A stretch of DNA of 64,000 bases from Candidatus Beckwithbacteria bacterium. GTDB taxonomy: Bacteria; Patescibacteriota; Microgenomatia; UBA1400; CG1-02-47-37. Location of the stretch: positions 251,532 through 315,531 of the forward strand of contig JAPLVF010000013.1 in the NCBI GenBank assembly GCA_026397255.1. Direction: 5' to 3'. The number at the start of each line of letters is the position of its first letter. The stretch's first letter is position 1. Shown in pieces: positions 1 through 64,000 of this stretch. Under the pieces are notes generated by a model, which was not told where the DNA came from, searched no databases, and saw only the letters and a list, made by a program, of their open reading frames with translations. Both the position numbers and the translations under genes were made by a program.

Positions 1-579
1 TTCGCCGGTGACATCGATAATATCGCTAATGTCCGTCGGGTCAACCACTTTTTTCTCCGCTACAATATAGTTATAAGGAACATTGTTATAGTAAGCAATA
101 ATTTTATCGCCTTTTTCCAGTTTTCCTAAAAGATAGAAAACCGCATTAAACCGTTCCACATCAAAAGTCGCGTCAGTCGAATGGCCGAAAATATAAACCG
201 TACCGTTTTCTCCCGGAACCGCCGTCCCGACCGCATGGGCGACTCCACCCGCCTGTTTTAACACCGATTGGTAGGCTTTTACATCCTCGGGGTTAACATT
301 TTCCGTCACCGACACGTTGACAAAAATTTTCGGGATCACCAAACCAAACTGGGTTGACAAGGGCTTGACCACATCAGCGTTGGCCAATTGTTTAAAACCG
401 GACATTGATACCATCATGCCTGAAAAACCAACAGTTGGTTTACCGGTTGACGCGGCTTTTACTTCTTGCTGATAACGCGCTTCGGTGATGACGCTCGGAC
501 CGAAAATCCAGGCTAAAATTACCACAATTAGCCCTAAACTTAAATTAATCCCCCAAATGATTAATTTTTTATTTTTCAT
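1..579 (-). CDS. Sortase (class A/E-like transpeptidase), 3' end truncated by the window edge. The N-terminal signal-anchor is present.
   Basis: Manual minus-strand translation from ATG at 579-577 gives MKNKKLIIWGINLSLGLIVVILAWIF (TM anchor). Further on: ...GENGTVYIFGHS...FAVFYLLGKLEKGDKIIAYYNNVPYNYIVAEKKVVDPTD, matching the sortase His-loop and beta6/beta7 region. The catalytic TLxTC should lie beyond position 1. Not in the ORF track because the ORF runs off the window. Confidence 0.55.
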   Translation of the reverse strand, partial: MKNKKLIIWGINLSLGLIVVILAWIFGPSVITEARYQQEVKAASTGKPTVGFSGMMVSMSGFKQLANADVVKPLSTQFGLVIPKIFVNVSVTENVNPEDVKAYQSVLKQAGGVAHAVGTAVPGENGTVYIFGHSTDATFDVERFNAVFYLLGKLEKGDKIIAYYNNVPYNYIVAEKKVVDPTDISDIIDVTGE

Positions 580-582
580 AAA

Positions 583-1986
583 CTAAAACCCAAATAATAA
601 TTTCACTAATAGTAAAGTTGCTCCCAAACCGGCACTGCCAACGCTTAACCAAGTCGGTGCTCCGGTTGAAGGCTGGCTGGGCGGAAAATTTGGCGTTGGA
701 CTGGCTCCGTTAATACCGTTAACCGGATAGTTGCCAAAATAAAACTTATAGTTTTTGCTTTGATTCAGAGTTTGTTCTACTACCGTTCCGGTCGTATTTA
801 ACCACCCTTCCTGACCCAACTCCTGTATCTTAACTCTATCACCGATATTGACCGTGATGGTGTCTCCGGCGTCTCCATTCGGTTCAATCGTGTAGCTTTC
901 TTCTTGCCCGCCATTCACCTGATAGGTAAATTCCCAGGCCCGATTAGTCGAACCTTCCCCGGTTTCTCTAACCCCGTTTTTATTAGCATCTAAAAATTTC
1001 TCAATAACAAAAGTGGGTTGATTGGCTCCCGGCGATGGGCTGGGACTGGGACTGGAACCGGGTTCGGGTGAAGGGCTGGCGGAAATTCGTTGGTTGCCAA
1101 AATCAAAAGTATAAGTATGTCCCGCCTGGCTTAATGTTTGTGTCTGATTTTTAGGAGTGGTAATCTTCCAACCGGATTTAGTAAATTCCTCTACTTCGAC
1201 TTTGGTTCCTTTGTTCATGGTTGTCTTAGCTGATAAACCGCTGGCAGTGGCCGTATTAATCGCTTTCCAGTCGCCGTCGTTAATGCTGTATTGGAACGAC
1301 CAGGTCTTATTCGGACTGCCTTCATTAGAATCTTTGTCACCGTCGCCGTTTAAATCATTAAATTTGCGGATTTGAAAATAGGCTTTATTAGAAGATGGGG
1401 TGGGTTTATAGGAAAAAATCACTAAAAAATCATTATAGTCTGAGGCTGGCTCACCAGCCGTATCCCAATCTGACCAGCATTGAGTGGAAACAATCGGTTC
1501 ACCGTTGTCATTTACTTCCTTAACATAGGCCTCAATATTCACCGGTGGGTCTGCCAAACCGCTAACGCCGCATTGTTTTCCGTCATTAATCGGCGTTTGC
1601 CAATTAAAGTCGGGTTGGTAAACATCGTTGACTTTCGCGGAGATTTTTTCCGTTAGGCTTTCTTGAGCCTTAATATTAATTCCGGTATCTTTATAGTTGC
1701 CGGTGCTTATCTCAAAAACATTCGGAGTTTCTTGGTAAGTTAGCTCAAACTTTCTATTGGTCCAGGAGTCAAACCGCCAATAATAGATCCGGACCTCGCC
1801 GTCTTTAGGAAATTTTAACGTGGTTGGGTTAGTGCCGCTAGTTAACTCTTCCGGCTGCGCTTGGGCAATAAACGCTTCCTGCCGATTCAGACTGGATAGG
1901 TATGTCCGCATCGATAAATTTAGGCTGACTAGGCCAGTCACTACGATTACCCCGATCCACAAAAGTTTTTTCCAGGCAAACTTCAT
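583..1986 (-). CDS. Secreted or cell-surface protein with an N-terminal signal-anchor, an internal (SP)n linker (SPSPEPGSSPSPSPSPG) and a C-terminal hydrophobic anchor.
   Basis: 467-aa ORF. N-terminal TM MKFAWKKLLWIGVIVVTGLVSL, Ser/Pro-rich linker, C-terminal ...PSTGAPTWLSVGSAGLGATLLLVKLLFGF. Function unknown. Confidence 0.6.
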   Translation of the reverse strand: MKFAWKKLLWIGVIVVTGLVSLNLSMRTYLSSLNRQEAFIAQAQPEELTSGTNPTTLKFPKDGEVRIYYWRFDSWTNRKFELTYQETPNVFEISTGNYKDTGINIKAQESLTEKISAKVNDVYQPDFNWQTPINDGKQCGVSGLADPPVNIEAYVKEVNDNGEPIVSTQCWSDWDTAGEPASDYNDFLVIFSYKPTPSSNKAYFQIRKFNDLNGDGDKDSNEGSPNKTWSFQYSINDGDWKAINTATASGLSAKTTMNKGTKVEVEEFTKSGWKITTPKNQTQTLSQAGHTYTFDFGNQRISASPSPEPGSSPSPSPSPGANQPTFVIEKFLDANKNGVRETGEGSTNRAWEFTYQVNGGQEESYTIEPNGDAGDTITVNIGDRVKIQELGQEGWLNTTGTVVEQTLNQSKNYKFYFGNYPVNGINGASPTPNFPPSQPSTGAPTWLSVGSAGLGATLLLVKLLFGF

Positions 1987-2050
1987 CTTAAAATAATCCT
2001 ACACTATTTTACCAAGTTCTTCAAAAAAAGCGGCGTGATAGAATAAAATT

Positions 2051-3409
2051 ATGAGAAATTTTAAGACCTGGGTCGGGTTATTAATTTTAGTCGGAGGGTT
2101 AATCATCGCCTTAAGCTTGGGAAGAAGGGCCACCCGACTGCTACCCGGTGCGGCGGGCCAACCGGCTAATATTATTGTCAAGGCAGATGAAAGCGTAGGG
2201 CCTCTGCCCCGCCCCTGGACAAATTTAGCCCAAGGCGGTGAAGAATCCACCGGGATGCTCAGCCAAACCGTTGGCAAAATCAAACCATTAAAACCCACCT
2301 ATATCCGCCTTGACCATATATATGATTTTTATGACACGATTAAAAAAGAAAACGGACAGTTAAATTTTAACTGGACGAAATTAGATAAAGAAATTGAGGC
2401 AATTTTACAAACCGGGGCAAAACCGTTTTTATCTTTATCTTATCTACCGCAAGGCTTCGGGTTAAACGACTGGCAGGCAATCGTTAAGGCCACCATCAAT
2501 CATTATTCCGGCAAGAATGAGAAAAATTTGACAGACGTTTATTATGAAGTTTGGAACGAGCCGGATTTATTCGGCGACTGGAAAATTTCCGGCGAAAAAA
2601 ATTATTTGGACCTGTACCGGTTGGCGGCGGTCGGGGCCGATCAAATCACCAATGCCAATCTGTTTAAGTTGGGCGGGCCAGCCACGACCGGCATGTACCG
2701 CAACTGGATGGAAGCGCTATTTAATTTAATCGACAAAGAAAGTCTAAGATTGGATTTTATCTCCTGGCACCGTTACGGCCTCAACCCGAGTGATTTTTCG
2801 GCCGATACTGATGAAATTAGCAATTTAATCGGCCAATATCCTAAATTAATCAAAGCGGAAAGAATTGTTTCTGAGTGGGGATTTGATCCGAAAAACAACT
2901 CCGGTTATGACAGCGCGTTTGGAGCCGCCCATATCTTAGCCAGCGTCAGGGAAATGTTTAATCGGATTCAAAAAGCTTTTTTGTTTGAAATTAAAGACGG
3001 CAAAGACCCGAAGGGTCAACCATTTTGGGGCCGGTGGGGACTCTTAACCCATGAATCAACCGGCCTATTAATTAAGCCCAGATATAACATGCTGCTCTGG
3101 TTGAACGATCTGGGAACAAACCGCTTATTATTGTCCGGAGAAAATGGGTTTATAAGAGGCATTGCCGCTAAGAAAGAAAACGACATTCAGATTTATTTAG
3201 TGAATTATGACCCGGCTAATCAGCATGAAGAAACAGTCCCAATAATCGTCAAAAATTTACCACTGGGACAATATCAGGTGACAACCGAGTGGTTCGGACA
3301 GAAACCGGAAACTAAAATAATAACGATTACCGCCGGCACCTACGTTGACTCGGTTAACTTAAAACCAAATCAAAGCACCAGAGTTAGCTTAACGCCGAAC
3401 AACCGCTAA
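2051..3409 (+). CDS. Secreted clan GH-A (TIM-barrel) glycoside hydrolase, GH39/GH5-like.
   Basis: N-terminal TM. Acid/base motif YYEVWNEPD and nucleophile motif IVSEWGFDP are typical of clan GH-A retaining hydrolases. Confidence 0.6.
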   Translation: MRNFKTWVGLLILVGGLIIALSLGRRATRLLPGAAGQPANIIVKADESVGPLPRPWTNLAQGGEESTGMLSQTVGKIKPLKPTYIRLDHIYDFYDTIKKENGQLNFNWTKLDKEIEAILQTGAKPFLSLSYLPQGFGLNDWQAIVKATINHYSGKNEKNLTDVYYEVWNEPDLFGDWKISGEKNYLDLYRLAAVGADQITNANLFKLGGPATTGMYRNWMEALFNLIDKESLRLDFISWHRYGLNPSDFSADTDEISNLIGQYPKLIKAERIVSEWGFDPKNNSGYDSAFGAAHILASVREMFNRIQKAFLFEIKDGKDPKGQPFWGRWGLLTHESTGLLIKPRYNMLLWLNDLGTNRLLLSGENGFIRGIAAKKENDIQIYLVNYDPANQHEETVPIIVKNLPLGQYQVTTEWFGQKPETKIITITAGTYVDSVNLKPNQSTRVSLTPNNR

Positions 3410-5191
3410 AAAAGCTTCCTGAGAGAGATTGACCTTACCCACCCGCTTCATCCGTTTTTTGCCGCGCTTCTGACTGGCTAAAAGCTTGGCTTTGCGGCTT
3501 AAATCGGCGGCGTGGAGTTTAACCGTGACGTCTTTGCGGTAGGCTTTAATCGTTTCCCGGGCTAAAATTTTACCGCCCAAAACTACCTGGATTGGTAGTT
3601 CAAACTGCTGACGGGGAATGGCGGCTTTTAATTTTTTCGCTAATTTTAAGGCTAAGCTGACAGCCGCAGGGCGAACAGTTAAAACTGATAAGGGTTCAAC
3701 CAGCTGACGATTAAGTAAAATTTCCAGTTTAACGATGTCGCTTAAAACAAAACGGGAAAAACGCCAATCAAGGCTGGCAAAACCGGAAGAAACCGATTTT
3801 AAACGATCAAAAAAACCGCTGATTAATTCCCGGAGCGGCATAAAATAAACCAGCTTGACCTGGCTGCCAAAAAATTCCTGGGATTTCAGCTCGGCCCGAT
3901 ACTCGCGGCATAAATCCATCACCCCGCCCAGATAAGTAAGCGGGGTAAACAAAGATAAATCAATATACGGCTCCAGAGTTTGGTTGATTAACGAGGGGTC
4001 GGGAAAATCGGCCGGGCTAAGGATGGAAATAAGTTGGTGATTTTTCTTCAATTCAATCTGGTATTCAACCGACGGACTGGTAGTAATCAGGTTTAAATCA
4101 AATTCCCTTTCCAGACGCTCCTGGACGATCTCGGCGTGCAACAGCCCCTGAAAACCGATTTTAAAACCGCTGCCTAAAACCGCCGAGTTGACGGGATTGT
4201 AAGTAATGCTGGAGTCGGTTAAATGAAATTTTTCCAAAGAGGTTTTTAATTTAATAAAGTCTTGGTTGTCAATTGGATAAAAATCCATAAAGACAACCGG
4301 TAAGGGTTCCTGATATCCCGGCAAAGCGGAAACGGCCGAGCCTGATTCAACAATCGTGTCGCCGACGCGGCAAAGAGAAATATCTTTCAGGCCGGTGGCC
4401 AGATAGCCAACCTCGCCACAGGTTAATTGCTGCGTCGGTTTTAGGCTAGGAGAAAAGTAACCGATTTCCTGAGTTTTAAAGACGGTCGCGTTAGAAAAAA
4501 ATTTAAGCTGGGTAGAGGCAGTAATTTGGCCGTTGACTAAACGGACGCAAGCAATAACGCCGTGATGGGGATGATAAAAAGAGTTAAAAACTAAAGCTTG
4601 CAGGGGGCTGTCCTCCTTCGCTGAAGCTACGGCGGGCGAAGGAATCCGATCAATAACAGCTTTAAGCAATTCCGGTACGCCAGCGCCTGTTTTGGCAGAC
4701 ACTAATAAAATCTCCGAGGCTTTAAAACCGAATGAATCCTGTAATTCCTGCTTAACCCGATCAATTTCGGCATTGGCTAGGTCAATTTTATTAATCACCG
4801 GAATTAATTCCAAATGACTAGCCATGGCTAAATTGGCATTAGCCATTGTCTGGGCCTGAATTCCCTGGGTAGCGTCAACTAATAAAATGGCGCCTTCGCA
4901 AGCATTGAGCGACCGGGAAACTTCGTAGGAAAAATCAACGTGACCGGGGGTATCGATCAAATTTAGAATATAGGAGTTAGCATTTAGCAAATAGCGCATG
5001 CGGACAGGGGCGAGTTTAATGGTGATTCCCCGTTCTTTTTCAATCGGATTAGAGTCCAAGAACCGTTCCTCGAAATCTTTTTTGGCAATCGTACCGGTGG
5101 CTTGCAAAAATCGGTCGGTTAAAGTAGTTTTGCCATGATCGATATGACTGATAACGCAAAAATTTCTAATAGTTGATTGGTAGAGATTCAT
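3389..5191 (-). CDS. lepA: Elongation factor 4 (LepA).
   Basis: N-terminus VISHIDHGKTTLTDRFL (GTPase G1), DTPGHVDF, NKIDL. Length 600 aa and domain order match LepA. Confidence 0.95.
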   Translation of the reverse strand: MNLYQSTIRNFCVISHIDHGKTTLTDRFLQATGTIAKKDFEERFLDSNPIEKERGITIKLAPVRMRYLLNANSYILNLIDTPGHVDFSYEVSRSLNACEGAILLVDATQGIQAQTMANANLAMASHLELIPVINKIDLANAEIDRVKQELQDSFGFKASEILLVSAKTGAGVPELLKAVIDRIPSPAVASAKEDSPLQALVFNSFYHPHHGVIACVRLVNGQITASTQLKFFSNATVFKTQEIGYFSPSLKPTQQLTCGEVGYLATGLKDISLCRVGDTIVESGSAVSALPGYQEPLPVVFMDFYPIDNQDFIKLKTSLEKFHLTDSSITYNPVNSAVLGSGFKIGFQGLLHAEIVQERLEREFDLNLITTSPSVEYQIELKKNHQLISILSPADFPDPSLINQTLEPYIDLSLFTPLTYLGGVMDLCREYRAELKSQEFFGSQVKLVYFMPLRELISGFFDRLKSVSSGFASLDWRFSRFVLSDIVKLEILLNRQLVEPLSVLTVRPAAVSLALKLAKKLKAAIPRQQFELPIQVVLGGKILARETIKAYRKDVTVKLHAADLSRKAKLLASQKRGKKRMKRVGKVNLSQEAFLAVVRR

Positions 5192-6773
5192 CGTGAGTAA
5201 AGCGTTTAATTAAAACCGTAAAGCTATCCAGCTCTCTAATTTTTAAAATTTTGGAAAAAACTGAGTAAACCGTCAAGCCAATTAAGGTCGTGATAATCGA
5301 TAAAATAATCAAATCAAGGGTCCGGGCGGTATCAAGAATATACCGGTCAAGAACACGCAAAGGAATCCAAAGACTGAAGCCGGTTAAAATCGTCGCTAAA
5401 GACATTTTTAAAAAAGGAATAAATAATAAGTGGCGGTCAAAGCCGCCGGTCAACCGGGCGAGAAAAAATAACAACAAGGCTGCATGTAAAAAACTAGCCA
5501 GGGAAACTCCCAAGGCCAAACCTAAAACACCGAAATGAAACTGATAAATAAACAGAATACTAAAGGCAACATTGGTAAAAACGGCGGCAATAGCCAGATA
5601 TAAAGGGGTACGGGTGTTGGATAGCGCATAAAAACCGCGGACCAGAATTTGAATAGCAGATTGGGCAAAAACAGAAATAGCAAAGAGGGCAACCACTTTG
5701 CCGGTTAAAATCGTCGCCTCCCAGGGGAAAGTCCGAGCACCGAAAGCCAGACGAACGGCCGGAATTCTTAAGACCAGCAAAATCATTCCGGCCGGCAAAC
5801 TTAAATATAAAGCCTGATTAAGGGATGATAAAAGCAGGGTTTTAAATTTATCCAAAGAATCCCGGGAAACATTCTGAGACAGAGTGGGCAAGGCGGCCTG
5901 ACCGATGGTGGCCCCGAACAAACCGACCGGCAAGTTGTTTAAATTTTGAGCAAAATAAAAAATGGCTAAAGAGCCGACCGACAAAGAAGTGGCCAGAAAA
6001 ACAGCCATGGTCAGCTCAATTTGGCTGACCGCTAAAGCTAAAGTTCGGGGAAACATTAATCGGCCAATCCGTTTCACCCCGGGATGTCGAAAATCAAAAC
6101 TAAAACGATAATTAAAACCTAAGCTCTTAACTAAAGGCACCTGAATTAAAAAATGCAAAAAGGCGCCGAGAATGACGCCAAGCGCCGGACCGTAGATTCC
6201 AAACATAGGTCCCAAAACCAGAATCCCAAAAATTATTCCCAAATTATAAGCAATCGGGGAAAGGGCAGGAATTAAAAAATAATGATGCGACTGCAAGATG
6301 CCGGTTAAAAAATTAGAAACCAAAAAACAAGCTTGGGCCAGCAATAAGATACGCGTCAAGACGGTCATCAGATTAAGCTGATCGACGGAAAAATTAGGGG
6401 CAATTAAATGGCTTAAGGGCCGGGCAAAAATAAATAAAACAGCGCCTAAAATCATAAATAAGGCCAGACCGATGTTAATAACGCTGGAAGCGACATGCCA
6501 GGCTTCATGTTTTTCTTTAATTAAATAGTGGGAGAAAACCGGAATAAAGGCAGCGGAAAAAGCGCCAACGACTAAAAGCTGAAAAATCATGTCCGGCAGC
6601 CGAAAGGCGGCAAAATAAACATCCAACTGCCAAGAACTTAACGGATTAAAAAAAGCGCCGGCCAAAAATCTGTCCCGCAACAACCCCAAAATCCGGGACA
6701 AAAAAACCGCAAACATCAGAGTACTGGCGGCAGAAAGAGTGTCTGGCTGTGGCCGAAGCCAACGATTTCTCAT
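5166..6773 (-). CDS. murJ: Lipid II flippase MurJ/MviN. The start was moved to the internal ATG (MRNRW...); the track ORF extends to 6866 and overlaps the rpsT promoter.
   Basis: At least 12 predicted TM helices. N-terminal motif LSRILGLLRDRFLAGAF is typical of MurJ. The 3' end overlaps the lepA start by 26 nt. Confidence 0.8.
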   Translation of the reverse strand: MRNRWLRPQPDTLSAASTLMFAVFLSRILGLLRDRFLAGAFFNPLSSWQLDVYFAAFRLPDMIFQLLVVGAFSAAFIPVFSHYLIKEKHEAWHVASSVINIGLALFMILGAVLFIFARPLSHLIAPNFSVDQLNLMTVLTRILLLAQACFLVSNFLTGILQSHHYFLIPALSPIAYNLGIIFGILVLGPMFGIYGPALGVILGAFLHFLIQVPLVKSLGFNYRFSFDFRHPGVKRIGRLMFPRTLALAVSQIELTMAVFLATSLSVGSLAIFYFAQNLNNLPVGLFGATIGQAALPTLSQNVSRDSLDKFKTLLLSSLNQALYLSLPAGMILLVLRIPAVRLAFGARTFPWEATILTGKVVALFAISVFAQSAIQILVRGFYALSNTRTPLYLAIAAVFTNVAFSILFIYQFHFGVLGLALGVSLASFLHAALLLFFLARLTGGFDRHLLFIPFLKMSLATILTGFSLWIPLRVLDRYILDTARTLDLIILSIITTLIGLTVYSVFSKILKIRELDSFTVLIKRFTHDESLPINY

Positions 6774-6774
6774 C

Positions 6775-6803
6775 TTGACGCGAGTATAACAAAAATATAA
6801 AAT
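6775..6803 (+). promoter_or_regulatory. Sigma70-like promoter for rpsT. TTGACG at 6775-6780, a 17-nt spacer, then TAAAAT at 6798-6803. The ATG follows at 6811, so the transcript is leaderless or nearly so.
   Basis: Read directly from the sequence. Only 7 nt lie between the -10 and the ATG, and there is no Shine-Dalgarno. Confidence 0.45.
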
Positions 6804-6810
6804 CCAAACC

Positions 6811-7059
6811 ATGCCAATACTAAAATCCGCCATTAAAAAACTAAAGCAGGATAAAAAAAGAACCAAGGTGAATAAGCCTTATCGCGAAAAATACCGGTTA
6901 GCGGTAAAAACGGCCAGAATCCATCCCAGTCTAAAAACGCTAAAATTGGCGGCGGCGGCGTTGGATAAAGCGGCAAAAAAGAAAGTCATTCATAAAAATA
7001 AAGCCAATCGACTCAAGTCGAGATTGACACGACTTCTCAAAAAGACAAAAAAGAAGTAG
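6811..7059 (+). CDS. rpsT: 30S ribosomal protein S20.
   Basis: MPILKSAIKKLKQDKKRTKVNK...IHKNKANRLKSRLTRLLKK. The basic helical protein of this length and pattern matches bS20. Confidence 0.85.
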   Translation: MPILKSAIKKLKQDKKRTKVNKPYREKYRLAVKTARIHPSLKTLKLAAAALDKAAKKKVIHKNKANRLKSRLTRLLKKTKKK

Positions 7060-7068
7060 AATTAACTA

Positions 7069-7617
7069 ATGCCTGCCATCAAAAAAGAAATCAACTTGCT
7101 ACCGAAAGAGCCTTGGGAAAAAGGCTTTTTAGGAAATTTAATCCACTGGGTGTTATCGGTCGGCCGCTACGTAGTCGTATTTACCGAGTTAATTGTAATT
7201 TCCAGTTTTTTATACCGATTTAGCTTGGATAAAAAATTAGCCGACTTGAATGAAAAAATAAAACAAGAAAAGACAGTAGTCGAAAGCTACGGTGATTTTG
7301 AAGATAAATTCAGACAGGTACAAAAACAGTTAGAAGAAGTAAAGATAAAAGAAGATGAATCAATCCCGATTGGACTGATTTTAAATACTATCAGTGAGAT
7401 TACCCCCACAGAAACAGTCTATGAATCAATCACAATTAATAACCAAGTGGTTGAGTTACAGGGCCGGGTTTTATCAGAAGTGGGATTAGCCACCTTGCTG
7501 ACCCAGGCCCAAGCCCGGAAAGAATTTTCAGACATCAACTTAGAAAATGTCACCTCCGGAAAAAATAACAGCCAAGAAATAAATTTTCAAATGACCTTAA
7601 CTTTAGCTAAAAAATGA
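7069..7617 (+). CDS. PilN-like bitopic membrane protein (type IV pilus or competence assembly component), tentative.
   Basis: INLLPKE N-terminal motif, a single TM (VVVFTELIVISSFLY) and a coiled-coil periplasmic segment. This is PilN architecture, but no pilM lies adjacent. Confidence 0.4.
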   Translation: MPAIKKEINLLPKEPWEKGFLGNLIHWVLSVGRYVVVFTELIVISSFLYRFSLDKKLADLNEKIKQEKTVVESYGDFEDKFRQVQKQLEEVKIKEDESIPIGLILNTISEITPTETVYESITINNQVVELQGRVLSEVGLATLLTQAQARKEFSDINLENVTSGKNNSQEINFQMTLTLAKK

Positions 7618-8204
7618 AACAAGATTATTTACGCTGGGCACAACAACCAATAGTGAGAATTTCCGGATTAATTTCCCTAACCTTTTTTACGGTCGCCTTC
7701 TTTGGTATCTTTGCCATTATGCCAACCTTTAAAACAATCGCTAAACTTAATAAAGAAATTGAAGACAGCCAAATAATTGACAGTCAACTTTATAAAAAAA
7801 CCGTTAGCTTGCAGGCCGCTCAAACAAATTATGACAAAGTTATTAATGATTTAGGTTTAGTAAATCGGGTAATGCCGGAAAGGGAAGAGTTTGAAACCCT
7901 GTCCTGGCAGATAGCCTGGCTGGCTAGCCAAAAAGGGGTAGAGCTGACAAGCGGCACTTTTAACACTTTCAACTTGGTCGGGCCCAGTGAAACCGGTTTA
8001 CAAACCCTGGAAATTGATTTGACGGTCAGCGGCCCCTATTTAAACATTAAGGATTATTTCGTCTCCTTAACCGGCTTTGACCGATTAATCACCATTAGCG
8101 ACGTAAATTTCGGCAGTAAGAATTCAAATAATCTAAAAAATAATCTGAACTTAACCGCTAACTTAAAATTAACTGCCTATTGGTTACCTAAGGAGGGAAA
8201 ATAA
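7614..8204 (+). CDS. PilO-like bitopic membrane protein, tentative.
   Basis: A TM followed by a coiled coil, then a C-terminal beta-rich region (RLITISDVNF). A 4-nt overlap with the upstream gene indicates an operon. Confidence 0.35.
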   Translation: MKQDYLRWAQQPIVRISGLISLTFFTVAFFGIFAIMPTFKTIAKLNKEIEDSQIIDSQLYKKTVSLQAAQTNYDKVINDLGLVNRVMPEREEFETLSWQIAWLASQKGVELTSGTFNTFNLVGPSETGLQTLEIDLTVSGPYLNIKDYFVSLTGFDRLITISDVNFGSKNSNNLKNNLNLTANLKLTAYWLPKEGK

Positions 8205-8507
8205 ATGCTCAGCGGAGTGCAAAAATCCTGGCGCAAAGACTTATTCAGATTGTCAATAATGACATTAATTACCGTGGTCGTCTGGATCGGCTTGGCCACT
8301 TACCAAGCTTTAACCAAAAGCCAGATAAAACCGGATGTAGCCAAGGCAATTTTACCCTTGACGCCAACCCTCGACATTGACACAATGGAAAGGATTAAAC
8401 AAAAACAGGTTACTCCTAATATTGATTGGGGCAGCCTAACGCCGGTAAAGCCGGAAATTTTAGCGGTGCCCAAAGAAGCGACTGCCAGCAGCCATGCAAA
8501 CGAATAA
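8205..8507 (+). CDS. Small membrane protein, hypothetical.
   Basis: 100 aa with one TM helix (IMTLITVVVWIGLATY). The start is adjacent to the stop of the upstream gene (8204). Confidence 0.4.
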   Translation: MLSGVQKSWRKDLFRLSIMTLITVVVWIGLATYQALTKSQIKPDVAKAILPLTPTLDIDTMERIKQKQVTPNIDWGSLTPVKPEILAVPKEATASSHANE

Positions 8508-9828
8508 AGTTCATTTCCCCACTGCCTTAGGCTTGTTAATTTTATTAGTGGCAATATTTTTAGGCGTGTTTTTTGCCAAAACCAGAACAGTAAACACCAA
8601 CCAGAGCCAAGAAACAGCCACGCCCAGTCAAATAAGAATTACCAACGTGACTGATAATGGTTTTTCCACGTCTTGGCTGACAGATCAACAGACAGAAGGG
8701 TTTCTTAAATACGGCACTAAAGAAACAGAGTTAAGCCAATCAACCCTGGATGACCGGGACCAACTATCAGGAGAAAAAGGGAAGTTTGAAGTGCATTATG
8801 TGACGAGTAAAAATTTAATGCCAGCAACTAAATATTATTTTAAAATTGACTCGGGCGGCAAACAGTTTGACAACAACGGCAAACCGTTTGAGGTCGTCAC
8901 GGGCCCAACTTTAACTAATGCTCCCAGCGCTGACCCAATTTACGGCACGATTTTAACTCAATCAGGAACAGCGGCAGAAGGAGTGATTGTTTATATAAAT
9001 GTGGCTAATGCCGCACCCTTATCAGCTCTAACAAAAACTAACGGCAACTGGGCGTTATCGTTAGCCACAGCCAGAACGTCAGATTTAAGCGGCTTCTTAA
9101 AATACGACACCCAGGCGACAATTATAAATCTTTTAGTCCAAGCGGGAAAGTTGGGAACGGCTTCGGCAATTACGACCGCCACTAATGATAACCCGGTGCC
9201 GGATATCAGTCTGGGTAAGTCCGAGGATTTTCGGGCCCAGGCCATGCCTTCGTCTTCGACTACGGCAGGCGACGCCGGAGCAACGGAAAGCGGACAAATA
9301 GGACAAAAAAGCGGATTTTTGTTAAATCCGCTGGTGGCCCAAGTAGCCACCGAGAGCGGCGAGGTGACCTTGAACAATCCTGCCTACGACGGCGAGGTGA
9401 TTAATGCCACCCAGCCGGCTTTTATGGGCAGCGGGCCGGCAGGGAAAATTTTGGCAATTGAGATTCACTCCACGCAAACCTATACCGGCTCGGCCACGGT
9501 TAACAGCAGCGGGGAATGGGAATTTAACGCACCGAAAGGGTTAACCCCGGGAGAGCATACGGTCACAATTAACTATATCGGAACTGACGGAAAAGAGGCG
9601 ACAATCAGCCGTAATTTTGTGATTGCCCAGGCGGGAGAAACAACCGTGCCGGCCATTACCGCGACCCCTTCGGGAGGAACAACTTCCCCTAGTCCCGCTC
9701 CCCGAACCTCAATGCCGGCAACCGGCAGCGGTATTCCTCACCCCGGCTCAAGTGAGATTTCTTTACTAATGCTGTTGACAGGGTTAGGATTAATTATCGG
9801 TAGTTTAAAAATTAAAAATATTGTATAA
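8494..9828 (+). CDS. Secreted FN3/purple-acid-phosphatase-N-like domain protein with a C-terminal sortase-type sorting signal (MPATGSG, TM, KIKNIV).
   Basis: Signal anchor, then ITNVTDNGFSTSWLTDQQTEGFLKYGT (FN3-like). C-terminus: ...SMPATGSGIPHPGSSEISLLMLLTGLGLIIGSLKIKNIV. Confidence 0.6.
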   Translation: MQTNKVHFPTALGLLILLVAIFLGVFFAKTRTVNTNQSQETATPSQIRITNVTDNGFSTSWLTDQQTEGFLKYGTKETELSQSTLDDRDQLSGEKGKFEVHYVTSKNLMPATKYYFKIDSGGKQFDNNGKPFEVVTGPTLTNAPSADPIYGTILTQSGTAAEGVIVYINVANAAPLSALTKTNGNWALSLATARTSDLSGFLKYDTQATIINLLVQAGKLGTASAITTATNDNPVPDISLGKSEDFRAQAMPSSSTTAGDAGATESGQIGQKSGFLLNPLVAQVATESGEVTLNNPAYDGEVINATQPAFMGSGPAGKILAIEIHSTQTYTGSATVNSSGEWEFNAPKGLTPGEHTVTINYIGTDGKEATISRNFVIAQAGETTVPAITATPSGGTTSPSPAPRTSMPATGSGIPHPGSSEISLLMLLTGLGLIIGSLKIKNIV

Positions 9829-9836
9829 ATAAACTT

Positions 9837-11318
9837 ATGGACAATATCGGCCTGCAGCCACCATTCACTCCGCCACCAGAAAGACCCTCAGTTACTCTTC
9901 CACCGATTCCGCCGACGACGCCACCAGCACCACCAGCCACTCCACCAGTACAACCACTAGTGCAACCGGAACAACCAATAATCCAACCGCCCCATAATCA
10001 AAGGGCGAAAAAGGCCAAAAAAGTTTTGCCGAAGTTAGCAGTCGGCACACTCTTAGTCGCGCTTTTGGTGGGAGGATTAGTGTTAGGGAAAAACTTAATC
10101 GGGCAAAAAACTAGTGTAGAGAAATTGGCAACCGCCACGATTTGCGAATCGCCTTCGCCATATCCGTATACTCACCCACTTGACTGTGGGGCCCAATGTT
10201 GTAATAAGGACACACAATACTGTTGTACATTTGGTTGTAAAGATAAATCTGATGGCCCTTGCCCCGGTGAAAGCCCAACGACCGGACATTTTGCCAATTC
10301 AGAATGTTTCGAAACCGGCTGCCATGTCAGCGACGCTGACTGGAATAACGGAGTTAGTCCTCTTTGTGTTGTGATGCATTACTGGTGTCCTAATGGAGGA
10401 GCTTCGTGGGATCCAAATGTGTGTGGCGAAGCTGTAAGTGGTTACCAAATAATTGGTAATCGGGTTCAAGAAGCGGTTTTTTCTCAAGATTGTGGTACTG
10501 AACAAATCGATTTAATATGCCAGGGCGTTACGGATCATCCCCATAGAAATCGCCATAAGGGGCCTTGCGCTAGTCCGTCACCGAGCGAACAACCGGCATC
10601 ACCTAGTCCGAGCCCGTCGGTTTCATCACCCAGCCCGAGCCCGTCGTCGTCACTTACAACTATTCCAAATTGCACAAGCTTAATAACAACTGCTGATCTA
10701 AATAATTTGCAAGTAGGAACCGAATATTCTTTCCAATTAACAGCCGGAGGTACTGCTCCAATTACTAGCGTAGAAATGTCTGTTTATGGTAGTAGTTGTT
10801 CGAATAATCTTAAAACATATACTCCACAGACTGTTTCTGGTCCGGGGACTTACACGATTAAATGGACTCCTACCCAAGCAGGTTCGTTTACAGCTTACGG
10901 CAGGATCTGGAACGATGGTGTAGCTGAGTGTCGGGCTGACTGTGTTGATGGTCCACCACGATACTTATGCGCTAATGCCCAAGCGTGTAAATTAACAGGC
11001 ACTGTCACATCACCAACAACCATCAGTTGCGTGGAATTAACGAAAAATACGGCCAACCCTAAATTAAATGACGCTGTGCCTTTTGTTTGCAATGCAGGTT
11101 ATTCTTCACCTTCTCTCGTGGCTTTCTTTAGATACAGCACCAACGGCGGTTCAACTTACAGCGACCGTTTACCTACGAACGGCGTAGTAATAAATCCCGG
11201 CGCTTACCGAGCCTATTATACGATTACTATTGGCCAAATCGGCAACTGGGTTGTCCAATGCCGCATTTGTACCAGCGCGGCGGCGACTACCTGTACTGCT
11301 TGGGGGCAGGCAAATTAA
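9837..11318 (+). CDS. Membrane-anchored, Cys-rich extracytoplasmic protein with a Pro-rich N-terminal tail and (SP)n linker.
   Basis: N-terminus PPFTPPPERPSVTLPPIPPTTPPAPPATPP, then a TM helix, then about 40 Cys in the ectodomain and an internal ASPSPSEQPASPSPSPSVSSPSPSPSSS linker. Confidence 0.55.
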   Translation: MDNIGLQPPFTPPPERPSVTLPPIPPTTPPAPPATPPVQPLVQPEQPIIQPPHNQRAKKAKKVLPKLAVGTLLVALLVGGLVLGKNLIGQKTSVEKLATATICESPSPYPYTHPLDCGAQCCNKDTQYCCTFGCKDKSDGPCPGESPTTGHFANSECFETGCHVSDADWNNGVSPLCVVMHYWCPNGGASWDPNVCGEAVSGYQIIGNRVQEAVFSQDCGTEQIDLICQGVTDHPHRNRHKGPCASPSPSEQPASPSPSPSVSSPSPSPSSSLTTIPNCTSLITTADLNNLQVGTEYSFQLTAGGTAPITSVEMSVYGSSCSNNLKTYTPQTVSGPGTYTIKWTPTQAGSFTAYGRIWNDGVAECRADCVDGPPRYLCANAQACKLTGTVTSPTTISCVELTKNTANPKLNDAVPFVCNAGYSSPSLVAFFRYSTNGGSTYSDRLPTNGVVINPGAYRAYYTITIGQIGNWVVQCRICTSAAATTCTAWGQAN

Positions 11319-11320
11319 CT

Positions 11321-11929
11321 ATGAAAAAAGATAATAAATGGCTATTGTGGGGACTGATTGGCTTTACGGCTATCTTGCTGATAACGGCAATAATTTTATT
11401 CCTGCAGTTAAGGAAACCAACACAGCCCTTGCCGACGCCAAAACCAGTCGCCTCACCGCAAGTTCCGGAAATAAATGTAGCGGGTACGGCTGGTGTCTGT
11501 GAGCTAAGCTTTACGGTGACAGCGTCACCTTCACCCTCACCGAGTCCGGGGACGTCACCTTCACCCTCACCGAGTCCGGGGACGTCACCTTCACCCTCAC
11601 CGAGTCCGGGGACGTCACCACAACCAAACGTTTGTTTTGACACCTGCAGCACAGATGATGAATGTAAGGTGGCTAATTCTGAGTGGAGGTGTATGACTGT
11701 GTCCGGCGATAAGCGCTGTGTTAACCCTAACTGCACGGACGAGACCGACTGTAACTGCAATATCGCTTCCTCGCCTAACCCAACAATTATCGCCTACGCT
11801 TCACCAACTCTTCCACCCCAAACCAAGGGCGGCCAGCCGGTGTTACCGCAAGCGGGTATTTCCGGACCGGCAGTTTTAGGGGTTTCAGCCGGACTGTTGC
11901 TGATGCTGGCCGGGTTGTTGTTGTTTTAA
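11321..11929 (+). CDS. Small surface protein carrying an (SPSPSPSPGT)x3 tandem-repeat linker, a Cys-rich domain and a C-terminal LPQAG plus TM anchor. The start was moved to the ATG at 11321.
   Basis: MKKDNKWLLWGLIGFTAILLITAIILF (TM). Three identical 10-aa repeats encoded by three identical 30-nt units. The protein ends VLPQAGISGPAVLGVSAGLLLMLAGLLLF. Confidence 0.6.
   Translation: MKKDNKWLLWGLIGFTAILLITAIILFLQLRKPTQPLPTPKPVASPQVPEINVAGTAGVCELSFTVTASPSPSPSPGTSPSPSPSPGTSPSPSPSPGTSPQPNVCFDTCSTDDECKVANSEWRCMTVSGDKRCVNPNCTDETDCNCNIASSPNPTIIAYASPTLPPQTKGGQPVLPQAGISGPAVLGVSAGLLLMLAGLLLF
11524..11613 (+). repeat. Three perfect tandem copies of a 30-nt unit (gtcaccttcaccctcaccgagtccggggac), in-frame within the CDS.
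   Basis: Identical 30-mers at 11524-11553, 11554-11583 and 11584-11613. They encode S-P-S-P-S-P-S-P-G-T repeats. Confidence 0.9.
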
Positions 11930-11931
11930 AT

Positions 11932-13134
11932 TCAGCGCCAGGTAGGTAACCAGAACCAATATTTTAGTAAGTTTACAGGTAGTGGTATTGCGGTATTTAA
12001 GGGGTAGAAGAAAATAAAAGTTATAATCGTTATAAATATTATAAATTTTATAATTTTGGCTGGCAGAGCGTTAACCACTTGAGCTAAAATTAAACATAAA
12101 AAGGGCAGGGCGGGCAGATAGTGATGTAAAAACATAATCCGGGGAGAAAAAACGAAAGGAAAAAAGAGAAAGAAATAACAAATCAGAAGAAATAAATTGC
12201 TGCAGAAAATTAAGGAAATTAAACCGCCCCAGAAAACTAACGGGTTGCCAAGATTATAAATATTGGCGACAGAATTTTTAAAATACTCAACATAAAACCA
12301 AACCGGCCGGATTAGAAACGGCCACTGCCAGGCAGAAGACTGATAAGAGTGAGTGGCGGTAAGGTGGGTTTGATACCAAATAATTTGCTTGTGAAGATCA
12401 AAAAAACTGGTCAAGCTGCCGCCGCGGAGAAATAACTGAGAATAAGAGAGAAAATAAATAATCACTGTAATAAGTAATATGTAAACTGTAAACAAAAATT
12501 TTTTGGGAGATCTAATCAGAAAGAAAATTAGGTAAATCGGAAAAAGCAAGACGGCAGAATGTTTGGTGGCCACGGCCAAGCCGGTAAAAATAGCAGTAAG
12601 AAAGAGATTACGATAAGGAGACGCCTTCACATGCGTAAAGGAGTCTCCTTTAATAAATCGACAAAAGAAAGTGAGGGCAAAAATAATCCAGGTAGTCACA
12701 AAAATATCATTCATGGTAATCCGCGACATCGTCAACTGAAGATTGTCAAAAGCAAAAAAAGCGGCAGCCATTAAAGCGATTTTTTTATTTTTAAATAATG
12801 TCAGGGCGAAATAATAAAGGGCGGCAATGGAGATTGTCCCAAAAAGGGCACTGGGGAATCGCCAACCGAAACTGTTATCGCCGAAAATCTTAACTGAGTT
12901 CGCTTGAATTAATTTAGCTAAAGGCGGATGAAGCCAATCATAGGCGGTATTGGGTTCGGGCGCTTTGGCAAAGGGATTATAGGCATCAAGGTTCCCCTGA
13001 CTAATCGCCCGCACGGCCGGAACATGATAAACCTCGTCGAAAACATAGGCAGCCGGGACACCCAAGCGGAAAACCCGCAGGAAAAAACTAACAACGAGCA
13101 ACAACCATAACGCTCTCGTGTAAAATGGTTTCAT
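11932..13134 (-). CDS. GT-C fold membrane glycosyltransferase, GT39/PMT-ArnT-like (protein O-mannosyltransferase family). The start is tentatively placed at MKPFY.
   Basis: A loop-1 motif YVFDEVYHVPA (DE motif) is typical of PMT/GT39. There are more than 10 TM helices. An in-frame palindromic element sits at 12615-12650. The track ORF extends to 13248. Confidence 0.6.
   Translation of the reverse strand: MKPFYTRALWLLLVVSFFLRVFRLGVPAAYVFDEVYHVPAVRAISQGNLDAYNPFAKAPEPNTAYDWLHPPLAKLIQANSVKIFGDNSFGWRFPSALFGTISIAALYYFALTLFKNKKIALMAAAFFAFDNLQLTMSRITMNDIFVTTWIIFALTFFCRFIKGDSFTHVKASPYRNLFLTAIFTGLAVATKHSAVLLFPIYLIFFLIRSPKKFLFTVYILLITVIIYFLSYSQLFLRGGSLTSFFDLHKQIIWYQTHLTATHSYQSSAWQWPFLIRPVWFYVEYFKNSVANIYNLGNPLVFWGGLISLIFCSNLFLLICYFFLFFPFVFSPRIMFLHHYLPALPFLCLILAQVVNALPAKIIKFIIFITIITFIFFYPLNTAIPLPVNLLKYWFWLPTWR
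12615..12650. repeat. Palindromic hairpin element family A, copy 1 (AAGGAGACGCCTTCACATGCGTAAAGGAGTCTCCTT), located inside the GT39-like CDS.
   Basis: Read directly from the sequence. Translated in-frame on the minus strand as KGDSFTHVKASPY. Confidence 0.85.
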
Positions 13135-14566
13135 GCTGTCTATTGTAGCAAGTTTTGTTTTTTGGCTTGGCTGGGTTGGGTTTTTTACGATTACCTGGAG
13201 CCATGTTCTGGTGAAAGAGGCAGCGGGCTGGTGGTCAAGTTGCGCCAATTGTTGGGGCGATTGGTCGGCCCACCTGGCTTATACGACCAGTTTTGCCTAC
13301 GGCCACAATTTCCCGCCACAACTGCCGATAATGGCCGGCCACAAATTCAGTTATCCGTTTCTGATCGACTGGTTGTCAGCCATACTCGTGAAATTGGGCT
13401 TGGATTTAAGATGGGCATTAATTATCCCCGGCTGGATTCTATCGTTAATTTTGATTTGGCTGATTGTCAGATTGGGGCAAAAATTAACCGGCAGCTTGGC
13501 GGTGGGCCGGTTGGCCTCATTGATTTTTTTATTTAACGGCGGCAAGAAATTTTTAAATATTGTGGTAGCCCAATTAATGCCGCAAAGAGGCTGGTTGTTG
13601 GGCATGAGTTTAGGGATAATTATTTACTTATTGTTTTGGCAGTGGCTGGAAAAAAAGCAAAAAAAATATTTATTAATTGCCGGGATAATTGCCGGCTGCC
13701 TACCCTTAATTCATTTACATTCATTGGCGGCAGTGATTTTTGTAGCCGGGTGGTTAGTAATATTTAATTTCTCCCGGCAGTGGCTGTATTTTTTCCTACC
13801 ATTGGCTTTGTTGGCCACACCCCAGATATTAAGTTTTTATTCTCTGGGATTACATTTAATTAAGTTTAACCCGCAGTGGTTAGGTTTAGACCTAGGCTTA
13901 GTGATAATTTTAGGATTGATCGGTTTTATCAAGGCGGATAAAAGACTTAAAAAATTTGTTCTGCCTTTTTGGGGATTATTTATTTTGGCTAGTTTATTTG
14001 TTTTCCAGCCATTTGATTGGGACAATACCAAGATTTTTGACCATTGGTATTTAATGCTGGCAATTTTAGCCAGCCTCGCCTTACAAAAAATGTGGCAAAA
14101 ATCCTGGTGGTTAAAAATTGGGGCAGGAATTTTGTTTGGTTTAATGATTTGGCCAGGTTTGGCGGAAACGATTAAATTTAACCAGTACCAAAAAAATAAA
14201 TATTTGTTTTTCGGTAATGAAGAGCTGGCTTTAGCCGAAGTGGGTAAAAAAAACATTCCCCCGCAGGCAGTGGTTTTAACCGCCAGTAATCATAACCATT
14301 GGCTGCCAACTTTAACCGGGAGAAAAATTGTTTTAGGTTATACCGCCTGGTTATGGTCCTATGGCGTTAATTACCAACAAAGAGAGGCAGATGTAAAATT
14401 AATGTATCAAACGGGGAGCAAATCATTGCTGGAGAAATATAAAGTTAATTATGTGTTAATCGGGCCGGAAGAACGCCGTCAATTTAGGGTAAATGAAGCT
14501 TGGTTTAACAAGAATTTTCCGGTAATTGAATTGAACAGAGAGAATAAACTTTACCAAATCAACTGA
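13133..14566 (+). CDS. Polytopic membrane protein, probably a GT-C-type glycosyltransferase. The start is ambiguous.
   Basis: 477 aa with roughly 12 TM helices and a C-terminal soluble domain. The start codon is interleaved with the divergent gene's start at 13132-13135. Confidence 0.5.
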   Translation: MLSIVASFVFWLGWVGFFTITWSHVLVKEAAGWWSSCANCWGDWSAHLAYTTSFAYGHNFPPQLPIMAGHKFSYPFLIDWLSAILVKLGLDLRWALIIPGWILSLILIWLIVRLGQKLTGSLAVGRLASLIFLFNGGKKFLNIVVAQLMPQRGWLLGMSLGIIIYLLFWQWLEKKQKKYLLIAGIIAGCLPLIHLHSLAAVIFVAGWLVIFNFSRQWLYFFLPLALLATPQILSFYSLGLHLIKFNPQWLGLDLGLVIILGLIGFIKADKRLKKFVLPFWGLFILASLFVFQPFDWDNTKIFDHWYLMLAILASLALQKMWQKSWWLKIGAGILFGLMIWPGLAETIKFNQYQKNKYLFFGNEELALAEVGKKNIPPQAVVLTASNHNHWLPTLTGRKIVLGYTAWLWSYGVNYQQREADVKLMYQTGSKSLLEKYKVNYVLIGPEERRQFRVNEAWFNKNFPVIELNRENKLYQIN

Positions 14567-14579
14567 AAACTGACAGCAG

Positions 14580-15746
14580 TTAAAGAAGATTACGCAGCAG
14601 CAGACAGTAAAAAACCGCATACTGCTGATTGTGCTGATAAAAATTTTCAATAAATTGGGTGTAAAACAAAGGGTAAACTAACTGGTCAAAAATAGCGATA
14701 AAGGCTAATAAAACAAACATTAATAAATATTTAAGCTTATTGTTTTTTTTGAACTCTAAAAACGGAAACAAAGATAAAAACCACCAAATATATTGCGGAT
14801 TAAGATTTTTGGAAAAAACCAGAAAAATTAAAGTCAGGCAAAAAATAATGGCAAAATTGAATTGTTTAAAGTAAGATCTTTTAAACCACAAGAATAAATA
14901 AAATAAACCTACCGGCAGCAACCAGATTGAATTAAAAAACGGCAGCTTTAGGCTAGTAATAAAGTTTAAGTTAATTCCCCAAACTCCATAACCACCCAAT
15001 GGGGGCGGTGGTTGATGAAATTTTAATAAAGAGGTTGCAGTTAAAAGGCTTGCAGGCACGCTTTCGATGCTGACATATTTATTTTTATGAAAGGCTAAGG
15101 TTTCAGCTATCTGTTCCCATCGCCCTCCGAAAGCAAAAAAGATTAAAACCGGTAAAATAATGGCGCCTAAATAAAATAAAATAAATTTTTTTAGTTTCGG
15201 CAGCTGATGGCGGTAAAGAAGAAATAAGTAGGGCAAAAAAATTATTGGGTAAATTTTAATACCGGTGGCCAAACCCAAAGCCAAGCCCGAAAAAGAGAGT
15301 TTCTGCTTCTGCCAAAAAATTAGGCCTAAAATTATTAAGAAAGCGGCAAAAGTATCAAAGCGAAATAAGCTGATTGGGCCGAAACATAAAATCAAGATTA
15401 AAAATTGCCATCGGCGGCGGGAAAGCAAAAAACTGATAAAAATAATTAATAAATTGAGCCAAATGACTGCTTTTAAATATAAGGCGTAGTTGAGCTTAGA
15501 CCAGCCGGAAAAAATTGCCGGAAGAAAATTATAAAAAAGAGTGGCCGGTAGCAGTTCATTGTCTTTATAGCTTCCAAAAGAATTATGTTTAAAAAAGGCG
15601 GTTAAGCGCGTATACCAAACCCAAACATCTACCTGTAAATGGGCATTCCAAAGCGGATTTTGCGACTGAAAATAAAGAGCTAGAAAAACAAGTAAGCCTA
15701 AAACTCCCAACAAAATTGATTTTTTTCTGAGTAAAATATTAAGCAT
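14580..15746 (-). CDS. Polytopic membrane protein, GT-C/GT87-like putative glycosyltransferase.
   Basis: 388 aa with about 11 TM helices. Family not resolved. Confidence 0.45.
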   Translation of the reverse strand: MLNILLRKKSILLGVLGLLVFLALYFQSQNPLWNAHLQVDVWVWYTRLTAFFKHNSFGSYKDNELLPATLFYNFLPAIFSGWSKLNYALYLKAVIWLNLLIIFISFLLSRRRWQFLILILCFGPISLFRFDTFAAFLIILGLIFWQKQKLSFSGLALGLATGIKIYPIIFLPYLFLLYRHQLPKLKKFILFYLGAIILPVLIFFAFGGRWEQIAETLAFHKNKYVSIESVPASLLTATSLLKFHQPPPPLGGYGVWGINLNFITSLKLPFFNSIWLLPVGLFYLFLWFKRSYFKQFNFAIIFCLTLIFLVFSKNLNPQYIWWFLSLFPFLEFKKNNKLKYLLMFVLLAFIAIFDQLVYPLFYTQFIENFYQHNQQYAVFYCLLLRNLL

Positions 15747-15761
15747 AACTAAAATTCTAGC

Positions 15762-17204
15762 ATGAAAAAGATTATTGTAATCGCGATTTTTATTCTAGCC
15801 TTGGGGTTGAGAGTTTATAAATTGAGTTTGAGCCCGCCGGGATTGTATGCCGATGAGGCGTCCATCGGTTACAATGCCTACTCTATCTTGAAAACTGGGA
15901 AGGATGAACATGGAGTTGCCTGGCCAATATTTTTCCAGGCCTTTGGTGATTATAAAAATCCGGTATTTATTTATTCTTTGGCGCCGCTAATCAAGCTAAA
16001 TGGTTTAAAACCAGAGACAATCCGCTTGGGAGCGGCTATCTGGGGCAGTCTGGCAATTCCCTTGTTAATGGCGGTGGCTTGGGCAGCGACGGCAAACTTT
16101 ACTTTAAGCTGTTTGGCTGGAGTAGTTTTGGCCTTAATGCCGTGGCACCTCCATTACAGCCGGCTAGGTTTTGAAGCGATTACTTTGCCAACCTTAATGC
16201 TTTTATCTTTATGGTTATTTCTTAAATGGCTAAAAAATAAAAAAATTCTCGCGGGGATCGCTTTGGCGCTAAGTTTATTTTTAATGTTTTACAGTTATAC
16301 CACTGCCCGCTTGTGGATGCCGCTATTGGGTTTGATTTTACTAATACTTTTTCGCAAACAACGGTTGAGTTTGACTAAAAAAATAGTTGTTTTTGATTCG
16401 CTGCTAATAATGTTTTTACCGCTTTTGATCTGGCTTAGACAATTTCCGGATAGTTTAACGGCACGGATGAATCAAATTGCCATTTGGGCAGATAAGCCCC
16501 CTTTGCAAAAAATGTGGCAACGTTTTTGGTCGACCTATGCCGGCCATTTTACTTTCAGCTGGCTTTTTTCCCGGGGCGACACAACCATCCGTCACTCCAG
16601 CGGCATCAGCTCAGAAATGCTGTTAAGTTTTGCCCCCTGGTTAATCATTGGTTTAATCATGCTAATAAAACAATGCCGCAAACAACCTTTTTGGCAGCTG
16701 ACCTTAATTATGATCGGCCTATTCCCGTTAGCGGCGGCTTTAACCCAAACCAGCCCGATTGCCACCAGAACTTTACAAGCGACCCCATTTTTCAGCCTGG
16801 CAATTGCTTGGGGAATAATAAAATTAAAAAAGCCGTTGTTGATTATTTTGGCCTTGATAATTATCGGGTTGGAGTTCGGCCGTTATTACCGGGATTTAAT
16901 TTATTTTTATCCAAAACGGGTGAGTCAACCGTGGGATGGTTTTGATAGCCAACTGGGCCCAGCCATTAAAACGGCTTACCAGAAAAGCCAAGAACAAAAA
17001 AAGCCATTATTTTTATCTAGTAAAATCGAGCAAGCTTATATTCAGGGTTTGTTTTTTACCCAAGCTGATCCCCGGCTCTGGCAGACAAAACATCAGACTC
17101 CATTTACGGTAGCTAAGTTTAAGGCAGTTAAAGCTGGTGAGATATGGGTGATTACCCGAGACGAATGTCCGCAAAAAGATAAAGATTATTGCGTTTTATT
17201 CTGA
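15762..17204 (+). CDS. GT-C fold glycosyltransferase, ArnT/PMT (GT39/GT83)-like.
   Basis: N-terminal loop YADEASIGYNAYSILKTGKDEHGVAWPIFF carries a DE motif and basic loop as in ArnT/PMT. About 12 TM helices and a C-terminal soluble domain. Confidence 0.65.
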   Translation: MKKIIVIAIFILALGLRVYKLSLSPPGLYADEASIGYNAYSILKTGKDEHGVAWPIFFQAFGDYKNPVFIYSLAPLIKLNGLKPETIRLGAAIWGSLAIPLLMAVAWAATANFTLSCLAGVVLALMPWHLHYSRLGFEAITLPTLMLLSLWLFLKWLKNKKILAGIALALSLFLMFYSYTTARLWMPLLGLILLILFRKQRLSLTKKIVVFDSLLIMFLPLLIWLRQFPDSLTARMNQIAIWADKPPLQKMWQRFWSTYAGHFTFSWLFSRGDTTIRHSSGISSEMLLSFAPWLIIGLIMLIKQCRKQPFWQLTLIMIGLFPLAAALTQTSPIATRTLQATPFFSLAIAWGIIKLKKPLLIILALIIIGLEFGRYYRDLIYFYPKRVSQPWDGFDSQLGPAIKTAYQKSQEQKKPLFLSSKIEQAYIQGLFFTQADPRLWQTKHQTPFTVAKFKAVKAGEIWVITRDECPQKDKDYCVLF

Positions 17205-18235
17205 TAAAGAAGTTCGGAAACGTAAGAATAGACAGACTGCCAGTTATTGTTAACCGGCAACAAGACCCACTGGCCGTAAAGACTACTGGGCGGATTGTAT
17301 AAAAGAGCGGGAATATCTTCGCTGCTGCTGCCTTGGTCAACGATCCCGGTGCGCAGACTGGAAGATTTAACTCTTAAAACCAGCTTAACTAAATCAATAT
17401 AGCTAGAGGTAGAAAGATCGGTTTTGACAGCATGCTTAAATTCTTGGTAAAGAGCTTTAAGCTTGGCAGGATTTAATAAAACGGAGGGTGATAACACTTT
17501 GTCTTTGAAGGCCAATAAAACCAATTGCTGGCGTTGGGCCCGGGCATAATCACTCCCTTCCTCTCCCTGGGAATAGCGGGAACGGACATATTTTAACGCC
17601 AGAGAACCATCCATGTGCTGTTGGCCGGGAGAAAAGGTTAAGGCTTCGTAGCGGCTGGATTCGGGTTCGGCGGTTTCTTTGCCCGGAACCGGATACTGCG
17701 GGTCGGTAAAACCATGAAGAACATTAAGATCAATTCCGCCCACAATATCGATGGCTCTTTCAAAACCGGAGAAATCCAGAAGAACAGCGTAATGGACCGG
17801 CTGGTTAATAATCTCGGAAACAGCACTTTTAGCCAAAACCAGGCCGCCGCCCAACTGCTTGGCTTCACCAAATTCGTAGGCAGTATTAATTTTAGCGGAT
17901 AGGGATTCTATCCAAATATCGCGCGGCAAAGAAATAAGAACCGTATCCGAGTGAGTTAAATTAACAGAAATAAACATAATACTGTCGGTTAAGTCGGCGC
18001 CGGGATGATCGCCGCCGCCAATACCCAGAAGCAAAAAGTTGGTGCGGCCGCGAAAAGAATTAAGCTGAGTAATGGCCGGATTAATCAGAGAAAAAATTTT
18101 AGTCAGCGGCTTGGTTTTCGGGATAAACCAGATAAAAAATAGAATGATTAAACTAATAACCGCTAAATAAAAAACCGGCCGGAGAAAGAGAATAAATTGG
18201 TAAGTACGACGTTTTAATTTAGGCACTAAAGACAT
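17186..18235 (-). CDS. LytR-CpsA-Psr (LCP) family glycopolymer phosphotransferase.
   Basis: N-terminal TM, then LLLGIGGGDHPGADLTDSIMFISVNL...LISLPRDIW... The LCP core motif is present. Confidence 0.8.
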   Translation of the reverse strand: MSLVPKLKRRTYQFILFLRPVFYLAVISLIILFFIWFIPKTKPLTKIFSLINPAITQLNSFRGRTNFLLLGIGGGDHPGADLTDSIMFISVNLTHSDTVLISLPRDIWIESLSAKINTAYEFGEAKQLGGGLVLAKSAVSEIINQPVHYAVLLDFSGFERAIDIVGGIDLNVLHGFTDPQYPVPGKETAEPESSRYEALTFSPGQQHMDGSLALKYVRSRYSQGEEGSDYARAQRQQLVLLAFKDKVLSPSVLLNPAKLKALYQEFKHAVKTDLSTSSYIDLVKLVLRVKSSSLRTGIVDQGSSSEDIPALLYNPPSSLYGQWVLLPVNNNWQSVYSYVSELLYQNKTQ

Positions 18236-18249
18236 GTTATGATTCTAAC

Positions 18250-19989
18250 ATGAACCTAAACCAGCAACAAAAAAAGGCAGTGGAGTTTAAGGACGGTCCC
18301 TTATTAATTTTAGCGGGGGCCGGATCAGGGAAAACCCGGGCACTAACCTATCGGGCGGCTTATTTAATTAAAGAAAAAGGGATTGATCCCCAACGATTAC
18401 TATTAGTGACTTTTACCAATAAAGCCGCCAAGGAAATGAAAGAACGGGTCAATAAATTAATCGGCGCTAACCTGCCCTGGGCAGGAACATTCCACGGTTT
18501 TTGCGCCCGGATATTAAGAATTGACGGGCAGGCCATAAACTTACCAAAAAATTTTGTAATTTTTGACGAAGATGATTCTTTGGCAACAATTAAACAGGCA
18601 ATGGATAATTTAAAAATAGACAATAAGCTTTACCGGAAAAACAATATTAAGGCCTGTATTTCGGCAGCCAAAAACGAGTTAATTAACAGTCTTGAATATT
18701 CACAATTAGCCCGCGGAGTTTTTGGAGAAACGGTGGCTAAGGTTTTCCGTGAGTACCAAAGACTGTTGAAAGAATATCAAGCCCTGGATTTTGATGACTT
18801 ATTAATGTTAGGGGTAAAACTATTAAAAGAAAGCGGACCGGTAGCCAAAAAATACCAAGAAAAATTCCAATACGTGTTAGTAGATGAGTACCAAGATACC
18901 AACAAGGCCCAGTATGAATTAACCAAGGCATTGGTAAAAAAATGGCGTAATTTAACGGCGGTCGGCGATTTTTCCCAAAGTATTTACTCATGGCGGGGAG
19001 CAGATTTTAGAAATCTGAATAATCTTCAGGTTGATTTTCCGGATTTAAAAATTATTAACTTGGAACAAAATTACCGCTCGACTAAAAATATTTTGGACGC
19101 GGCTAATCAAGTAATCAGTAAAAACAAATCCCACCCGATTTTAAAACTTTGGGCCAACAGCCAAGAGGGCCCAAAAATAAGAATTTTTGAGGCTGGTGAC
19201 GAAAAGGAAGAAGCGGCGTTTATTGCTAAAGAAGTAAAAAAATTAAAATATAAAGATTGCGCGGTTTTATACCGAACCAATGCCCAGTCAAGAACAATTG
19301 AAGAGGCGTTTTTAAAAATTGGCATTCCTTATGTTTTAGTGGGCGGAGTAAAATTTTACTCGAGAAAAGAAATTAAAGATTGCTTGGCTTATCTAAGGTT
19401 TTTGGTGAACCCAAAAGACAAGGTTAGTTTTGACCGAATTGTTAAACTGGGGAAAAAACAATTGGACAAATTTCTGGAATGGAAAAGGCCAACATATTTA
19501 ACGACCAGGAAAATTTTAGAAAAAATTTTAGAAATTACCGCATATTTAAAAAGATTTGACGAGAAAGACGAAGAAGATTTAGAAAGACTAGAAAATATTA
19601 AAGAATTAATGAGTGTGGCGGAAGAATACAGCGACTTAAATGAGTTTTTGCAAAATACGGCTTTGGTGGAAGAGGGAGATTCAATAAAAGAAAATAAAAA
19701 CGCTGTCACCCTAATGACCTTGCATGCCTCTAAGGGATTGGAGTTTAAAAATGTGTTTATGATCGGAATGGAAGAAGGCCTATTCCCCCACGCCCGGTCG
19801 ATGATGAACCGAGACGAAATGGAGGAAGAAAGACGGCTTTGCTATGTGGGGATGACCAGGACAAAAGAAAATTTATTTTTTTCTTATGCCCGGAAAAGAC
19901 TATATTTTGGTTTCTTAGGCAGTAACGCCGTCAGCCGCTTCTTGGGCGATATTGAGGAAAATTTGCTAGAATCAATTAATGATTATTAG
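18250..19989 (+). CDS. uvrD: UvrD/PcrA-family DNA helicase, short form (579 aa).
   Basis: Walker A AGAGSGKTRALTYR, motif II VLVDEYQDTN, and YRSTKNIL. The C-terminal region is shorter than in canonical UvrD. Confidence 0.85.
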   Translation: MNLNQQQKKAVEFKDGPLLILAGAGSGKTRALTYRAAYLIKEKGIDPQRLLLVTFTNKAAKEMKERVNKLIGANLPWAGTFHGFCARILRIDGQAINLPKNFVIFDEDDSLATIKQAMDNLKIDNKLYRKNNIKACISAAKNELINSLEYSQLARGVFGETVAKVFREYQRLLKEYQALDFDDLLMLGVKLLKESGPVAKKYQEKFQYVLVDEYQDTNKAQYELTKALVKKWRNLTAVGDFSQSIYSWRGADFRNLNNLQVDFPDLKIINLEQNYRSTKNILDAANQVISKNKSHPILKLWANSQEGPKIRIFEAGDEKEEAAFIAKEVKKLKYKDCAVLYRTNAQSRTIEEAFLKIGIPYVLVGGVKFYSRKEIKDCLAYLRFLVNPKDKVSFDRIVKLGKKQLDKFLEWKRPTYLTTRKILEKILEITAYLKRFDEKDEEDLERLENIKELMSVAEEYSDLNEFLQNTALVEEGDSIKENKNAVTLMTLHASKGLEFKNVFMIGMEEGLFPHARSMMNRDEMEEERRLCYVGMTRTKENLFFSYARKRLYFGFLGSNAVSRFLGDIEENLLESINDY

Positions 19990-21016
19990 AGATATCAGTC
20001 AAGCCGACAAAGACGCTTTTAATCAAAAAGCCGGGCATCCGCTGCAAGCCTATGAATGGGGGCAATTCCGTGAATTAACCGGAGTGAAGGTAATCAGAAA
20101 AGGTATTTTTGAAGGGAAAAAATTAATTACCCCAATGCAAGTAACCATTCATCCCCTGCCTGCGCAGGCAGGTTTGCCAAAAATAAACTTGAATATTGGT
20201 TATTTTCCTAAAGGACCGATGCCGGATGAAACACAGCTTAAGGTTTTAAGGCAAATCGGGGAAGAAAATCGGTGCTTGTTTATTAAGCTGGAGCCAAATG
20301 TTCCCCGGGCTAGCGCCTCGGAGGCGATCGATAAATTTTTATTTGACCGCGGCTGCAAAAAAGGCCGGCCGATGTTTACCAAATATACCTTTGAATTAAA
20401 TCTCAAAGAATCCGAGGAAACGCTCTTGAAAAACATGCATCCAAAAACCCGCTATAACATTAACTTGGCACAAAGAAAGGGCGTTAAGGTGGTGGCCGAC
20501 AATTCCCAAAAGTCATTTAAGTGGTTTATAAAGCTACTGTTTGAAGAAACGGTCAAGCGGCAGGGTTTTTATAGCCATACGCCCGACTATTTTGCCAAAA
20601 TGTGGCAAGTGTTAAAACCGACGGGGATGGCACAAATTTTGCGGGCAGAATATCAGGGAAAAATTTTGGCAACTTTTATGGTGTTTGTCTTTAACAACAA
20701 AATTTATTACCCTTACGGCGCTTCCACGCGCGAGGACAAAGAGTTAATGGCGCCGAATTTAGTCATGTGGGAAACAATCCGTTTGGGTAAAAAATTGAAT
20801 TGTCAAAGTTTAGATATGTGGGGAGCATTGGGGCCGAAACCAAACCCCAAAGACCCCTGGTATGGTTTTCATCGGTTTAAACAAGGGTACGGAACAAATT
20901 TGATCGAGTTCTTGGGAAGTTATGATTTGGTGCTTAGGCCAAAGGCCTACGGGCTTTACCGAATAGCGGAAGAATTACGCTGGCTAGGCCTGAGATTAAA
21001 AGCAAAAATTAGATGA
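19979..21016 (+). CDS. FemAB/FemX-family aminoacyl-tRNA:peptidoglycan-precursor aminoacyltransferase.
   Basis: YYPYGASTREDKELMAPNLVMWETIRLGKKLNCQSLDMWGA matches the C-terminal FemABX (GNAT-fold) core. Confidence 0.65.
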   Translation: MIIRDISQADKDAFNQKAGHPLQAYEWGQFRELTGVKVIRKGIFEGKKLITPMQVTIHPLPAQAGLPKINLNIGYFPKGPMPDETQLKVLRQIGEENRCLFIKLEPNVPRASASEAIDKFLFDRGCKKGRPMFTKYTFELNLKESEETLLKNMHPKTRYNINLAQRKGVKVVADNSQKSFKWFIKLLFEETVKRQGFYSHTPDYFAKMWQVLKPTGMAQILRAEYQGKILATFMVFVFNNKIYYPYGASTREDKELMAPNLVMWETIRLGKKLNCQSLDMWGALGPKPNPKDPWYGFHRFKQGYGTNLIEFLGSYDLVLRPKAYGLYRIAEELRWLGLRLKAKIR

Positions 21017-21825
21017 AGGAAACGGACTTAAGACAAAGCCGGGAATATGCTCAATATATGAAGGCACTGGGCTGGCAGACAGAAGCAGGGGCATTGATTA
21101 AAAAACTACCATTTGTCCCCTGGTCATTTATTAAAATTCAACGGCAAAAACGGAAAATCGATTTTGATAAAATGGCGAAAAAATATCGGGCGCTGCAAAT
21201 TAAAATTGAGCCCCCTTGGGGTGATAAAACCGATTACGGTAAGTTTGGTTTTAGGCCGGATAATTCACCGATGCTGCCGACAAAAACGACTTGGCTGGAT
21301 TTAACCAAAAGCGAAAGGCAATTATTGAAAGAAATGCATTACAAAACAAGATATAACATTAAGAAATTTTCAATCCGCCAGCTGGCGGACAGGTTTTCAA
21401 TGATAAGTGGGGATAAAATAACAGAAAATCAACTACGGGAATTTTATGAGATTTACAGAAAAAATTACCAGAAACAAAAATTCTGGGGGTTAAACTTTAA
21501 TCAATTAAAGTGTTTATTAAAGGCGTTTAAGTTAAAAAGTTATTTGTTGACGATAAAAAACTTAGGTGGGTTAATTATTTTAGTCCACAACAGTGTGGTT
21601 TACTATTCCCATAATGCCAGCACTCAGGAAGGCAGACAAAAATTTGCGCCGACAATTTTAATTTGGCAGGCAATTAAGTTAGCGAAAAAATTGTGTTTAA
21701 AAAGATTTGATTTTGAAGGAATTAATGACAAACGCTGGCCCGGCTTTACCAGGTTTAAAAGAAGTTTCGGCGGAAAAGAGATAGAATATAGAGGTAGTTT
21801 AAGTAAATGGTATTTATGTATTTAG
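21013..21825 (+). CDS. FemAB/FemX-family aminoacyltransferase, second and shorter tandem paralog.
   Basis: VVYYSHNASTQEGRQKFAPTILIWQAIKLAKKLCLKRFDFEGI. A 4-nt overlap with the upstream paralog indicates an operon. Confidence 0.6.
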   Translation: MKETDLRQSREYAQYMKALGWQTEAGALIKKLPFVPWSFIKIQRQKRKIDFDKMAKKYRALQIKIEPPWGDKTDYGKFGFRPDNSPMLPTKTTWLDLTKSERQLLKEMHYKTRYNIKKFSIRQLADRFSMISGDKITENQLREFYEIYRKNYQKQKFWGLNFNQLKCLLKAFKLKSYLLTIKNLGGLIILVHNSVVYYSHNASTQEGRQKFAPTILIWQAIKLAKKLCLKRFDFEGINDKRWPGFTRFKRSFGGKEIEYRGSLSKWYLCI

Positions 21826-22271
21826 CCTTGGAAAATATCCGCAGTCTTTATAATGTCGGGGCGATTTTCCGGACAGCCAGTTTTTTTGGGATAAAACATG
21901 TTTTATTGGTTGGGTATTCGGGTAGAAAGGCGGCTGGTCTTAATGAGTTGCACGAAAAAGTGAAAAAGACGGCCTTAGGAACGGAAAAAGATCTGGAAAT
22001 TAAATTTTTAAAAAATTCTCAAGAATTAATTAAGTTTAGTCGGGATAACAAATTAAAAATAATCGCGATTGAACAGGATAAAAATAGCGTGGCGATTGAC
22101 CACTGGCAGCCAAAGAAAAATTCAGTGCTTGTCCTGGGTAATGAAGTTAACGGGGTGAGTAAGGAAGTTTTGGCCGCGGCCGATGAAGTTGTGGAAATCC
22201 CCCGGTTGGGCAAAAAAGGGTCGTTAAATGTCAGCGTCGCGGCAGGAATTATCTTAGGCAGATGCTTGTAG
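21807..22271 (+). CDS. SpoU/TrmH-family RNA 2'-O-methyltransferase (SPOUT fold, TrmL-size).
   Basis: NVGAIFRTASFFGI...LVLGNEVNGVSKEVLAAADEVVEIPRLGKKGSLNVSVAAGIILG. SpoU motifs 1-3 are present. Confidence 0.75.
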   Translation: MVFMYLALENIRSLYNVGAIFRTASFFGIKHVLLVGYSGRKAAGLNELHEKVKKTALGTEKDLEIKFLKNSQELIKFSRDNKLKIIAIEQDKNSVAIDHWQPKKNSVLVLGNEVNGVSKEVLAAADEVVEIPRLGKKGSLNVSVAAGIILGRCL

Positions 22272-22895
22272 ATATGGATCAAGTTTAGCAGCAATAGCAC
22301 TGGTGTCTGGTGATTTTTTAAAGTAACCAATTAGTTGTCTCACATCGGAATTCTCTAGTTGTTTTGTAGCTGTTTCAAAAAGTCTTCTCCCCATAGATTC
22401 TTCTGGACTGTCTTCTAGGCTCGTGCCGACATTTAAAGCGCATAATAAATTAAACCCTTCAGGAGTACTATATGCTTTGTCTGCATCCCACCCTTTAACG
22501 TCAAGTCCTAGAAATTCTTCAATTTTTTCTGATAATTTTCCGCCTGCTTCTACTGAGTTTAGGTGTTGAGTTAAACGATCATGCAGTCTTTCGTCAAAAA
22601 GAATGTTAAGACCATTACCTCTAAGATAACCTTTATAAAGCTCTGTCGATGGGTTTTCTGACTTAGGCAAAGTAGCTAAGGATACACCAAAATTAAAGGC
22701 TTCTTCAGGATTTTTAGAAATTATTTCCTGTAAAAACCCGTCATTTACTATCCAGGCTTGAATGGCAGCTTTAAGATTATGATTAGCCTCGTGATGAGTC
22801 CCGATTAATGAAACTAAAAGAGACCTAATTTCTGGCCGTTGCTCAACTGGAATATCTTTTATATCCTGAAAGATCGCTTCAACTAATTCAGTCAT
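22254..22895 (-). CDS. Hypothetical protein with atypically low GC and unusual codon usage. It is the last gene of the rmuC / helicase-nuclease operon.
   Basis: 213-aa ORF. Third positions are visibly A/T-rich compared with its neighbours. I recognise no motifs. Confidence 0.45.
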   Translation of the reverse strand: MTELVEAIFQDIKDIPVEQRPEIRSLLVSLIGTHHEANHNLKAAIQAWIVNDGFLQEIISKNPEEAFNFGVSLATLPKSENPSTELYKGYLRGNGLNILFDERLHDRLTQHLNSVEAGGKLSEKIEEFLGLDVKGWDADKAYSTPEGFNLLCALNVGTSLEDSPEESMGRRLFETATKQLENSDVRQLIGYFKKSPDTSAIAAKLDPYLQASA

Positions 22896-22911
22896 AAGTT
22901 GTTGTATTATA

Positions 22912-25875
22912 TCACTTGATTAACTCCAGCTGTTTGGTTTTGGGGAGGCCGTCGGGCCAACAGTGGCGCTGAAATTCACAGCGGACACACTGGTGGTAAT
23001 CAGTGGTGCGAATAAAGTTAAGGGCGCGAATTTCTTTCATGGCGCTAATAATGGTGGCGCGTAAATCTTTTAAGTCATCATCGGAAATTTTAAAAGATTC
23101 CTGCCGAAACTTACCGCTTTGTCGGTTAGGCTCGACAAAATCAATTTCTGCTTCGGTCACTTCCAGGCGGAAAGTTTGATCAAGTTTAGTTAACAGCTTG
23201 TAAAAAACCAGCTGGCGGTAATAGTCGCCTTGGGAGTTTTTAGTCTTGCCCATAATGGCGTTACGGGTTTGGGGTTGGCCGGTTTTGTAGTCAACCACCC
23301 GGACAGTTTTATTAACCATGTCAAGCGGGTCAATCCGGTCAATTTTCCCGGTTAAAGGAATATCTCCCAAAAAGGTCTTTGACCAACCGTAACCAAAAAA
23401 TTTTTCAGTAAACATGGCTTTAATAAAATCATCCTGATAATAATCATAATAAGCGGTTAGAATTTTTGCCCCCTGTTTTAAGCGGCTGGCAGATTCGTTT
23501 TTATCCAACACTTCTGCTTCCAAGGCTTTAGTAAATTTATCCAAGAGGAATTGTTTGCTTGGGTGTTTGTCGTCGAGAATAAACTGACGGTGAAAATTTT
23601 CCAAGGCTTTGTGAACGGCCGTACCAAAAGACATAAAAGAAGCCTTGGCCCGGGGAACGCGAATCAAGTTATTAAGTTTAAACTTATAGGCACAGGTAAG
23701 AAAAGTGTTTAAAGCGGTAGGAGAAAGCTTAAAGTTTTTAACCAAATTGGCTAAAAATTCTTTTTCAGAAAAAGTTAGAGTTGGCTGACTAACCGGCTCT
23801 AAAAATTGACGCAAAATTCTGGCTTGATCTTGATTTAATTTTGGCAAAATTATTTTTTTAAATTTATCGGGAATTTCTGAGATAAACATGGTGGGGACAG
23901 CCTCGCTGACATGGCCGCTATTGGCATAGCGTTCGGCAAAAGAAATAAAGATTTTTTTCTTGGCCCGGGTAAGACTGACGTAAAATAAACGACGTTCATC
24001 TTCATTTTTTTCTTTTTTTTCTAAATCCGAATGGGTTAAGATTCCCGCGGGCAACTTAATTAATTCACGGGTCCGATTATTCCCCCATTTGCCATCAATG
24101 GCCTTAATAATAAAAACATAGTTCCATTCTTTGCCTTTGGCTTTATGGGCGGTGCTCAGAGTAACGGCGTTGGTTTTAATATCCAAATCAGCGGCGGAAA
24201 TTTTTAAGTGATTAATTTCCATCAACTCCAATGATTTTAAAAATGAGTCCAGCTTTAAACTATGATCAGCATTATTAAGGCGCTTAATGGCGCTGAAAAA
24301 AGAATTAAGAATATTTAATTTAGCGGTGGCGTCAGGTTGGCTCAAAATCCAATCAAGAAAACCGCTTTGTTTAATTACCGTCTCGAAAAACTGAGAAAAA
24401 GTTAACTGGCTGTTTAATTCCTGCCACTGGCTTAATTGTTTCACAAACTCAATTAAACGTTCCGGTTGAGCCAAGCTTAAAGAGTGAAAATTGTCGGATA
24501 AAATCACGTCCACTAAAGACAAATTGGCCTTGCTGGCACGACGGCTGAGCTTAAGAATATCAAGAGAGTTAAATTTTAAAAATTCGTAGTGAAGCAGGGT
24601 GAATAAGTCCAGGTCTTCCAAGTTTTTGGGGCTTAAATTAATCGCTTTTAAAAGAGTTAACAACTTAACAATGGTCGGATCCTCCAGAACGTTGCCGCCG
24701 CCCTCAATGTCCGTAGGAATGCCCAACTTTGAAAAAAGATCGGCAATGTCCAGGGCGTCGGCATTATGACGGTATAAAACAGCAATTTCTTCCGGTTTAA
24801 CTCCTTGGTTAATTAATTTTTTAATCCGGCGGCCGGCCCAGTAAAGCTCGACTATTTCCGAAGGCAAACGCACTAGATTAATTGGTAATTCCGGAGAAAC
24901 TTTTTGGCTAATTAACTTGGATTTAGCGGTTTTTACTACGTCCTCGATTTTTAAATGATTTTTTTGAATTAAATGAAAACTGGTATCCAAAATTGTCTGA
25001 GTCGAACGGTAGTTTTGATCCAAGCTAATAATTTTGGCCTGAGGGTAAGTCTTGGTAAAAGAAACAATATTTTCCAGAGAAGCACCCTGAAAGCGAAAGA
25101 TGGATTGATTGCTGTCGCCGACGACAAAAACATTAGCTTGATCCCCCCAGTAAGAAGCCAATAAATCAACGACTTGATTTTGGGCTGAGTTCGTATCCTG
25201 GTATTCATCGACCAAGAAATATTGCAATCGCTCCTGATAGATACGTAGCAAGGTTTGATCGCTTTTAAAGGCAGCGACAACCAGGTTAATCATGTCTTCA
25301 AAATCATAGCGGCCACGATCGATTAGAGCCTGCTGATACAAAGAATAAATTTTTAACAGCTCCGGCAATTTTTTATCTTTCTCGCTGGAAATGATTGATT
25401 TAAATTTTTCCGGGGAGACCGCTTCCCGCTTTAAATCCTGGATGGCTTTAATTAAGGCCGGCGTGTAATAAAAAGGTGTGTTGACAGGCTTTAAATAATC
25501 AAAGTTGTGGGAAGTTAAGATTTCGTGAAAGATTTCCACGCGCTCCAAATCGGACAAAGGTTCCATCTGGGGCGAAATGACGAAATGGTCGGGAAATTCC
25601 TGGATTACTGAAGAGCAAAAAGAATGAAAGGTAAAAATATTAACGTAATAAGCAGTCGGGCCAATGGTTTGTGTCAGACGTTCACGCATGGCCTTGGCAC
25701 CGGATTCGGTAAAGGTTAGGGCTAAAATCGCATCGGGGGAAGTATCGGTCTTTTTCAAAATATTGGCGATCCGCTCGGCAATGATTTGAGTTTTGCCGGT
25801 TCCCGGACCGGCAATCACCATAACCGGGCCTTCAATTGTGTCGACGGCCAACTGCTGAGAGGAATTAAGCTTCAT
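22912..25875 (-). CDS. Single-chain UvrD-like helicase fused to a C-terminal PD-(D/E)XK nuclease with a Cas4/AddB-type Fe-S Cys cluster.
   Basis: Walker A AGPGTGKTQ, motif II LVDEYQDTN and YRSTQTIL (helicase). C-terminal RVVDYKTG (nuclease Lys motif) plus Cys spaced as C...C-x2-C-x5-C (TCAYKF...CVRCEFQRHC). Confidence 0.8.
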   Translation of the reverse strand: MKLNSSQQLAVDTIEGPVMVIAGPGTGKTQIIAERIANILKKTDTSPDAILALTFTESGAKAMRERLTQTIGPTAYYVNIFTFHSFCSSVIQEFPDHFVISPQMEPLSDLERVEIFHEILTSHNFDYLKPVNTPFYYTPALIKAIQDLKREAVSPEKFKSIISSEKDKKLPELLKIYSLYQQALIDRGRYDFEDMINLVVAAFKSDQTLLRIYQERLQYFLVDEYQDTNSAQNQVVDLLASYWGDQANVFVVGDSNQSIFRFQGASLENIVSFTKTYPQAKIISLDQNYRSTQTILDTSFHLIQKNHLKIEDVVKTAKSKLISQKVSPELPINLVRLPSEIVELYWAGRRIKKLINQGVKPEEIAVLYRHNADALDIADLFSKLGIPTDIEGGGNVLEDPTIVKLLTLLKAINLSPKNLEDLDLFTLLHYEFLKFNSLDILKLSRRASKANLSLVDVILSDNFHSLSLAQPERLIEFVKQLSQWQELNSQLTFSQFFETVIKQSGFLDWILSQPDATAKLNILNSFFSAIKRLNNADHSLKLDSFLKSLELMEINHLKISAADLDIKTNAVTLSTAHKAKGKEWNYVFIIKAIDGKWGNNRTRELIKLPAGILTHSDLEKKEKNEDERRLFYVSLTRAKKKIFISFAERYANSGHVSEAVPTMFISEIPDKFKKIILPKLNQDQARILRQFLEPVSQPTLTFSEKEFLANLVKNFKLSPTALNTFLTCAYKFKLNNLIRVPRAKASFMSFGTAVHKALENFHRQFILDDKHPSKQFLLDKFTKALEAEVLDKNESASRLKQGAKILTAYYDYYQDDFIKAMFTEKFFGYGWSKTFLGDIPLTGKIDRIDPLDMVNKTVRVVDYKTGQPQTRNAIMGKTKNSQGDYYRQLVFYKLLTKLDQTFRLEVTEAEIDFVEPNRQSGKFRQESFKISDDDLKDLRATIISAMKEIRALNFIRTTDYHQCVRCEFQRHCWPDGLPKTKQLELIK

Positions 25876-26891
25876 TTTAATTTGGGGATGTCGTCATCGG
25901 GAGTTAATTCACGGCTGGTACGAAGTTTTTGGCCAATGGAATTGTAGGCAGAATTGACCTCGGAAAATTTATTGTGGGCGTTAAGAATATGGCTGCCAAG
26001 AGTCACCAGTTTTTCTTCCACTTTTTCATAGTCGGTTTGGATGGCCCGCAAGAGGCTAAAAATTTCCCGGGATTTATGTTCGATTTTTTTACCCTCAAAA
26101 GATAAAAGAATCATCTGCAAATGGGCATAAAGGGTCGAGGGGGAAACCGGAAAAATCCGATTGCGTTTGGCAAAATCCATCACCTCAGTCAAGTTAACTA
26201 GTTCGTAATAAACCGCTTCGGAGGGAACATACATCAGGGCAAAATCCATGGTGCCTTCTTCCGGCAAAATATATTTTTGGGAAATGGCTTTAATATGTTT
26301 TTTAACATCGGCACTAAAGGCCCGGCGGGCTATTTCCTGATCGGATTTATCTTTAGCCTTAACAATTCTTTGAAAGTTTTCCATGGGGAATTTGGAGTCA
26401 ATTGGCAAAATACCAGCATCGGTTTGAATGGCGGCATCGACTTTGTCACCGGACTTAAAAGAATACTGCAAATGAAAACTTTTTTTGGGAAACATCTGGC
26501 AAATTAAGTCTTTTAAAACCTGCTCACCGATATTCCCCCTTAATTTGGGTGAGCGTAAAAATTCGTTTAATTCTTTCATGGAGCGGGAAACCTCGGTAAA
26601 CTCACCGGCTTCTTTTTGCAAACCGCCGATCACTTCCGCAGCTTTGTCTAAGCGTTTATTTAAAGTGTGGGAAGATTGTTGAAGCGTGTCAATCATGTGC
26701 TGATTGGAAGTTTGCAAAGAATCGGACAAAACTCTTTGTAAATCTTTAATGTCTTTTTGGGTGGATTTGGCCCATTCCATTAAAGTTAGGTCCTCTTTTT
26801 TTCTGGTTAAAAACCAAATAACGACAGCAAAGCCGATAACAATTAAGGCGGTAATTAAATAAATCTCTGGAGTCATGATTAATTCTAACAT
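25872..26891 (-). CDS. rmuC: DNA recombination protein RmuC.
   Basis: N-terminal TM plus coiled coil. ...LPIDSKFPMENF...DFALMYVPSEAVYYE matches the RmuC core. A 4-nt overlap with the downstream helicase-nuclease gene indicates an operon. Confidence 0.7.
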   Translation of the reverse strand: MLELIMTPEIYLITALIVIGFAVVIWFLTRKKEDLTLMEWAKSTQKDIKDLQRVLSDSLQTSNQHMIDTLQQSSHTLNKRLDKAAEVIGGLQKEAGEFTEVSRSMKELNEFLRSPKLRGNIGEQVLKDLICQMFPKKSFHLQYSFKSGDKVDAAIQTDAGILPIDSKFPMENFQRIVKAKDKSDQEIARRAFSADVKKHIKAISQKYILPEEGTMDFALMYVPSEAVYYELVNLTEVMDFAKRNRIFPVSPSTLYAHLQMILLSFEGKKIEHKSREIFSLLRAIQTDYEKVEEKLVTLGSHILNAHNKFSEVNSAYNSIGQKLRTSRELTPDDDIPKLK

Positions 26892-26906
26892 ATACTAAAG
26901 ATTAGA

Positions 26907-27233
26907 ATGATTAAGAGGCGTAAAAACTATCTACCGACATTGCTGTTAGTTTTAATTCTGTGGGCGTTATTGGGTTTAATGCTTTATTTTGTCGAGCCGG
27001 CAATGGTAAAGGATATTTTAATACCGGGGTTGTATTTACCATTTTTCTTGTTGTTTTTTCCGGCGAGCAGTTTAACGTTAGGAATAATTTTTAACAACAG
27101 CCTGAGGGGGCTTTTGTTGGCCATTGGAATAACTGCCTGGTTAATTTTAAAAGTTTATCAACTGGATAATTGGCTGAATATAATTTTAATTTCGGGAATA
27201 ATAATAACAGTTGACAGATATCTGTCCACATAG
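26907..27233 (+). CDS. Small membrane protein, hypothetical.
   Basis: 108 aa with 3 TM helices. Confidence 0.4.
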   Translation: MIKRRKNYLPTLLLVLILWALLGLMLYFVEPAMVKDILIPGLYLPFFLLFFPASSLTLGIIFNNSLRGLLLAIGITAWLILKVYQLDNWLNIILISGIIITVDRYLST

Positions 27234-27281
27234 TTTAATTAATTAAAGAGCCGTCTTCATATAAATTTCGGCGAGCCAAGC

Positions 27282-27653
27282 ATGCAGATATCAAAAAAGA
27301 ACGTTAACAAACAAGTTGAAAAAAGAATTTTTAAATCGCTGTATCAAGTGTTGGCAGATTTAAGAAAACCGGACGAAGTAGAAAAATTTTTAGGCGATAT
27401 TTTGAGCGAAACGGAAACAACGGTCTTGGCCAAAAGGTTGGGAATTGCCTGGTATCTTAATAAAAAGATGTCTTACGACCTGATCCGGAAAGATTTGAAA
27501 GTGTCTTCGGCGACCATTGCCACGGTCCGAAGCTGGCTAGAAAAAGACAGTGTGGGTTTAAAGCTGGCAATTAAGGCAATTGAGGCAGACGAGTGGGCCG
27601 GAGAGATGGCCAATAAAGTCAAGCAGTCGGTAAAAAAGATTTTTAAGAAATAA
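27282..27653 (+). CDS. YerC/YecD-family TrpR-like helix-turn-helix protein.
   Basis: LADLRKPDEVEKFLGDILSETETTVLAKRLGIAWYL...SYDLIRKDLKVSSATIATV is typical of the YerC/YecD family. Confidence 0.55.
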   Translation: MQISKKNVNKQVEKRIFKSLYQVLADLRKPDEVEKFLGDILSETETTVLAKRLGIAWYLNKKMSYDLIRKDLKVSSATIATVRSWLEKDSVGLKLAIKAIEADEWAGEMANKVKQSVKKIFKK

Positions 27654-27670
27654 TCAGCTAAAATAGGCTG

Positions 27671-29086
27671 ATGCTAGATAAATTTTATGTGACCGCGGCG
27701 ATTCCTTACGTCAACGGATTTCCCCACCTGGGGCATTCTTTGGAGTTTATCGTTACTGATGTCATTCAAAGATACCAAAAACTATTAGGTAAAGAGGTGT
27801 TTTGCGTGTCCGGATCAGATGAAAACGGGCAAAAAATTTTAGAGGCGGTGGCAAAAGAGGGTTTGAAACCGCAGGAATTAGCGGATAAAAATACTTTAAG
27901 ATTTCAAGATCATGCCAAGCATTTAAACGTTCATTTTGATGTCTGGCGCAGGGCGACTGACCAAAAACTCCACTGGCCGGGGGTCAAAGAGTTGTGGCAA
28001 AGATGTATTAAAAGCGGAGATATTTACAAGAAAAAATACAGCGGGCTTTATTGTGTTGGCTGCGAACAGTTTTACACCAAAGACGAGCTTGTTAACGGTA
28101 AATGTCCGGAGCATAACCGGGTGCCGGAATTAATTGAAGAAGAAAATTATTTTTTTAAATTATCCAAGTATCAAAAACAATTGGAAGATTTAATTAAAAA
28201 TGATGAATTAAAGGTGTTTCCGCAAATCCGCAAAAATGAAACCTTAGGTTTTATTAAACAAGGCCTGGAAGACTTTTCGGTTTCGAGACCAAAAGAGCGC
28301 TTGAGCGGCTGGGGCATTCCCGTTCCAAATGATCCAAAACAGGTAATGTATGTTTGGTTTGACGCCTTGACAGTTTATATGACGGCGGTGGGTTGGGGCT
28401 ATGACCAAAAGTTATGGGACAAATGGTGGCCGGCGGATGTCCACGTGATTGGTAAGGGCATTTACCGCTTCCACACGGTTTACTGGCCGGCGATGCTGCT
28501 ATCAGCTAAGCTCCCCTTACCGAAAGCGGTTTTGGTCCACGGCTACATTACCTCCGGAGGCCAGAAAATGGCTAAGTCATTAGGCAATACGATTGATCCG
28601 GAAGAGGTTTTAAACCAGTACGGTGTGGATGCTGTTAGGTATTTTTTACTTAAAGAAATTCCCACTCAATCTGACGGCGATTTTACTCACGAAAGATTTA
28701 AAGAAATATATAATGCTGATTTGGCTAATGGTTTGGGGAACTTGGTTTCCCGGGTGGCCAAAATGGCGGAAAAAGACGGTTTGAGCGGAATTAAAGATTA
28801 TGTGAAGAAAATCACTATTAGCGATGACCTTAATCGTTATGAATTTAACCAGGCATTAATTAAATTGTGGGAAGAATTAAGAAGTTTAGACTTAGAAATT
28901 TCTCGGTTTGAGCCATGGAAGAAAACGGCTGCCGAGCGAAAAAATAAGTTAATTGAGCACTCCAAAAAGTTATTAAGCTTTTCCTGGCAGCTGCAGATAT
29001 TTTTGCCGGAAACAGCCAAAAAAATTGAGAAAATATTCAGCGGGAGTAAAATAAAAATAGAAAAAGGTCTTTTTCTAAGGCTATAA
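27671..29086 (+). CDS. metG: Methionyl-tRNA synthetase, short form lacking the C-terminal tRNA-binding extension.
   Basis: PYVNGFPHLGH (HIGH), Zn knuckle CVGCEQF...CPEH, KMAKSLGN (KMSKS). Confidence 0.9.
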   Translation: MLDKFYVTAAIPYVNGFPHLGHSLEFIVTDVIQRYQKLLGKEVFCVSGSDENGQKILEAVAKEGLKPQELADKNTLRFQDHAKHLNVHFDVWRRATDQKLHWPGVKELWQRCIKSGDIYKKKYSGLYCVGCEQFYTKDELVNGKCPEHNRVPELIEEENYFFKLSKYQKQLEDLIKNDELKVFPQIRKNETLGFIKQGLEDFSVSRPKERLSGWGIPVPNDPKQVMYVWFDALTVYMTAVGWGYDQKLWDKWWPADVHVIGKGIYRFHTVYWPAMLLSAKLPLPKAVLVHGYITSGGQKMAKSLGNTIDPEEVLNQYGVDAVRYFLLKEIPTQSDGDFTHERFKEIYNADLANGLGNLVSRVAKMAEKDGLSGIKDYVKKITISDDLNRYEFNQALIKLWEELRSLDLEISRFEPWKKTAAERKNKLIEHSKKLLSFSWQLQIFLPETAKKIEKIFSGSKIKIEKGLFLRL

Positions 29087-29123
29087 AACGAAGTAATTAG
29101 GTTAGATAAGATATAATTAAGGC

Positions 29124-29945
29124 ATGTTTGTCGATACGCATTGCCATTTGAATTTTGAGGCGTTTGCCAAAGACTGGCAGAGCGTGGTGGAAGAAGCCAA
29201 GCAATCAGGTGTGAGAAAAATGATCCTGGTCGGGACAGATATTAAAACCTGTCAAAAAGCCATCGAGATGGCGAGGGAAACGGCTGAGCTTTACGCCACC
29301 ATCGGCTTTCATCCCCATCACGTTAAGTCTTTGGTCGGTCTTGCCTACGCCCGAGTCCAAATTTGCCAAATTACTGATCAATTAAAAAAACTGGGGAAAA
29401 ATAAAAAAGTGGTGGCTATTGGTGAGTGCGGTCTGGATTATCATGTTTATCGGAAAACAAAATATTCTTCGGAGGTAACTGAAGAGGAAAAAACTTTGCA
29501 AAAACAATTGTTCGGGATGCAAACCCAGTTGGCAAAAGAGTTAAAATTACCGCTCATTATTCATAACCGCGAGGCCGGGGAGGAAACCCTGGATACTTTA
29601 AATCATTTTTGCAAGAATGACGGCAAATACCCCCGGGGTGTATTTCACTGTATCTCCGGCAGTAAAAAGTTGTTGAAAAAAATTCTGGAAATGGGATTTT
29701 TTGTTGGCGTGGATGGAAATATTACTTACAGCCAAGAAGTGCAGGAGTTAGCCAAAAATGCGCCCCTGGACAGAATTTTACTGGAAACTGACGCACCATA
29801 TTTATCGCCCAAACACGACGGCAGCCGGAATTTTCCCCAAAGTGTTAAAATAGTCGCACAGTTTTTAGCGAAACTAAAAGGCACTTCAATTAATCAAATT
29901 GAGACGCAAACCACTAAAAACGCAGAAAAACTGTTTAAGTTATGA
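29124..29945 (+). CDS. tatD: TatD-family metal-dependent DNase/hydrolase.
   Basis: MFVDTHCHLNF at the N-terminus, GECGLDY, and a C-terminal ETDAPYL motif. Confidence 0.85.
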   Translation: MFVDTHCHLNFEAFAKDWQSVVEEAKQSGVRKMILVGTDIKTCQKAIEMARETAELYATIGFHPHHVKSLVGLAYARVQICQITDQLKKLGKNKKVVAIGECGLDYHVYRKTKYSSEVTEEEKTLQKQLFGMQTQLAKELKLPLIIHNREAGEETLDTLNHFCKNDGKYPRGVFHCISGSKKLLKKILEMGFFVGVDGNITYSQEVQELAKNAPLDRILLETDAPYLSPKHDGSRNFPQSVKIVAQFLAKLKGTSINQIETQTTKNAEKLFKL

Positions 29946-31429
29946 GGGGTTGGCTAGTAAACCACGAAAAAAAAGTCTTGCGGGCTTTAGAAATGATGCC
30001 GGGGTTAATTTCCTGGTCGTTGATTATCTTCCCTATCTGGGGGGCTTTTTTAGTCCCGACTCTGGTCGCATATTATATTATTGCTTTTGATGTTTACTGG
30101 CTTTACCGGTCAATTTGGACAGCCATGATGTCACTGTTGGCCCATTTTAGATTAAAAGCAGCTCAGGAATTTGACTGGTTAAAGGAAACCAAGTCGTTTT
30201 TGGATTGGCGGAAAGTTCATCACATTGTGGTAATCCCGACTTATAAAGAACCCGGGCATATTTTGGAAAGAACTTTAACGGCTTTGGCCAAACAAACATA
30301 CCCACGAGAAAATTTAACGGTGGTCATGGCCTTTGAGGAAAGAGAAGGAGAAGAAGCCAGACAAAAAGCAAAACATTTGCAAAGAACTTACGGAAAAGAA
30401 TTTGGAAATTTTTTAATAACTTTCCATCCGGATATCAGGGGCGAAGTTAAAGGGAAATCTTCCAATACAGCCTGGGGGGCAAAAATAGCCAAAAAAATGT
30501 TAGTGGATAAGCAAAAAGCGGACATTGATTATGTGACGATTACTTCCAATGATGCCGACGTCATCCTCCACCGACAATATTTTGCCTACTTAACCTTTAA
30601 ATTTTTAGATGACCCGAGGCGGTATCAAAAAATCTGGCAATCGGCCATACAGTTTTATAACAATATTTGGCGATTGCCGGCAATCACCCGAGCCTACAAC
30701 CGGGTGTCCAGCGTGGTTCAGACGGGCGTGTTAATGCGGCGTGACCGGCTGATGAATTTTTCCACCTATTCCATCAGTTTAAAACTGGTGGATAAAGTCG
30801 GCTATTGGGATGTGGACGTCATCCCGGAAGATTACCGGATGTTTTTTAAGATTTTTTATGCAATTAGGGGTAAGGTGGAAGTAGATCCAATCTTTTTACC
30901 TTCTTTTTGCGACGCGGCCGAATCAACCAGCTGGTGGAAAACAATGGTAAACCAATACGAACAGGTGAAACGCTGGTCTTGGGGGGTCAGCGACGATGCT
31001 TACATTATTTATAAATGGCTGACGGTGCCGAAAATGCCTTTTTGGGAAAAAACAATTAGGTCTTTATATGTGATTAAGGATCATATTTTGTGGCCGGTAA
31101 ACTGGTTCGCGATTACCCTGGGGGCTAATATTCCTCCACTTTTGAATAAAGAGTTTGGGCGAACGATTATCGGGAAAACCTTACCGCAAGTGTCTTCAGG
31201 AATATTAACTTTGTCTTTGGTGGCCTTTGCGGCAATATTTTTCGTTGACTGGCAAGAAAAACCAAAAGCCCCCAAAGAATTAGCCTTGTGGAAAAAGATT
31301 TTCAGCCCGCTGGAATTTGTTTTGCTGCCGGTGGTGGGATTTTTCTTTACCGCCCTGCCGGGATTAGACGCACATACGCGACTGCTTTTGGGAAGATATC
31401 TGGAGTACCGGGTAACAGAAAAAGTGTAG
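29942..31429 (+). CDS. Processive GT2-family membrane glycosyltransferase (cellulose/chitin/PNAG-synthase-like).
   Basis: VVIPTYKEPG (DXD region), ITSNDADVI, and QxxRW motif QYEQVKRWSWG. TM helices at both ends. Confidence 0.7.
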   Translation: MRGWLVNHEKKVLRALEMMPGLISWSLIIFPIWGAFLVPTLVAYYIIAFDVYWLYRSIWTAMMSLLAHFRLKAAQEFDWLKETKSFLDWRKVHHIVVIPTYKEPGHILERTLTALAKQTYPRENLTVVMAFEEREGEEARQKAKHLQRTYGKEFGNFLITFHPDIRGEVKGKSSNTAWGAKIAKKMLVDKQKADIDYVTITSNDADVILHRQYFAYLTFKFLDDPRRYQKIWQSAIQFYNNIWRLPAITRAYNRVSSVVQTGVLMRRDRLMNFSTYSISLKLVDKVGYWDVDVIPEDYRMFFKIFYAIRGKVEVDPIFLPSFCDAAESTSWWKTMVNQYEQVKRWSWGVSDDAYIIYKWLTVPKMPFWEKTIRSLYVIKDHILWPVNWFAITLGANIPPLLNKEFGRTIIGKTLPQVSSGILTLSLVAFAAIFFVDWQEKPKAPKELALWKKIFSPLEFVLLPVVGFFFTALPGLDAHTRLLLGRYLEYRVTEKV

Positions 31430-31448
31430 GGGTAATGTACAATAAGCT

Positions 31449-32873
31449 ATGTGGCAGAAGTTTGTTCATTGGATTGAGAAAAATGAGGGCTTAATTTTAA
31501 TTTTATTGCTGGTGATAATTTTACGGATCCCCTCTTTATACGAACCATATTGGTACGGCGACGAGGGAATTTACCTGACCTTAGGGCAAGCGTTAAGAAA
31601 GGGGTTGGTGTGGTACCGGGATATTCACGATAATAAGCCGCCGATGCTTTACCTAGTGGCGGCTATGGCCGGTAATTTATTTTATTTTAGGTTAATTCTG
31701 CTGGTTTGGTTTGAGGCAACGGTGGTGGCCTTCTTCAGATTAATGCAGTTAATGCTGCCTGGCAAAAAAGCGGCCTGGTATTGGTCAACTTTGATGATGA
31801 TTGGCTTAATCACTTTGGTTGAAGGAAATATTGCCAACGCGGAAATTTTTATGGCGTTACCCACAATTATCGGATTGCTGTTGGTTTTTGGGGGAAGACG
31901 GTTGTTAGCGGCAGGCTGTTTTTTCTCAATGGCGTTTTTATTTAAAGTGCCGGCAGGATTTGATTTTGGGGCGGTTTGGCTCTGGCTAATAATACTTGAA
32001 AAAAACAGACTTAAAAATGTTTTCCGGCTGTCACTGGGATTTATTTTGCCAATTTTGGGGACGATGGGGTATTACGCAATTGCCGGCGGCTTGGAGCCTT
32101 ATGTCCGTTCGGCGCTCTTTCAAAATATCGGCTATTTAAGTTCCTGGAACAATAGCCAATCCGGTCTGGGCGGGCGGGCACTAATCCTGATCGTTTTGCT
32201 GGGGATAATCTTTATTTTAGCTAAAAAATTCAAACTAAAGACCAAGCTTAGCCTCACAATGATGTGGACGGTGATGGCTTTATTTGGGGCATTATTATCA
32301 GCCAGACCATATCCACATTACTTAATTCAACCAGCTATACCGGGAGCAATTTTAATCAGTTGGTTTATTTTTAGCCAAAAGAGGGTTGTCAGGCTGATGA
32401 TTTTGGGCTTGGCTGGTGTCACGATTTTGGCATATTGGCAAATCCATTTTTGGGGTTACCCGATTTTGGCCTATTATAAAAATTTCGGTAATTACGTTTT
32501 AAAGAAAAAATCAACCGAGGATTATCGGAATTGGTTTGATGCAAAAGTTAATCAGAATTATAAAGTGGCAGCAGAGATAAAGGAAAAAACCTTAAAAGAA
32601 GAGCGCATTTTTATTTGGGGAGACGAACCGGGGATTTACGCCTTAGCGGAAAGGCTGCCCATTGGCCGCTACACGGTTGCCTATCATATAATTGATTTTA
32701 ACGGCTTTAAAGAAACCATAGAGGCATGGGATAAACAACCGCCGAAAGTGGTGGTGGTAATGGAATATGAAAGCAAAAAATTTCCGGAAATGGATAGCCG
32801 ACTAAGCACTAATTATGTTTTAACTAGTGAAATTAACCAGGCATTAATTTACCGCCGAGTCGAAACAAAATGA
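31449..32873 (+). CDS. Polytopic membrane protein, GT-C-like putative glycosyltransferase.
   Basis: Early loop YGDEGIYLTLGQAL (DE motif). About 12 TM helices and a C-terminal soluble domain. Confidence 0.5.
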   Translation: MWQKFVHWIEKNEGLILILLLVIILRIPSLYEPYWYGDEGIYLTLGQALRKGLVWYRDIHDNKPPMLYLVAAMAGNLFYFRLILLVWFEATVVAFFRLMQLMLPGKKAAWYWSTLMMIGLITLVEGNIANAEIFMALPTIIGLLLVFGGRRLLAAGCFFSMAFLFKVPAGFDFGAVWLWLIILEKNRLKNVFRLSLGFILPILGTMGYYAIAGGLEPYVRSALFQNIGYLSSWNNSQSGLGGRALILIVLLGIIFILAKKFKLKTKLSLTMMWTVMALFGALLSARPYPHYLIQPAIPGAILISWFIFSQKRVVRLMILGLAGVTILAYWQIHFWGYPILAYYKNFGNYVLKKKSTEDYRNWFDAKVNQNYKVAAEIKEKTLKEERIFIWGDEPGIYALAERLPIGRYTVAYHIIDFNGFKETIEAWDKQPPKVVVVMEYESKKFPEMDSRLSTNYVLTSEINQALIYRRVETK

Positions 32874-33253
32874 AAACACTGAAGCTGGATTTCAAGACAG
32901 TAAAAAAACAAGTGGATACTTTGGCTTCCGACAAGGCTGCAAAAAATGGTTTAAGGCTGCTTTTTGCGGCTCTGGGGGTGAGTTGGTTATGGCTAGGGGG
33001 CTGGTGGCATAAATTACCGCCGGAAGTGCCGTTGTTTTATAGCCTGGCTTATGGTGAGGGCCGGCTGGCCGACAGATGGGAATTATGGTTGTTGCCGGCC
33101 TTGATGCTCTTAGTTGATTTAATCTCGATTAAAGCAGCAGGAAATTTAATTGAAAAAGACAAATTACTGGCGCAAATATTAGTGTGGATAGCGGCAATCA
33201 TAACGACCATGATGTTAATTGCTTTGGTAAAAATAGTTTTTTTAATTACCTGA
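32870..33253 (+). CDS. Small membrane protein, hypothetical.
   Basis: 127 aa with 3-4 TM helices. Overlaps both neighbouring genes by 4 nt, so it sits within an operon. Confidence 0.4.
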   Translation: MKTLKLDFKTVKKQVDTLASDKAAKNGLRLLFAALGVSWLWLGGWWHKLPPEVPLFYSLAYGEGRLADRWELWLLPALMLLVDLISIKAAGNLIEKDKLLAQILVWIAAIITTMMLIALVKIVFLIT

Positions 33254-33256
33254 TTT

Positions 33257-34351
33257 ATGCCCCTGATTCAATTAATTAAACCGTTAATTGTGGCTGTAAT
33301 TTTAAGTTGGCTAAGTACCGGGGCAGTAATTAAAATTTATAAAAAATTGAATTGGCTGGATGATCCCAAAAAACAAAAACACCCTAAGGTGGTGCATCAA
33401 TATCCGGTGCCAAGGGGTGGCGGTTTAGCTATTGCTTTGGCCATTATTAGCTGCAGTTTATTATTTCTGCCCTTAGATAAACATTTGACCGGTATTCTTT
33501 TGGGAACAGTGGTTTTGGCAGTCTTGGGGACAATTGACGATGTAAAAAACTTAAATCCATATAAACGGTTACTTTGGGGTTTCGTCGCGGCCGGCATAGT
33601 GGTAGCGGCCGGCATTGGCGTACCTTATATTTCCAACCCCTTGAAGGCCGGGGCAGTGATTGATTTATCCCAACCACAAGTCCAGGTTTTCTTTTTCGGA
33701 AAATTAAGAACCATCTGGGTTTTAGCTGACATCATGGCTTTAATCTGGATTGTAGGAACAATGAATTTTGTCAATTGGGCTAAGGGGGTAGACGGACAGT
33801 TGCCGGGAATTGTGGTGATCGCCGGAATTATTGTCGGTTTGTTAAGCTTAAAGTTTGCCGGGGATGTGACCCAATGGCCGGTAATTGTTTTGGCTTTGAT
33901 TTTGGCCGGAGCTTATTTAGGATTTTTAGTTTGGAATTTTTATCCGCAGAAGATTATGCCGGGGTACGGCGGCGGGGCTTTGGCCGGTTATTTTTTGGCA
34001 GTGTTGGCGATTTTATCAGGAGCAAAAGTGGCCACGGCAATTTTGGTTTTAGGCGTACCGATGATTGATGCGATTTACAGTGTTTTAAGGCGGGTTTTGG
34101 CCGGAAAATCTCCGGTTTGGGGCGACCGGGGACACTTGCACCACAAATTAATGGATTTAGGTTGGGGGAAAAGGCGAATTGCTGTATTTTATTGGCTGGT
34201 ATCCGGGGTTTTGGGTTGGTTAGCCCTGAAATTGAATAGTCAATATAAACTCTATACAATGATTTTATTAGGAGTAATTATCGGAGGAGCGCTTTTATGG
34301 TTGAATATGGCTACCTACTTCTTAAAGAAGCCCGGCCAAGACAAATCCTGA
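33257..34351 (+). CDS. Polyprenyl-phosphate N-acetylhexosamine-1-phosphate transferase of the MraY/WecA family (Pfam Glycos_transf_4).
   Basis: NFVNWAKGVDGQLPG resembles the N-x-x-N-x-x-D-G-x-D-G-L motif. 10-11 TM helices. No cell-division genes nearby, so a WecA-like initiating transferase is favoured over MraY. Confidence 0.65.
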   Translation: MPLIQLIKPLIVAVILSWLSTGAVIKIYKKLNWLDDPKKQKHPKVVHQYPVPRGGGLAIALAIISCSLLFLPLDKHLTGILLGTVVLAVLGTIDDVKNLNPYKRLLWGFVAAGIVVAAGIGVPYISNPLKAGAVIDLSQPQVQVFFFGKLRTIWVLADIMALIWIVGTMNFVNWAKGVDGQLPGIVVIAGIIVGLLSLKFAGDVTQWPVIVLALILAGAYLGFLVWNFYPQKIMPGYGGGALAGYFLAVLAILSGAKVATAILVLGVPMIDAIYSVLRRVLAGKSPVWGDRGHLHHKLMDLGWGKRRIAVFYWLVSGVLGWLALKLNSQYKLYTMILLGVIIGGALLWLNMATYFLKKPGQDKS

Positions 34352-35223
34352 AAAATTTAGCCTTGTTCACCGGTTTAATATTTTCCGGATGGCTGTTTAT
34401 CGCGGAAAAGTTTTGGATAGTGGCCATGTCTTTTGTAGTTTTTTCAATTCTGACCGGGTCGATTTATATTTTCAACGACATTATTGATATTAAGGCTGAT
34501 AAAAACCATCCGTTTAAAAAATTCCGGCCCTTGGCGAGCGGTAAACTGCCGATTCCCATCGCCTTATTTTTTAGTCTGGCGGGAATATTAATCAGCCTAA
34601 CCTTGGGTTGGTCACTGTCTTATTTTTTATTTTTAATTATGATCGGCTATATAGGATTGCAGCTACTATATACTTTGAGTTTTAAACATAAGCCTATTCT
34701 TGACGTGATGACGATTGCGATGGGGTTTGTGATCAGGGTTTACGGCGGCGCCCTGGTGATCAGCGCCCATTTGAATGTATGGCTGCTCTTATGTATTATT
34801 TCTTTCTCATTATTTTTGGCGATCGGAAAGAGGCGAAGTGAATTGACTTTATTACAAGGGCAGTCGGCCAGCCGCCTGGTTTTAGGACGATACCCAGAGA
34901 AACTACTGGATTTGTATACGGCGATGTTCGCCAATACCACCTGGTTGACTTACGCTCTATTTACTTTTATGTTTCCGGCGTTTGAATTTAAGGGCAGAGT
35001 CCTAACTTTGTTATCAACCCTACCCCACACTTTCCGCTCAGAAAAATGGCTAATGGCCACAATTCCTCTGGTAATTTACGGAGTTATGCGTTATTTGCAA
35101 TTGATTTACGAGCGTAATGAAGGCGAATCGCCGGAAAAAATTCTCACTTCAGACAAAGGAATGTTAATCACGGTAGTGATTTGGGGATTGATGACAATCG
35201 GAATTCTTTACGGGTTAGGATAA
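34297..35223 (+). CDS. UbiA-superfamily prenyl-phosphate transferase, decaprenyl-phosphate phosphoribosyltransferase (DPPR synthase)-like.
   Basis: FNDIIDIKADKNHPFKKFRPLASG (Asp-rich motif 1 plus an HPxKxxRPxAxG-like stretch). 8-9 TM helices. The 5' end overlaps the upstream gene by 55 nt, so the true start may be downstream. Confidence 0.65.
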   Translation: MVEYGYLLLKEARPRQILKNLALFTGLIFSGWLFIAEKFWIVAMSFVVFSILTGSIYIFNDIIDIKADKNHPFKKFRPLASGKLPIPIALFFSLAGILISLTLGWSLSYFLFLIMIGYIGLQLLYTLSFKHKPILDVMTIAMGFVIRVYGGALVISAHLNVWLLLCIISFSLFLAIGKRRSELTLLQGQSASRLVLGRYPEKLLDLYTAMFANTTWLTYALFTFMFPAFEFKGRVLTLLSTLPHTFRSEKWLMATIPLVIYGVMRYLQLIYERNEGESPEKILTSDKGMLITVVIWGLMTIGILYGLG

Positions 35224-35461
35224 AGATTTATTGATTAAATCGAAATGAATCTTCGACGGATTGAATCACGACCTCCCATGCATTTAAGTCATCTAAAGAT
35301 ATTCTGCTGAGTGATTTTGGTGAGTCAGGATTATTTATCTCATCTTGAGTGATAGATTTTTCTCCTTTTAGGGCTAAGCTTTTCCCAGAGACCGGAATTG
35401 AAACAATTATAGGAGTTGCCTCTTCTTCTATGCCAGCAATGGAAAATATTTGTACTTCTAT

Positions 35462-35710
35462 TCAATCTATCTGTCTACTAATTTGTTTATGCTGTCTACT
35501 AATTTGTTTATGAAGGAGGGGGTATTTGGCTCTAGCAACTGGTGACAGCAACCCGTATAGCAGTTTATCCCCAAAATTCCGTTCATCAGGGATGGGTTGA
35601 CCATGATCTAGTAATAACTTTCTGGCTTGCGCGGTAAGAGCCGTTATTTTCTCAACTTTTGGTTGATTTTCCTGATTGAAAGCCTTAGCTTCCTCTAGTA
35701 ATAATCCCAT
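35462..35710 (-). CDS. Small hypothetical protein containing an in-frame 21-nt tandem duplication.
   Basis: 82-aa ORF ending ...HKQISRQHKQISRQID, produced by the duplicated 21-mer at 35471-35512. Confidence 0.3.
   Translation of the reverse strand: MGLLLEEAKAFNQENQPKVEKITALTAQARKLLLDHGQPIPDERNFGDKLLYGLLSPVARAKYPLLHKQISRQHKQISRQID
35471..35512. repeat. Perfect 21-nt tandem duplication (ctgtctactaatttgtttatg x2).
   Basis: Read directly from the sequence. Confidence 0.9.
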
Positions 35711-35751
35711 ACTATTCTCCTTGGGCAGGAAAATTAATAAATCGTGTTTTC

Positions 35752-36663
35752 TTACTCGTATTTTTCGGCGTACTTGCCGGAAATCCAGCCTTCTTTACCG
35801 GTAGCATATTCGATTTTGTACCAACCGGATTGGCTATCAACTAAAGGAAATTTCTGGCCATGGTCAACTTTGGTTAGTTCTTCGCCGCTGGTTGACGGCT
35901 CGCTTCTGACCCTTACCCAACCGGTATCAGGAGCGTTAATCTGAACGTAGGGCCGGGCCAGTTCAGCTGAACCGGTGGCGGTTTTGGGCGAGGGCTTGGG
36001 GGTGGCTTTAGGCGAGGCCGCCGGGGTGGCTTCAGGTATTTCTTCCTGAGGAGCAATCTCCGCCAAACGAGCTAACTGAACAGAAGCAATTAATTTATTC
36101 CCTTTAACGGTTTTGGCTTTAATAGTTTTATCCTTAAACCCAGGTGAGGAAATTAATAAAACGTGGTCACCTTCGGAAATTTTATCTAAAGAAATCGGGG
36201 CAAAGCCACGGGGTTCGCCGTCCAGATTAACCACGGCGCCGTCGGGAGTAGTCACGACAGAGATGGAACTAGAACTTTTATCGGCAATTGGTTCAAAAGA
36301 CAAAATTTCGCCGGAAGACAAGTCGGCAGTTAAGGCTAATTCGCGATCAACCACAGTGAGAATGCCCGGGCTTAAAGTAACCCGTCCTTCCCAAGGATTC
36401 AGGGCTTGTCCGGAAGACTCAGGCACAATTTTTAAAACATAGTCGCCGGATTTTAATTTTTCGTTATAATAAGGCGTTTGGCCTAAATGCTGGCCGTCAA
36501 GAAAAACAGTCGCCTGGGGAGTAGTAGAAACAGAAAGGGCAGCCTGTTTCCGGCCGGGGAAAGTACAACCGGAGAAAAAAACTATAAACAGCAATAAGCA
36601 AGTAGTAAGTAGTGATTTTTTCAGCATCGGGAAAATTTTAACAATAAATCTGATAAAATACAA
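35752..36663 (-). CDS. Lipoprotein-like secreted protein with two PEGA domains and a C-terminal bacterial SH3 (SH3b) domain.
   Basis: N-terminal signal with Cys (FFSGCTF). PEGA-like TPQATVFLDGQHLGQTPY and VTTPDGAVVNLDGEPRG. C-terminal WVRVRSEPSTSGEELTKVDHGQKFPLVDSQSGWYKIEY is SH3b. Confidence 0.6.
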   Translation of the reverse strand: MYFIRFIVKIFPMLKKSLLTTCLLLFIVFFSGCTFPGRKQAALSVSTTPQATVFLDGQHLGQTPYYNEKLKSGDYVLKIVPESSGQALNPWEGRVTLSPGILTVVDRELALTADLSSGEILSFEPIADKSSSSISVVTTPDGAVVNLDGEPRGFAPISLDKISEGDHVLLISSPGFKDKTIKAKTVKGNKLIASVQLARLAEIAPQEEIPEATPAASPKATPKPSPKTATGSAELARPYVQINAPDTGWVRVRSEPSTSGEELTKVDHGQKFPLVDSQSGWYKIEYATGKEGWISGKYAEKYE

Positions 36664-36677
36664 ATAAGGTTTGTTAT

Positions 36678-36748
36678 GGCCTGGTGTCCGAATAGCTAGG
36701 AAGCGGTCTGCAAAACCGCGTACGTGGGTGCAAATCCCGCCCAGGCCT
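36678..36748 (+). tRNA. tRNA-Cys (anticodon GCA), with CCA not encoded.
   Basis: Perfect 7-bp acceptor stem (GGCCTGG/CCAGGCC) and 5-bp anticodon stem (GCGGT/ACCGC). Loop CTGCAAA carries U33 and A37. Discriminator U73 is the Cys identity element. D-stem is 3 bp. T-arm is GTGGG-TGCAAAT-CCCGC with an atypical G at position 55 and one G-U pair. Confidence 0.6.
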
Positions 36749-36751
36749 CTT

Positions 36752-37933
36752 ATGCATATTGTTCAAATTTGTCAACGTTTCTATTATGGTCATGGACAAG
36801 AGATACATGTATATAATCTCTCTAATGAGTTAGCTCGACTGGGGCATAAAATTACTATTGTTACTTCTGATATCAATGCTTCTGATATTTTCAAAAAAGA
36901 CCTAAAATTACATGAAAATATTAATATCATGATTAGTAAAGCCATAAAGATAAAATATCCAACAAACCAACTATTGTTCCCAAATTTAGGAGAAGAGTTA
37001 CTACAAATGAATAATGTCGACATTATTCATGCTCATGGGGCAATGTGTTATTCGTCTCTTGTTGGTTTGACTATTGCTAAGACTAAGAAAATTCCTTTTG
37101 TCTTTACACCACACTTTCACCCATGGAGATTCTTTGAACAAAGGCCATACCGTTATATACGAGAGGCTTACGAAAAAACTTTTACTATTCCAATTATGCG
37201 GGAATCATCGGCAGTGATTGCAGTTTCTCCATTTGAAAAAAATTATTTAGTTGTGCGTCGTAAGCTTTCTCAGGAAAAAATTCATGTCGTTGCCAATGGA
37301 ATTAACGCTTTTTACTACCCCTCTGTTGTGTCGCGACGAGCGGTTCGCCAGCACCATGATATTCCAGAAAATAAACGATATCTTATCGCTTTTGGTACAA
37401 AAACTGATCCTCGAAAAGGAGTTGATCGTACACTCCAGGTTTTTGACCTAATCAATAAAAAAATTCCTGAAACACAACTTATAATCGTTGGCTGGAAGTA
37501 TAAAAAGAAGGCTGACCACATTGCAAATCTAATGGATGCCTTGCCTTGTAAAAAAAACGTCACAACCCTTGGTTATGTATCTGAGGATGAAAAAGTGGCA
37601 TTAATAAAAATGAGTGACGTCCTCATTTCCCCCACAAGCTATGAAGCTTTTGGAATTATTCTTGGAGAAGCGATGATGTTAAAAGTTCCAGTCGTAGTGA
37701 CCAGAGTTGGCGGGACACCCTTTATTGTTCGACATCGAAAAACTGGACTTACCGTCGGTAGATATAATAGCATTAATAAATTTGCACAATATACACTAGA
37801 ATTACTCCGAGATAACAAGCTACGTGAGCGTATGGGAGAAGAAGGAAAACGACTGGTTAAAAAATACTTTACGTGGAAAAAAATTACAAAGGATGTTAAT
37901 CGAGTATATTTAAGTGTACTTAAAAAGCAATAA
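36752..37933 (+). CDS. GT4-family (GT-B) glycosyltransferase. The start was moved to MHIV; the track ORF begins at 36671 and runs through the tRNA.
   Basis: C-terminal EAFGIILGEAMMLKVPVVVTRVGG (GT4 EX7E-type region). About 394 aa. Confidence 0.8.
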   Translation: MHIVQICQRFYYGHGQEIHVYNLSNELARLGHKITIVTSDINASDIFKKDLKLHENINIMISKAIKIKYPTNQLLFPNLGEELLQMNNVDIIHAHGAMCYSSLVGLTIAKTKKIPFVFTPHFHPWRFFEQRPYRYIREAYEKTFTIPIMRESSAVIAVSPFEKNYLVVRRKLSQEKIHVVANGINAFYYPSVVSRRAVRQHHDIPENKRYLIAFGTKTDPRKGVDRTLQVFDLINKKIPETQLIIVGWKYKKKADHIANLMDALPCKKNVTTLGYVSEDEKVALIKMSDVLISPTSYEAFGIILGEAMMLKVPVVVTRVGGTPFIVRHRKTGLTVGRYNSINKFAQYTLELLRDNKLRERMGEEGKRLVKKYFTWKKITKDVNRVYLSVLKKQ

Positions 37934-39095
37934 GTGCCTTATGGCGATTGATTATCAGCTTAAACAGATTAAGGTGCTGAAGAGCAACGTTAGGCCAAGT
38001 CATTAACCGACCAAGACTATAAGCATTCTTCTCTATTTCCTGCCTTTGTTTTGGATTTTGCCAATAATAAATTACTTTCTGGGCCAGTGCCTGATAATTA
38101 CGAAAAGGAACTAAGATCCCCCGGTTATGGGAAAGAACTTCTCGGGCATAAAGATAAGGCGTGGAAATGCAAAATTTCCCGGCTCCAAGCGCATAACTTA
38201 AGGCTCCGGAGGCAGATTGTTGAGGCGATAAATAAGGTGTGACATAAATATCGATTGTTCTTAACCATAAAATTAACTTCTCGAGGGAAAGATATTGATT
38301 GATAAATTTAACATTATCTCTAATGCCTAATTGTTTAATCATTTTTTTAAGGGATTGGCGATAAGCTTCGCCGTCACGCTGAAGGACAACAGGATGGGTT
38401 TTCCCGATAACCAGGTATAAAACCTGAGGAAGGTGCTGTTTGATGATGGCGACCGCTTTTAAAGAATATTCAATTCCTTTGCTTTGAGTAATCAGATTGA
38501 TGTTGCCTAAAATTAAACGCTTGGCCAATTTCTTTTTTCGTTTATATTTGTCTGTGGAGCAGTAAGCTAAGTCCGGAATACCATGAGGAATAACCACAAT
38601 TTTTTGTGTCGGGATGCCATAATCTTTAACTAATTTTTGCCGGCTTTGATTGATCATGACCGTAACCGCTTGTGATTTGGCAATGATCTTTTTCAGAATC
38701 AGGCCGTGGCGAGACCGAGGGTCATCGGAAAGGCTGTGAATAGTGGTGACGAGAGGTAATTTTAAAGCATTAATAAATGGCAGTAAATAATCACCACATT
38801 GGCCACCGAAAAGGCCAAATTCATGCTGAAGAGAAACTAAGTCTGCCCCGGAATGATTAATGAACTCGGCCGCTTTAAGATAGTCGTGGGGCTGAAGGTG
38901 GTTTAAAACAAACTTAACCTCTTTGGGATAATCCAGACTTTCTTGTCCCCGGTTGACAGCAATAATTTTAGCTAAGTGATAAGGATTTAAGAGATTAACG
39001 GCATTAGTCAGGTTTTTAGTATAAGTGGCAATGCCACAGTGCCGAGGAATATACGAGGATACATAAATAATCCGCTTGGCTAAATTTTTTATCAT
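37920..39095 (-). CDS. GT4-family (GT-B) glycosyltransferase.
   Basis: Typical group-1 glycosyltransferase C-terminal half. Convergent with the upstream GT4 gene, overlapping it by 14 nt. Confidence 0.7.
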   Translation of the reverse strand: MIKNLAKRIIYVSSYIPRHCGIATYTKNLTNAVNLLNPYHLAKIIAVNRGQESLDYPKEVKFVLNHLQPHDYLKAAEFINHSGADLVSLQHEFGLFGGQCGDYLLPFINALKLPLVTTIHSLSDDPRSRHGLILKKIIAKSQAVTVMINQSRQKLVKDYGIPTQKIVVIPHGIPDLAYCSTDKYKRKKKLAKRLILGNINLITQSKGIEYSLKAVAIIKQHLPQVLYLVIGKTHPVVLQRDGEAYRQSLKKMIKQLGIRDNVKFINQYLSLEKLILWLRTIDIYVTPYLSPQQSASGALSYALGAGKFCISTPYLYAREVLSHNRGILVPFRNYQALAQKVIYYWQNPKQRQEIEKNAYSLGRLMTWPNVALQHLNLFKLIINRHKALIAF

Positions 39096-40105
39096 GATTT
39101 TTTTATGGCGGCCACAAGAGAGGCAAGCTTGACTGATTTGGCACCAATACGGTTGTCAGCGGCGCCATAATAAATATAAAGAGTCCCGTCTTTGACGACT
39201 GCACCGGTGGGAAAGACAACGTTATTGACAGTGCCGGTTTTTTCCCAATAAATGCGGGGTGAAAACAGAGGTTCTTTTAATCGACCGAGAACTTTAGTGG
39301 GATTTTTAAGATCAAGCAAGGCGGCGCCGGCGTGATAAATCTTCCCCAAGGGTGTATCTTCAACCGCATGATAGATAATTAACCAACCGTCTTTTGTTTT
39401 AATCGGCGGACAGCCGCCGCCAACATTGCGGCTTTCATACCAAAAAAGAGGCTCAAGGACAATAAAATTGCCTAAATTTTTTAAATAATGACGCCAGAAA
39501 TGTTCTGATAACTTCGAAAAATCTTTAAAGTAAATTATTTGAATTCCAGGCAGAATCCGATGAAGCATGGCAAATTTATGATGGAATTTTTGGGGAAAAA
39601 GAGAGGCGTCTTTTTCATAAAGTAAAACATCTTGCCCTTTTTTTTCTTTGTAGAACATCTCGAACATGCGATACCGCTCTTTAATTTTTGACTCACGGAA
39701 AATGTCTTCGGCCTTATCATAAGAGATTGCCGGCGAAATCAGGCCGTGTTTAGCAAAATGAATAAGGTCCTGACTGGTAGCATAAGCAATGCGGGCGTTT
39801 TGGCCATCATAAGCAGTATAGAAAAGATAATATGTTCCTTGAAAAAAGGTAATCCGGGGATCTTCCACGCCTTTTTTTTCGTATTCGTTTTCAGGAAAGA
39901 GAATTGGCTTGGGTAGTCTTTTAACAACCTTGTTGTTGACCAACTGGCAGTAGCCAATGGAAGAAATGTCATTTTGGTTGATTGCCCGATAAAACATGTG
40001 GGTAACGTCATTAACCTGAATGCAGGCCGGATTGAGAACAGCTTTGGCTTCAAATTCCCGATGGGTTTTCTCTAAAATTATTCCCTCGTCTTTAATTTTT
40101 AACAT
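39092..40105 (-). CDS. GH130-family glycoside phosphorylase/hydrolase (beta-mannoside phosphorylase-like).
   Basis: NPACIQVNDVTHMFYRAIN...DPRITFFQGTYYLFYTAYDG...GGCPPIKTKDGWLIIYHAV matches the GH130 five-bladed propeller. Confidence 0.7.
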   Translation of the reverse strand: MLKIKDEGIILEKTHREFEAKAVLNPACIQVNDVTHMFYRAINQNDISSIGYCQLVNNKVVKRLPKPILFPENEYEKKGVEDPRITFFQGTYYLFYTAYDGQNARIAYATSQDLIHFAKHGLISPAISYDKAEDIFRESKIKERYRMFEMFYKEKKGQDVLLYEKDASLFPQKFHHKFAMLHRILPGIQIIYFKDFSKLSEHFWRHYLKNLGNFIVLEPLFWYESRNVGGGCPPIKTKDGWLIIYHAVEDTPLGKIYHAGAALLDLKNPTKVLGRLKEPLFSPRIYWEKTGTVNNVVFPTGAVVKDGTLYIYYGAADNRIGAKSVKLASLVAAIKKS

Positions 40106-40139
40106 TACTAATTATAGCTTATCTGATAAAATACAGGTT

Positions 40140-41366
40140 ATGCTAAAACAAATTGCGATGATTTCCTACCATACCTGCCCTTTAGCAGCCGAGGAAGGTA
40201 AAGAAACCGGCGGAATGAATGTTTATGTGCTGGAGTTATCAAAAGAACTGGCGAAACAGGGGTGGAAAGTGGATATTTTTACCAGAGCGCAAGGTTTAAA
40301 TTGCAGTAAAATCGTTAATTTCCGGCCAAACCTAAGGGTAATTCACTTAAGCGCCGGGGTTCGAGGGTATATTTCTAAAAAAGAGCTGCCCCGCTACATT
40401 GATGAATTTACCCAAAAAGTGATTAATTTTATCCACAAAGAAAAAATCAGCTACCGTGTTTTACACGCTCACTATTTTATGTCCGGTTTAATCGGGGCGA
40501 ATTTAATCAAAGAAGCGTTCCCGAATTTACCTTTAATCATGCACTTCCACACCCTGGCATTAATGAAAAATCTGGTGGCCAGAGACGAAGGCGAAAGAGA
40601 GTCAGAATACCGGGTAAAAAGTGAGTTTAAACTGGTTAAAATAGCGGATAAAATTATTGCCTCTAGTCTAAACGACAAAACCTTTATCAGTACGCTTTAT
40701 AACTGCCCGGATGAAAAAATCAGAGTGATTGCTCCGGGCGTAGACATAAAGTTATTCCACCCGATAGCCAGAGAAAAAGCCCTGAAATTTATTAAAGAAC
40801 CGGAAACAAGTAAGATTATTCTTTTTGTTGGCCGGGTGGAGCCGCTAAAAGGAGTGGATGTGTTAATGTATGCTTTGAAAATCTGTTTAAAAAAACGGCC
40901 GACAGTCAATTTCCGCCTGTTAATTGTCGGGGGGAATAACCGAAGCCGGTATTTTAACTGTAAGGAGTTAAAAAGACTGAAGTCTTTACAAGAAACTTTA
41001 GGTTTGGGTTCAATTGTCAAGTTTGTTTCCCAGCAGAAACAGAAAGAGCTGCCTTTTTATTACAACGCCGCCGATCTGGTAGTGATGCCGTCATATTACG
41101 AAACTTTCGGCATGACTGCCCTGGAGGCAATGGCCTGCGGCGCGCCGGTGATTACCACCGATACTTCGGGGGCGTCGGAAATTATCGGCAAACAGCGCAA
41201 TTTAATTATCCCTGTCAGCAATCCTTTAACCCTGGCATCAGAGATAATATTCAGTTTAAAGCAGAAAAAGAACTTACAGACGCAAAAACAAATGTTAAGT
41301 AAAGTCAGATATTTATCCTGGAAAAAAGTGGCCCAAGAAACGGCTAAATTATACCGGGAGCTCTAA
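40140..41366 (+). CDS. GT4-family glycosyltransferase, MshA/sucrose-phosphate-synthase-like. The start was moved to MLKQIAM.
   Basis: N-terminal HTCPLAAEEGKETGGMNVYV is the donor/acceptor loop typical of MshA-like GT4 enzymes. C-terminal E..E region FGMTALEAMACGAPVITT. Confidence 0.75.
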   Translation: MLKQIAMISYHTCPLAAEEGKETGGMNVYVLELSKELAKQGWKVDIFTRAQGLNCSKIVNFRPNLRVIHLSAGVRGYISKKELPRYIDEFTQKVINFIHKEKISYRVLHAHYFMSGLIGANLIKEAFPNLPLIMHFHTLALMKNLVARDEGERESEYRVKSEFKLVKIADKIIASSLNDKTFISTLYNCPDEKIRVIAPGVDIKLFHPIAREKALKFIKEPETSKIILFVGRVEPLKGVDVLMYALKICLKKRPTVNFRLLIVGGNNRSRYFNCKELKRLKSLQETLGLGSIVKFVSQQKQKELPFYYNAADLVVMPSYYETFGMTALEAMACGAPVITTDTSGASEIIGKQRNLIIPVSNPLTLASEIIFSLKQKKNLQTQKQMLSKVRYLSWKKVAQETAKLYREL

Positions 41367-41367
41367 C

Positions 41368-41431
41368 TTGACTTATAGGCCTAAAGTGCTATAATGCGTC
41401 TATTCCTCCAAGTATTGGAGGATTTTTTATG
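41368..41431 (+). promoter_or_regulatory. Sigma70-like promoter (TTGACT at 41368-73, 16-nt spacer, TATAAT at 41390-95). It is followed by a hairpin (TCCTCCAA-gta-TTGGAGGA, 41404-41422) plus a T6 run. The hairpin's 3' arm is the ribosome-binding site (GGAGGA) for the M23 peptidase gene.
   Basis: Read directly from the sequence. 8-bp perfect stem, 3-nt loop, then TTTTTT, then ATG at 41429. Confidence 0.55.
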
Positions 41432-42094
41432 ATTTTAAAAAGGCTGATTTTGCTGTGCTGGTCAATGCTCCTGATGGCATTAATGCTACCCTATCAGATA
41501 TTTAGGGTGTTTGTGCCGGCTACCAGGAGAGGACGGCCGGGCAGCCACCCAATCTCCAAGTTTTTTAGGCATACATTTGAGAACAAAAAAACCAGGCAGG
41601 TGGTCGGGGCGGGTTTGACCATAATCCTCATGTTTTCCGGGTTAATGAGTAATATTGCGGCGGCTAATGAACCCTTAAAAACAGACGAAACGGTGATGGT
41701 CAGTCCTGATAGCCAGATTGAAACTAAAACGTCTTTACAACACCCAATTAAGGGGGTACTTGCTCAAGGCTTTCATGGTCTGCACAAGGGTATAGATATT
41801 TTAGCACCGCTTGGGACGGAAATTAGGCCAATTAATAGCGGCCAGGTGATTGAGATTAGTTTTGGCCGGATTGGCTGGGGCAATACGGTGGTAGTGGAAC
41901 ATGAACAGGGATTGAAGTCACGTTATGCCCATATGAGAGATATCAACGTTGTTGAAGGACAAGCTGTTGATAAAGAAGTGGTTTTAGGAACTGTCGGTAT
42001 GACCGGCTGGACGACTGGGCCCCATCTGCATTTGGAAACCTACCAATATGATAAAGCGATTGATCCGCAAAGCGTGCTGCCGGAATTTCCTTAG
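41429..42094 (+). CDS. M23-family (LytM) peptidoglycan endopeptidase.
   Basis: HKGIDILAPLGTEI...GNTVVVEHEQGLKSRYAHM...GMTGWTTGPHLHLE, i.e. the HxxxD and HxH motifs. Confidence 0.8.
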   Translation: MILKRLILLCWSMLLMALMLPYQIFRVFVPATRRGRPGSHPISKFFRHTFENKKTRQVVGAGLTIILMFSGLMSNIAAANEPLKTDETVMVSPDSQIETKTSLQHPIKGVLAQGFHGLHKGIDILAPLGTEIRPINSGQVIEISFGRIGWGNTVVVEHEQGLKSRYAHMRDINVVEGQAVDKEVVLGTVGMTGWTTGPHLHLETYQYDKAIDPQSVLPEFP

Positions 42095-42231
42095 AAAATT
42101 ACCTTAATACCGACGGCTTGTTGGTTGGCGGAAATTAAAGAGATGGCCAAAACCGCCAAAGCGATCAGGAAAAAAACAATGGAAGCCAGAGCGGATAAAA
42201 GATATTGCTGGAGTTTGGAAAGTTTAAGCAT
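42091..42231 (-). CDS. Possible 46-aa hydrophobic membrane peptide. Its ATG overlaps the stop of the upstream HIT gene (ATGCTTAA).
   Basis: Manual translation gives MLKLSKLQQYLLSALASIVFFLIALAVLAISLISANQQAVGIKVIF. Not in the ORF track because it is under 60 aa. Confidence 0.25.
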   Translation of the reverse strand: MLKLSKLQQYLLSALASIVFFLIALAVLAISLISANQQAVGIKVIF

Positions 42232-42835
42232 ATAAATTTTTCCATTTCTTTTCGAGCTTAATTATATCCTCTTGCGCTTGTTTCATAATTTCCTGGTTCT
42301 GCTCCATTTGTTTCCAATCCCCGCGTTCTGGTGTTCCCAGCGCCCGGGCAAATCTGTCACGGAAAAAGCGCGGAACGCCTAAACTAGTTTGAACCAGCCA
42401 CATTTTTCTGTCGATAGAAAAAAACAAATATTTTCCCTCTTTTTTAAAGGTTTTAAGTAAGCTGGCTAATTGGATTATCGGTATCAAATTGGTTTGACCC
42501 TCTGGAACAATTATCTCCGGCTCTCCCTGAAAAGGTAGCAGGTGAACATGGGAGTGAAAAACGGTTTGGCCAATCACCCCATGCTCAAAACTACTCATGA
42601 CTTGATATTCTTTTTTTAGAAAGGCGGAGGCCTTATGATACAAGTTTAAAAATTCTTCAAATAGTTTTTGAGGGTAGGCGCCAACGCAGGGAAAATGGTC
42701 TTTAGGAATAATCAAAATGTGACCTTCTACTAAAGGGTGAATGTCACAAACAACATAAAAGTTTTTGGTAGTTTTTAAAAGATGACTTAGGGCTGATGAA
42801 TGAGGATCGCAGTGAGGGCAATCTTTAACAAACAT
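42224..42835 (-). CDS. HIT-family nucleotide hydrolase/transferase.
   Basis: Histidine triad VFHSHVHLLPF with an N-terminal Cys/His Zn-like CPHCDPH. Confidence 0.6.
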   Translation of the reverse strand: MFVKDCPHCDPHSSALSHLLKTTKNFYVVCDIHPLVEGHILIIPKDHFPCVGAYPQKLFEEFLNLYHKASAFLKKEYQVMSSFEHGVIGQTVFHSHVHLLPFQGEPEIIVPEGQTNLIPIIQLASLLKTFKKEGKYLFFSIDRKMWLVQTSLGVPRFFRDRFARALGTPERGDWKQMEQNQEIMKQAQEDIIKLEKKWKNLYA

Positions 42836-42848
42836 AGTTTATTCTACC

Positions 42849-42875
42849 AAAAACCCCGGCGGAAAACCGGGGTTT
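42849..42875 (-). terminator. Rho-independent terminator for groESL: AAA-CCCCGG-cggaaaa-CCGGGG-TTT, with a T5 run on the minus strand.
   Basis: 6-bp GC stem with a 7-nt loop. The flanking A and T tracts make it read as a terminator in both directions. Confidence 0.6.
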
Positions 42876-42900
42876 GGAGTTTAATATTAAAAAGCGTACA

Positions 42901-44529
42901 TTACATCCCCATACCGCCCATGTCGCCCATGCCCGGAGTGGTATTTTTCTTGTCCTCACTGGGTTTGTCACAAATCAGACACTCGGTGGTCAGAATCATG
43001 CTGGCGACCGAGGCGGCGTTTTGCAAAGCCGTCCGGGTAACTTTGGCCGGATCCAGAATTCCCTGGGCCAACATGGAACCGAATTCCAGGGTGAGGGTGT
43101 TAAAGCCAAAATCGGCCTTGCCTTCTTCGACTTTTTTAACCACCCAGCCGGCATCAACGCCGGAGTTTTCGGCTAATAGTCGAACCGGTTGCTTTAAGGC
43201 ATACCTTAAGATATCCAGACCGATTTTTTCATCGTCGTTGATTGTCTTAACGCTATCCAGGACTTTAGCGGCCCGAAGCAGGGTAATCCCGCCACCGGGA
43301 ACAATACCCTCTTCCACAGCGGCTTTGGTGGCCTCAACGGCGTCTTTGACACGTTCCTGAGTTTCTTTCAGCTCAATTTCCGTGGCCGCACCGACATTAA
43401 TGACGGCGACCCCGCCGGAAAGTTTAGCCAGACGCTCCTGCAATTTTTCTTTATCAAAGTCCGAAGTAGTCCGGTCGACTTCTTTTTTAATCGAAGCAAT
43501 CCGGGCCTGAATCGCGGCTTTGATGCCTTTACCGCCGATAATCCGGCAATTGTCTTTATCAGCCCAGACTTTATCCGCCCGACCGCAGTCTTCAACCGTA
43601 ACGCTGTCTAATTTCCGGCCGGTATCTTCGGAAATCACGGAACCGCCGGTCAAAATCGCAATGTCTTCCAACATGGCTTTTCTCCGATCGCCGAAGCCCG
43701 GGGCCTTAACGGCCAGTAAATTAAAGGCGCCGCGCAATTTATTAACGACTAGGGTCGCTAGGGCTTCGCCTTCAATTTCGTCGGCAATAATCACAATGTT
43801 TTTGGTGACTTTGACCGCGCCTTCCAAAAAAGGTAAAAGGTCGGCAATCGCGGTGACTTTTTTGTCGGTAATTAAGATAACCGGGTCATCAATTTCCGCC
43901 TCCATTTTGTCGGCATTGCTGACAAAATAGGGAGAAACATAACCATTGTCAAACTCCATACCTTCTTTGTGATCAATGGTCATCTCAAAGCCCTTAGATT
44001 CTTCGACTTCGACCACGCCGTCGCGGCCGGCCATTTTTAACGCTTCGGCGATTTTGGCGCCGATGTTGGCATCAGAAGCAGAAATAGTGGCCACCTGTTT
44101 AATTTCCTGGTCGGTTTTAACCGGCTTGCTGATCTTTTTAACTTCGGCGACAATGGCTTCCACACCCTTATCAATGCCTTTTTTAATGAGCATCGGGTTG
44201 GCGCCGGCAGTGACATTTTTCATTCCCTGGGACACAATTGCCTGAGCTAAAAGTGTCGACGTGGTGGTGCCGTCACCGGCAACATCGTTGGTTTTGCTGG
44301 CTGCTTCTTTAATTAACTGAGCGCCCATATTTTCAAATGGGTCTTCCAGCTCAATTTCTTTGGCAACGGTGACGCCGTCATGAACAATATTGGGAGCGCC
44401 CCATTTTTTGTCCAAAGCGACGTTGCGGCCTTTGGGGCCCAAGGTGATAACCACAGCCTTAGATAAAATGTTGACACCCTTTAAAAGTTTTTGGCGGGCA
44501 TCATCGGAAAAAATAAGTTGTTTTGACAT
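42901..44529 (-). CDS. groL: Chaperonin GroEL (Hsp60).
   Basis: 542 aa. [25 protein letters not shown]-terminal GGM repeats ([11 protein letters not shown]). Confidence 0.95.
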
Positions 44530-44541
44530 ACTTCGACTCCT

Positions 44542-44850
44542 TTATTTGACGATTATGGCTAATACGTCTTTAAATTCAATAAATAAGATTTCGTCTTTGT
44601 CAGTGAGGCCTAATTTAACTTCGTTGCCGCCCCATTTTTTGTAGATAATGGTGTCGTTGACTTTACAAGGCGCGGGGCGCTTAGCGCCGGAGTCGGTTAC
44701 TTCTTCGGGTCCAATCGCCAAAACTTTGGCTTGCTGGGGTTTTTCGTCGTGGGAATCGGGTAGATAAATACCGGAAGCGGTTTTTTTCTGTTGAGCGACC
44801 GGTTCAACTAAAATATAGCCGGCAGTGGGCTGAAAATTGGGCTTAGCCAT
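44542..44850 (-). CDS. groS: Co-chaperonin GroES (Hsp10). The start was moved to MAKPNFQP, which has an AGGAGG RBS 7 nt upstream.
   Basis: 102 aa. GYILVEPV...SGIYLPD...KVLAIGP is a typical GroES sequence. The track ORF (to 44889) reads through the 5' UTR. Confidence 0.9.
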   Translation of the reverse strand: MAKPNFQPTAGYILVEPVAQQKKTASGIYLPDSHDEKPQQAKVLAIGPEEVTDSGAKRPAPCKVNDTIIYKKWGGNEVKLGLTDKDEILFIEFKDVLAIIVK

Positions 44851-44936
44851 AAAAATCCTCCTTAAATCCGCCAGCTGGCGGATTATCACTCTATTATAAC
44901 AAGTGCTATTTTAAGGGCGTAAAGATTTCTTGTCAA
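44851..44936 (-). promoter_or_regulatory. groESL promoter region. It contains TTGACA (44936-44931), a 17-nt spacer and TAAAAT (44913-44908). A CIRCE-like inverted repeat ATAGCACTT-N9-GAGTGATAA lies at 44909-44883, and its spacer carries TTATAAT. The 20-nt palindrome AATCCGCCAGCTGGCGGATT at 44885-44866 sits in the 5' UTR.
   Basis: Reverse-complement of 44848-44950 reads ...TTGACAagaaatctttacgccctTAAAATagcacttgttataatagagtgataATCCGCCAGCTGGCGGATttAAGGAGGatttttATG. CIRCE consensus TTAGCACTC-N9-GAGTGCTAA is matched at 15 of 18 positions. Confidence 0.5.
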
Positions 44937-44951
44937 GGGCAGTTTCCAATA

Positions 44952-46196
44952 TTATTGAGATTTTATTATTTTGGTGGTGGAGATTTGGGGGTTGTGAGGC
45001 AGGACGATGACGACGCGGCCGCCGGAGCACTGCATAGTCCGGCGCTTGACGGCAAGGTTTGGAGTGCTACTAGAAACAGCCAAAATATCCGGCTTAATTT
45101 GATTAATTAAAGCGCTATGGTCTTCGTCAGAATCGAATTTTTCCGGAAGAGGAAAAACTTCATCGCTAAGCTTTAATTTTTGTAAATTTTTTATTCTTAC
45201 TTCTAATTTATTAATTGGCCGGCCGGGACCTTTAAGCTGGCGAACACGCTGGTCGGCTTCGACGCCAACTAATAAAATACCGCCTTGGTTTTTTGCGGCC
45301 AAAAGCAGTTTTTTATGCTCAATGTGTAAGATGTCGAAAACGCCGGTAACGAGAATTATTTTTGTAGCCTTATGATATTTTTTTAAAACAATCTCTCCGG
45401 TCGGCCGGGGATGAAAAAAAGCAAAGTGACGGCCGATTTTTTCGTGGGTAATTTTTCGCTTCATGTAAAAGTATTGAAATTTAAAAGCTAAAGATTCAAA
45501 AAAATCCATTAATAATCCAATAAGGTCCGACCTTTTTTCAGATTTGTCTTTTAAGGTCGGACCTTGAGGAAAGGAGGGGCCTTGGAAAAAGTTGGGTAAG
45601 TATTGTTTGTACCATGAGTTGGCTGTTAAAAAATTTTGATAGGCTTGGTCACGATTATACAGCGGTTTTAATTGGCAAAGCTCATGGGCGGTATATAGGT
45701 TTTGTTGGGCTAAGATTAAAGCGGATTCGTCCAAAAAAAGATTGAGACAAAAACGGTTGTTAATTTTGTGGCCGCGGCGAAGACGAAAAAATAATAAAGC
45801 AGTTAATAATAAACGAGCTAACCAAAGACGGTTTTTACTAGTAATAATTAATAAATCAATGTCGTCATTTTCAATGCTATTATTCATGCTTAAAGCGCCG
45901 GTAACACCAACTAATTTTATCCAGGGAATCAGGGAAAAAAGCCACTTAATTTGCTTAAGTTTCTGCCACTTTAATTGACTAAAGTGCCAACGTTTTTTTC
46001 TTAAACTCACCAGTTTTTGCCGACCGGGAAGATGAAAATAGGAAGAAGTTGTCCAATAAGGAGACACCTTCGCATTCGCAAAGGAGTCTCCTTTAATGGG
46101 GGAAAATTTAATGACTTCTTCTCTGGTTAAGGGATAGTCAAAAATATCGGCATAGGCAACGGGGGCTAAAATTCCCCGATTAGTTAGCCACGCCAT
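44952..46196 (-). CDS. Two-domain protein with an N-terminal nucleotidyltransferase-like region and a C-terminal cytidylyltransferase-like (RfaE-II/TagD-type HxGH-fold) domain. The start was moved to MAWLTN. It contains an in-frame palindromic element.
   Basis: C-terminal ILVTGVFDILHIEHKKLL...RPINKLEVR (nucleotidyl transfer motif). N-terminal DDIDLLIITSKNRLWLARLL. The element at 46058-46093 encodes KGDSFANAKVSPYW. Confidence 0.5.
   Translation of the reverse strand: MAWLTNRGILAPVAYADIFDYPLTREEVIKFSPIKGDSFANAKVSPYWTTSSYFHLPGRQKLVSLRKKRWHFSQLKWQKLKQIKWLFSLIPWIKLVGVTGALSMNNSIENDDIDLLIITSKNRLWLARLLLTALLFFRLRRGHKINNRFCLNLFLDESALILAQQNLYTAHELCQLKPLYNRDQAYQNFLTANSWYKQYLPNFFQGPSFPQGPTLKDKSEKRSDLIGLLMDFFESLAFKFQYFYMKRKITHEKIGRHFAFFHPRPTGEIVLKKYHKATKIILVTGVFDILHIEHKKLLLAAKNQGGILLVGVEADQRVRQLKGPGRPINKLEVRIKNLQKLKLSDEVFPLPEKFDSDEDHSALINQIKPDILAVSSSTPNLAVKRRTMQCSGGRVVIVLPHNPQISTTKIIKSQ
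46058..46093. repeat. Palindromic hairpin element family A, copy 2 (AAGGAGACACCTTCGCATTCGCAAAGGAGTCTCCTT), located inside the CDS 44952-46196.
   Basis: Read directly from the sequence. Identical to copy 3 including the 5' flank CCAAT. Translated in-frame as KGDSFANAKVSPYW. Confidence 0.85.
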
Positions 46197-47640
46197 ATTG
46201 CGACAACACCTGGGAAACTCCTTGAGATAAGTTTTTGGTAATATCGGTTTCGGACTGGTTTTTAAGATAACCATTAATGGCGTCTTCATAATATTTAATC
46301 AGTTTAGTGTCCAAACCGTTATCAGAAGTGTTAGCAGCCATCGGCCAAGATTGGGCGGTTAAGCCAGTAGCAACAATTGCCCCCAAATACGGGTCGGCTT
46401 GAAGCTGGCTGGCCATGTCCTGACGAGGATAGGGTTCACCGAAAAGCCTAGATTGAGAAGCAGAGTTATAGAGTTTAATTAATGCCTCACGGGAGCTTAA
46501 ATATTTAACAAAATCCCAGGCGGCAGCCTGATTAGCGGATTTTTTGGAAACTCCTTCAAGCCAATAGGTGGCCCAATTAACATTAGTGCCGGGCAGTTGA
46601 GGAACAGGATAAAGTTTAAAATTTAATTTGGGATTGGTCTGTTTAATTTCCAGGGCGCGCCAGGACGGGGCAATTATCATGGCCACCTTACCCGTAGCAA
46701 AAGCCAGGGTAGAGTTGGGCAAGGCGTCACTCCAAGAACGATCCTGGGTGACAAAAAGGGTATAAAATTTTAAGGCAGAGGTGACGGCTTCTGTATCGGC
46801 CTTACCGGGATTGCCGCCGTTTTGCAAAATCATCAGGCCTAAAATATCGGAAAAATTATCCACGTTGCTGGCAGCGCCTAAGGCGACGCCGGCCCGGGTG
46901 GGAATCCCCCGGGCATCTCTAGTGGTTAAATTAAAAGCGGTTTGGCGCAAGTTATCCCAGGTGGCCGGCACCTTTAAAGAGGAATCCTGACTAAAAATAT
47001 CTTCATTAACATATAAGGCCAAAGCATCAAACATTAAAGGGACGCCGTAGTAATGTCCGTTAAAGAAAACGTCTTTTTTAACCACCGGGTAAAAAGTCGT
47101 GTCAAATTCATTAGGAGAATAAATGGTGTCCGGGATCGGGGACAAGTCAGTTTTAAACATCGGCAGCCAAGTATTGTGCCAGCGGAAAATATCCGGGCCG
47201 CCGCCTTTAGCCAGGCTGGACTGCAACCGTTCGCGGTAGTCCTGAGACGATTGAAGCAGGTACTGAATGGTGACGTTGGGGTGAGTGGATTGATAGTCGC
47301 TGATAATGGAGGCCATTAAATTTTCCGGCTCCCAGAGACCCCAATATTGCAAGGTAATTGTCTCCGGAACTTTGGGTTTTTGAAATTTTGGCAAAATCAC
47401 CTTGGTGACTAAAAGAAAGAGTAAAAATAAGAGGGCAGCACCGATTAATAACGGGAAAATGTGCTTGAAAAACGGCTCGGAAACCTGATTAGGGGCGGCC
47501 GGCTCGCCTGGTGGCGGGGTGGACGGCACTCCTTCGCCAGAGGTTTCGACGGGCAAGGCCGGGGCGGTTAACGAACCTCCTTCGCCAGGAGCTTCGGCGG
47601 TTGAGATCGGAAAGGGTGGTTCAACAACGTCGCTAGACAT
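46180..47640 (-). CDS. Family-1 extracellular solute-binding protein (sugar ABC-type SBP), membrane-anchored with a Pro-rich N-terminal tail. No permease or ATPase genes are adjacent.
   Basis: TLQYWGLWEPENLMASIISDYQSTHPNVTIQY... is the SBP_bac_1 pattern. The N-terminal 60 aa are Pro/Glu/Gly-rich and followed by a TM. Confidence 0.7.
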   Translation of the reverse strand: MSSDVVEPPFPISTAEAPGEGGSLTAPALPVETSGEGVPSTPPPGEPAAPNQVSEPFFKHIFPLLIGAALLFLLFLLVTKVILPKFQKPKVPETITLQYWGLWEPENLMASIISDYQSTHPNVTIQYLLQSSQDYRERLQSSLAKGGGPDIFRWHNTWLPMFKTDLSPIPDTIYSPNEFDTTFYPVVKKDVFFNGHYYGVPLMFDALALYVNEDIFSQDSSLKVPATWDNLRQTAFNLTTRDARGIPTRAGVALGAASNVDNFSDILGLMILQNGGNPGKADTEAVTSALKFYTLFVTQDRSWSDALPNSTLAFATGKVAMIIAPSWRALEIKQTNPKLNFKLYPVPQLPGTNVNWATYWLEGVSKKSANQAAAWDFVKYLSSREALIKLYNSASQSRLFGEPYPRQDMASQLQADPYLGAIVATGLTAQSWPMAANTSDNGLDTKLIKYYEDAINGYLKNQSETDITKNLSQGVSQVLSQYGVAN

Positions 47641-47667
47641 TATGTTATCATCTTAACAAGAGCGATT

Positions 47668-49374
47668 ATGAGAAGCAAATTAGTTTATGTCTGGGCGGGA
47701 ATATTAATTGGTTTAAGCGGCATTATTTCTTTATATCATTTGGCTTACCTGAATAAAATTTACCCTTACGTCTCAGTCGGCTTAGTAAATATTTCTAACT
47801 TAACTTTGGACCAGGCAGAAAAAAGACTGGCCAGTTTTTCCCCTTCAAAAATACCCGTGATTAAGTTAACTTTTGGCAACCAGGAATGGCCGATAAATTT
47901 GGCGGAGACGCAAATTAAATATGATCCAAAGGCCACAGCAGAAGAAGCGTTTTTAAGAGGTAGGGGTCAAGGAATTGTTAAAGATTCGACAGTAAAATGG
48001 CAACAGTGGTTTAAGCCGAAAAACTTAACCATGAATTATTCAGTTGACGAACAAAAGTTACAAGAATTAATCGACGTGGTCACCCAAGCCGTGGAAGAAA
48101 AACCAATAATGCCGGCATTAACCTTAAACAACGATGGAAAAATTAGTTTAGTCCCGGGCAAGAATGGCCGCTTGGTGGAAAAAGATATTTTGGAACAAAC
48201 AATTTTAAATCAAATCGGGCGGTTAAATTTTAATAACGTGGCCATCCCGATCAAGTTAATTACAATCGATGTTTCCGGAGAAGAATTAAGCCAAGCGCAA
48301 ATAAAAGCAGAGGCAATAAAAGATAAAACCTTAACCTTAAAATATGCCGACTTTTCCAGAGAGATCAAGGGACAAGAGCTAATTAATTTAATCAGCTGGC
48401 ATAACGACTGGGATGAAGAAAAAATAACAGAGATAATTAATAGTTTGGGGCAGGATATAAACCGTGAGGCACAAAACGCGATGTTTCAGTTTGCCAACAA
48501 CCGGGTGACAGAGTTTAAGCCAGCGCTACCCGGACTGAAAGTTAACGAAGCAGAAACACGGAAACGAATTATTGATAGTTTAAACACTTGGCAGCCGGTA
48601 GAGGTGGCGGTCGAGACAGAGGAGCCGAAAATCAAAACAGAACAAGCTAATGACCTGGGGATTAAAGAATTAATCGGCAAGGGTGAATCGTATTTTTATC
48701 ATTCGATTCCCGGCCGCATCCACAATATCGCTTTGACCGCTGCCAAATTAAACGGGGTTTTAGTCGCGCCGGGAGAAACTTTTTCTTTTAACCAAACCGT
48801 GGGTGATATTTCCGCGGCGACCGGTTACGAAGCGGCTTACATTATTAAAGAAGGCCGGACAGTGCTGGGCGATGGCGGCGGAGTTTGTCAGGACTCAACT
48901 ACCCTCTTCAGGGCGGTTTTGAATGCTGGACTGGAGATTGTCGAGCGCCGGGCCCATGCTTACCGGGTTGGTTATTATGAAAATAACTCCGCTCCGGGAT
49001 TTGACGCCACTGTTTTCGCTCCATCGCCGGACTTTAAATTTACCAATGATACCGGGGCGTATGTTTTAATTCAAACCACGACGGATACGGAGAAACTGTA
49101 TTTAAAAATGGAACTGTACGGCACCAATGACGGCCGGACAGTCACCATCAGCAACATCAGATTGTGGGACCAAACGCCGCCGCCGCAACCGCTTTATCAA
49201 GATGACCCGACGTTACCGGCCGGGCAAGTAAAACAAGTGGACTTTGCCGCCTGGGGAGCGAAAGCGGCGTTTGACTGGAAAGTGGCAAGAAATGGCGAAA
49301 CCTTGCGCCAAAAAACTTTTTATTCTGTTTACCAACCCTGGCAGGCAGTGTATTTAAGAGGGACAAAAATTTAA
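47668..49374 (+). CDS. VanW-family protein (putative peptidoglycan-associated), membrane-anchored.
   Basis: C-terminal YHSIPGRIHNIALTAAKLNGVLVAPGETFSFNQTVGDIS...GGGVCQDSTTLFRAVLNAGLEIVERRAHAYRVGYY is the VanW domain. Confidence 0.7.
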   Translation: MRSKLVYVWAGILIGLSGIISLYHLAYLNKIYPYVSVGLVNISNLTLDQAEKRLASFSPSKIPVIKLTFGNQEWPINLAETQIKYDPKATAEEAFLRGRGQGIVKDSTVKWQQWFKPKNLTMNYSVDEQKLQELIDVVTQAVEEKPIMPALTLNNDGKISLVPGKNGRLVEKDILEQTILNQIGRLNFNNVAIPIKLITIDVSGEELSQAQIKAEAIKDKTLTLKYADFSREIKGQELINLISWHNDWDEEKITEIINSLGQDINREAQNAMFQFANNRVTEFKPALPGLKVNEAETRKRIIDSLNTWQPVEVAVETEEPKIKTEQANDLGIKELIGKGESYFYHSIPGRIHNIALTAAKLNGVLVAPGETFSFNQTVGDISAATGYEAAYIIKEGRTVLGDGGGVCQDSTTLFRAVLNAGLEIVERRAHAYRVGYYENNSAPGFDATVFAPSPDFKFTNDTGAYVLIQTTTDTEKLYLKMELYGTNDGRTVTISNIRLWDQTPPPQPLYQDDPTLPAGQVKQVDFAAWGAKAAFDWKVARNGETLRQKTFYSVYQPWQAVYLRGTKI

Positions 49375-50360
49375 ATTAGCTTTTGCTGTTCTAGACTGGC
49401 CGGTGGGTTTTTGCCAAAATGGGAATAGGCTTTGGGGGTGGCAAAACGGCCGCGGGGGGAACGCTTTAAAAATCCAATCTGCATTAAATAGGGCTCTATT
49501 ACCTCTTCGATGGTTTCTTTATCTTCACTAATAATCGCGGCTAAAGTTTCCAGGCCAACCGGACCGCCTTGATATTTATCAATTAAAGCCCTTAAAAGCC
49601 GACGGTCGTTGGCATCCAAGCCCATTTCATCAACTTCCAAAAGCGCCAAAGATTCATCTAAAACCGCTTTGGTAATCCCCGATTCGCCTTGAATTTGGGC
49701 GAGGTCACGACAACGCTTTAAAAGTTTTAAAGCAATCCGAGGGGTACCTCTGGCCCGGCGGGCTAAACTCTCGGCTGCGGCCGAATCGAGATTAATTTTG
49801 AGTTTGTGACTGGCGTTTTTAAGCACCTGCATTAAGTCTTCGGGCTCATAAAAAGTTAAGCGGTGAACAATACCAAAGCGGTCACGCAAGGGAGCGGCAA
49901 TTAAACCGATCCGGGTGGTGGCGCCGATAAGGGTAAACTTGGGTAAATCCAGTTTTAAAGTTCGGGCGGACGGACCCTGGCCGACGATAATATCCAAGTG
50001 ATAATCCTCCATCGCCGGATAAAGCGTTTCTTCAACGATTTTGGGTAAACGATGGACTTCGTCAATAAAGAAAATGTCACCTTGGTTTAAGTTGGTTAAA
50101 ATTGAGGCCAAGTCCCCGGCCCGCTCCAAAGCCGGCCCGGAAGAAGCACGAATATTAACATTTAATTCTTTAGCAATTAAGTGAGCCAGGGAGGTTTTGC
50201 CCAAACCGGGCGGGCCGTAAAGCAAGATATGCTCAACCGGCTCTTTTCTTTTTTTGGCGGCAGATAAAGCCACCCGTAAAGCTTTTTTAATTTTCCCCTG
50301 GCCAACAAAAGTATCCCAGGAGTCGACCCGGAGATTGGGAAATAAATCTTGTTTATCCAT
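49371..50360 (-). CDS. ruvB: Holliday junction branch-migration ATPase RuvB.
   Basis: LLYGPPGLGKTSLA, DEVHRL, and the C-terminal winged-helix region. Confidence 0.95.
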   Translation of the reverse strand: MDKQDLFPNLRVDSWDTFVGQGKIKKALRVALSAAKKRKEPVEHILLYGPPGLGKTSLAHLIAKELNVNIRASSGPALERAGDLASILTNLNQGDIFFIDEVHRLPKIVEETLYPAMEDYHLDIIVGQGPSARTLKLDLPKFTLIGATTRIGLIAAPLRDRFGIVHRLTFYEPEDLMQVLKNASHKLKINLDSAAAESLARRARGTPRIALKLLKRCRDLAQIQGESGITKAVLDESLALLEVDEMGLDANDRRLLRALIDKYQGGPVGLETLAAIISEDKETIEEVIEPYLMQIGFLKRSPRGRFATPKAYSHFGKNPPASLEQQKLI

Positions 50361-50362
50361 AA

Positions 50363-50938
50363 TTATTTTTTGCCTAATAATTTAATGGCTTGAGAAATCT
50401 TCGCCTCTAAGGTGGGTTGGTCGCTAACCTGATTCAAGGCTTCGCGGGCTTCTTGCCGGGAAAAGCCCAGGCTGGTTAAAGCATTAACCACGTCTTTAGT
50501 GACGCTGGTATCGCTGGTTAAGTCCAGCTCTTTTAAGCTACCGAGCTTGGATTTTAATTCAATAATAATTTTTTGGCTATTTTTGCGGCCCAGGCGAGGC
50601 ACAGTGGTAAAAAAATCAACGTCGGCCTGATTAACCGCCTGAGTAATGGCGTTGACACCTTTGTCCATAATATGAATGCCAGTTTTGGGGCCGACACCGG
50701 AAACAGAAATAATTAATTTAAATAATTGAAGTTCGTCTTTGGTGGCAAAACCATAAAGATCCAGAGCATCATCACGAACATGGGTGTAGATAAATAAAGT
50801 GCGGGGTTCGGAGTACGGAGCGCGGAGTGATTCAAGAAGTTTTTGAATGACAAAAACTTTATAACCAACACCGTTAACGTCAAGAATAATCGATTCGCTG
50901 TCTAAAATTTCCGCTTTGCCGGTAAGTTTGGCGATCAT
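50363..50938 (-). CDS. ruvA: Holliday junction DNA helicase subunit RuvA.
   Basis: MIAKLTGKAEI...GVGYKVF... with an HhH region (SGVGPKTG). Confidence 0.9.
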   Translation of the reverse strand: MIAKLTGKAEILDSESIILDVNGVGYKVFVIQKLLESLRAPYSEPRTLFIYTHVRDDALDLYGFATKDELQLFKLIISVSGVGPKTGIHIMDKGVNAITQAVNQADVDFFTTVPRLGRKNSQKIIIELKSKLGSLKELDLTSDTSVTKDVVNALTSLGFSRQEAREALNQVSDQPTLEAKISQAIKLLGKK

Positions 50939-50942
50939 TAAC

Positions 50943-51431
50943 TTATTTTATCTTATTTCCCAACTTATTACTAAAGGCGTGGGTGAGAGCAATCGCCAGA
51001 GCATCGGCGACGTCATCGGGTTGAGGAATAGTATTTAATTTTAAAATTGATTTAACCATTTGCTGGACCTGAGTTTTTTCGGCGCGGCCATAACCGGTGA
51101 CAGCCATTTTTACCTGCAGAGGAGTGTAAGAAAAGATTGGCATATTAAGCTTTTCTGCCGCAAGCAAGATAACCCCCCTAGCCTGCGCTACCTTAATGAC
51201 CGTAGTTTGATTTTTAAAGAAAAACAGGCTTTCGACGGCCACGGCAGCGGGTTTAATTTTACTTAGTATTTTGGTAAAGCCGGCAAATAATTTTAAGAGC
51301 CGTTGAGATTCGGACAATTTAAGGCTGGTTTCCAAACAGCCGTAATCGCCTACCTGACAGTCGTTGTTTTTTTCGGACACGACTCCCCAACCGATTCTGG
51401 CTGTACCGGGATCAACACCTAAAATAAGCAT
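50943..51431 (-). CDS. ruvC: Holliday junction resolvase RuvC.
   Basis: MLILGVDPGTARIGWGVV... The catalytic Asp/Glu pattern is present. Confidence 0.9.
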   Translation of the reverse strand: MLILGVDPGTARIGWGVVSEKNNDCQVGDYGCLETSLKLSESQRLLKLFAGFTKILSKIKPAAVAVESLFFFKNQTTVIKVAQARGVILLAAEKLNMPIFSYTPLQVKMAVTGYGRAEKTQVQQMVKSILKLNTIPQPDDVADALAIALTHAFSNKLGNKIK

Positions 51432-51460
51432 AAGATAATTATAATGGTAAAATAGAATTT

Positions 51461-53548
51461 ATGGATAAACAGTATCAGCCGAAAGAGTTTGAGGCAAAAA
51501 TTTACCAGATGTGGGAAAAGTCAGGCGCGTTTAAACCGACAGCGAAGGGTAAGCCGTACACGATTATTATGCCACCGCCGAATGCGAATGATCCGTTACA
51601 CGTAGGCCACGCAATGTTCGTGACAATTGAAGATATTTTTATCCGTTATCATCGGATGTTGGGTGAAGCAACTTTGTGGCTGCCGGGAACCGATCATGCC
51701 GGAATTGAAACTCAATATGTGTTTGAAAAGAAACTGAAAAAAGAAGGCAAAAGCCGCTTTGATTTTGACCGGGAAACTTTATACCAAATGATTTGGGATT
51801 ACGTGCAGAAAAATAAAACTACAGCAATTGATCAAATGAAAAAATTGGGGGCAAGCGCTGATTGGACCAAGCTAAAATTTACTTTAGATAAAGATATTGT
51901 CGATCAGGCATTGGACGCATTTATTAAATTATATAAAGACGGGTTGGTTTACAGAGGCTTGAGGCTCGTTAATTATTGTACCGGATGCGGAACAGGTTTT
52001 TCTAATTTAGAAATAAATCACATCGAGAGAACTGAACCACTTTATTACTTAAAATACGGCCCATTTACTTTGGCAACAACCAGACCGGAAACTAAATTTG
52101 GGGATACGGCGGTAGCAGTTAACCCAAAAGACAAGCGTTATCAAAAATGGATTGGTAAACAAATTGAGGTCGAGGGACTAGCGGGAAAATTTAAATTAAA
52201 AGTAATTAGTGATAATTATGTCGACATGAAGTTTGGCACAGGAGTAGTAAAAATTACGCCAGCCCATGATTTTAATGATTATGAGGTGTGGCAAAGACAT
52301 AAAAACGAAATTCCTCAACCAAAACAAGTAATCGACTTTAATGGCAAGCTAAATGCTTTAGCCGGCAAGTATCAAGGGATGAAAATTAATGAGGTTAGAA
52401 AAGTGATTGTTGAAGATCTAAAACAAAAAGGATTGATGGTAAAAATTGATGAAAATTATCAGCATGCTCTGGCTGTGTGTTACCGCTGCGGCCGAACAAT
52501 TGAACCATTGCCCATGGCCCAGTTTTTCATTAAAGTTAAGCCTTTAACCAAAAAAGTCTTGGCTTCCTTGAATAAGGGTGAGGTAAAAATTTATGGATCA
52601 GGCAGGGAAAAAATTCTTCGTCACTGGTTGGCTATTTTAGACGACTGGAATATCTCCCGACAAATTGTTTGGGGTATTACTATTCCAGTTTGGTACTGTA
52701 ATAAAAAGACTAATGATCCGGGTCAGTGTTTTGTGGTTAGTCAAACAAGGCCAAAAAAGTGTCCCAAGTGTGGGGCGACTGAATTCGAAGCGGAAACTGA
52801 CACTTTTGACACCTGGTTTTCCTCTTCTCAATGGCCCTTCCTTACACTTAGGGCAAGTCCTGACAAGAATGATTTTGAACGTTTCTATCCAACCAGCTTA
52901 ATGGAGACAGGTTATGATATTTTGCCGATTTGGGTAATGCGAATGTTAATGATGGGTTTGCATTTAACCGAAAAAGTGCCATTTAAACAAGTTTATTTAC
53001 ATGGCTTGGTAAGAGATGAAAAAGGACAAAAGATGAGTAAAAGTAAAGGGAATGCGATGAATCCGCTGGATGTGGTAGAAAAATACGGAGCCGATGCCTT
53101 AAGAATGGCTTTAGTGATGAGCACGACAGCCGGACAAGATAGCACCGTAGGTGAAGGAAAAATCCGGGGAATGCGAAATTTAACAAATAAGATCTGGAAT
53201 GCAACAAGATATGTGCTTAATATGCCTGAGCAAAAAGGACAATCGAAATACGAAAAAGAATTGAAAGAAAATTTAAAAATAAATATTAAAACTGTTACTG
53301 GTAGATTAAACAAGTTAAAACCTGGACAGGCCGCAGAGTGGATTTATGATTGGTTTTGGCATACTTATTGCGACCGTTATATTGAGTTGGCAAAAAAAGG
53401 GCTAATCGGGAAAAAATTAATGATTGAGGTTCTGCAAACAAATTTAAAACTCCTCCACCCGTTTGTGCCGTTTGTGACCGAAGCGGTTTGGCAACAATTG
53501 CCGGGAAATAAAGAAAAGTTGTTAATAAATTCAAGATGGCCAAAATAA
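51461..53548 (+). CDS. valS: Valyl-tRNA synthetase, short form (695 aa) lacking the C-terminal coiled-coil.
   Basis: PPPNANDPLHVGHA (HIGH), GTDHAGIETQ, editing-domain motif GTGVVKITPAHDFNDY, KMSKSKGN. Confidence 0.9.
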   Translation: MDKQYQPKEFEAKIYQMWEKSGAFKPTAKGKPYTIIMPPPNANDPLHVGHAMFVTIEDIFIRYHRMLGEATLWLPGTDHAGIETQYVFEKKLKKEGKSRFDFDRETLYQMIWDYVQKNKTTAIDQMKKLGASADWTKLKFTLDKDIVDQALDAFIKLYKDGLVYRGLRLVNYCTGCGTGFSNLEINHIERTEPLYYLKYGPFTLATTRPETKFGDTAVAVNPKDKRYQKWIGKQIEVEGLAGKFKLKVISDNYVDMKFGTGVVKITPAHDFNDYEVWQRHKNEIPQPKQVIDFNGKLNALAGKYQGMKINEVRKVIVEDLKQKGLMVKIDENYQHALAVCYRCGRTIEPLPMAQFFIKVKPLTKKVLASLNKGEVKIYGSGREKILRHWLAILDDWNISRQIVWGITIPVWYCNKKTNDPGQCFVVSQTRPKKCPKCGATEFEAETDTFDTWFSSSQWPFLTLRASPDKNDFERFYPTSLMETGYDILPIWVMRMLMMGLHLTEKVPFKQVYLHGLVRDEKGQKMSKSKGNAMNPLDVVEKYGADALRMALVMSTTAGQDSTVGEGKIRGMRNLTNKIWNATRYVLNMPEQKGQSKYEKELKENLKINIKTVTGRLNKLKPGQAAEWIYDWFWHTYCDRYIELAKKGLIGKKLMIEVLQTNLKLLHPFVPFVTEAVWQQLPGNKEKLLINSRWPK

Positions 53549-53556
53549 ATTCCAAT

Positions 53557-53600
53557 AAGGAGACACCTTCGCATTCGCAAAGGAGTCTCCTTTTAAAATA
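53557..53600 (+). terminator. Intrinsic terminator of valS, formed by copy 3 of the palindromic element (AAGGAGAC-A-CCTT...AAGG-A-GTCTCCTT) followed by TTTTAAAATATTT.
   Basis: The hairpin lies 9 nt after the valS stop and is followed by a T-run. Confidence 0.6.
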
Positions 53601-53642
53601 TTTAATAACTCTAGGCAAAAGTGTTTACCGGCCGGTAAAACC

Positions 53643-53662
53643 GATCCGCCAGCTGGCGGATC
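53643..53662. repeat. Perfect 20-nt palindrome GATCCGCCAGCTGGCGGATC, family B copy 2.
   Basis: Read directly from the sequence. Related copies at 44866-44885 (AATCCGCCAGCTGGCGGATT) and 59969-59984 (TCCGCCAGCTGGCGGA). Confidence 0.85.
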
Positions 53663-53668
53663 CCCTGT

Positions 53669-53988
53669 TGAAAAAAATAAAAATTGTTTATTTGTTGGTG
53701 GTTTTGTTAATTGTCGGAATGATCGGCAACTATCAATATTGGCAGGAGAAAAGAGCGTTCCAGGCCAGCCAAAAACAAAAAACTGTAATTCAGCAGGAAA
53801 TTGTTTCATTGGAAAAAGAGCTAGAAAAAAAACCGGAATACCGGGATGTTTTATTAAAATTAGCGCTATTAAATTACCAGATTTTGGAGACGGAAAAAGC
53901 AAAAGAGTACTGGAATCGGGCAAATTATCTAGATCCAAATAATTTAGAAGTGCAAAAAATCGGAGAGGTTATTTCTTCTCAGCTTTAG
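53669..53988 (+). CDS. Small membrane-anchored TPR-like protein, with a tentative TTG start. The track ORF from 53536 reads through the valS terminator and is probably 5'-overextended.
   Basis: TM IVYLLVVLLIVGMIG followed by helical repeats (...EYWNRANYLDPNNLEVQKIG). Confidence 0.3.
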
Positions 53989-54712
53989 GCTCGGACTTAG
54001 TTTCAGGCTTGGCAGCTTCTTTTTTAGGCTCAGGTTTGACACCAGGCTTAGGCTCCTTCGCCAAGGCTTCGGCGCCCGAAGCGGGTTTGGCTTCACCTTC
54101 AGCCGGAACAGCGGCTTCGACAACTGGCGCGGCAACGACTTCTTCTTTGGTCGGCTCTTCAATCTTAACTACCAACTCATCTAAGTTCTCGGACATTATT
54201 TTAACTTTGGCGGTATCGACCTTAATATCTTTCAAACTAATCCCCTGGCCGATTTCTGCCAATTTAGAAACGTCAATCATGAATTTTTCCGGTAAGTCCC
54301 GGGGTAGGGCTTCAACTTCTGTCTCATGAATTAGCTGAATGAGAACGCCGCCCTTGGTGGTGGCCGGGGCAATGCCGCTAACCTCAACCGGAATGGCGAC
54401 AACAACTTTCTTGGTCAGGTCAACCTGGTGAAAGTCCGCGTGTAAAATTTCGTCAGTAACCGGATGTTGTTGAACTGAATGAATTAAGACCGGGCGTGGC
54501 TTTGCTTCTTTGATTATTTCCAGGTCTAAAATGGCGGTTTCTCCGGCTTTGGCGAAAACCGCCTTAAATTCTTTGGCAGGAATTTGAATGGATAAAGATT
54601 TAACATCTTTACCATAAATATTGGCGGGAATAATCCCCTGGCGGCGGAGTTGTTTAACCTTACGGCCGGAAATTTTTCTTGGTTCAGCTTTTAATTTCAG
54701 ATTGTTTGGCAT
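53969..54712 (-). CDS. rplY: 50S ribosomal protein L25 / general stress protein Ctc, with a Lys/Glu/Pro/Ala-rich C-terminal extension.
   Basis: MPNNLKLKAEPRKISGRKVKQLRRQGIIPANIYGK... is the bL25 N-domain. The C-terminal 60 aa are low-complexity (EAKPASGAEALAKEPKPGVKPEPKKEAAKPE). Confidence 0.85.
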   Translation of the reverse strand: MPNNLKLKAEPRKISGRKVKQLRRQGIIPANIYGKDVKSLSIQIPAKEFKAVFAKAGETAILDLEIIKEAKPRPVLIHSVQQHPVTDEILHADFHQVDLTKKVVVAIPVEVSGIAPATTKGGVLIQLIHETEVEALPRDLPEKFMIDVSKLAEIGQGISLKDIKVDTAKVKIMSENLDELVVKIEEPTKEEVVAAPVVEAAVPAEGEAKPASGAEALAKEPKPGVKPEPKKEAAKPETKSEPKAEKK

Positions 54713-54748
54713 AACGAGGATAATAACATAATAAATACAAAAATTCCA

Positions 54749-54784
54749 TTAAGGTGACGCCTTCACATTCGTAAAGGAGTCACC
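54749..54784. repeat. Palindromic hairpin element family A, copy 4 (AAGGTGACGCCTTCACATTCGTAAAGGAGTCACCTT), intergenic. It is a likely terminator of the 1039-aa gene and lies upstream of rplY.
   Basis: Read directly from the sequence. Carries compensatory stem changes (GGTGAC/GTCACC versus GGAGAC/GTCTCC in copies 1-3). Confidence 0.8.
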
Positions 54785-54795
54785 TTTCCCATTTT

Positions 54796-57700
54796 TTACC
54801 TCTCGGTAAAGTCGACGGTAAAAATGCGGTCCAGGCTCATGTCGGATTTAAAAGTAACCACCTGGGGAGAAATTTGCCCGACCGGATTAATGCTCGTAAC
54901 TGACAAAAAGCTGGGGTAGTTAATGATGGCTTCCAGCTGATCATCAATAATCCCCGGCTGTTTCGGGATAACGAGAGCGAGCCGGCCCTGACGATTAGTT
55001 AAATTAAGCGGTTGGGTTAAACGATAAGTTATTTCCACTTTTAAAGAGTTTTTAACCGGCACGGTAACCGGAAAGCCAATAACAAATTTATCATTAATTG
55101 TTTCCTGGTCAACGTCTTTCAGATTTAATTTATTATCGCCCATTTTAACGGAGATGAGGACTGTCCCCTGAGGCAAGTATTCCCGCAAGTAGCTGCGGTA
55201 AATTCCACCAGGCCAAGCATCGGCCGGACTTTGATTTTGATAATCAATACTGGTGACGGCTAATATTTCTTTGGTTTTTAAAATAGTTAATTCCTGCCGG
55301 ATTAACCGTTTAAGAAAATAATTGGCCTTATTAATGCCTAAGTTTGCCTCGACTAAGTAGGAGTAGTCGCTGGTCACCGGCAATTTTGTGGCTAAATTTA
55401 GCTGAGGAGAATAAAGCGCGCCGGACCAATTTTCTTGCAGCAACAGCTTTTGGCTATCAGCATCGTGAAGATAAATTAATAATTGCTTTTGGGCCAAAGA
55501 GTTTTCAAATGCCTGGCTAAATTTAAGCAAATCTTGGGGAGAAGAATTTTTCATGCGAGTAAAAATTTCCCGGGCCAGGGCGCCTAAAAAGTCTTTTTTC
55601 TGAGTCGAGCCGGGGAAAAAATCAATTTCCGAGTGATATTCGGCCCGCTCAAAAAGATTGTCAGCAGTCACCTCTTCGTTGTAGTCAGGGAGGGTAATCG
55701 GACCAGTGGCCCGAAGCATTTCTTTGACTGCCGGAAGATTGACGGCAATAACGCCGTCAACGTTACGATTAGTGGTTTTACCTAAAAACCATTCGGCTCT
55801 TTGGGCAGAAATCGGAAAATCCGGATCCCAGTTAGAATCACGGAAATACCAGGTGTTTTGGCCTAAAAATTTAGCAATCGGCTGGGGCGGTTGAACATAC
55901 CCCTTTAACTGGCCATCGGCACTGTAAATATCTTCAACCACAAAGTCCAAAAGTTTGCCTTTTTCAAAAGTTAATAACCCGTAAGAGCCAATAAAGCCGC
56001 CGGTGGGCCGCAATTCGCTGGAGTTTTGAAAAAGCAAAAGATAAACTTTTTTAGAATCCTGGGCAATAAAACCCGGAATTAAAGGTAAAAGTGTCCGTCC
56101 CTGATTAATTTGATCGCGAATAGATGGCAGGCTGGTAGTTAAGGTTTGAAGTTTAAGCGTCAGCGGGGTTAATAAGGCTGAGGCTGATTCTCTGCCTGAC
56201 TGTAGCTCTGATTCAACAAAGGAAAATTCCGTATATGCCTGATCAAGATTGAGCTGAATGTCTTTAAGGGCTTGGCTGATGTTGCCATCCTGATGTTGAA
56301 AAATGATTTGCGCTAAAATCGTCCCGGCTTCGCCGGTTTTGGCTAAATGAACGGCCCCCTGACTAAGTTTGCTGCCGATAAACAATAGGCCGTCAAGGTT
56401 GGAGATTAATTTTGGGCCGCCAATAATTGAAGCCAGCAACCGGGAATGGCTTAGATAACTGCGGCTGGCGTCAAAGTTTTTTTGGGCCCGGAGACTTAAT
56501 TTAGTCATTTGGTTTACCTGACTGAAGTCTGGCAGGGCGGCAATTTGTTTCAAGCTGGAGGCGGCCCTCGTTCCGGAAATAAGCAAAAGAGTTGGCGGGG
56601 CAAAAAAATACAACACAAGGAGAACAATAAATAATAATAAATATTTATGGCGGCGAGAAAGATGAATCGGATGAGGCCGTAAAGACAATTTGATGGCTTT
56701 CTTAGGACGAAAAAAATTAAAGTTAATTTTGGGGAAAGTAATTTTAGGAAATTTAAAAGGCGGTTTGACAGGCTTAGTTTTAGTGGGGGGCGGAGCGGGC
56801 TTAATCCCCAACTCTTCGGGAGTATAAAGCGGCTCAGGGGAAATTGTTTCTTCGGAGGATTTTTGTTTTTCCGCCTGAAAGGCTTGACCGCCTTCCAACC
56901 ATTTAATGGTAGCTAAAATGCCTTGGTCAAAACTGACTTTAGGCGTCCAACCAAGTTCTTCCTGAGACTCCAAAATTTCCGGCGATAAATTGACGTCAGT
57001 TTCCTCTTGGTGGGCCGGAACAAATTCAATCGACAGGTTTTTATCGGGCAAGACTTGTTTTAATTTGTAAGTTAAATTTAAAACGGTGGTTTTTTGGGGA
57101 TTAATTAAAGTAAAAATTCTAGCCTGAGAGCTTTGAGAAAACATGGCCTTGGTCAGGCCGTAAACAATATCAGTGATGTAGGTCGGGTAAAGCGATTGAA
57201 GGCCCTGGCCAAAAATTTTTAATGGGCCGGCTTGCTTAACGGCCAAAAGCAGGCGGTTAATTTCACCGTCAGCAGTTAAGTTCATCCCCGGTCCGTAAGC
57301 AAAGCCCAGACGGACAATCCGAGCATCAAGCTGGTAACGATTAAGATATTCAAAAACAAGGGCCTCGGAAAACCGTTTGGCTTCGTGATGAGAATAAATT
57401 TCTTCATTGGTTTGGTTAGATCCAAAATAATGAGCTAAGTCGGTTGAAGAAAGAAAGCCGGAAAAAAGATCGGCATTAGAAACAAGTAAAAATTTACTGG
57501 ATTGTTTTTTAGCAATTTCCAGCAGCTCCCGCGTACCAAGCGAGTTAACTAAAAGAGTTTCCAGACTGAGGTCACGACCGGAGACATAGGCTTCAAACCC
57601 TGCCAAATGAAAAATATAATCCACTTTGGGAATGGTGGCAGAAAACGGTTTGTCTAAATCTTGTTCTAAAAAAATAAAGTTGGGTTGATGAAAAAGATTT

Positions 57701-57888
57701 TTAAGATTGGCCTTTTTACCACTAATCCAGTTATCAACAGCATAGACCCGACAGTTTTGGGCTAATAAAGTTTCGCAAAGTTGGGAACCGATAAAACCAG
57801 CGGCACCGGCAACTAAGGCCGAGGGAAGATGAGGAACTGACTGAAGTTTTTGTTTAGGCATAGGCAGGATAAAACTTCTTTCTTTCAT
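54796..57888 (-). CDS. Fusion protein. An N-terminal NAD-dependent sugar epimerase/dehydratase (extended SDR, about 330 aa) is joined through a Pro/Lys-rich linker and a single TM to a large (about 600 aa) extracytoplasmic domain of unknown function.
   Basis: LVAGAAGFIGSQLCETLL (Rossmann GxxGxxG). Linker PAPPPTKTKPVKPPFKFPKITFPKINF. TM YLLLFIVLLVLYFFAPPTLLLI. The start is set at ATG 57888; the track uses TTG at 57915. Confidence 0.65.
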   Translation of the reverse strand: MKERSFILPMPKQKLQSVPHLPSALVAGAAGFIGSQLCETLLAQNCRVYAVDNWISGKKANLKNLFHQPNFIFLEQDLDKPFSATIPKVDYIFHLAGFEAYVSGRDLSLETLLVNSLGTRELLEIAKKQSSKFLLVSNADLFSGFLSSTDLAHYFGSNQTNEEIYSHHEAKRFSEALVFEYLNRYQLDARIVRLGFAYGPGMNLTADGEINRLLLAVKQAGPLKIFGQGLQSLYPTYITDIVYGLTKAMFSQSSQARIFTLINPQKTTVLNLTYKLKQVLPDKNLSIEFVPAHQEETDVNLSPEILESQEELGWTPKVSFDQGILATIKWLEGGQAFQAEKQKSSEETISPEPLYTPEELGIKPAPPPTKTKPVKPPFKFPKITFPKINFNFFRPKKAIKLSLRPHPIHLSRRHKYLLLFIVLLVLYFFAPPTLLLISGTRAASSLKQIAALPDFSQVNQMTKLSLRAQKNFDASRSYLSHSRLLASIIGGPKLISNLDGLLFIGSKLSQGAVHLAKTGEAGTILAQIIFQHQDGNISQALKDIQLNLDQAYTEFSFVESELQSGRESASALLTPLTLKLQTLTTSLPSIRDQINQGRTLLPLIPGFIAQDSKKVYLLLFQNSSELRPTGGFIGSYGLLTFEKGKLLDFVVEDIYSADGQLKGYVQPPQPIAKFLGQNTWYFRDSNWDPDFPISAQRAEWFLGKTTNRNVDGVIAVNLPAVKEMLRATGPITLPDYNEEVTADNLFERAEYHSEIDFFPGSTQKKDFLGALAREIFTRMKNSSPQDLLKFSQAFENSLAQKQLLIYLHDADSQKLLLQENWSGALYSPQLNLATKLPVTSDYSYLVEANLGINKANYFLKRLIRQELTILKTKEILAVTSIDYQNQSPADAWPGGIYRSYLREYLPQGTVLISVKMGDNKLNLKDVDQETINDKFVIGFPVTVPVKNSLKVEITYRLTQPLNLTNRQGRLALVIPKQPGIIDDQLEAIINYPSFLSVTSINPVGQISPQVVTFKSDMSLDRIFTVDFTER

Positions 57889-58103
57889 GTTAGCGGATAA
57901 TTGCCCCAAGAACAAGGTGCTATTTGCGGAGAATCGTTTTAACCTATTCGGTTAGTACTTTTTTCTAGGACTGCTTTACAGGCTAAATTTGTTTTTAGTG
58001 ATTAGTCTGTTAACTAAATATTTTTTCGTTAGCACTCTTTTACATGAAATCTTCTTGAGTCAAAAAAGTTAGTTTTAAAAAACTAAACAAGGAGAAAAAG
58101 GGT

Positions 58104-58523
58104 CTAGATTAGGTGGTCGAGGGCAAGGTTGACTAGGCGGTCGGCGGCGGTGTTTTTTTCGCGGGGAATGTGGGCGTATTTAATTGAACCGCCAACTTTA
58201 GCTTCCAGCTCGCGGAGAAAAATAATTTTTTGACGCAACTGGGTGTCTTTAATTTTCCATAAACCGTTCAGTTGGTTAACCACAAGTTGCGAGTCGAGGT
58301 GAAAAACGATTTCTGATTGATGATTAACGAATTCTGATTTTTCAGAAAGCCACTCCAGGGCGACAATAACGGCTTGGTATTCAGCCAAATTGTTGGTGGC
58401 AATTCCGATAGTTTTACCAAAAGAGTGAATAATTGTTCCAGAAGCGTTTTTAATGACAAAGCCTACGGCTGCCGGGCCAGGATTGCCCCGACTGCCCCCG
58501 TCGGTATAAATATTGAGAGTCAT
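58104..58523 (-). CDS. rnhA: Ribonuclease HI.
   Basis: MTLNIYTDGGSRGNPGPAAVGFVI...HIPREKNTAADRLVN carries the RNase H DEDD residues. Confidence 0.85.
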   Translation of the reverse strand: MTLNIYTDGGSRGNPGPAAVGFVIKNASGTIIHSFGKTIGIATNNLAEYQAVIVALEWLSEKSEFVNHQSEIVFHLDSQLVVNQLNGLWKIKDTQLRQKIIFLRELEAKVGGSIKYAHIPREKNTAADRLVNLALDHLI

Positions 58524-59044
58524 TCTTGTTTGGGCCCCACTTCGCTAGAAGGGGCCTCCTTCGCTGAAGCTACGGCGGCCGAAGCAGGTTTAACAATTAA
58601 GTGGCGATTGCGGCCTTCGCCTTCGGATTCAGTGGCCACCTTAGGATCGGTGCTTAAAAAGGCGTGAATCGTGTGCCGCTCAAAAGGATTTAAATTAAAT
58701 AAAGCCATGGGCTGACCGGAAAACTTAACCCGTTGGGCAGTGTCTTGGGCCAGCTTAATCAAGGTTTCTTCGCGTTTTTGGCGATAGTCCCCGATGTTCA
58801 CCACCAACTTGCACCACTCGCCTTTTTGCCGATACAACAACAGATTTAACATTAGCTGTAGAGCGCTGATGGTGTCGCCGTGATAGCCAATCAGCATACC
58901 CATTTCCTGATCAGCCAACTCTAAGTCTAGTAAGTAGCTGTCCGGCTCAGGAGAAGAAATGGTAATTTTGGTTGGTTCAACCCCCAACTGACTTAAAAGT
59001 TGTTTGGTTAGTTTGGCAATATTTTTTTCAGTGCTTTTTTCCAT
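58520..59044 (-). CDS. khpB: KhpB/Jag (KH plus R3H RNA-binding protein).
   Basis: KH region GMLIGYHGDTISALQ and R3H region NLNPFERHTIHAFL. Conserved position after yidC. Confidence 0.8.
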   Translation of the reverse strand: MEKSTEKNIAKLTKQLLSQLGVEPTKITISSPEPDSYLLDLELADQEMGMLIGYHGDTISALQLMLNLLLYRQKGEWCKLVVNIGDYRQKREETLIKLAQDTAQRVKFSGQPMALFNLNPFERHTIHAFLSTDPKVATESEGEGRNRHLIVKPASAAVASAKEAPSSEVGPKQE

Positions 59045-59816
59045 AATTTAAGGTTAGTTGCTGAACCAGCATAATAAGAGAGAAAACCAACCAATAAAGC
59101 ACCAACCCTGAAGGAAATTTAAAACCAATAAAAATTGTCATTAACGGAAACAAATAAAGCATTTGCGTCTGCATGGCAGTGGCCATGTCGTCGGCTTGTC
59201 CGGGGGTTTTTTGAGCAACAACGGCATTTTTTTTGGCAGCCGGCATCATTAATTTGGAAGAAAGAAACTGGACAACGGCGGCGGCAATTAAGAAAATGCC
59301 GGGAAATTTGTCAATGGTCAGGCCAAGGATTTTAATGGCGGGAATAGAAAATAAGTCCGGCTGGGTGAGGTTAAGATATAAAAACCGGGAATTTAAAGAA
59401 AAATCCAGGGGAAGTTTTAAGACAGGATAAAGAATATTATTAAGATTAGTAACGAGGTCTCCCCGACTTTGCAAAACCTGATTAAAGGCCTGATAAAGAG
59501 CAATTAAAACGACAATCTGAATAATTTGGGGCAGGCAGCCGGCGGCTGGGTTAAGACCGTGGCTTTGAAAAAGCTCTAGTTGTTTTTTAGCAAACACTTG
59601 TTTGTCTTTGCCATATTTTTCTTTAAGTTTCGCCAGCTCGGGTTGAAGTTCTTTCATTTTTTGGCCGGTTTTCAAAGAAGGAAGAGTGAGGGGGGTTAAG
59701 ACCAGCCGGATTAAAACAGTCAAACCAATAATGGCCAAGCCAAGATTGTGGCCCAGTAATTCGTATAAAAAAATCAAGGCGTTAACTAAAGGATGATAAA
59801 AAAAGGTGTTCCACAT
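59028..59816 (-). CDS. yidC: Membrane protein insertase YidC, short form.
   Basis: 262 aa with 5 TM helices, LTLPSLKTGQKMKELQPEL..., in conserved synteny. Confidence 0.85.
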   Translation of the reverse strand: MWNTFFYHPLVNALIFLYELLGHNLGLAIIGLTVLIRLVLTPLTLPSLKTGQKMKELQPELAKLKEKYGKDKQVFAKKQLELFQSHGLNPAAGCLPQIIQIVVLIALYQAFNQVLQSRGDLVTNLNNILYPVLKLPLDFSLNSRFLYLNLTQPDLFSIPAIKILGLTIDKFPGIFLIAAAVVQFLSSKLMMPAAKKNAVVAQKTPGQADDMATAMQTQMLYLFPLMTIFIGFKFPSGLVLYWLVFSLIMLVQQLTLNYGKKH

Positions 59817-59819
59817 AGT

Positions 59820-60017
59820 TTAATTCAAGGGGTCGTAACCACCCTTTGACCAGGGGTGACACTTAATAATTCTTTTAAGGCTCAAAAAGCCACCTTTTAA
59901 TATACCATATTTGGCAATAGCCTCGTAGGAATATTGAGAACAGGTAGGAATAAAACGGCAGGAGCGGGTCCGCCAGCTGGCGGATTGGTAAAAACGGATT
60001 AATTTAAGAGCGAGCAT
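59820..60017 (-). CDS. yidD: Membrane protein insertion efficiency factor YidD.
   Basis: LIRFYQ...[19 protein letters not shown]... The conserved RFISPLLGPR-like segment is replaced by SASWRTRS, which is encoded by the CCGCCAGCTGGCGG palindrome. Confidence 0.8.
59969..59984. repeat. Palindrome family B copy 3 (TCCGCCAGCTGGCGGA), located inside the yidD CDS.
   Basis: Read directly from the sequence. Confidence 0.85.
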
Positions 60018-60337
60018 GATTGTAGCAACTGCAAAAGATCGGCCTGAATGACAGAAAGCGGCCGGTTAAGAATTGTGGTGTTGGCTAAAAATAATAGTTC
60101 TGTGTTGGGCTTAAGCTTGGTTAAATATGGCCTAATGGCTTCACGAACCAGGCGTTTGTGGCGGTTGCGAACAACGGCCAGGCGGCTGACCTTGACGGGA
60201 ACAATAATACCAATTAAGGGTTGGTTGTTTTTTCGAGAATTAATTTTTAAAGTAAAGAATTGAGAAGAAAAGCTTTGTTTAGATTTAAGTAAAATCGGGA
60301 GGCGGTGGCCTGGTAGGCGATAAGCGTGAGAAAACAT
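59999..60337 (-). CDS. rnpA: RNase P protein component.
   Basis: Basic 112-aa protein ([15 protein letters not shown]). Its start overlaps the rpmH stop (TAATG). Confidence 0.8.
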
Positions 60338-60480
60338 TAAACAGCCAATTTCTGGCGGCCTTTAAGCCGGCGGCGCTTGAGAACTTTACGACCAGAAAAA
60401 GTTTTTAATCGCTCACGGAAGCCGTGCGTCCGACGCCGGCGGATTTTAGAGGGTTGATAGGTGCGTTTAGTCTTAGCCAT
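60337..60480 (-). CDS. rpmH: 50S ribosomal protein L34.
   Basis: Manual translation gives [47 protein letters not shown]. Not in the track because it is under 60 aa. Confidence 0.85.
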
Positions 60481-60589
60481 TAGGTTAAGAATAATATATT
60501 TTGATGAATTTGGCAATCTGGTTTGTATCTTTCGGGTTATCTTGGTGTTGACAGGGTGTGGATAACTTTATATCTTTAGTCAGACGACT
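60481..60589. promoter_or_regulatory. Divergent rpmH/dnaA control region. The dnaA promoter has TTGACA (60548-53) and TATATC/TATCTT near 60569-76, with a perfect DnaA box (TGTGGATAA = TTATCCACA) at 60557-60565 between the -35 and -10.
   Basis: Read directly from the sequence. A DnaA box inside its own promoter implies autoregulation. Confidence 0.5.
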
Positions 60590-62002
60590 ATGGACAAGGG
60601 TTTTTTGTGGACGGCGATTTTATCAGAGATGGAGCTTAATTTGTCTCCGGGAAATTTTGCGACCTGGATCGGGCCGATTCGTTGTTTAGGTTTAAAAGAA
60701 ATTAATAAAAACGGGTTTTGCCTGGAATTGGGTTGCCCATCGGTATTTCATAAAAACCAGGTGGGAGAAAGATATTTAGGCCAAATTCAGGCAATGGCGG
60801 AAAAAAATCTGGGAAAAAGGTGCGAGATTAAGCTGAATATTGAGCAAAAAGAGGAAAAAAAAGTCAAGAGAGAAACAAATGACTTGTTCTCCGTAGATGC
60901 AGCGAAACTGGCGGACGAGGCCTACCGGCGGACAGCGGCAAAAGCCGGATTGACGTTGGGATTTACTTTTGAAAACTTTGCGGTTTCTTCCTCAAACGAA
61001 GTGGCTTACGCGGCAGCCAAAACCGCAGCCAACAAGCCCGGGGAAATTTACCATTTAATTTTTATTTTCGGGGGGGTGGGGGTGGGAAAAACCCACTTAA
61101 TGCAGGCGGTGGGACATGAGATTTTGAAAAAAAATCCGGACACCTCTTTGGTTTACTGCACCGGAGAAGAGTTTACCAACGAAATTATTGAGGCAATCCG
61201 GAATAAAACCACGGCCTTGTTCCGGCAGAAATACCGTAAGGCTAAGATGTTGTTTTTAGACGATGTCCAGTTTATTGCCGGCAAAGAAAAGGTCCAGGAA
61301 GAATTTTTTCATACTTTTAATGCCGTGCAAAAAGAGGGGGGGCAAATAATTTTAACCTCTGACCGCCTGCCAACAGAGATTTCCGGACTGGAAGACCGCC
61401 TAAGGTCAAGGTTTGAGGGGGGATTAACCGTAGATATCCAAAAGCCGGAGTTTGAATTAAGAACAGCGATTTTATTAATCAAGGCCCAGCAGAAAAAAAT
61501 TGAGCTGCCAATGAGAGTGGCCCAGGTGGTGGCCGCCAACGTCGAGTCTGTCCGGGGACTAGAAGGAATATTAATGCGACTGTACGGCGAACAACAGACA
61601 AGAAAAGAGCCCTTAACTGAAGAGTTGGCCATGGCTTTGTTAAACAGGATCAACGGGGAGGCAAAACAACTCAAAAACAGACTGAACCCGAAACAGATTT
61701 TAGGGGCCGTTTCTGATTATTACCAGGTAAAACCGATGGATTTAAGGGGGGAAAGCCGGCTAAGGGCGTTGGTTTTAGCCCGCCAGGTGGCGATGTATTT
61801 ATTAAGAAGGGAGTTGTTCTTACCGCAAACTGCCGTAGGGGCGCTTTTGGGTGGAAGAGACCACACCACTATTATTCACGGAGAGGGGAAGATTGCTAAA
61901 GATTTGGGAACAAACGAACAGCTGAGGCTGGACGTTACCAACATCAGAAAAAATATTTATAAACAAAGTGGACAACAAGGAGGGTTATCAACCAACCAAT
62001 AG
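60590..62002 (+). CDS. dnaA: Chromosomal replication initiator DnaA.
   Basis: GGVGVGKTHLMQAVGHE (Walker A), LFLDDVQFIAGKE, and the C-terminal HTH GGRDHTTIIH. Confidence 0.95.
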   Translation: MDKGFLWTAILSEMELNLSPGNFATWIGPIRCLGLKEINKNGFCLELGCPSVFHKNQVGERYLGQIQAMAEKNLGKRCEIKLNIEQKEEKKVKRETNDLFSVDAAKLADEAYRRTAAKAGLTLGFTFENFAVSSSNEVAYAAAKTAANKPGEIYHLIFIFGGVGVGKTHLMQAVGHEILKKNPDTSLVYCTGEEFTNEIIEAIRNKTTALFRQKYRKAKMLFLDDVQFIAGKEKVQEEFFHTFNAVQKEGGQIILTSDRLPTEISGLEDRLRSRFEGGLTVDIQKPEFELRTAILLIKAQQKKIELPMRVAQVVAANVESVRGLEGILMRLYGEQQTRKEPLTEELAMALLNRINGEAKQLKNRLNPKQILGAVSDYYQVKPMDLRGESRLRALVLARQVAMYLLRRELFLPQTAVGALLGGRDHTTIIHGEGKIAKDLGTNEQLRLDVTNIRKNIYKQSGQQGGLSTNQ

Positions 62003-62166
62003 GTTTATCCACAGTTTATCAACAAAAAAATCCACCGAAAAAGACGGGGTTGTCAACCGGTATTTTTAGCAGTGAAATAAGGGGAAAAATCGATTATAAT
62101 ACACTTATCAACAAAGACTATTAATATTACTACTATTTTTAATTCTAATTAGTAATAAGGAGAGAT
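62003..62166. other. Candidate oriC. DnaA boxes TTATCCACA (62005-13), TTATCAACA (62016-24 and 62105-13) and TTGTCAACC (62050-58), plus an AT-rich unwinding element (62111-62160) immediately upstream of dnaN.
   Basis: Read directly from the sequence. The canonical dnaA-oriC-dnaN arrangement. Confidence 0.65.
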
Positions 62167-63297
62167 ATGAAAGTTTCTTTACTGCAGGAGAATTTAGCCA
62201 AAGGAGTGGGGGTAGTCAGTCGGGCAGTAGCCACAAAAACACAATTGCCGGTATTGGCAAATATTTTAATAACAACTGATCAAGGGAAGCTAAAATTAAC
62301 CACAACAAACTTAGAAACAGGAATAAATCTATGGCTAGGCGGAAAAGTAGAAAAAGAAGGGAAAATAACGATCCCGGCCAGGATTTTAAACGAAGCAATC
62401 AGCTCATTGCCTGCCGGGACAGTGGAGTTGATAGCCGAGGCAGATAAGTTAAAAATTAGCTGTGGGAAATACAAGGCGGAAATTAACGGAATTAACGCGG
62501 AAGAATTCCCGGCGGTGCCGAGTTTAAAAAACAAAAAAACCAGCGGGCAAGGGATTAAAATCGACAGGGAAATAATTGAGACAGGAATAAATCAGGTGGC
62601 GGTGGCAGCGGCAACGGACGAAGGCCGCCCGGTGTTTACGGGAGTAAAAATGGAATTAGGAGAAGGGGGTTTACGTTTAGCGGCAACAGATGGATACCGC
62701 TTAAGCGTTAAAACAATCAGCGGACTGAAGGGGATAAAAAAGAAAAAAGAAATGATTGTGCCGGCGCGAGCATTAATGGAATTAATCAGGGTTTTAGGGG
62801 CGGCGGAAACGGAAGTAAAAGAGGTAATTTTTGAGGCAACAGAAGAAGAAAAACAACTGATTTTGTCTTTTGGTGAAGGCGAGGTGGTAACGAGGCTGTT
62901 AGAGGGGGAATTCCCGGACTTTGACAAAATTGTACCGCAGACACACACGACCACAATTGAATTAAATACCGAAGAATTAACCCAGGCGGTGAGGGCGGCG
63001 GCGGTGTTTGCCAAAGACAGCGCCAATATTGTGAAGTTTAAAATTACTGACGGCGGGCTATTGATTTCAGCCAATACGCCTCAAGTGGGAGGCAATGAAG
63101 TCGAAGTGGCGGGCAAAAAAACCGGAGAGACGGGGGAAATTGCTTTTAACAGCCGCTATTTAATTGAGATGCTGAATGCGATTGGGGCGAAAGAACTAAA
63201 ATTAGAAATTTCCGGGCCATTAAATCCGGGAGTGTTTAAGCCGTTAGGCGACAACAGCTTTTTGCATATTATTATGCCGGTGAGAGTTCAGGCGTAG
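62167..63297 (+). CDS. dnaN: DNA polymerase III beta sliding clamp.
   Basis: 376 aa with a three-domain clamp pattern. AAGGAG RBS 6 nt upstream. Confidence 0.95.
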   Translation: MKVSLLQENLAKGVGVVSRAVATKTQLPVLANILITTDQGKLKLTTTNLETGINLWLGGKVEKEGKITIPARILNEAISSLPAGTVELIAEADKLKISCGKYKAEINGINAEEFPAVPSLKNKKTSGQGIKIDREIIETGINQVAVAAATDEGRPVFTGVKMELGEGGLRLAATDGYRLSVKTISGLKGIKKKKEMIVPARALMELIRVLGAAETEVKEVIFEATEEEKQLILSFGEGEVVTRLLEGEFPDFDKIVPQTHTTTIELNTEELTQAVRAAAVFAKDSANIVKFKITDGGLLISANTPQVGGNEVEVAGKKTGETGEIAFNSRYLIEMLNAIGAKELKLEISGPLNPGVFKPLGDNSFLHIIMPVRVQA

Positions 63298-63341
63298 TAA
63301 AAACTTGACTTGGGGCCTATAATAGCTTTTGGATTTTAAAT

Positions 63342-64000
63342 ATGACTGGTATTCCGGAAATTCTCCAGTCTGCCCCGCAAATTAGCCAAAAGGCTCAGGA
63401 AATTGGTTCATTGGGAAATATGGTTCATTTGGCGCTTGAAACAAGAAAGGCCCTAGCTGACCCAAATCTTTTTAGTTTTCTTAAAGATTCGGGTCACCCA
63501 TATGGATTGTTATTGCTAAATCAAGCTGGTTCTGCCCCCATTGGATGGTCTATTGTATTGTCAAGTTCTTATGCGATGAGTCAGACATGGCCTGGTTTAA
63601 TGGATGAGCGGAGTGGGAAAGCTTCTTCTGTGGCGAGCGAAATTGCAATTCCCAACCCGACAATAAGGGGGGCTGTCTCTTTATTTCTTTCAAGTAGCGT
63701 AATCGCTTGGTCGTCGTTGGATGGCACTAATAGTGGGAGGGAAAGCAACTCTGAGGATAGTTCTGAAATGAGTTCTTCCTCGTCTCATCCTTTAGAGTTT
63801 TCGGATGGCCTAAGCGGGGCTGTAAAAGGCGAAACTAAAATAGGTAAAAGAGGCATTAGTCTTGGGGCGGTAGGGATAAATTTAACGAAATTTTCTGGGC
63901 AAGAACCATATGGGATTAAAAATTCTCAGGGAGAGCAATTGGCGGAAATTAAGCCTCAGGACTCTTTAGCCTTTATTCATGTAAATAGAGAGTCAAAAGA
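63342..64000 (+). CDS. Hypothetical protein, 3'-truncated by the window edge, with atypical Ser-rich composition and codon usage.
   Basis: Open frame from ATG 63342 to the window end: MTGIPEILQSAPQISQKAQEIGSLGNMVHLALE... Not in the track because there is no stop. Confidence 0.35.
   Translation, partial: MTGIPEILQSAPQISQKAQEIGSLGNMVHLALETRKALADPNLFSFLKDSGHPYGLLLLNQAGSAPIGWSIVLSSSYAMSQTWPGLMDERSGKASSVASEIAIPNPTIRGAVSLFLSSSVIAWSSLDGTNSGRESNSEDSSEMSSSSSHPLEFSDGLSGAVKGETKIGKRGISLGAVGINLTKFSGQEPYGIKNSQGEQLAEIKPQDSLAFIHVNRESK

Follow-up and report, generated by a model that had tools for sequence, protein, structure and literature searches.

Do three adjacent genes on the minus strand of a Candidatus Beckwithbacteria contig encode one machine for processing DNA ends, or a nuclease pair with a gene of separate history behind it? 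The window, that is the whole 64,000-nucleotide stretch of DNA that was analysed, carries rmuC at 25872..26891, a gene for a 987-residue helicase-nuclease at 22912..25875 and a gene for a 213-residue protein at 22254..22895, all on the minus strand and where a preliminary description had placed them. That description took the three as one operon. The operon is certain for rmuC and the helicase-nuclease only, because the 213-residue gene has a promoter-like -10 box of its own. The reading favoured here, in which confidence and doubt are about evenly matched, is that rmuC and the helicase-nuclease form a chromosomal housekeeping module acting on DNA ends or branched DNA, and that the 213-residue gene is a separate allelic cassette. 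The probable role of the pair is in DNA repair and recombination.

The rmuC product, 339 residues long, is a PD-(D/E)XK nuclease of the RmuC family. It matches the Pfam RmuC model at 3.7e-53, with 180.9 bits where the cut-off is 26. Its N-terminus is hydrophobic, IYLITALIVIGFAVVIWFL, with a predicted transmembrane helix at about residues 9-29, and the protein has in addition a coiled-coil region. Among 18 RmuC sequences of Patescibacteria and Acidobacteriota, 17 or more keep residues D152 and D165-x-K167. Together, the domain score above the gathering score, the PD-(D/E)XK motif and the N-terminal membrane helix place it in the family as described, transmembrane helix included (PMC1189080). 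E. coli RmuC (YigN) and ShdA of the Shield system have the same make-up of PF02646 domain, N-terminal membrane helix, coiled coil and PD-(D/E)XK site. The window protein is shorter than the E. coli one, however, and scores 39 bits with the equivalog model against a cut-off of 810; unlike ShdA, it lies outside any defence island.

The stop codon TGA of rmuC and the start codon ATG of the helicase-nuclease overlap as ATGA (25872..25875, minus strand; ...aaattaaaATGAagctt). This overlap, claimed earlier, was seen by direct reading of the sequence, and the relative L002 has an identical 4-nucleotide overlap (6986-6989). Judged by the overlap, rmuC is translationally coupled to the helicase-nuclease gene. 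No earlier report of this coupling was found in the searchable literature.

The 987-residue protein consists of a UvrD/PcrA-type SF1A motor and a Cas4/AddB-type PD-(D/E)XK nuclease with a predicted Fe-S cluster. Pfam assigns UvrD-helicase (PF00580, 7e-67), UvrD_C (PF13361, 6e-39) and PDDEXK_1 (PF12705, 3.4e-30). The helicase part (residues 1-672, 23860..25875, minus strand) contains the Walker A motif GPGTGKT (G23-T29) and DEYQD (D223-E-x-Q-D227), both invariant in an alignment of 50 homologues (A3). The nuclease domain (residues 716-972, 22960..23730, minus strand) contains D846, D862-Y-K864 and Q888xxxY892, invariant in A3 and in a further alignment, A2. Four cysteines, C728, C963, C966 and C972 (C...Cx2Cx5C), are also invariant in the 50 homologues, the Fe-S site being a motif-level prediction; elsewhere some clades have a Cx4-5Cx2C arrangement and others lack the cysteines. 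An intact SF1 helicase and a C-terminal nuclease with a four-Cys cluster had both been proposed, and the invariant residues uphold both. The PcrA structure 1pjr in the PDB aligns to residues 3-671 (1.5e-84), and for the nuclease domain no solved structure was found via sequence profile. An AlphaFold model of the protein has a pLDDT of 89 and a pTM of 0.81. Foldseek comparison of this predicted fold matches the motor to PcrA, UvrD and Rep and the full length to AddA, AdnB, AddB and RecB. Thus one chain apparently unites an active-looking SF1A motor with a nuclease of the Fe-S type.

PcrA, UvrD and Rep give the top sequence and structure matches for residues 3-672, but these helicases have no nuclease domain. 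The window has a separate and stronger PcrA candidate about 3 kb from the helicase-nuclease gene. It is a 579-residue PcrA-like helicase without a nuclease domain (18250..19989, plus strand), 27% identical to the helicase-nuclease, and with the NCBIfam PcrA model (cut-off 911) it reaches 703.8 bits, the helicase-nuclease 369.8. The helicase-nuclease was thus ruled out as the PcrA orthologue of the genome, and since a better candidate exists in the window it is taken as a dedicated paralogue. The PcrA-like gene had been overlooked in the preliminary description, as had ruvC, ruvA and ruvB (49371-51431), which lie in the same window about 25 kb from the pair.

AddAB and AdnAB have in common with the 987-residue protein a UvrD-like SF1A motor, RecB-family nucleases and a nuclease domain with an Fe-S 'staple', and AddA, AdnB, AddB and AdnA match the predicted fold along its whole length. 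These enzymes are heterodimers of two paralogous long subunits, whereas here a single chain is partnered by an unrelated, membrane-anchored nuclease. In AddAB and AdnAB, according to two sources (PMC8789073; PMC3321194), the Fe-S nuclease lies on the subunit with the inactive motor, which in AdnAB is AdnA (PMC8789073); here the active-looking motor and the predicted Fe-S nuclease share one chain. A Chi-recognition element is not known for the helicase-nuclease. The protein had been described as a merger of AddA and AddB features. Motor and Fe-S-type nuclease do stand on one chain, but membership in AddAB is ruled out: the NCBIfam AddA models give 142 bits (cut-off 708) and 121 bits (cut-off 861), the AddB model gives 38 bits (cut-off 486), and a single helicase-nuclease gene lies between rmuC and the 213-residue gene. 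AdnAB membership is ruled out as well, as the window has no second motor-nuclease gene and the helicase at 18250-19989 has no nuclease domain.

RecB is also one chain in which an SF1A 3'->5' motor is followed by a C-terminal PD-(D/E)XK nuclease, and it is a structural match. RecB itself has no Fe-S cluster, and it acts with RecC and RecD, both missing from the window. RecBCD membership is ruled out: with the NCBIfam recB model TIGR00609 the helicase-nuclease reaches 108.8 bits where the cut-off is 696, and none of the 43 window ORFs scanned has a RecC or RecD domain. The observation that recBCD, addAB and recJ are absent from the window agrees with the Pfam scan, which found no RecBCD, AddAB or RecJ domain among the same 43 ORFs. 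The arrangement might, as had been suggested, be the only break-resection system of the genome, of which the scan covered this window.

By architecture the protein fits the UvrD-Cas4-like fusions, which make up more of pfam12705 than any other branch (Hudaiberdiev et al. 2017, PMC5704561), so that the fusion itself is already described. Like them it begins with a UvrD-like SF1 helicase and ends in a Cas4-like nuclease (PF12705) with a Cys cluster, and it has the intact helicase motifs, the D...(D/E)xK and QxxxY residues and the four cysteines of the family. In many genomes these fusions stand alone or in non-conserved contexts, and defence or ancillary roles have been predicted for them from Type III R-M and Dcm-Vsr contexts (PMC5704561). 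The locus described here differs in its RmuC partner and its housekeeping surroundings; the Pfam-assigned neighbours in the window are FemAB, SpoU, MetRS and TatD, and dnaA and dnaN are also in the window, dnaA at 35 kb from the locus.

Beckwithbacteria, Pacebacteria, WWE3 and unclassified Patescibacteria have full-length homologues of the helicase-nuclease with identities of 47-71%, and two of these homologues carry inteins. Remoter full-length relatives are found in Saccharibacteria, Gracilibacteria, Peribacteria and Berkelbacteria, and the architecture is present also in full-length homologues of Bacteroidota, Omnitrophota, Planctomycetota and Acidobacteriota. One neighbour family alone, RmuC, is common to different phyla. 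The rmuC gene precedes the helicase-nuclease gene on the same strand here and at six other loci (L002, L011, L013, L014, L055 and L060), which include several Patescibacteria. In nine Acidobacteriota loci it is downstream on the same strand, with the gene order hrcA-dnaJ-rsmE-helicase-nuclease-rmuC-thiolase and, in L069, a 4-nucleotide overlap. The co-occurrence check that had been suggested has two sides: the pairing recurs in other lineages and in both gene orders, but most Patescibacteria loci do not have it, including L010, the closest species representative, and for this reason it is not obligatory. The cases of adjacency cluster phylogenetically and may perhaps go back to about two or three independent events. 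The recurrent pairing of RmuC with the helicase-nuclease appears to be new. The Cys cluster was considered as a predictor of rmuC adjacency and dropped as a functional claim, because many clades have another Cys spacing rather than none and the pattern tracks phylogeny.

In the proposed module the motor of the helicase-nuclease would track 3'->5' on one strand, opening the duplex from an end, a nick or a branch, and its Fe-S nuclease would cleave the unwound single strand. RmuC would add a second nuclease, perhaps a structure-specific one. With RmuC counted in, the assembly would match AddAB in its parts, two nucleases and a single active motor, and its product would pass to RecA and RuvABC. 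RmuC is a widespread bacterial protein, and the recurrent coupled pairing gives it a concrete candidate partner. The helicase-nuclease, which very small genomes have kept, could plausibly supply the missing end-processing step ahead of RecA and RuvABC in Patescibacteria; a search for usable literature on DNA repair in the Candidate Phyla Radiation found none. Current views are not overturned, as the architecture was known already. A bolder version holds that RmuC and the Fe-S helicase-nuclease make up a membrane-tethered machine of one motor and two nucleases, which takes the place of RecBCD or AddAB in Patescibacteria and some Acidobacteriota, and that the 213-residue protein is a polymorphic decoy or inhibitor born of an arms race over this hub of repair and immunity. 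This is thought very improbable; if true, RmuC would at last gain a biochemical role. Phage inhibitors that target RecBCD have been drawn on as a parallel for such a decoy or inhibitor.

The 213-residue gene stands apart in composition. Its GC3 of 0.234 is the lowest of 54 window ORFs (mean 0.442, sd 0.055), which confirms the abnormal A/T-rich codon usage noted before. A GC3 of 0.433 would be expected from its own amino acids with the codon usage of the window, so the observed 0.231 (analytic z = -6.2) is not a by-product of amino-acid composition. The protein has a pI of 4.87 against a window median of 9.0 and is the most acidic of 50 ORFs examined. The structure and profile check that had been proposed returned a fold, an all-alpha HEAT/ARM-like solenoid without a catalytic motif, and no profile match in Pfam, NCBIfam, PADLOC, PHROGs or the PDB. 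The likeness to HEAT/ARM-type proteins (CIP2A, importins, TOG domains, AlkD/AlkF-like proteins) is one of generic fold without sequence relationship, and therefore gives no pointer to function. The family has about 100 clusters, with neither annotation nor a Pfam entry, and 74 members compared with Pfam gave one chance match and no other. Fusions offered no consistent clue either: one member is fused to a GNAT domain, and the THUMP and Tra1 matches were weak. A phage origin is unsupported, as BFVD gave no match at E <= 0.001 (best E 0.13) and PHROGs, phage records and viral contigs held nothing of the family.

A putative extended -10 element, TGATATAAT, lies ahead of the gene at 22906..22914 on the minus strand. 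Its TGA is the stop codon of the helicase-nuclease, and it ends 10 nucleotides ahead of the ATG of the 213-residue gene. All the other alleles and remoter family members have a TAnAAT or TATACT box 6-10 nucleotides ahead of the ATG. Of 50 window genes, 14 show this layout of a -10 box and lack an obvious Shine-Dalgarno sequence. From these motifs it is likely that the gene has its own promoter, yielding a near-leaderless mRNA, and it would then be an independent transcription unit. The gap to the helicase-nuclease is 16 nucleotides and contains no terminator, so read-through from the helicase-nuclease into the gene is likely as well. Downstream, a convergent gene for a SpoU-type RNA methyltransferase (21807..22271, plus strand; SpoU_methylase, 8e-32) shares 18 nucleotides at its 3' end with the 213-residue gene and forms the downstream border of the cassette.

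At least five allelic lineages have the 213-residue gene in the same position, and GC3 is low in all five alleles. Its dN/dS of about 0.22 indicates purifying selection, with synonymous sites saturated. Comparison of L007 with L002, which come from near-identical genomes, showed 90-98% nucleotide identity over the 3' end of the helicase-nuclease gene and the spacer, 47-57% over the small coding sequence and 97-100% over the next gene. At the protein level the C-terminus of the helicase-nuclease is 92% identical between the two and the small protein 47%. Between the window and L009, whose genomes have diverged, the pattern is reversed: the centre of the small gene (about positions 296-775 of L009) is 87-97% identical, and the flanks are 53-82%, climbing towards the gene. 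As far as such alignments tell, the gene behaves as an allelic cassette that is swapped by recombination among related lineages, and the presence of an exchanged cassette behind the helicase-nuclease appears to be new. A scan of metagenomes for further alleles found only two loci, both already among those compared. The gene had been called possibly foreign. Its codon usage does look foreign and its history is one of horizontal exchange, but a recent foreign insertion is ruled out, because five lineages keep the position, the gene is under purifying selection and GC3 remains low despite saturated dS. The product would be a protein-binding accessory or a conflict-type factor rather than a dedicated subunit of the helicase-nuclease.

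Anti-phage or anti-plasmid defence is an unlikely role for the pair, with or without the small gene; the helicase-nuclease and RmuC would break down incoming foreign DNA, and the hypervariable small protein would be a sensor, a decoy or an immunity-like regulator. The prediction of defence functions for UvrD-Cas4 fusions (PMC5704561) speaks for it, as do the RmuC domains that act in Shield or accompany defence reverse transcriptases (PMC10270631), and PADLOC matches the window RmuC to RTasRmuC (6e-13) and the helicase part to GajB models. A remote homologue of the helicase-nuclease adjoins a BREX system on a Hymenobacter plasmid, and the hypervariable, horizontally exchanged gene next door is typical of conflict genes. 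The GajB matches, however, reflect generic UvrD similarity. PADLOC matched the helicase and RmuC parts only, and neither a GajA OLD/TOPRIM partner for Gabija nor a reverse transcriptase partner for a DRT with RmuC is among the neighbours. Pfam found no reverse transcriptase, methyltransferase or defence island in the neighbouring ORFs, the neighbours being housekeeping genes, and dnaA is 35 kb away. The helicase-nuclease is moreover conserved through many Patescibacteria lineages, some homologues carrying inteins, and the pair is well conserved among relatives (dN 0.13-0.21). Full-length relatives turned up in just 3 of 72,556 plasmid records, all at 31% identity or less. A role in processing imported DNA, with membrane-anchored RmuC and the helicase-nuclease salvaging nucleotides or trimming DNA for recombination, is highly unlikely and the least probable of the readings considered. 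Dependence on scavenged nucleotides is widely assumed for Patescibacteria, and the helicase-nuclease is retained in very small genomes. The transmembrane helix of RmuC (PMC1189080 for the family) and the reduction of transformation efficiency by the RmuC-domain protein ShdA (PMC10270631) point the same way, yet the membrane anchor is the sole footing of the idea. Neither in the window nor at the related loci examined is the pair flanked by competence genes (comEC, comEA, pilus genes), and the pairing occurs also in free-living Acidobacteriota with large genomes.

That all three genes form one unit, in which the acidic HEAT-like protein inhibits or modulates the helicase-nuclease or RmuC, perhaps in a DNA-mimic-like or Chi-like manner that restrains a destructive enzyme, is judged quite improbable. 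In the Beckwithbacteria-related clade the gene is always directly downstream of the helicase-nuclease, and the short gap without a terminator and the acidity of the product fit a single unit; a family member at L099 is convergent with a UvrD-type helicase, and the family may have some link to UvrD-family helicases. Set against this are the uncoupled divergence of the two proteins between L002 and L007, the promoter-like element and a net charge (about -12) that is only moderate by the standard of DNA mimics. In the genome scan, none of the 80 loci with a gene for a related nuclease domain had a member of the family. Other members have unrelated surroundings: beside an IS200/605 transposase, within the rpoBC-str region, close to rpsF-ssb, or close to a resolvase and EcoRII. 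The preliminary suggestion of an inhibitor or modulator thus gains no functional tie to the helicase-nuclease, given these contexts and the uncoupled divergence.

The separate-cassette reading makes the 213-residue gene a clean case of allelic cassette replacement in an uncultivated lineage. An alignment of the wider family has no stretch conserved enough to serve as a search query, and the family carries a long-lived, unexplained bias to A/T-ending codons.

The three minus-strand ORFs listed in the preliminary description, rmuC (25872-26891, 339 aa), the helicase-nuclease gene (22912-25875, 987 aa) and a 213-aa gene (22254-22895), were recovered with exactly those boundaries. RmuC matches PF02646 (3.7e-53), and its stop codon overlaps the helicase-nuclease start as ATGA, as had been read from the sequence. 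The 987-aa protein is indeed a fusion, with UvrD-helicase, UvrD_C and PDDEXK_1 matches. Alignment of 50 homologues with 48-72% identity showed these motifs to be invariant: Walker A and DEYQD in the helicase, D846, D862-Y-K864 and Q888..Y892 in the nuclease, and the four-Cys cluster C728, C963, C966 and C972.

The helicase-nuclease motor is nearest to PcrA, UvrD and Rep, both by sequence (1pjr, 1.5e-84) and by predicted structure (pLDDT 89), and the model aligns over its full length with AddA, AdnB, AddB, AdnA and RecB. On the equivalog models for AddA, AddB and RecB the protein stays far under the cut-offs, and a second motor-nuclease subunit is not present. No RecBCD, AddAB or RecJ domains were found among the 43 ORFs scanned in the window. 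In AddAB and AdnAB (PMC8789073; PMC3321194), the Fe-S nuclease is on the subunit with the inactive motor, whereas the window's protein has motor and Fe-S nuclease in a single chain. The earlier remark that one chain merges features divided between AddA and AddB is therefore a fair one. The parts list of AddAB, one motor and two nucleases, is also that of the rmuC/helicase-nuclease module.

A second UvrD-family gene, missed in the preliminary description, encodes a 579-aa PcrA-like helicase (18250-19989, plus strand). It is 27% identical to the helicase-nuclease and is shorter by about 75 residues in the stretch that aligns to residues 427-500 of the latter. Because this neighbour scores higher on the PcrA model (703.8 vs 369.8 bits), the helicase-nuclease is a paralogue of the PcrA/UvrD-type helicase, despite the likeness of the motor. 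A short PcrA-like helicase gene also lies 3-4 kb from the helicase-nuclease in two relatives (L010, 14576-16546; L013, 13925-14374), as it does in the window.

The architecture is not new; the protein belongs to a family that is known but uncharacterised. UvrD-Cas4-like fusions are the largest branch of pfam12705 (Hudaiberdiev et al., PMC5704561), and many bacteria and archaea encode them, as stand-alone genes or beside Type III R-M or Dcm-Vsr genes (PMC5704561). A literature search found no experimental study of this family. Nearly all of 8000 scored database candidates reached E <= 1e-30, a set that will include plain UvrD-type helicases. Among the matches listed, the PF12705 nuclease domain was present in 120 of 120 proteins, nearly all full-length; relatives at 47-71% identity came from Beckwithbacteria, Pacebacteria, WWE3 and unclassified Patescibacteria, and inteins (PF14890) are inserted in two homologues, P0016 (1357 aa) and P0054 (1304 aa). 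When one genome per species was scanned, 80 loci with a related nuclease domain were obtained, in Microgenomates, Paceibacterota, Saccharibacteria, Gracilibacteria, Peribacteria, Berkelbacteria, Omnitrophota, Bacteroidota, Planctomycetota and Acidobacteriota, and also stand-alone Corynebacterium nucleases. On plasmids a full-length relative was found in 3 of 72,556 records, every one at <=31% identity. One of these homologues, with 28% identity, lies between umuDC and BREX-1 on a Hymenobacter plasmid (L104, NZ_CP095057.1, 5935-9132).

The C-terminal cysteines are Cx2Cx5C in the window's clade, Omnitrophota, Gracilibacteria/Peribacteria and Acidobacteriota, and Cx4-5Cx2C in Paceibacterota, Saccharibacteria and Bacteroidota. 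One Patescibacteria clade (loci L016-L022, L024, L025, L028) has lost all nuclease-domain cysteines while keeping the DxK motif. The clades with a differing or lost motif offer a natural series in which to ask about the role of the Fe-S cluster. Seven loci (L015, L016, L018, L020, L022, L024, L028) come from records titled "uncultured Pseudomonadales" or "Methylococcaceae". Their helicase-nucleases cluster with the Patescibacteria-labelled L019, L021 and L025, as do the neighbouring genes of L016, L018, L024 and L028 with Patescibacteria-labelled loci, and the seven labels look wrong.

The pairing with RmuC appears to be a new and moderately interesting point. All ORFs lying up to 5 kb from the helicase-nuclease were clustered for the 79 scan loci with an identifiable nuclease-domain ORF. 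No neighbour family was as widespread as RmuC, and no other was present in more than one phylum. In the window, L002, L011, L013, L014, L055 (Gracilibacteria) and L060 (Peribacteria), rmuC lies upstream and on the same strand, with the window's 4-nt overlap repeated in L002. It is immediately downstream on the same strand at nine Acidobacteriota loci, where the pair is set within hrcA-dnaJ-rsmE...thiolase and the overlap in L069 is again 4 nt. Since the gene orders are opposite, the adjacency is read as having arisen independently at least twice, which makes the case for a functional partnership good but not overwhelming. Most other Patescibacteria, among them the closest species representative L010, do not show the pairing within 10 kb. 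In RmuC itself, D152 and D165-x-K167 are retained in at least 17 of 18 aligned sequences and there is an N-terminal membrane helix, features that agree with the published family description (PMC1189080). In L060 a 346-aa ORF (6578-7618, plus strand) lies between the two genes. In the window a 108-aa ORF with no family match found (26907-27233, plus strand) is divergent from rmuC, 15 nt from its start, and L002 has a small divergent gene at the corresponding place.

The window is core chromosome. It carries dnaA and dnaN (60590-63297, plus strand), yidC (59028-59816), groEL, lepA, murJ, tRNA synthetase genes and a ruvC, ruvA, ruvB operon (49371-51431, minus strand) that the preliminary description also missed. 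A glycosyltransferase gene cluster (29942-41366) is probably a horizontally acquired surface-polysaccharide region; inside it is a GT4 glycosyltransferase gene (36671-37933, plus strand) whose codon usage deviates more than that of any other gene in the window (GC3 0.284 vs 0.436 expected, z -6.7). The replication-origin region, marked by dnaA-dnaN and yidC, is about 35 kb away from the rmuC/helicase-nuclease locus, and cumulative GC skew rises near-monotonically from about 12 kb to the window end.

The best-supported reading has two parts, a housekeeping rmuC/helicase-nuclease module and an unrelated hypervariable gene. In recombination and repair, the module would act on DNA ends or branched intermediates, with a putative strand polarity, RmuC-helicase contact and biological substrate. 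The gene behind it would be an independently transcribed accessory. The main rival, a defence role for the pair, draws on literature predictions for UvrD-Cas4-like fusions (PMC5704561) and on known defence uses of RmuC domains (PMC10270631), but the core-like distribution of the helicase-nuclease and its housekeeping gene contexts argue against it. The observations of the preliminary description were borne out and its interpretation was supported in part.

The 213-aa gene is a real gene in a real family, with a dN/dS of about 0.22 against two relatives. A word-indexed search gave four relatives of the protein and a full profile search 103 cluster representatives, nearly all 200-235 aa. No Pfam domain was found in 74 members. 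One member, P0154 (384 aa), carries a GNAT acetyltransferase domain (PF13302, 2.4e-16) as a C-terminal fusion; no recognisable extra domain was found in the other long members. The A/T-rich codon usage noted in the preliminary description is real: GC3 is 0.234, the lowest among the window's 54 ORFs and 6.2 sd below the expectation from amino acids and window codon usage. All five alleles, the versions of the gene in related lineages, have low GC3 (0.22-0.30 vs 0.43-0.49 in the neighbouring helicase genes) although dS between them is saturated, so the bias is long-lived, not recently imported.

The cassette behaviour of this gene appears to be a second new, moderately interesting point. It follows the helicase-nuclease in five allelic lineages (the window, L009, L007/8, L002-6 and L090/91), and gene and flanks have different histories, in opposite senses in two comparisons. 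Nucleotide identity between L007 and L002 is 90-98% at the 3' end of the helicase gene and in the spacer, 97-100% for the CDGSH gene downstream, and just 47-57% across the small CDS; at the protein level the helicase-nuclease C-terminus is 92% and the small protein 47% identical. Between the window and L009, a single short contig, the central part of the small gene is 87-97% identical and the flanks 53-82%, lowest farthest from the gene. Assembly chimeras are an unlikely cause of the L002/L007 pattern because independent assemblies carry each arrangement. In most relatives a gene for a 63-aa zf-CDGSH iron-sulfur protein is convergent to the small gene, just downstream on the minus strand (L002, 10641-10832; also L003, L004, L007, L008 and L091), with 98% identity between L002 and L007. 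It is missing in the window and L009, where a SpoU methylase gene overlaps the 3' end of the small gene by 18 nt instead.

Distant family members adjoin an IS200/605 transposase, lie between FemAB and a UvrD-type helicase, inside an rpoBC-str region or near ychF-rpsF-ssb, and one has a resolvase, an AAA_21 ATPase and EcoRII nearby, with a composition native to its genome of 33% GC. None of the 80 genome-scan loci has a family member within 10 kb of the related nuclease domain, and no phage relative was found in BFVD, PHROGs, phage genomes or viral contigs.

The element TGATATAAT, in which TGA is the helicase-nuclease stop, ends 10 nt before the ATG of the 213-aa gene. Every allele, and more distant members of the family too, have an equivalent -10 box 6-10 nt ahead of the start; the gene probably has a promoter of its own. 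A TAnAAT box lies 12-20 nt (the range counted), mostly at about -12, before the start codon of 14 of 50 window genes, for example upstream of 2051, 7069, 13133, 17186-18235 (minus strand), 19979, 27671, 29124, 42224-42835 (minus strand) and 50363-51431 (minus strand). Inspection of the printed upstream sequences by eye rarely revealed a Shine-Dalgarno at these 14 genes. Because they share this layout without an obvious Shine-Dalgarno, the pattern suggests that leaderless or near-leaderless mRNAs may be the norm for first operon genes in this Beckwithbacteria genome.

Follow-up and report, generated by a model that had tools for sequence, protein, structure and literature searches.

The five genes at 29942-35223 of this uncultured Beckwithbacteria genome appear, on balance, to belong to an envelope-glycan module that is conserved across the Microgenomates-type lineage of CPR bacteria and is built on a lipid-linked pentofuranose donor. 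The ORF listing of the window (the whole stretch of DNA analysed, 64 kb) bears out the run of five co-directional genes that the original prediction had placed here, all on the + strand. These genes and two others discussed below are:

11932-13248, - strand: PMT-family GT-C (PF02366, PF16192, PF13231)
29942-31429, + strand: GT2 of the hyaluronan/cellulose-synthase type, predicted to be membrane-integrated (495 aa)
31449-32873, + strand: GT-C fold glycosyltransferase (474 aa)
32870-33253, + strand: small membrane protein of a family without a name (127 aa)
33257-34351, + strand: PNPT-superfamily (MraY/WecA-like) membrane protein (364 aa; PF00953)
34297-35223, + strand: predicted UbiA-family polyprenyl-phosphate 5-phosphoribosyltransferase (PPPRS/DPPRS, Rv3806c type; 308 aa)
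35752-36663, - strand: PEGA + SH3 surface-type protein (Pfam PEGA, SH3_3), convergent to UbiA

The window also encodes an LCP ligase (17186-18235) and the type IV pilus parts PilN/PilO.

A predicted phosphoribosyltransferase of the Rv3806c type

The UbiA-family ORF matches PF01040 at 6e-17 and scores 207.6 bits (E 2.7e-61) against the NCBIfam decaprenyl-phosphate phosphoribosyltransferase model NF008977, just short of the equivalog cut-off of 234. Further models of this type reach 183.4 bits (NF008978), 143.6 bits (NF006088) and 136.5 bits, whereas the quinone, heme, archaeal-lipid and chlorophyll UbiA models of NCBIfam all remain at or below 46 bits, about four-fold below the DPPRS score or worse. 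Its sole sequence matches in the PDB are the Rv3806c structures 8J8J/8J8K (E 5.6e-32), with no other UbiA-family structure at E<0.01. Close relatives already carry the name decaprenyl-phosphate phosphoribosyltransferase at NCBI and JGI, and more distant ones occur in other gene contexts.

The substrate-contact residues of Rv3806c are R22, K28, Y70, N73, D77, K87, R90, Q135, Y138, K143 and Y157 (PMC10994848). Their equivalents here are R13, K19, Y57, N60, D64, K74, R77, Q122, Y125, K130 and F144, so that 10 of the 11 PRPP/decaprenyl-P contacts are identical and only Tyr157 is exchanged, for Phe. The retained residues include all three counterparts of K28, Y70 and Q135, which are phosphoribose-specific and absent from prenyltransferases (PMC10994848). 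The motif string on which the original prediction drew, NDIIDIKADKNHPFKKFRPLASG, is present in the ORF, and N60, D61, D64, D68, K74, R77, R179 and E182 are invariant among 45 diverse family members. With only 308 aa, the protein has no fused phosphatase domain.

The model scores, the Rv3806c match and the contact residues strongly support the predicted assignment as an Rv3806c-type polyprenyl-phosphate phosphoribosyltransferase, as opposed to a quinone, heme or archaeal-lipid prenyltransferase, and agree with the original preference for a DPPR synthase over quinone prenyltransferases. An ordinary prenyltransferase that makes quinones, heme O or ether lipids of the archaeal type would share the general PF01040 match. 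It is effectively refuted by the low scores of such models, the exclusive Rv3806c hits and the kept phosphoribose-binding residues, and we give it next to no chance.

Membrane proteins encoded beside the UbiA enzyme

The GT-C expected near UbiA is a true member of its class. It combines a GT-C fold with a small C-terminal alpha/beta domain (approximately residues 385-474), and D38-E39 is invariant within a YWYGDE motif in the catalytic loop after TM1. Its homologues carry PMT_2 (GT39/GT83-like). AftA and AftB are among its structural matches and are no better than mannosyl- and glucosyltransferases; the fold matches do not point to a particular donor or acceptor.

The GT2 carries the motifs D204xD206, E296-D297 and Q341-V-K-R344-W345, which are invariant among orthologues. 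Two N-terminal TM helices precede the GT-A domain, interface helices and C-terminal TM helices. The AF2 model (pLDDT 88.8) has CvHAS (8SNE/7SP8), BcsA (5EJ1/4P00), PcManGT (6YV7) and XlHAS1 as top Foldseek matches, the Chlorella-virus hyaluronan synthase and BcsA being the best. Homologues contain PF13632 and go by cellulose synthase/PNAG synthase-like names. The motifs and the predicted fold uphold the earlier description of the GT2 as a processive synthase.

The PNPT-like ORF matches PF00953 at E 2e-25 but falls well short of what the NCBIfam models require for MraY (55 vs a cut-off of 192), WecA (71 vs 326) and archaeal MraY (82 vs 450). It retains the DD motif (D94, D95) and HLHH (H293, H295, H296) and has an additional invariant D271. 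Alignment to MraY structures places Y237 at the Mg-binding Asp of FMGDxGS, and Tyr, Phe or Trp occupies this column in 65 of 67 orthologues (Y46/F16/W3/D2). K176 takes the place of the first Asp in NxxNxxDGxDG (K51/S10/T3/A2/G1 across the same orthologues). The original label of polyprenyl-P HexNAc-1-P transferase is thus unsafe, and this role is not established because the Mg-binding catalytic Asp is lost.

The family profile of the 127-aa protein shows three hydrophobic segments, two of which pass the threshold in a single-sequence hydropathy scan, and a conserved loop, LPPxxPLFYSxPxGExQL. DUF1648 is matched weakly by 12 of 66 orthologues. None of the 66 matched GtrA or SMR at E<=1, a PDB search returned no match, and hhalign detected no similarity to EmrE. 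In position and size, the protein occupies the niche of the small flippase or hub protein of related systems.

Gene order in related loci and a possible pathway

The comparison covered 80 related loci (±10 kb around UbiA) in CPR genomes of the Microgenomates type. The shared gene order recurs in 56-79 of them, depending on the gene, and this recurrence rules out a chance arrangement. The PNPT-like gene directly adjoins UbiA in 79 loci; the small protein is a partner in 71, the GT2 in 59 and the GT-C in 56-58. GT2, PNPT-like and UbiA proteins are at least as conserved as MetRS, the GT2 exceeding it with a median identity of 56%. The PMT-like GT-C at 11932-13248 is the orthologue, at 36-39% identity, of an ORF directly downstream of UbiA elsewhere, an arrangement found in about 19-20 of the 80 loci (Pacebacteria-type lineages). 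This lends backing to the suggested tie with the GT-C block at 11.9-17.2 kb, and the protein is possibly a second consumer of the lipid-linked donor. In 46 of the 80 loci, a PEGA + SH3 protein with a Pro/Thr/Ala/Ser-rich linker is encoded convergently just downstream of UbiA. Its membership of the system is uncertain and its role as an acceptor speculative.

MetRS and TatD, which are unrelated housekeeping genes, belong to the same conserved string, so conserved order alone is no proof of functional coupling. Twelve Daviesbacteria-type loci combine the small-PNPT-UbiA genes with a longer GT2 and have no GT-C within ±10 kb, indicating that the GT-C is not an obligatory cis partner. Both observations, and the lack of a linked flippase or phosphatase, would fit genes that are syntenic but functionally separate: the GT2 would make a secreted polysaccharide of its own, the PNPT-like protein would serve another lipid-linked pathway and an unlinked enzyme would use the PPPRS donor, the order being kept because a chromosomal segment (TrpR-like, MetRS, TatD and others) is frozen in Microgenomates. 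We consider this unlikely. Each of the five genes encodes a membrane protein of glycan synthesis, lipid-linked or membrane-embedded, and overlaps of 4 nt (TatD stop/GT2 start; GT-C/small protein) and 55 nt (PNPT-like/UbiA, also in the closest relatives) add to the near-constant PNPT-UbiA adjacency. Furthermore, a second GT-C is independently placed beside UbiA in other lineages, and PPPRS-GT-C pairing is an established pattern elsewhere (PMC11127046).

Read literally, as an arabinose donor matured by DprE1/DprE2 and a phosphatase, the mycobacterial analogy drawn in the original prediction finds no support. The 64-kb window encodes no DprE1 (FAD_binding_4/ALO) or DprE2 (adh_short) protein, and neither a phosphatase (PAP2 or HAD PRP) nor an SMR/GtrA-type flippase was detected in it; none of these is among the recurrent neighbours within ±10 kb at the 80 loci. 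DprE1/DprE2 encoded elsewhere could epimerise lipid-linked ribose to D-arabinofuranose in a Mycobacterium-type arabinan route, with the GT-Cs as arabinofuranosyltransferases that yield an arabinan-like polymer or arabinosylated pilins, as TfpW does in P. aeruginosa. The Rv3806c-like UbiA enzyme, the AftA and AftB matches and the presence of several GT-Cs, the LCP ligase and PilN/PilO in the window would suit this route. We nevertheless judge it distinctly improbable: DprE1/E2 homologues occur in all non-actinobacterial Araf candidate systems surveyed (Kelly et al., PMC11127046), P. aeruginosa keeps both in one cluster with the PPPRS, and the mannosyl- and glucosyltransferases match the GT-C at least as well as AftA/AftB. 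In known systems the pentofuranose depends on the epimerase: Ribf if there is none, Xylf if it is an SDR enzyme and Araf if it is DprE1/E2 (PMC11127046). D-ribofuranose is the parsimonious transferred sugar, being the simplest since no epimerase accompanies the module, and arabinose is unsupported.

A lipid-linked pentose donor that feeds an extracytoplasmic GT-C, the donor-type part of the original prediction, is the best reading. At the cytoplasmic face, the UbiA enzyme would move 5-phosphoribose from PRPP onto polyprenyl phosphate to form polyprenyl-P-ribofuranose-5-P, a step strongly supported by the sequence; Rv3806c and Citrobacter ORF15 perform the same PRPP-dependent reaction (PMC10994848; PMC11127046). 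We infer that the 5-phosphate is then removed and that the lipid-linked sugar crosses to the outer face. No linked phosphatase or flippase was detected for these events; the candidate enzymes or helpers are the two closely linked partners of UbiA, namely the 127-aa protein with its three helices and the atypical MraY/WecA-like protein. Fold, adjacency and precedent suggest that, on the outer side of the membrane, the GT-C next to UbiA would transfer the pentofuranose from its polyprenyl-P carrier to an acceptor, and that the PMT-like GT-C at 11.9 kb may do so as well. From adjacency, the likeliest acceptor would be the polysaccharide that the GT2 of the module synthesises and exports, with a surface protein as the alternative. 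Literature searches turned up neither biochemical nor glycan data on these organisms.

Comparison with known systems

The GT2 shares the D, DxD, ED and QxxRW motifs with the synthases of synthase-dependent polysaccharide secretion (hyaluronan synthase, BcsA, chitin synthase), and its predicted membrane architecture is hyaluronan synthase-like. It differs in that PilZ, BcsB and other partner domains are absent, and its sequence similarity to them is so low that its Pfam GT2 matches miss the gathering score. We know of no description of a HAS/BcsA-type synthase paired with a PPPRS/GT-C decoration route.

The mycobacterial decaprenyl-phosphoarabinose pathway (Rv3806c, Rv3807c, DprE1/DprE2, Rv3789; AftA-D, EmbA-C) has a homologous first enzyme and GT-C consumers. 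A WecA-family gene and an LCP ligase also belong to mycobacterial wall-polymer logic. DprE1/DprE2, the PAP2 phosphatase and the GtrA-like Rv3789 were not found nearby here, the GT2 is a membrane-embedded synthase rather than GlfT-type, and the GT-C is small (474 aa) and has no large Emb/AftD carbohydrate-binding domains. In pilin D-arabinofuranosylation of Pseudomonas aeruginosa Pa5196/PA7 (PsPA7_6245-6249 + TfpW), a non-actinobacterial PPPRS supplies a surface-protein GT-C, and a small three-helix GtrA-like protein may serve as a hub. The window, too, encodes type IV pilus parts (PilN/PilO). In Pseudomonas the PPPRS is clustered with a phosphatase, DprE1 and DprE2, and none of these three is present here.

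The closest known system is the pentofuranose pathway with three components (Kelly et al. 2024, PMC11127046), ahead of mycobacterial arabinan synthesis; the original prediction does not cite it. In that pathway, alpha-pentofuranoses are added in the periplasm by a trio of PPPRS, small membrane protein and GT-C (PMC11127046). Its Citrobacter youngae O1/O2 example, ORF15-ORF14-ORF12 (PNAS 2024, PMC11127046), comprises a PRPP-using UbiA-family PPPRS, a small multi-helix protein and a GT-C, and the NDxxDxxxD and KRxxE residues are common to the PPPRS and the UbiA ORF. By comparison, the UbiA ORF has no fused HAD phosphoribose-phosphatase domain, the three-helix small protein has no detectable SMR/EmrE/GtrA similarity and the GT-C homologues carry PMT_2 (GT39/GT83-like), with no evident tie of the GT-C to GT136. 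The module adds the HAS/BcsA-like synthase and the atypical MraY/WecA-like protein, and is a fixed, lineage-wide chromosomal feature as opposed to a variable O-antigen accessory. On balance, the five genes probably supply a lipid-borne sugar of the ribose type and decorate a cell-surface glycan with it. This would be an unusual form, kept throughout a CPR lineage, of a pathway type that was described only recently.

Gene packing and the UbiA enzyme

The window belongs to a metagenome-assembled genome of Candidatus Beckwithbacteria (Microgenomates, CPR), and its UbiA, GT-C and GT2 proteins each match NCBI entries from a 358,919-bp contig at 100% identity. The module comprises five co-directional genes, and the ORF listing gives five plus-strand ORFs at exactly the coordinates that the original prediction had reported:

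29942-31429, + strand, GT2 (495 aa)
31449-32873, + strand, GT-C (474 aa)
32870-33253, + strand, small membrane protein (127 aa)
33257-34351, + strand, MraY/WecA-like (PNPT-like) protein (364 aa)
34297-35223, + strand, UbiA enzyme (308 aa)

There is no room left for further genes between these ORFs. The stop of the upstream TatD gene overlaps the GT2 start by 4 nt, the GT-C and small ORFs overlap by 4 nt, and the PNPT-like and UbiA ORFs by 55 nt. A consensus scan returned promoter-like sites at chance level (22 found vs 21.1 expected) and terminator-like sites ~1.4 sd above expectation (19 vs 12.9). The scan is uninformative, and the operon limits are thus based on gene packing alone.

The UbiA enzyme carries no extra domain within its 308 aa, and Pfam resolves it only to the general UbiA family. 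Three NCBIfam models for decaprenyl-phosphate phosphoribosyltransferase score 207.6, 183.4 and 136.5 bits against it and a HAD-UbiA fusion-type model scores 143.6 bits; the quinone, heme O, geranylgeranylglyceryl-phosphate, chlorophyll and EboC models all remain at or below ~46 bits (top 46.4). The best model, NF008977, is a near miss, as its 207.6 bits fall below the curated equivalog cut-off of 234. NCBI calls the window protein only "UbiA prenyltransferase family" because of this score just under the cut-off, and names the close relatives P0059 and P0093 "decaprenyl-phosphate phosphoribosyltransferase". Among all PDB sequences, the enzyme matches only Rv3806c from M. tuberculosis (8J8J/8J8K, E 5.6e-32), with no other UbiA-fold structure at E<0.01.

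The Rv3806c structure paper describes the residues that contact PRPP (pyrophosphate, ribose and 5-phosphate), Mg2+ and decaprenyl phosphate, and states that the phosphoribose-binding residues are absent from prenyltransferases (PMC10994848). Ten of eleven such substrate-contact residues are identical in the window enzyme, where R13, K19, Y57, N60, D64, K74, R77, Q122, Y125, K130 and F144 correspond to R22, K28, Y70, N73, D77, K87, R90, Q135, Y138, K143 and Y157 of Rv3806c. The eleventh is conservative: F144 stands in for Tyr157, a position that is Phe in some mycobacteria (PMC10994848). The NDxxDxxxD and KRxxE residues, which were targets of mutation in Citrobacter ORF15 (PMC11127046), are invariant among 45 aligned members of a family that spans 1,021 clusters of 50% identity at E<=1e-30.

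We predict with high confidence from these sequence features that the enzyme is a PRPP-dependent polyprenyl-phosphate phosphoribosyltransferase (PPPRS). The model scores, the Rv3806c-only PDB match and the contact residues set it apart from quinone and archaeal-lipid enzymes, and the original prediction of a UbiA enzyme of the DPPR-synthase type therefore stands. That it is an ordinary prenyltransferase is effectively excluded.

Membrane partners of the PPPRS

The PNPT-like protein is a PF00953 member (2e-25), yet it falls well short of the cut-offs of specific models: 55.3 vs 192 for mraY (TIGR00445), 71.1 vs 326 for wecA (TIGR02380) and 82.1 vs 450 for archaeal MraY (NF053644). Its active site was read from the single protein and from a profile of 67 orthologues, each aligned to MraY structures, and both readings agree. 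The DD motif (D94, D95) is invariant in the 67 orthologues, and an HLHH motif is retained that resembles the HIHH motif of WecA. Tyr237 (Y46/F16/W3/D2 in the 67 orthologues) aligns to the Asp of the FMGD(T/V)GS motif. We take the Asp of this (V/F)(F/M)GD(T/V/A)GS motif to be D265 of Aquifex MraY and to be essential, catalytic and Mg-binding. Lys176 (K51/S10/T3/A2/G1) replaces the first Asp of NxxNxxDGxDG, and one helix further on stands an additional invariant Asp, D271. With the canonical Mg-binding Asp replaced by Tyr237 and the first NxxNxxDGxDG Asp by Lys176, the label of polyprenyl-P HexNAc-1-P transferase that the protein had been given is unjustified. Judged by these residues, its chemistry may be altered or its role non-catalytic. 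It was also considered as the organism's MraY and rejected, given a score far under the cut-off, the replaced canonical Asp and no flanking mur genes in 80 related UbiA loci from Microgenomates-type CPR genomes (±10 kb).

Searches of PDB sequences with the single proteins and with profiles gave nothing useful for the GT2, the GT-C and the small protein, so structure prediction was needed. The GT2 has Pfam matches that fall short of the gathering score, and its D204xD206, E296-D297 and Q341xxR344W345 motifs are invariant in orthologues. Its AF2 model (pLDDT 88.8) best matches Chlorella-virus hyaluronan synthase (CvHAS), BcsA, PcManGT (a minimal cellulose-synthase-like protein), Xenopus HAS1 (XlHAS1) and chitin synthases, with probability 1.0 and E ~1e-9 for CvHAS, BcsA and XlHAS1. 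The motifs and a predicted GT-A domain packed on a transmembrane channel fit the processive, membrane-embedded synthase type (HAS/BcsA/chitin synthase).

The GT-C has no Pfam match and no PDB sequence match, whether searched as a single protein or as a profile. Its homologues, which bear PF13231 (PMT_2), go by the names ArnT family or GT39. In Foldseek, its AF2 model (pLDDT 90.4, pTM 0.90) matches GT-C enzymes only: ArnT, AftA, STT3, ALG12, DPY19, PglB, AftB and PimE. D38-E39 is invariant in a YWYGDE motif just past TM1, and the catalytic acid of GT-C enzymes is usually placed directly after TM1. The predicted fold tells neither donor nor acceptor. On these invariant motifs and predicted structures, the QxxRW-motif processive GT2 and the GT-C membrane protein of the original prediction are both borne out.

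The 127-aa protein has three hydrophobic segments in its family-wide profile, of which a single-sequence hydropathy scan passes two, and a conserved LPPxxPLFYSxPxGExQL loop between the first and second. It has no PDB match, and its DUF1648 matches are weak and limited to 12 of 66 orthologues. A flippase identity was tried and rejected: the 66 orthologues yield no GtrA or SMR match at E<=1 in Pfam, and hhalign gives a probability of 0.6% against EmrE, a comparison of little weight as the EmrE sequence was approximate. A second candidate is a 108-aa protein (26907-27233, +) with about four hydrophobic helices, whose place upstream of a TrpR-like gene is conserved in 32 related loci. It matches no family, shows no similarity to the same approximate EmrE sequence and is unrelated to the 127-aa protein; as a flippase it was likewise rejected, having no SMR or GtrA signal.

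Conservation and surroundings of the module

To survey related loci, one genome per species was scanned with an 11-sequence UbiA alignment, a 45-sequence alignment having proved too diverse. This found 593 relatives; the 80 best were retained, and every one of them carries the CPR-type locus. By record title they range over Beckwith-, Woese-, Collier-, Davies-, Ames-, Gottesman-, Blackburn-, Pace- and Cerri-bacteria, with many further records under titles that are generic or evidently wrong. BLAST and ORF clustering place the UbiA gene in 80 loci, the PNPT-like gene in 79, the small gene in 71, the GT2 gene in 59 and the GT-C gene in 56-58, counts that are lower bounds, as many loci end at contig ends. 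The PNPT-like gene is the tightest UbiA partner, adjacent to it in 79 of the 80 loci, and the 55-nt overlap is kept in the closest relatives. The order is invariable: TrpR-like, MetRS, TatD, GT2, GT-C, small, PNPT-like, UbiA. Flanking genes recur in the same loci (TatD in at least 53, MetRS in at least 49 and a convergent PEGA/SH3 gene in at least 46), and the example of MetRS and TatD shows that gene order by itself is conserved in this segment. The module could thus reflect mere synteny of genes that are not functionally coupled, which we consider unlikely. The most conserved module protein is the GT2, with a median identity to the window protein of 56-58% vs 45-51% for MetRS. Other recurrent neighbours are housekeeping genes (M23 peptidase, GroEL/ES, RmuC, helicase-nuclease, GAPDH, PGK, Maf, RecA, TrxR and MurB).

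Twelve loci (L034, L053, L054, L057, L065, L067, L068, L073, L075, L077, L078 and L081) form a Daviesbacteria-type variant, in which the GT2 has ~95 extra N-terminal residues with additional helices and DD instead of ED. These loci keep the small, PNPT-like and UbiA genes and lack a GT-C within ±10 kb. UbiA relatives further off (34-38% identity) occur in unrelated gene contexts, and by these contexts the module is confined to the Microgenomates clade. The CPR-type locus, in full synteny, is found in many MAG records (L007, L012, L014, L019, L021, L022 and many more) under the titles "uncultured Pseudomonadales" and "uncultured Gammaproteobacteria", and also "Spirochaetia", "Vitreimonas" and "Nevskiaceae". 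The organism labels of these third-party records look wrong.

In ~19-20 Pacebacteria-type loci, a PMT-family GT-C lies directly downstream of UbiA. Its window orthologue opens a GT-C block (11932-17204) that is followed by a ligase gene:

11932-13248, PMT-family GT-C
13133-14566, large ORF without family matches
14580-15746, GT87-like gene
15762-17204, ORF with an ArnT-like N-terminal "YADEAS" motif
17186-18235, LCP (LytR-CpsA-Psr) ligase

Just upstream of this block, 7069-11318 encodes PilN and PilO and then Big_13/fn3 and a Pro-rich protein. In P. aeruginosa, pilin is glycosylated by a PPPRS-dependent GT-C, and by this analogy pilin is a conceivable acceptor.

On the other side of the module, a 160-aa hypothetical-protein ORF (35228-35710, -) between the UbiA and PEGA genes is split by a TGA at 35462-35464. 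In Logan contig L001, which is otherwise identical, this codon reads GGA (Gly); the TGA reflects either a nonsense polymorphism of a single base or a difference in assembly. The PEGA + SH3 protein (35752-36663, -), convergent to UbiA, has a Pro/Thr/Ala/Ser-rich linker. As such linkers are typical O-glycosylation targets, we speculate that it is a possible glycan acceptor. Immediately downstream is a second glycan or glycolipid locus (36671-41366) with two GT4 genes, a GH130 gene (beta-1,4-mannooligosaccharide phosphorylase family) and an MshA-like GT4 (TIGR03449, 300 bits vs a cut-off of 462); this locus is absent there in the Beckwithbacteria CG10 relative L003. Further on, rnpA, yidC and a KH/R3H gene (58520-60337, -) precede dnaA and dnaN (60590-63297), indicating that the window adjoins the chromosomal replication origin region.

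Proposed pathway and known systems

In the pentofuranose glycosylation of Citrobacter (ORF15-ORF14-ORF12; Kelly et al. 2024), here called the three-component system, a PPPRS uses PRPP to form undecaprenyl-P-Ribf, the proposed flippase is a small membrane protein and a GT-C adds alpha-pentofuranose to the finished glycan in the periplasm (PMC11127046). The sugar depends on the epimerase, with an SDR giving Xylf, DprE1/E2 giving Araf and none giving Ribf (PMC11127046).

By Pfam and NCBIfam, the substantial ORFs of the 64-kb window include no DprE1-type FAD oxidase, no DprE2-type SDR, no PAP2 or HAD phosphatase and no GtrA, SMR or MATE protein; DprE1/DprE2, PAP2 and HAD are also absent among the recurrent neighbours of the 80 loci. 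A phosphoribose 5-phosphatase could be encoded elsewhere in the genome. An arabinose route would likewise call on unlinked DprE1/E2 and appears distinctly improbable. With no linked epimerase, ribofuranose is the parsimonious transferred sugar. A 1039-aa ORF (54796-57915, -) has an unusual architecture in which an RmlB/GalE-like SDR (residues 33-343) is fused to DUF4012 (622-756). It was rejected as a lipid-pentose epimerase, its SDR domain being generic and the gene 20 kb off, with no linkage.

We propose, by analogy with the three-component system and with strong support, that the UbiA enzyme makes polyprenyl-P-ribose-5-P. Further proteins would dephosphorylate and flip this product, and the adjacent GT-C would transfer the pentofuranose outside the membrane. 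Judged by adjacency, the most obvious acceptor would be a polymer extruded at the same membrane site by the HAS/BcsA-like synthase; alternatively, it could be a surface protein, either pilin or the PEGA/SH3 protein, whose linker is rich in Pro/Thr.

More tentatively, the module may build a lineage-specific and possibly essential core wall polymer of Microgenomates, a reading to which we give only a minor chance. An HAS-like GT2 backbone would be decorated outside with ribofuranose, or with ribose-5-phosphate if there is no phosphatase. The PNPT-like protein (Asp to Tyr) and the three-helix protein would have taken over the missing function of phosphatase, flippase or scaffold for the phosphoribosyl-lipid, in an obligate complex with the PPPRS, consistent with the overlapping genes and the adjacency in 79 of 80 loci. 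Ribose-5-phosphate decoration, if true, would yield a teichoic-acid-like anionic polymer through a previously unseen route.

Neither the enzyme family nor the PPPRS-to-GT-C logic is new, and databases already name close relatives DPPR synthase. Literature searches on CPR together with DPPR synthase, DprE1 or UbiA turned up no relevant work. Four features therefore appear new: in CPR bacteria the five genes form a module that is fixed throughout the lineage; this module is paired with a GT2 of the synthase type; a three-helix protein and an MraY/WecA-like protein lacking the canonical Asp take the place of the usual flippase and phosphatase; and no epimerase is linked to the module.

CPR/Patescibacteria account for a large part of bacterial diversity and are mostly uncultured episymbionts, whose cell-envelope chemistry is, to our knowledge, essentially unknown. 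The module matches a tRNA synthetase in conservation across Beckwith-, Woese-, Collier-, Davies-, Ames-, Gottesman-, Blackburn- and Pace-bacteria. From it follows the prediction of an envelope component that is specific and can be tested for: a glycan bearing pentofuranose, in the simplest case ribofuranose. A PNPT-like protein without the canonical Mg-binding Asp and always coupled to a PPPRS is furthermore a concrete pointer to a new activity within a drug-target superfamily that is well studied.

Unlike the three-component system, the module has no detected four-helix EmrE/ArnE-like or GtrA-like flippase and no HAD PRP domain fused to its PPPRS, nor is there a separate PAP2 in the window. 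It also differs from the mycobacterial DPA pathway, as a DprE1/DprE2 pair occurs neither in the 64-kb window nor among the recurrent neighbours of the 80 loci. The 127-aa protein resembles ORF14, PsPA7_6247 and Rv3789, which are small flippase/hub proteins, in position and size, although homology was not detected. As in the three-component system, the PPPRS is clustered with a GT-C, here ~1.4 kb upstream in the same gene string, and this pairing is found in 56-58 of the 80 loci. The module would also extend the newly recognised PRPP-to-polyprenyl-P-pentose-to-GT-C route to CPR from O-antigen decoration and actinobacterial walls.

Follow-up and report, generated by a model that had tools for sequence, protein, structure and literature searches.

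Small dispersed repeats (SDR1-8), which Elhai et al. reportedly described in 2008 from Nostoc and other cyanobacteria, are said to measure 21-27 nt, and Rickettsia palindromic elements (RPE; ~100-150 bp) lie in frame within protein-coding genes of Rickettsia only. The GC clusters of yeast mitochondria are organellar selfish palindromes, and CIRCE and parS sites are positionally conserved dyads that emerge or are maintained because binding is selected for, parS also being able to occur in coding DNA near oriC. CAGCTG is a known type II recognition palindrome, and uptake sequences typically occur at roughly 1 per kb. REPs are imperfect palindromes of 20-40 nt that bear a conserved GTAG/CGTC tag and are extragenic, with >100 copies per genome and a linked or resident RAYT (PMC3116915, PMC2817692, PMC3733652). 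A gene-conversion-like spread has been proposed for organellar palindromes (e.g. PMC2800124, PMC2670323), and SDR5 has been found inserted into HIP1 (PMC4390886).

The window analysed here, the whole 64-kb stretch of a Candidatus Beckwithbacteria genome to which our copy counts refer, carries a recurrent CAGCTG-centred perfect palindrome of 16-20 nt, as the original prediction had stated. Counting its shared unit, the 16-mer TCCGCCAGCTGGCGGA, against expectation confirmed the recurrence: it occurs four times, compared to a mean of 0.01 in 100 dinucleotide-preserving shuffles of the window, none of which reached four. The three places named in the prediction stand, while the total does not, because a fourth copy lies in a FemAB-family gene (Table 1). 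The unit has a core of 16 nt but mostly extends to 18 nt in the form ATCC...GGAT; the exact 18-mer ATCCGCCAGCTGGCGGAT is found at 44866-44883 and 53644-53661, and the other two copies are one-mismatch versions that differ from it at an outer base only. Three of the four copies are genic and the remaining one lies in the groES 5'UTR. We consider it likely that they belong to one family, as copies of a GC-rich palindromic module that is very small and non-autonomous and was recently written into this genome.

Table 1. Location of the palindrome copies, the sister palindrome and the groES control region in the window.
Feature	Position	Strand	Sequence	Extent and context
Copy 1	21373..21390	.	ATCCGCCAGCTGGCGGAC	perfect 16-nt core 21374-21389; FemAB-family gene
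Copy 2	44865..44884	.	AATCCGCCAGCTGGCGGATT	20-nt perfect palindrome; groES 5'UTR
Copy 3	53643..53662	.	GATCCGCCAGCTGGCGGATC	20-nt perfect palindrome; small conserved gene
Copy 4	59968..59985	.	GTCCGCCAGCTGGCGGAT	perfect 16-nt core 59969-59984; yidD
Sister-family palindrome	20155..20172	.	CCTGCCTGCGCAGGCAGG	within FemAB gene 19979-21016 (+)
groES promoter and CIRCE-like inverted repeat	44886..44936	-		context of copy 2

The principal evidence comes from the orthologous sites, since the palindrome is absent from all four in the closest relatives found. Upstream of groES, the predicted placement between a CIRCE-like operator and the ribosome-binding site proved correct: a sigma-70-type promoter (TTGACA-17-TAAAAT at 44936-44908, 11/12) is followed by the CIRCE-like inverted repeat TAGCACTTG-N-AGAGTGATA, copy 2, a Shine-Dalgarno sequence and the ATG at 44850. 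Nine related groES loci (L122-L127, L129, L142 and similar; GroES 85-92% identical) keep promoter, CIRCE and Shine-Dalgarno and read gagtgataa-TTATTATT(TA)-tttaaggagg at this site, such that copy 2 places 16 nt where the relatives have 9-10 nt (net +6-7 nt). Within yidD (59820-60017, minus strand), copy 4 is translated as SASWR, and comparison with orthologs revealed 13 nt (CGCTTGCCCCACA or TTTTTACCCCGCT) instead of the 16-mer in two relatives (L202, L203) whose flanks are ~85% identical, a net change of +3 nt. The palindrome thus replaces a YidD segment as predicted, yet that segment is not a strictly conserved one, as it varies in the closest relatives too (RLPHSRS, FLPRSRS and others).

Copy 3 had been placed 95 nt downstream of valS, ahead of the next gene. 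The distance from the valS stop holds, but the site is not intergenic: the small gene (53536-53988, plus strand) starts at an ATG at 53536 with a 13-nt overlap with the valS stop, the same arrangement as in relative L207, and its N-terminus is conserved in relative L208, so that copy 3 is coding and is translated as IRQLAD. At this site the L207 and L208 proteins read KP-(L/V)IN-PLL (DNA GTTAATAA or AGTAATTA) and the window has an 11-residue segment, with 9 nt more. Copy 1, likewise translated as IRQLAD, sits in a FemAB-family ORF (21013-21825, plus strand) whose counterparts in L205 and L206 (proteins 71% and 67% identical) carry a tandem heptamer tract, AAATCCT or GAAATTC three times, and are 6 nt shorter than the window. 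The net changes in the genes are all multiples of three. The relatives are thus empty and have unrelated bases (8-13 nt at three sites) or, in the second FemAB gene, a heptamer-repeat tract in this position, so each copy reads as a recent replacement-type insertion. Judged from these comparisons, each window copy appears to be a lineage-specific gain that overwrote a short unrelated tract, with polarity (gain, not loss) assigned by parsimony rather than from an explicit tree. The relatives are 66-92% protein-identical, and each site could therefore cover more than one event. No target-site duplication was found at the window copies. Classical cut-and-paste transposition is unlikely. The overwriting of a tract with no target duplication, which departs from the insertion of known transposons, counts against a mobile module.

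A second palindrome family, CCTGCCTGCGCAGGCAGG, shows the same behaviour as the main family. Compared with L205 and L206, the window carries it at 20155 as a clean insertion of 18 nt, which adds six in-frame residues within PLPAQAGLP. Identical or almost identical palindromes (CCTGCCTGCCGGCAGGCAGG and its variants) are present at ten other loci (L008, L014, L046, L062, L089, L090, L095, L118, L188 and L197); 4 nt separate the sister palindrome from the TCCGCC core (18-mer) in L089, and the two lie ~40 nt apart in L090.

The palindrome contains no stop codon in any of the six reading frames and can therefore survive within genes; translated copies use all three frames (IRQLAD, SASWR and PPAGG). 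Four copies in the 64-kb window compare with two in ~680 kb of relatives' loci, and this density contrast points to a lineage-specific expansion. In species-representative genomes, the exact 18-mer was found in at least 120 loci, mostly of low-GC Patescibacteria and Bacteroidota, versus a chance expectation of roughly 9 by our own arithmetic for an 18-mer palindrome of uniform composition in 596 Gb. Among the matches listed, 46 belong to Bacteroidota, 38 to Patescibacteria, 9 to low-GC 'Gammaproteobacteria' MAGs and 7 to low-GC members of other FCB-group phyla, and GC-rich genomes supply only about 13-14 of 120 loci; some low-GC phage contigs are also carriers. Several genomes have at least two copies, and one 0.6-Mb Patescibacteria contig has eight within the 24 kb sampled. 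Recently written into four places of this genome and recurring in more than a hundred species of unrelated phyla, the palindrome has the look of a mobile DNA module, very small and so far undescribed, rather than of a regulatory site. Weighing against this reading, exact sharing of a 16-18-mer between phyla would call for either recent horizontal spread or strong selection on the sequence. Of the interpretations offered by the original prediction, it is accordingly the fallback, a very small mobile palindrome, that is supported by the empty sites and the cross-genome distribution, whereas the operator, restriction-modification and uptake readings are not.

Elsewhere the module favours intergenic DNA, the tips of pre-existing hairpins and heptamer repeat arrays. 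Only 40% of copies lie in long open frames versus 82% of random positions, at least 8 of the 12 flank pairs are complementary in 20 of 125 low-GC copies (2.4 expected), copies often cap longer variable hairpins and period-7 repetition is raised in their flanks. Copies outside the window include single-base loop variants, and a paralogous empty site is provided by L056, in which the hairpin GGTAAAACC of the genuine 5S rRNA gene is replaced by the 16-mer in two partial 5S duplicates downstream. The surroundings of copies show no enrichment of any protein family, and no linked gene was found; the window holds no transposase, reverse transcriptase or ParB, and a search for conserved position and half-site enrichment found neither.

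Could the palindrome be a hairpin cassette that functions as RNA or DNA and is kept by selection, an orientation-independent mRNA stabiliser, processing site or terminator cap, whose exact sequence recurs via a conserved host factor and whose copies stem from gene conversion or convergence and not from self-propagation? The predicted copy 2 hairpin is indeed very stable (-12.2 kcal/mol, z = -4.2), with the Shine-Dalgarno sequence left unpaired, copies cap stems followed by T-runs in other genomes (e.g. L012, L032, L092 and L096), and intergenic copies between divergent genes are depleted (7 versus ~15 expected). Three occurrences in groESL operons of different lineages point the same way: both copies in relatives lie in this operon, as does one window copy, and the shared location could hint at function, although the relatives' loci had been picked via groES. 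In the GroEL tails of one related clade, moreover, the stem is kept while loop and encoded residues change: L172 carries an exact copy and L179 a copy with one mismatch, and the loops of L174 and L165 are altered. Under the mobile-module reading the same tails form a decay series. Against this, none of the four window copies has a T-run or scored as terminator-like, in agreement with the original prediction, three are within ORFs, and the nine related groES UTRs have no copy. Neither a perfect palindrome at the DNA level nor a self-complementary loop (AGCT) is needed for an RNA hairpin, and cross-phylum convergence on an identical 16-mer is implausible absent a named factor. We therefore regard a selected cassette as rather improbable.

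An operator through which a dimeric DNA-binding regulator co-regulates groES, yidD, the small gene and the FemAB gene would account for the perfect 16-20-bp dyad and for the copy between the groES promoter/CIRCE and the Shine-Dalgarno sequence. It is very unlikely, however, in view of the empty groES position in close relatives, of three coding copies with promoters far away and of further occurrences in 5S rRNA fragments, terminator tips and heptamer arrays of unrelated phyla. The chance is slight that the copies mark an origin-proximal chromosome-organisation site (a non-canonical parS, Noc-type or SMC-loading site): relatives do not conserve the sites, which came about by insertion or replacement rather than through point mutations, the ParB gene is absent from the window, copies in a 598-kb Patescibacteria contig spread across at least 240 kb, and this model does not explain why copies associate with hairpin tips and heptamer arrays, even though the palindrome is a perfect 16-bp one, several copies lie no more than 40 kb from dnaA (60590) and, as parS sites do, occupy coding as well as non-coding DNA, and the window has no canonical parS with up to 3 mismatches allowed. 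A recognition sequence that is linked to restriction-modification, methylation or DNA uptake and has been enriched through biased repair or uptake, as suggested by the central CAGCTG and by the pilus and competence genes of Patescibacteria (PilN and PilO in the window), is highly improbable, as CAGCTG is neither enriched nor avoided (16 versus 16.2 expected), the 8-nt half-site is not enriched alone (two solitary copies in 64 kb), the palindrome is far less dense than uptake sequences, the identical sequence occurs in several phyla, and it is gained by replacement of several bases at once, not by point drift. That the palindrome is an artefact of assembly, adapters or chimeras, as identical short palindromes in many unrelated assemblies might suggest, is scarcely credible given in-frame copies in intact conserved genes with continuous flanks, the reappearance of copies 1 and 3 in contigs independently assembled from run SRR20698647 (L204 and L209, respectively), carriers among cultured isolates of different projects (Niastella, Pedobacter, Olivibacter and Sphingobacterium among them) and decayed variants at orthologous positions.

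A mobile palindromic module might spread as a hairpin-forming unit via a templated patch or copy-choice event, probably where DNA is single-stranded or folded into hairpins in the course of replication or repair, or alternatively through an unlinked, trans-acting hairpin-directed enzyme. Any effects, for instance a stable hairpin in the groES 5'UTR or extra residues in variable protein loops, would then be by-products and not its purpose.

With REP/REPIN elements (mobilised by the HUH nuclease RAYT/TnpA_REP; PMC3116915, PMC2817692, PMC3733652), the module shares short GC-rich extragenic palindromes that are dispersed, non-autonomous and able to form composite mosaics, and in L053, L028 and L033 the core sits at the tip of CGTC-tagged hairpins such as cgtcattgcgagg...cctcgcaatgac. 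The window copies, however, are untagged and mostly genic, and a RAYT-like gene was not found nearby. Like yeast mitochondrial GC clusters, sponge hairpin elements (PMC2800124) and Volvox palindromic repeats (PMC2670323), the module is a GC-rich hairpin invading AT-rich genomes, found in intergenic DNA, rRNA and sometimes coding regions, with no encoded enzyme. Those palindromes belong to organelle genomes and are usually longer and family-specific, whereas one exact sequence of the module occurs across phyla of free-living or episymbiotic bacteria. RPEs likewise add tolerated peptide segments in frame, but the module is 16-18 nt long and present in several phyla. CIRCE/HrcA and parS/ParB sites are perfect or near-perfect dyads of similar length that are identical in distant phyla; unlike them, the module is missing at close relatives' orthologous sites and appears as multi-base replacements. 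By analogy, the module would most resemble the cyanobacterial small dispersed repeats, which also measure tens of bases, form hairpins, are dispersed, recently mobile and without an encoded protein, and are often nested in other repeats or within tandem heptamer repeats. Compared by description, it differs from them in its 16-18-nt perfectly palindromic core, in its hosts, which are Patescibacteria, Bacteroidota and other FCB-group phyla and not cyanobacteria, in its identity across phyla and in its in-frame replacements within protein-coding genes.

The recurrent palindrome is real and non-random: its invariant unit, the 16-mer TCCGCCAGCTGGCGGA, occurs four times in the window, compared to a mean of 0.01 matches, and never four, in dinucleotide-preserving shuffles of the window. 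A chance origin is especially unlikely because the 16-mer has a GC content of 75% versus 42% for the window. All copies are perfect palindromes of 16-20 nt with different flanks, two of them matching the 18-mer ATCCGCCAGCTGGCGGAT exactly and two with a single outer-base difference (table). The three sites listed in the original prediction were confirmed, and a fourth, in a FemAB-family gene, had been missed. As only two solitary copies of the 8-nt half-site were found in the 64-kb window, the full dyad is the unit. Moreover, copies 1 and 3 are present in two independently assembled contigs from run SRR20698647 that agree with the window at both ends, which rules out an assembler artefact. Three window proteins (YidD, the FemAB protein and L25) have database counterparts of 100% identity that carry the label Candidatus Beckwithbacteria.

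Positions of the palindrome copies and of associated features in the window
Feature	Position	18-mer or core	Location	Read as
Copy 1	21374-21389	21373-21390 (single outer-base difference)	second FemAB gene	IRQLAD
Copy 2	44865-44884	44866-44883 (exact)	groES 5'UTR, between CIRCE-like repeat and Shine-Dalgarno	
Copy 3	53643-53662	53644-53661 (exact)	small gene	IRQLAD
Copy 4	59969-59984	59968-59985 (single outer-base difference)	yidD	SASWR
Sister palindrome CCTGCCTGCGCAGGCAGG	20155-20172		first FemAB gene	
Palindrome TTTACCGGCCGGTAAA	53624-53639		4 nt upstream of copy 3	VYRPVKP
groES promoter	44936-44908		upstream of groES	
groES start (ATG)	44850			
Small gene	53536-53988		after valS	
~40-nt repeat	12594-12671	12624		
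~40-nt repeat	46037-46114	46067		
~40-nt repeat	53536-53613	53566	N-terminal coding part of small gene	
~40-nt repeat	54730-54807	54760		
CCTGCCCTGGGCAGG	18471		uvrD	
dnaA/dnaN	60590-63297			

Three of the four copies sit within ORFs, and the 16-mer, which contains no stop codon in any of the six frames, is translated here and elsewhere as IRQLAD, SASWR or PPAGG. Copy 3 had been placed downstream of valS and before a TTG start (53668), but it lies within a small conserved membrane-type gene whose start is most likely ATG 53536. The 13-nt overlap of this start with the valS stop is the same in the related locus L207, and the N-terminus (SNKETPSHSQRS...) is conserved in a second relative, L208; with this start, copy 3 is coding. 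The apparent valS 'terminator' likewise falls within the small-gene coding sequence, and the neighbouring perfect 16-nt palindrome TTTACCGGCCGGTAAA is ordinary conserved coding sequence that is near-palindromic in relatives, with one to three differences. At groES, the placement originally described was borne out, the order being an 11/12 sigma-70-type promoter, the CIRCE-like repeat, the palindrome, AAGGAGG and the ATG; as RNA, copy 2 forms a hairpin of -12.2 kcal/mol that leaves the Shine-Dalgarno free. No T-run follows any of the four window copies, whose tails are TTAAGGAGG, CCCTGTTG and the like, and none of them was scored as terminator-like, in agreement with the earlier view that the palindrome is not a terminator. 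A known RNA family was also rejected, as the only Rfam matches in the window and in 11 palindrome loci were tRNA, 5S and 23S, none of them at the palindromes. The remaining window genes are housekeeping genes, with no transposase, HUH nuclease, reverse transcriptase or ParB detected by Pfam among the 49 larger ORFs.

Orthologous DNA of relatives was obtained by a GroES metagenome scan and by protein searches followed by contig look-ups; BLASTN of the four window sites against the retrieved loci gave no match. The palindrome is absent from all four orthologous sites. In the groES 5'UTR, nine loci (GroES 85-92% identical) read gagtgataa-TTATTATT(TA)-tttaaggagg and the window reads gagtgataa-TCCGCCAGCTGGCGGA-tttaaggagg, with 16 nt in place of 9-10 nt (+6-7 nt). 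In yidD, two relatives (L202 and L203, flanks ~85% identical) carry 13 nt, CGCTTGCCCCACA or TTTTTACCCCGCT, at the position of the 16-mer (+3 nt); the protein segment concerned, held in the original prediction to be normally conserved, varies among the closest homologues as well. In the small gene, KP-(L/V)IN-PLL of L207 and L208 (GTTAATAA or AGTAATTA) corresponds to an 11-letter protein segment in the window (+9 nt), and in the second FemAB gene the tandem heptamers of two further relatives (AAATCCT, or three times GAAATTC; L205 and L206) correspond to the palindrome between TTTTCA-type remnants (+6 nt). All three length changes at genic copies are multiples of three, and no target-site duplication was found in the four filled-versus-empty junction comparisons. 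As read from these alignments, the four window copies are recent replacement-type insertions without target duplication, and the fallback reading of the original prediction, a very small mobile palindrome, is backed by the empty sites at all four positions. A further candidate insertion, CCTGCCCTGGGCAGG in uvrD, proved to be ordinary conserved coding sequence when aligned with L206.

Two loci of another lineage (L131 and L132) have a GC-rich near-palindrome of different sequence, gcccgccgacggcgaggc, in the CIRCE-to-Shine-Dalgarno spacer that copy 2 occupies in the window, at ~40 nt before the start of groES. This suggests that the spacer may be a recurrent landing or tolerance site.

The behaviour is not confined to one sequence. 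The sister palindrome CCTGCCTGCGCAGGCAGG, 18 nt long and perfect, is a clean in-frame six-residue insertion in the first FemAB gene compared to L205 and L206, and identical or closely related palindromes (CCTGCCTGCCGGCAGGCAGG) occur at at least ten other loci in Patescibacteria, Bacteroidales and others, lying 4 nt from the TCCGCC core (the 18-mer) in one locus (L089) and ~40 nt from it in another (L090). Since the sister family acts alike, the behaviour belongs to a class of GC-rich perfect palindromes.

The window also holds a second repeat family of ~40 nt (four copies versus 0.09 expected), with the consensus (A)ATAAGGAGACRCCTTCRCATKCGYAAAGGAGTCTCCTTTAA and a hairpin. Its copy in the small gene is tandem in L208 and absent from L207, and the independently assembled Logan contig L209 terminates within it.

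When each GTDB species was represented by one genome (596 Gb), at least 120 loci matched the 18-mer exactly, compared to a chance expectation of ~9 by our own arithmetic for a palindrome of uniform composition, and fewer in low-GC genomes. Among the matches listed (at least 120) were 46 in Bacteroidota, 38 in Patescibacteria, nine in low-GC 'Gammaproteobacteria' MAGs and seven in low-GC genomes of other FCB-group phyla; GC-rich genomes accounted for only ~13-14 of 120 listed loci, which is roughly chance level. Cultured isolates of Niastella, Pedobacter psychrophilus, Olivibacter domesticus, Sphingobacterium nematocida and Aquiflexum carry the palindrome. Several genomes are multi-copy; JBMNNJ010000001.1, a Patescibacteria contig of 598 kb, has eight copies in the 24 kb sampled. 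In relatives of the window organism, ~680 kb yielded only two copies versus four in the 64 kb of the window, and the window copies are therefore a lineage-specific expansion. A literature search found no paper that prints CCGCCAGCTGGCGG, matches of 12-13 nt being unrelated eukaryotic or primer sequences.

Across genomes the flanks vary between copies yet are often mutually complementary, such that the constant core caps a longer variable hairpin: in 20 of 125 low-GC copies at least eight of 12 flank pairs are complementary, compared to 2.4 copies expected. At some hairpin-tip copies elsewhere, the stem below the core resembles a terminator and is followed by a T-run, or is a REP-like hairpin with a CGTC tag. 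Imperfect tandem heptamers of the AATTTCT, GAATTTT or CAAAACT type surround many copies, and flank identity is raised at lag 7 and at no other lag. Outside the window, ~60% of copies lie outside long open frames versus 18% of random positions, and divergent gene pairs have fewer intergenic copies between them than expected. The contig JBMNNJ010000001.1 (L048, L052 and L090) contains intergenic mosaics in which several short hairpin modules (the TCCGCC core, CCTGCCTGCCGGCAGGCAGG, GTCATCCTGACGAAAGTCAGGAT, ATTCTGAATCAAGTTCAGAAT and GGGCGGACCCATGTGTCCGCCC) lie within AT-rich heptamer arrays, including a ~116-nt composite flanked by two cores (L052).

A paralogous replacement was found in the Chitinophagales MAG contig JAXLUA010000003.1 (L056), where the true 5S rRNA hairpin is GGTAAAACC and two tandem partial 5S duplicates (3' half plus terminator; 5260-5520 of the locus) downstream of the true gene both have the helix tip replaced by the 16-mer. 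Two relatives carry the exact 16-mer in the C-terminal tail of GroEL, where it is read PPAGG (L168, 7815-7830; L172, 11917-11932). The L172 clade forms a decay series at this position, with one mismatch in L179 and a changed loop in L174 and L165, and L147, which is close to L168, has the non-palindromic AGTGCTCCGACAGGCGGAATG of the same length. Point variants in the AGCT centre were seen among copies elsewhere. All-against-all ORF clustering around ~100 copies revealed no protein family enriched beside them, and a linked enzyme was rejected as neither this clustering nor the Pfam search of the 49 larger window ORFs gave a recurrent transposase, HUH nuclease or reverse transcriptase.

Taken together, these results fit a micro-palindromic mobile module that is non-autonomous. 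Classical transposition is disfavoured because a tract of similar length is replaced, no target duplication is left and hairpin tips and repeat arrays are preferred. Where DNA is single-stranded or folded into a hairpin, the module might instead be copied in by a templated patch or by copy choice; alternatively, an unlinked structure-specific enzyme could move it. The hairpin-tip and intergenic bias could partly reflect survivorship in places that tolerate an extra GC hairpin. The main rival to a mobile module is a selected hairpin function, with which both the stability of the hairpin and the three groESL occurrences are compatible. As to a phage vector, a single 18-mer and 55 stretches with the 16-mer turned up in IMG/VR, most of them GC-rich and explicable by chance; the core is present in 16 viral contigs of low GC, in several of them on a hairpin tip, which is suggestive, but there was no clear enrichment in phage contigs.

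The main interpretation of the original prediction (an operator, a restriction-modification signal or an uptake sequence) is disfavoured, together with a parS-like reading, because all four sites are gains without positional conservation, and because copies occur at coding locations and in several phyla, CAGCTG is neutral and the half-site is unenriched. An operator of CIRCE-like type is contradicted by the nine related groES 5'UTRs, which lack the palindrome though promoter, CIRCE and Shine-Dalgarno are kept. For a restriction-modification or HIP1-like signal, CAGCTG was observed 16 times in the window versus 16.2 expected. DNA uptake sequences (DUS/USS) are short asymmetric motifs, specific to a genus or family, that occur about once per kb, whereas the palindrome is common to several phyla and shows four copies in 64 kb with two solitary half-sites. 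Finally, parS sites have the consensus TGTTNCACGTGNAACA or are conserved origin-proximal sites with a ParB partner, whereas the palindrome differs in sequence, no canonical parS (TGTTTCACGTGAAACA) was found in the window (1-64000) with up to three mismatches, no ParB gene was found in the 60 kb beside dnaA/dnaN, and a non-canonical parS near oriC was rejected on the basis that relatives do not share these sites and the window has no ParB.

A wider reading, which we put forward tentatively and consider rather unlikely, is that cross-phylum micro-elements, perfect palindromes of 16-20 nt in at least two families (TCCGCCAGCTGGCGGA and the CCTGCCTGC(C)GCAGGCAGG type), are exchanged between Patescibacteria, Bacteroidota, other FCB-group phyla and phages. 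They would propagate by replacing hairpin tips or short patches, a mechanism matching no known transposition pathway, and would write themselves into UTRs and rRNA fragments, onto terminator tips and, in frame, into protein-coding genes. If so, they would rank with the smallest DNA elements known to spread horizontally, and either a structure-specific enzyme yet to be discovered or a writing process templated by replication would be implied. If the mobile-module reading holds, very distant phyla have in common a 'word' of 18 bases that can be copied to new genomic places, among them essential genes, with yidD, the groESL operon and peptidoglycan enzyme genes as examples. For annotation, such palindromes would mimic operators and terminators, distort gene-start calls and break short-read assemblies; for protein evolution, in-frame six-residue insertions would fall in variable loops; and for mobile-DNA biology, they would bear on the mechanism of very small repeats, a question since the small dispersed repeats (SDRs) of cyanobacteria. 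The cultured carriers make the question experimentally testable.

Among known systems, the RAYT-associated REP/REPIN elements (PMC3116915, PMC2817692, PMC3733652) are one of the closest analogues, and the GC-rich hairpin elements of organelles (PMC2800124, PMC2670323) are another. REP/REPIN sequences are imperfect palindromes of 20-40 nt with a 5' GTAG/CGTC, extragenic, present in more than 100 copies per genome and accompanied by a RAYT/TnpA_REP gene, whereas the window copies are perfect, have no GTAG/CGTC beside the core and lie in ORFs at three of four sites, and the 64-kb window is without an HUH or transposase domain. The palindrome thus lacks the tag, the imperfect symmetry and the extragenic confinement that define REP/REPIN. 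MITEs have terminal inverted repeats, internal sequence (50-500 bp) and a target-site duplication, whereas here the whole unit is a palindrome of 16-18 nt and the four filled-versus-empty junctions are free of duplication; the defining features of operators, parS sites, uptake sequences and terminators are lacking as well. Rickettsia palindromic elements also count among the closest analogues. The SDRs of cyanobacteria, reportedly described by Elhai in 2008, are one of the closest. A passage in PMC4390886 cites Elhai 2008 on these repeats. As with SDRs, the palindrome is a dispersed repeat of less than 30 nt that can form a hairpin and encodes no protein, has been mobile since relatives diverged (four of four window sites empty in relatives, plus the paralogous 5S case) and is often embedded in tandem heptamers (the arrays at the FemAB site in relatives, and many copies elsewhere). 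It differs in its hosts (Patescibacteria and the FCB group rather than cyanobacteria), in its perfect symmetry and in being one sequence across phyla; its likeness to SDR1-8 is drawn from behaviour. We rate the palindrome as belonging with the very small dispersed palindromic repeats, among which its distribution and insertion behaviour are unusual.
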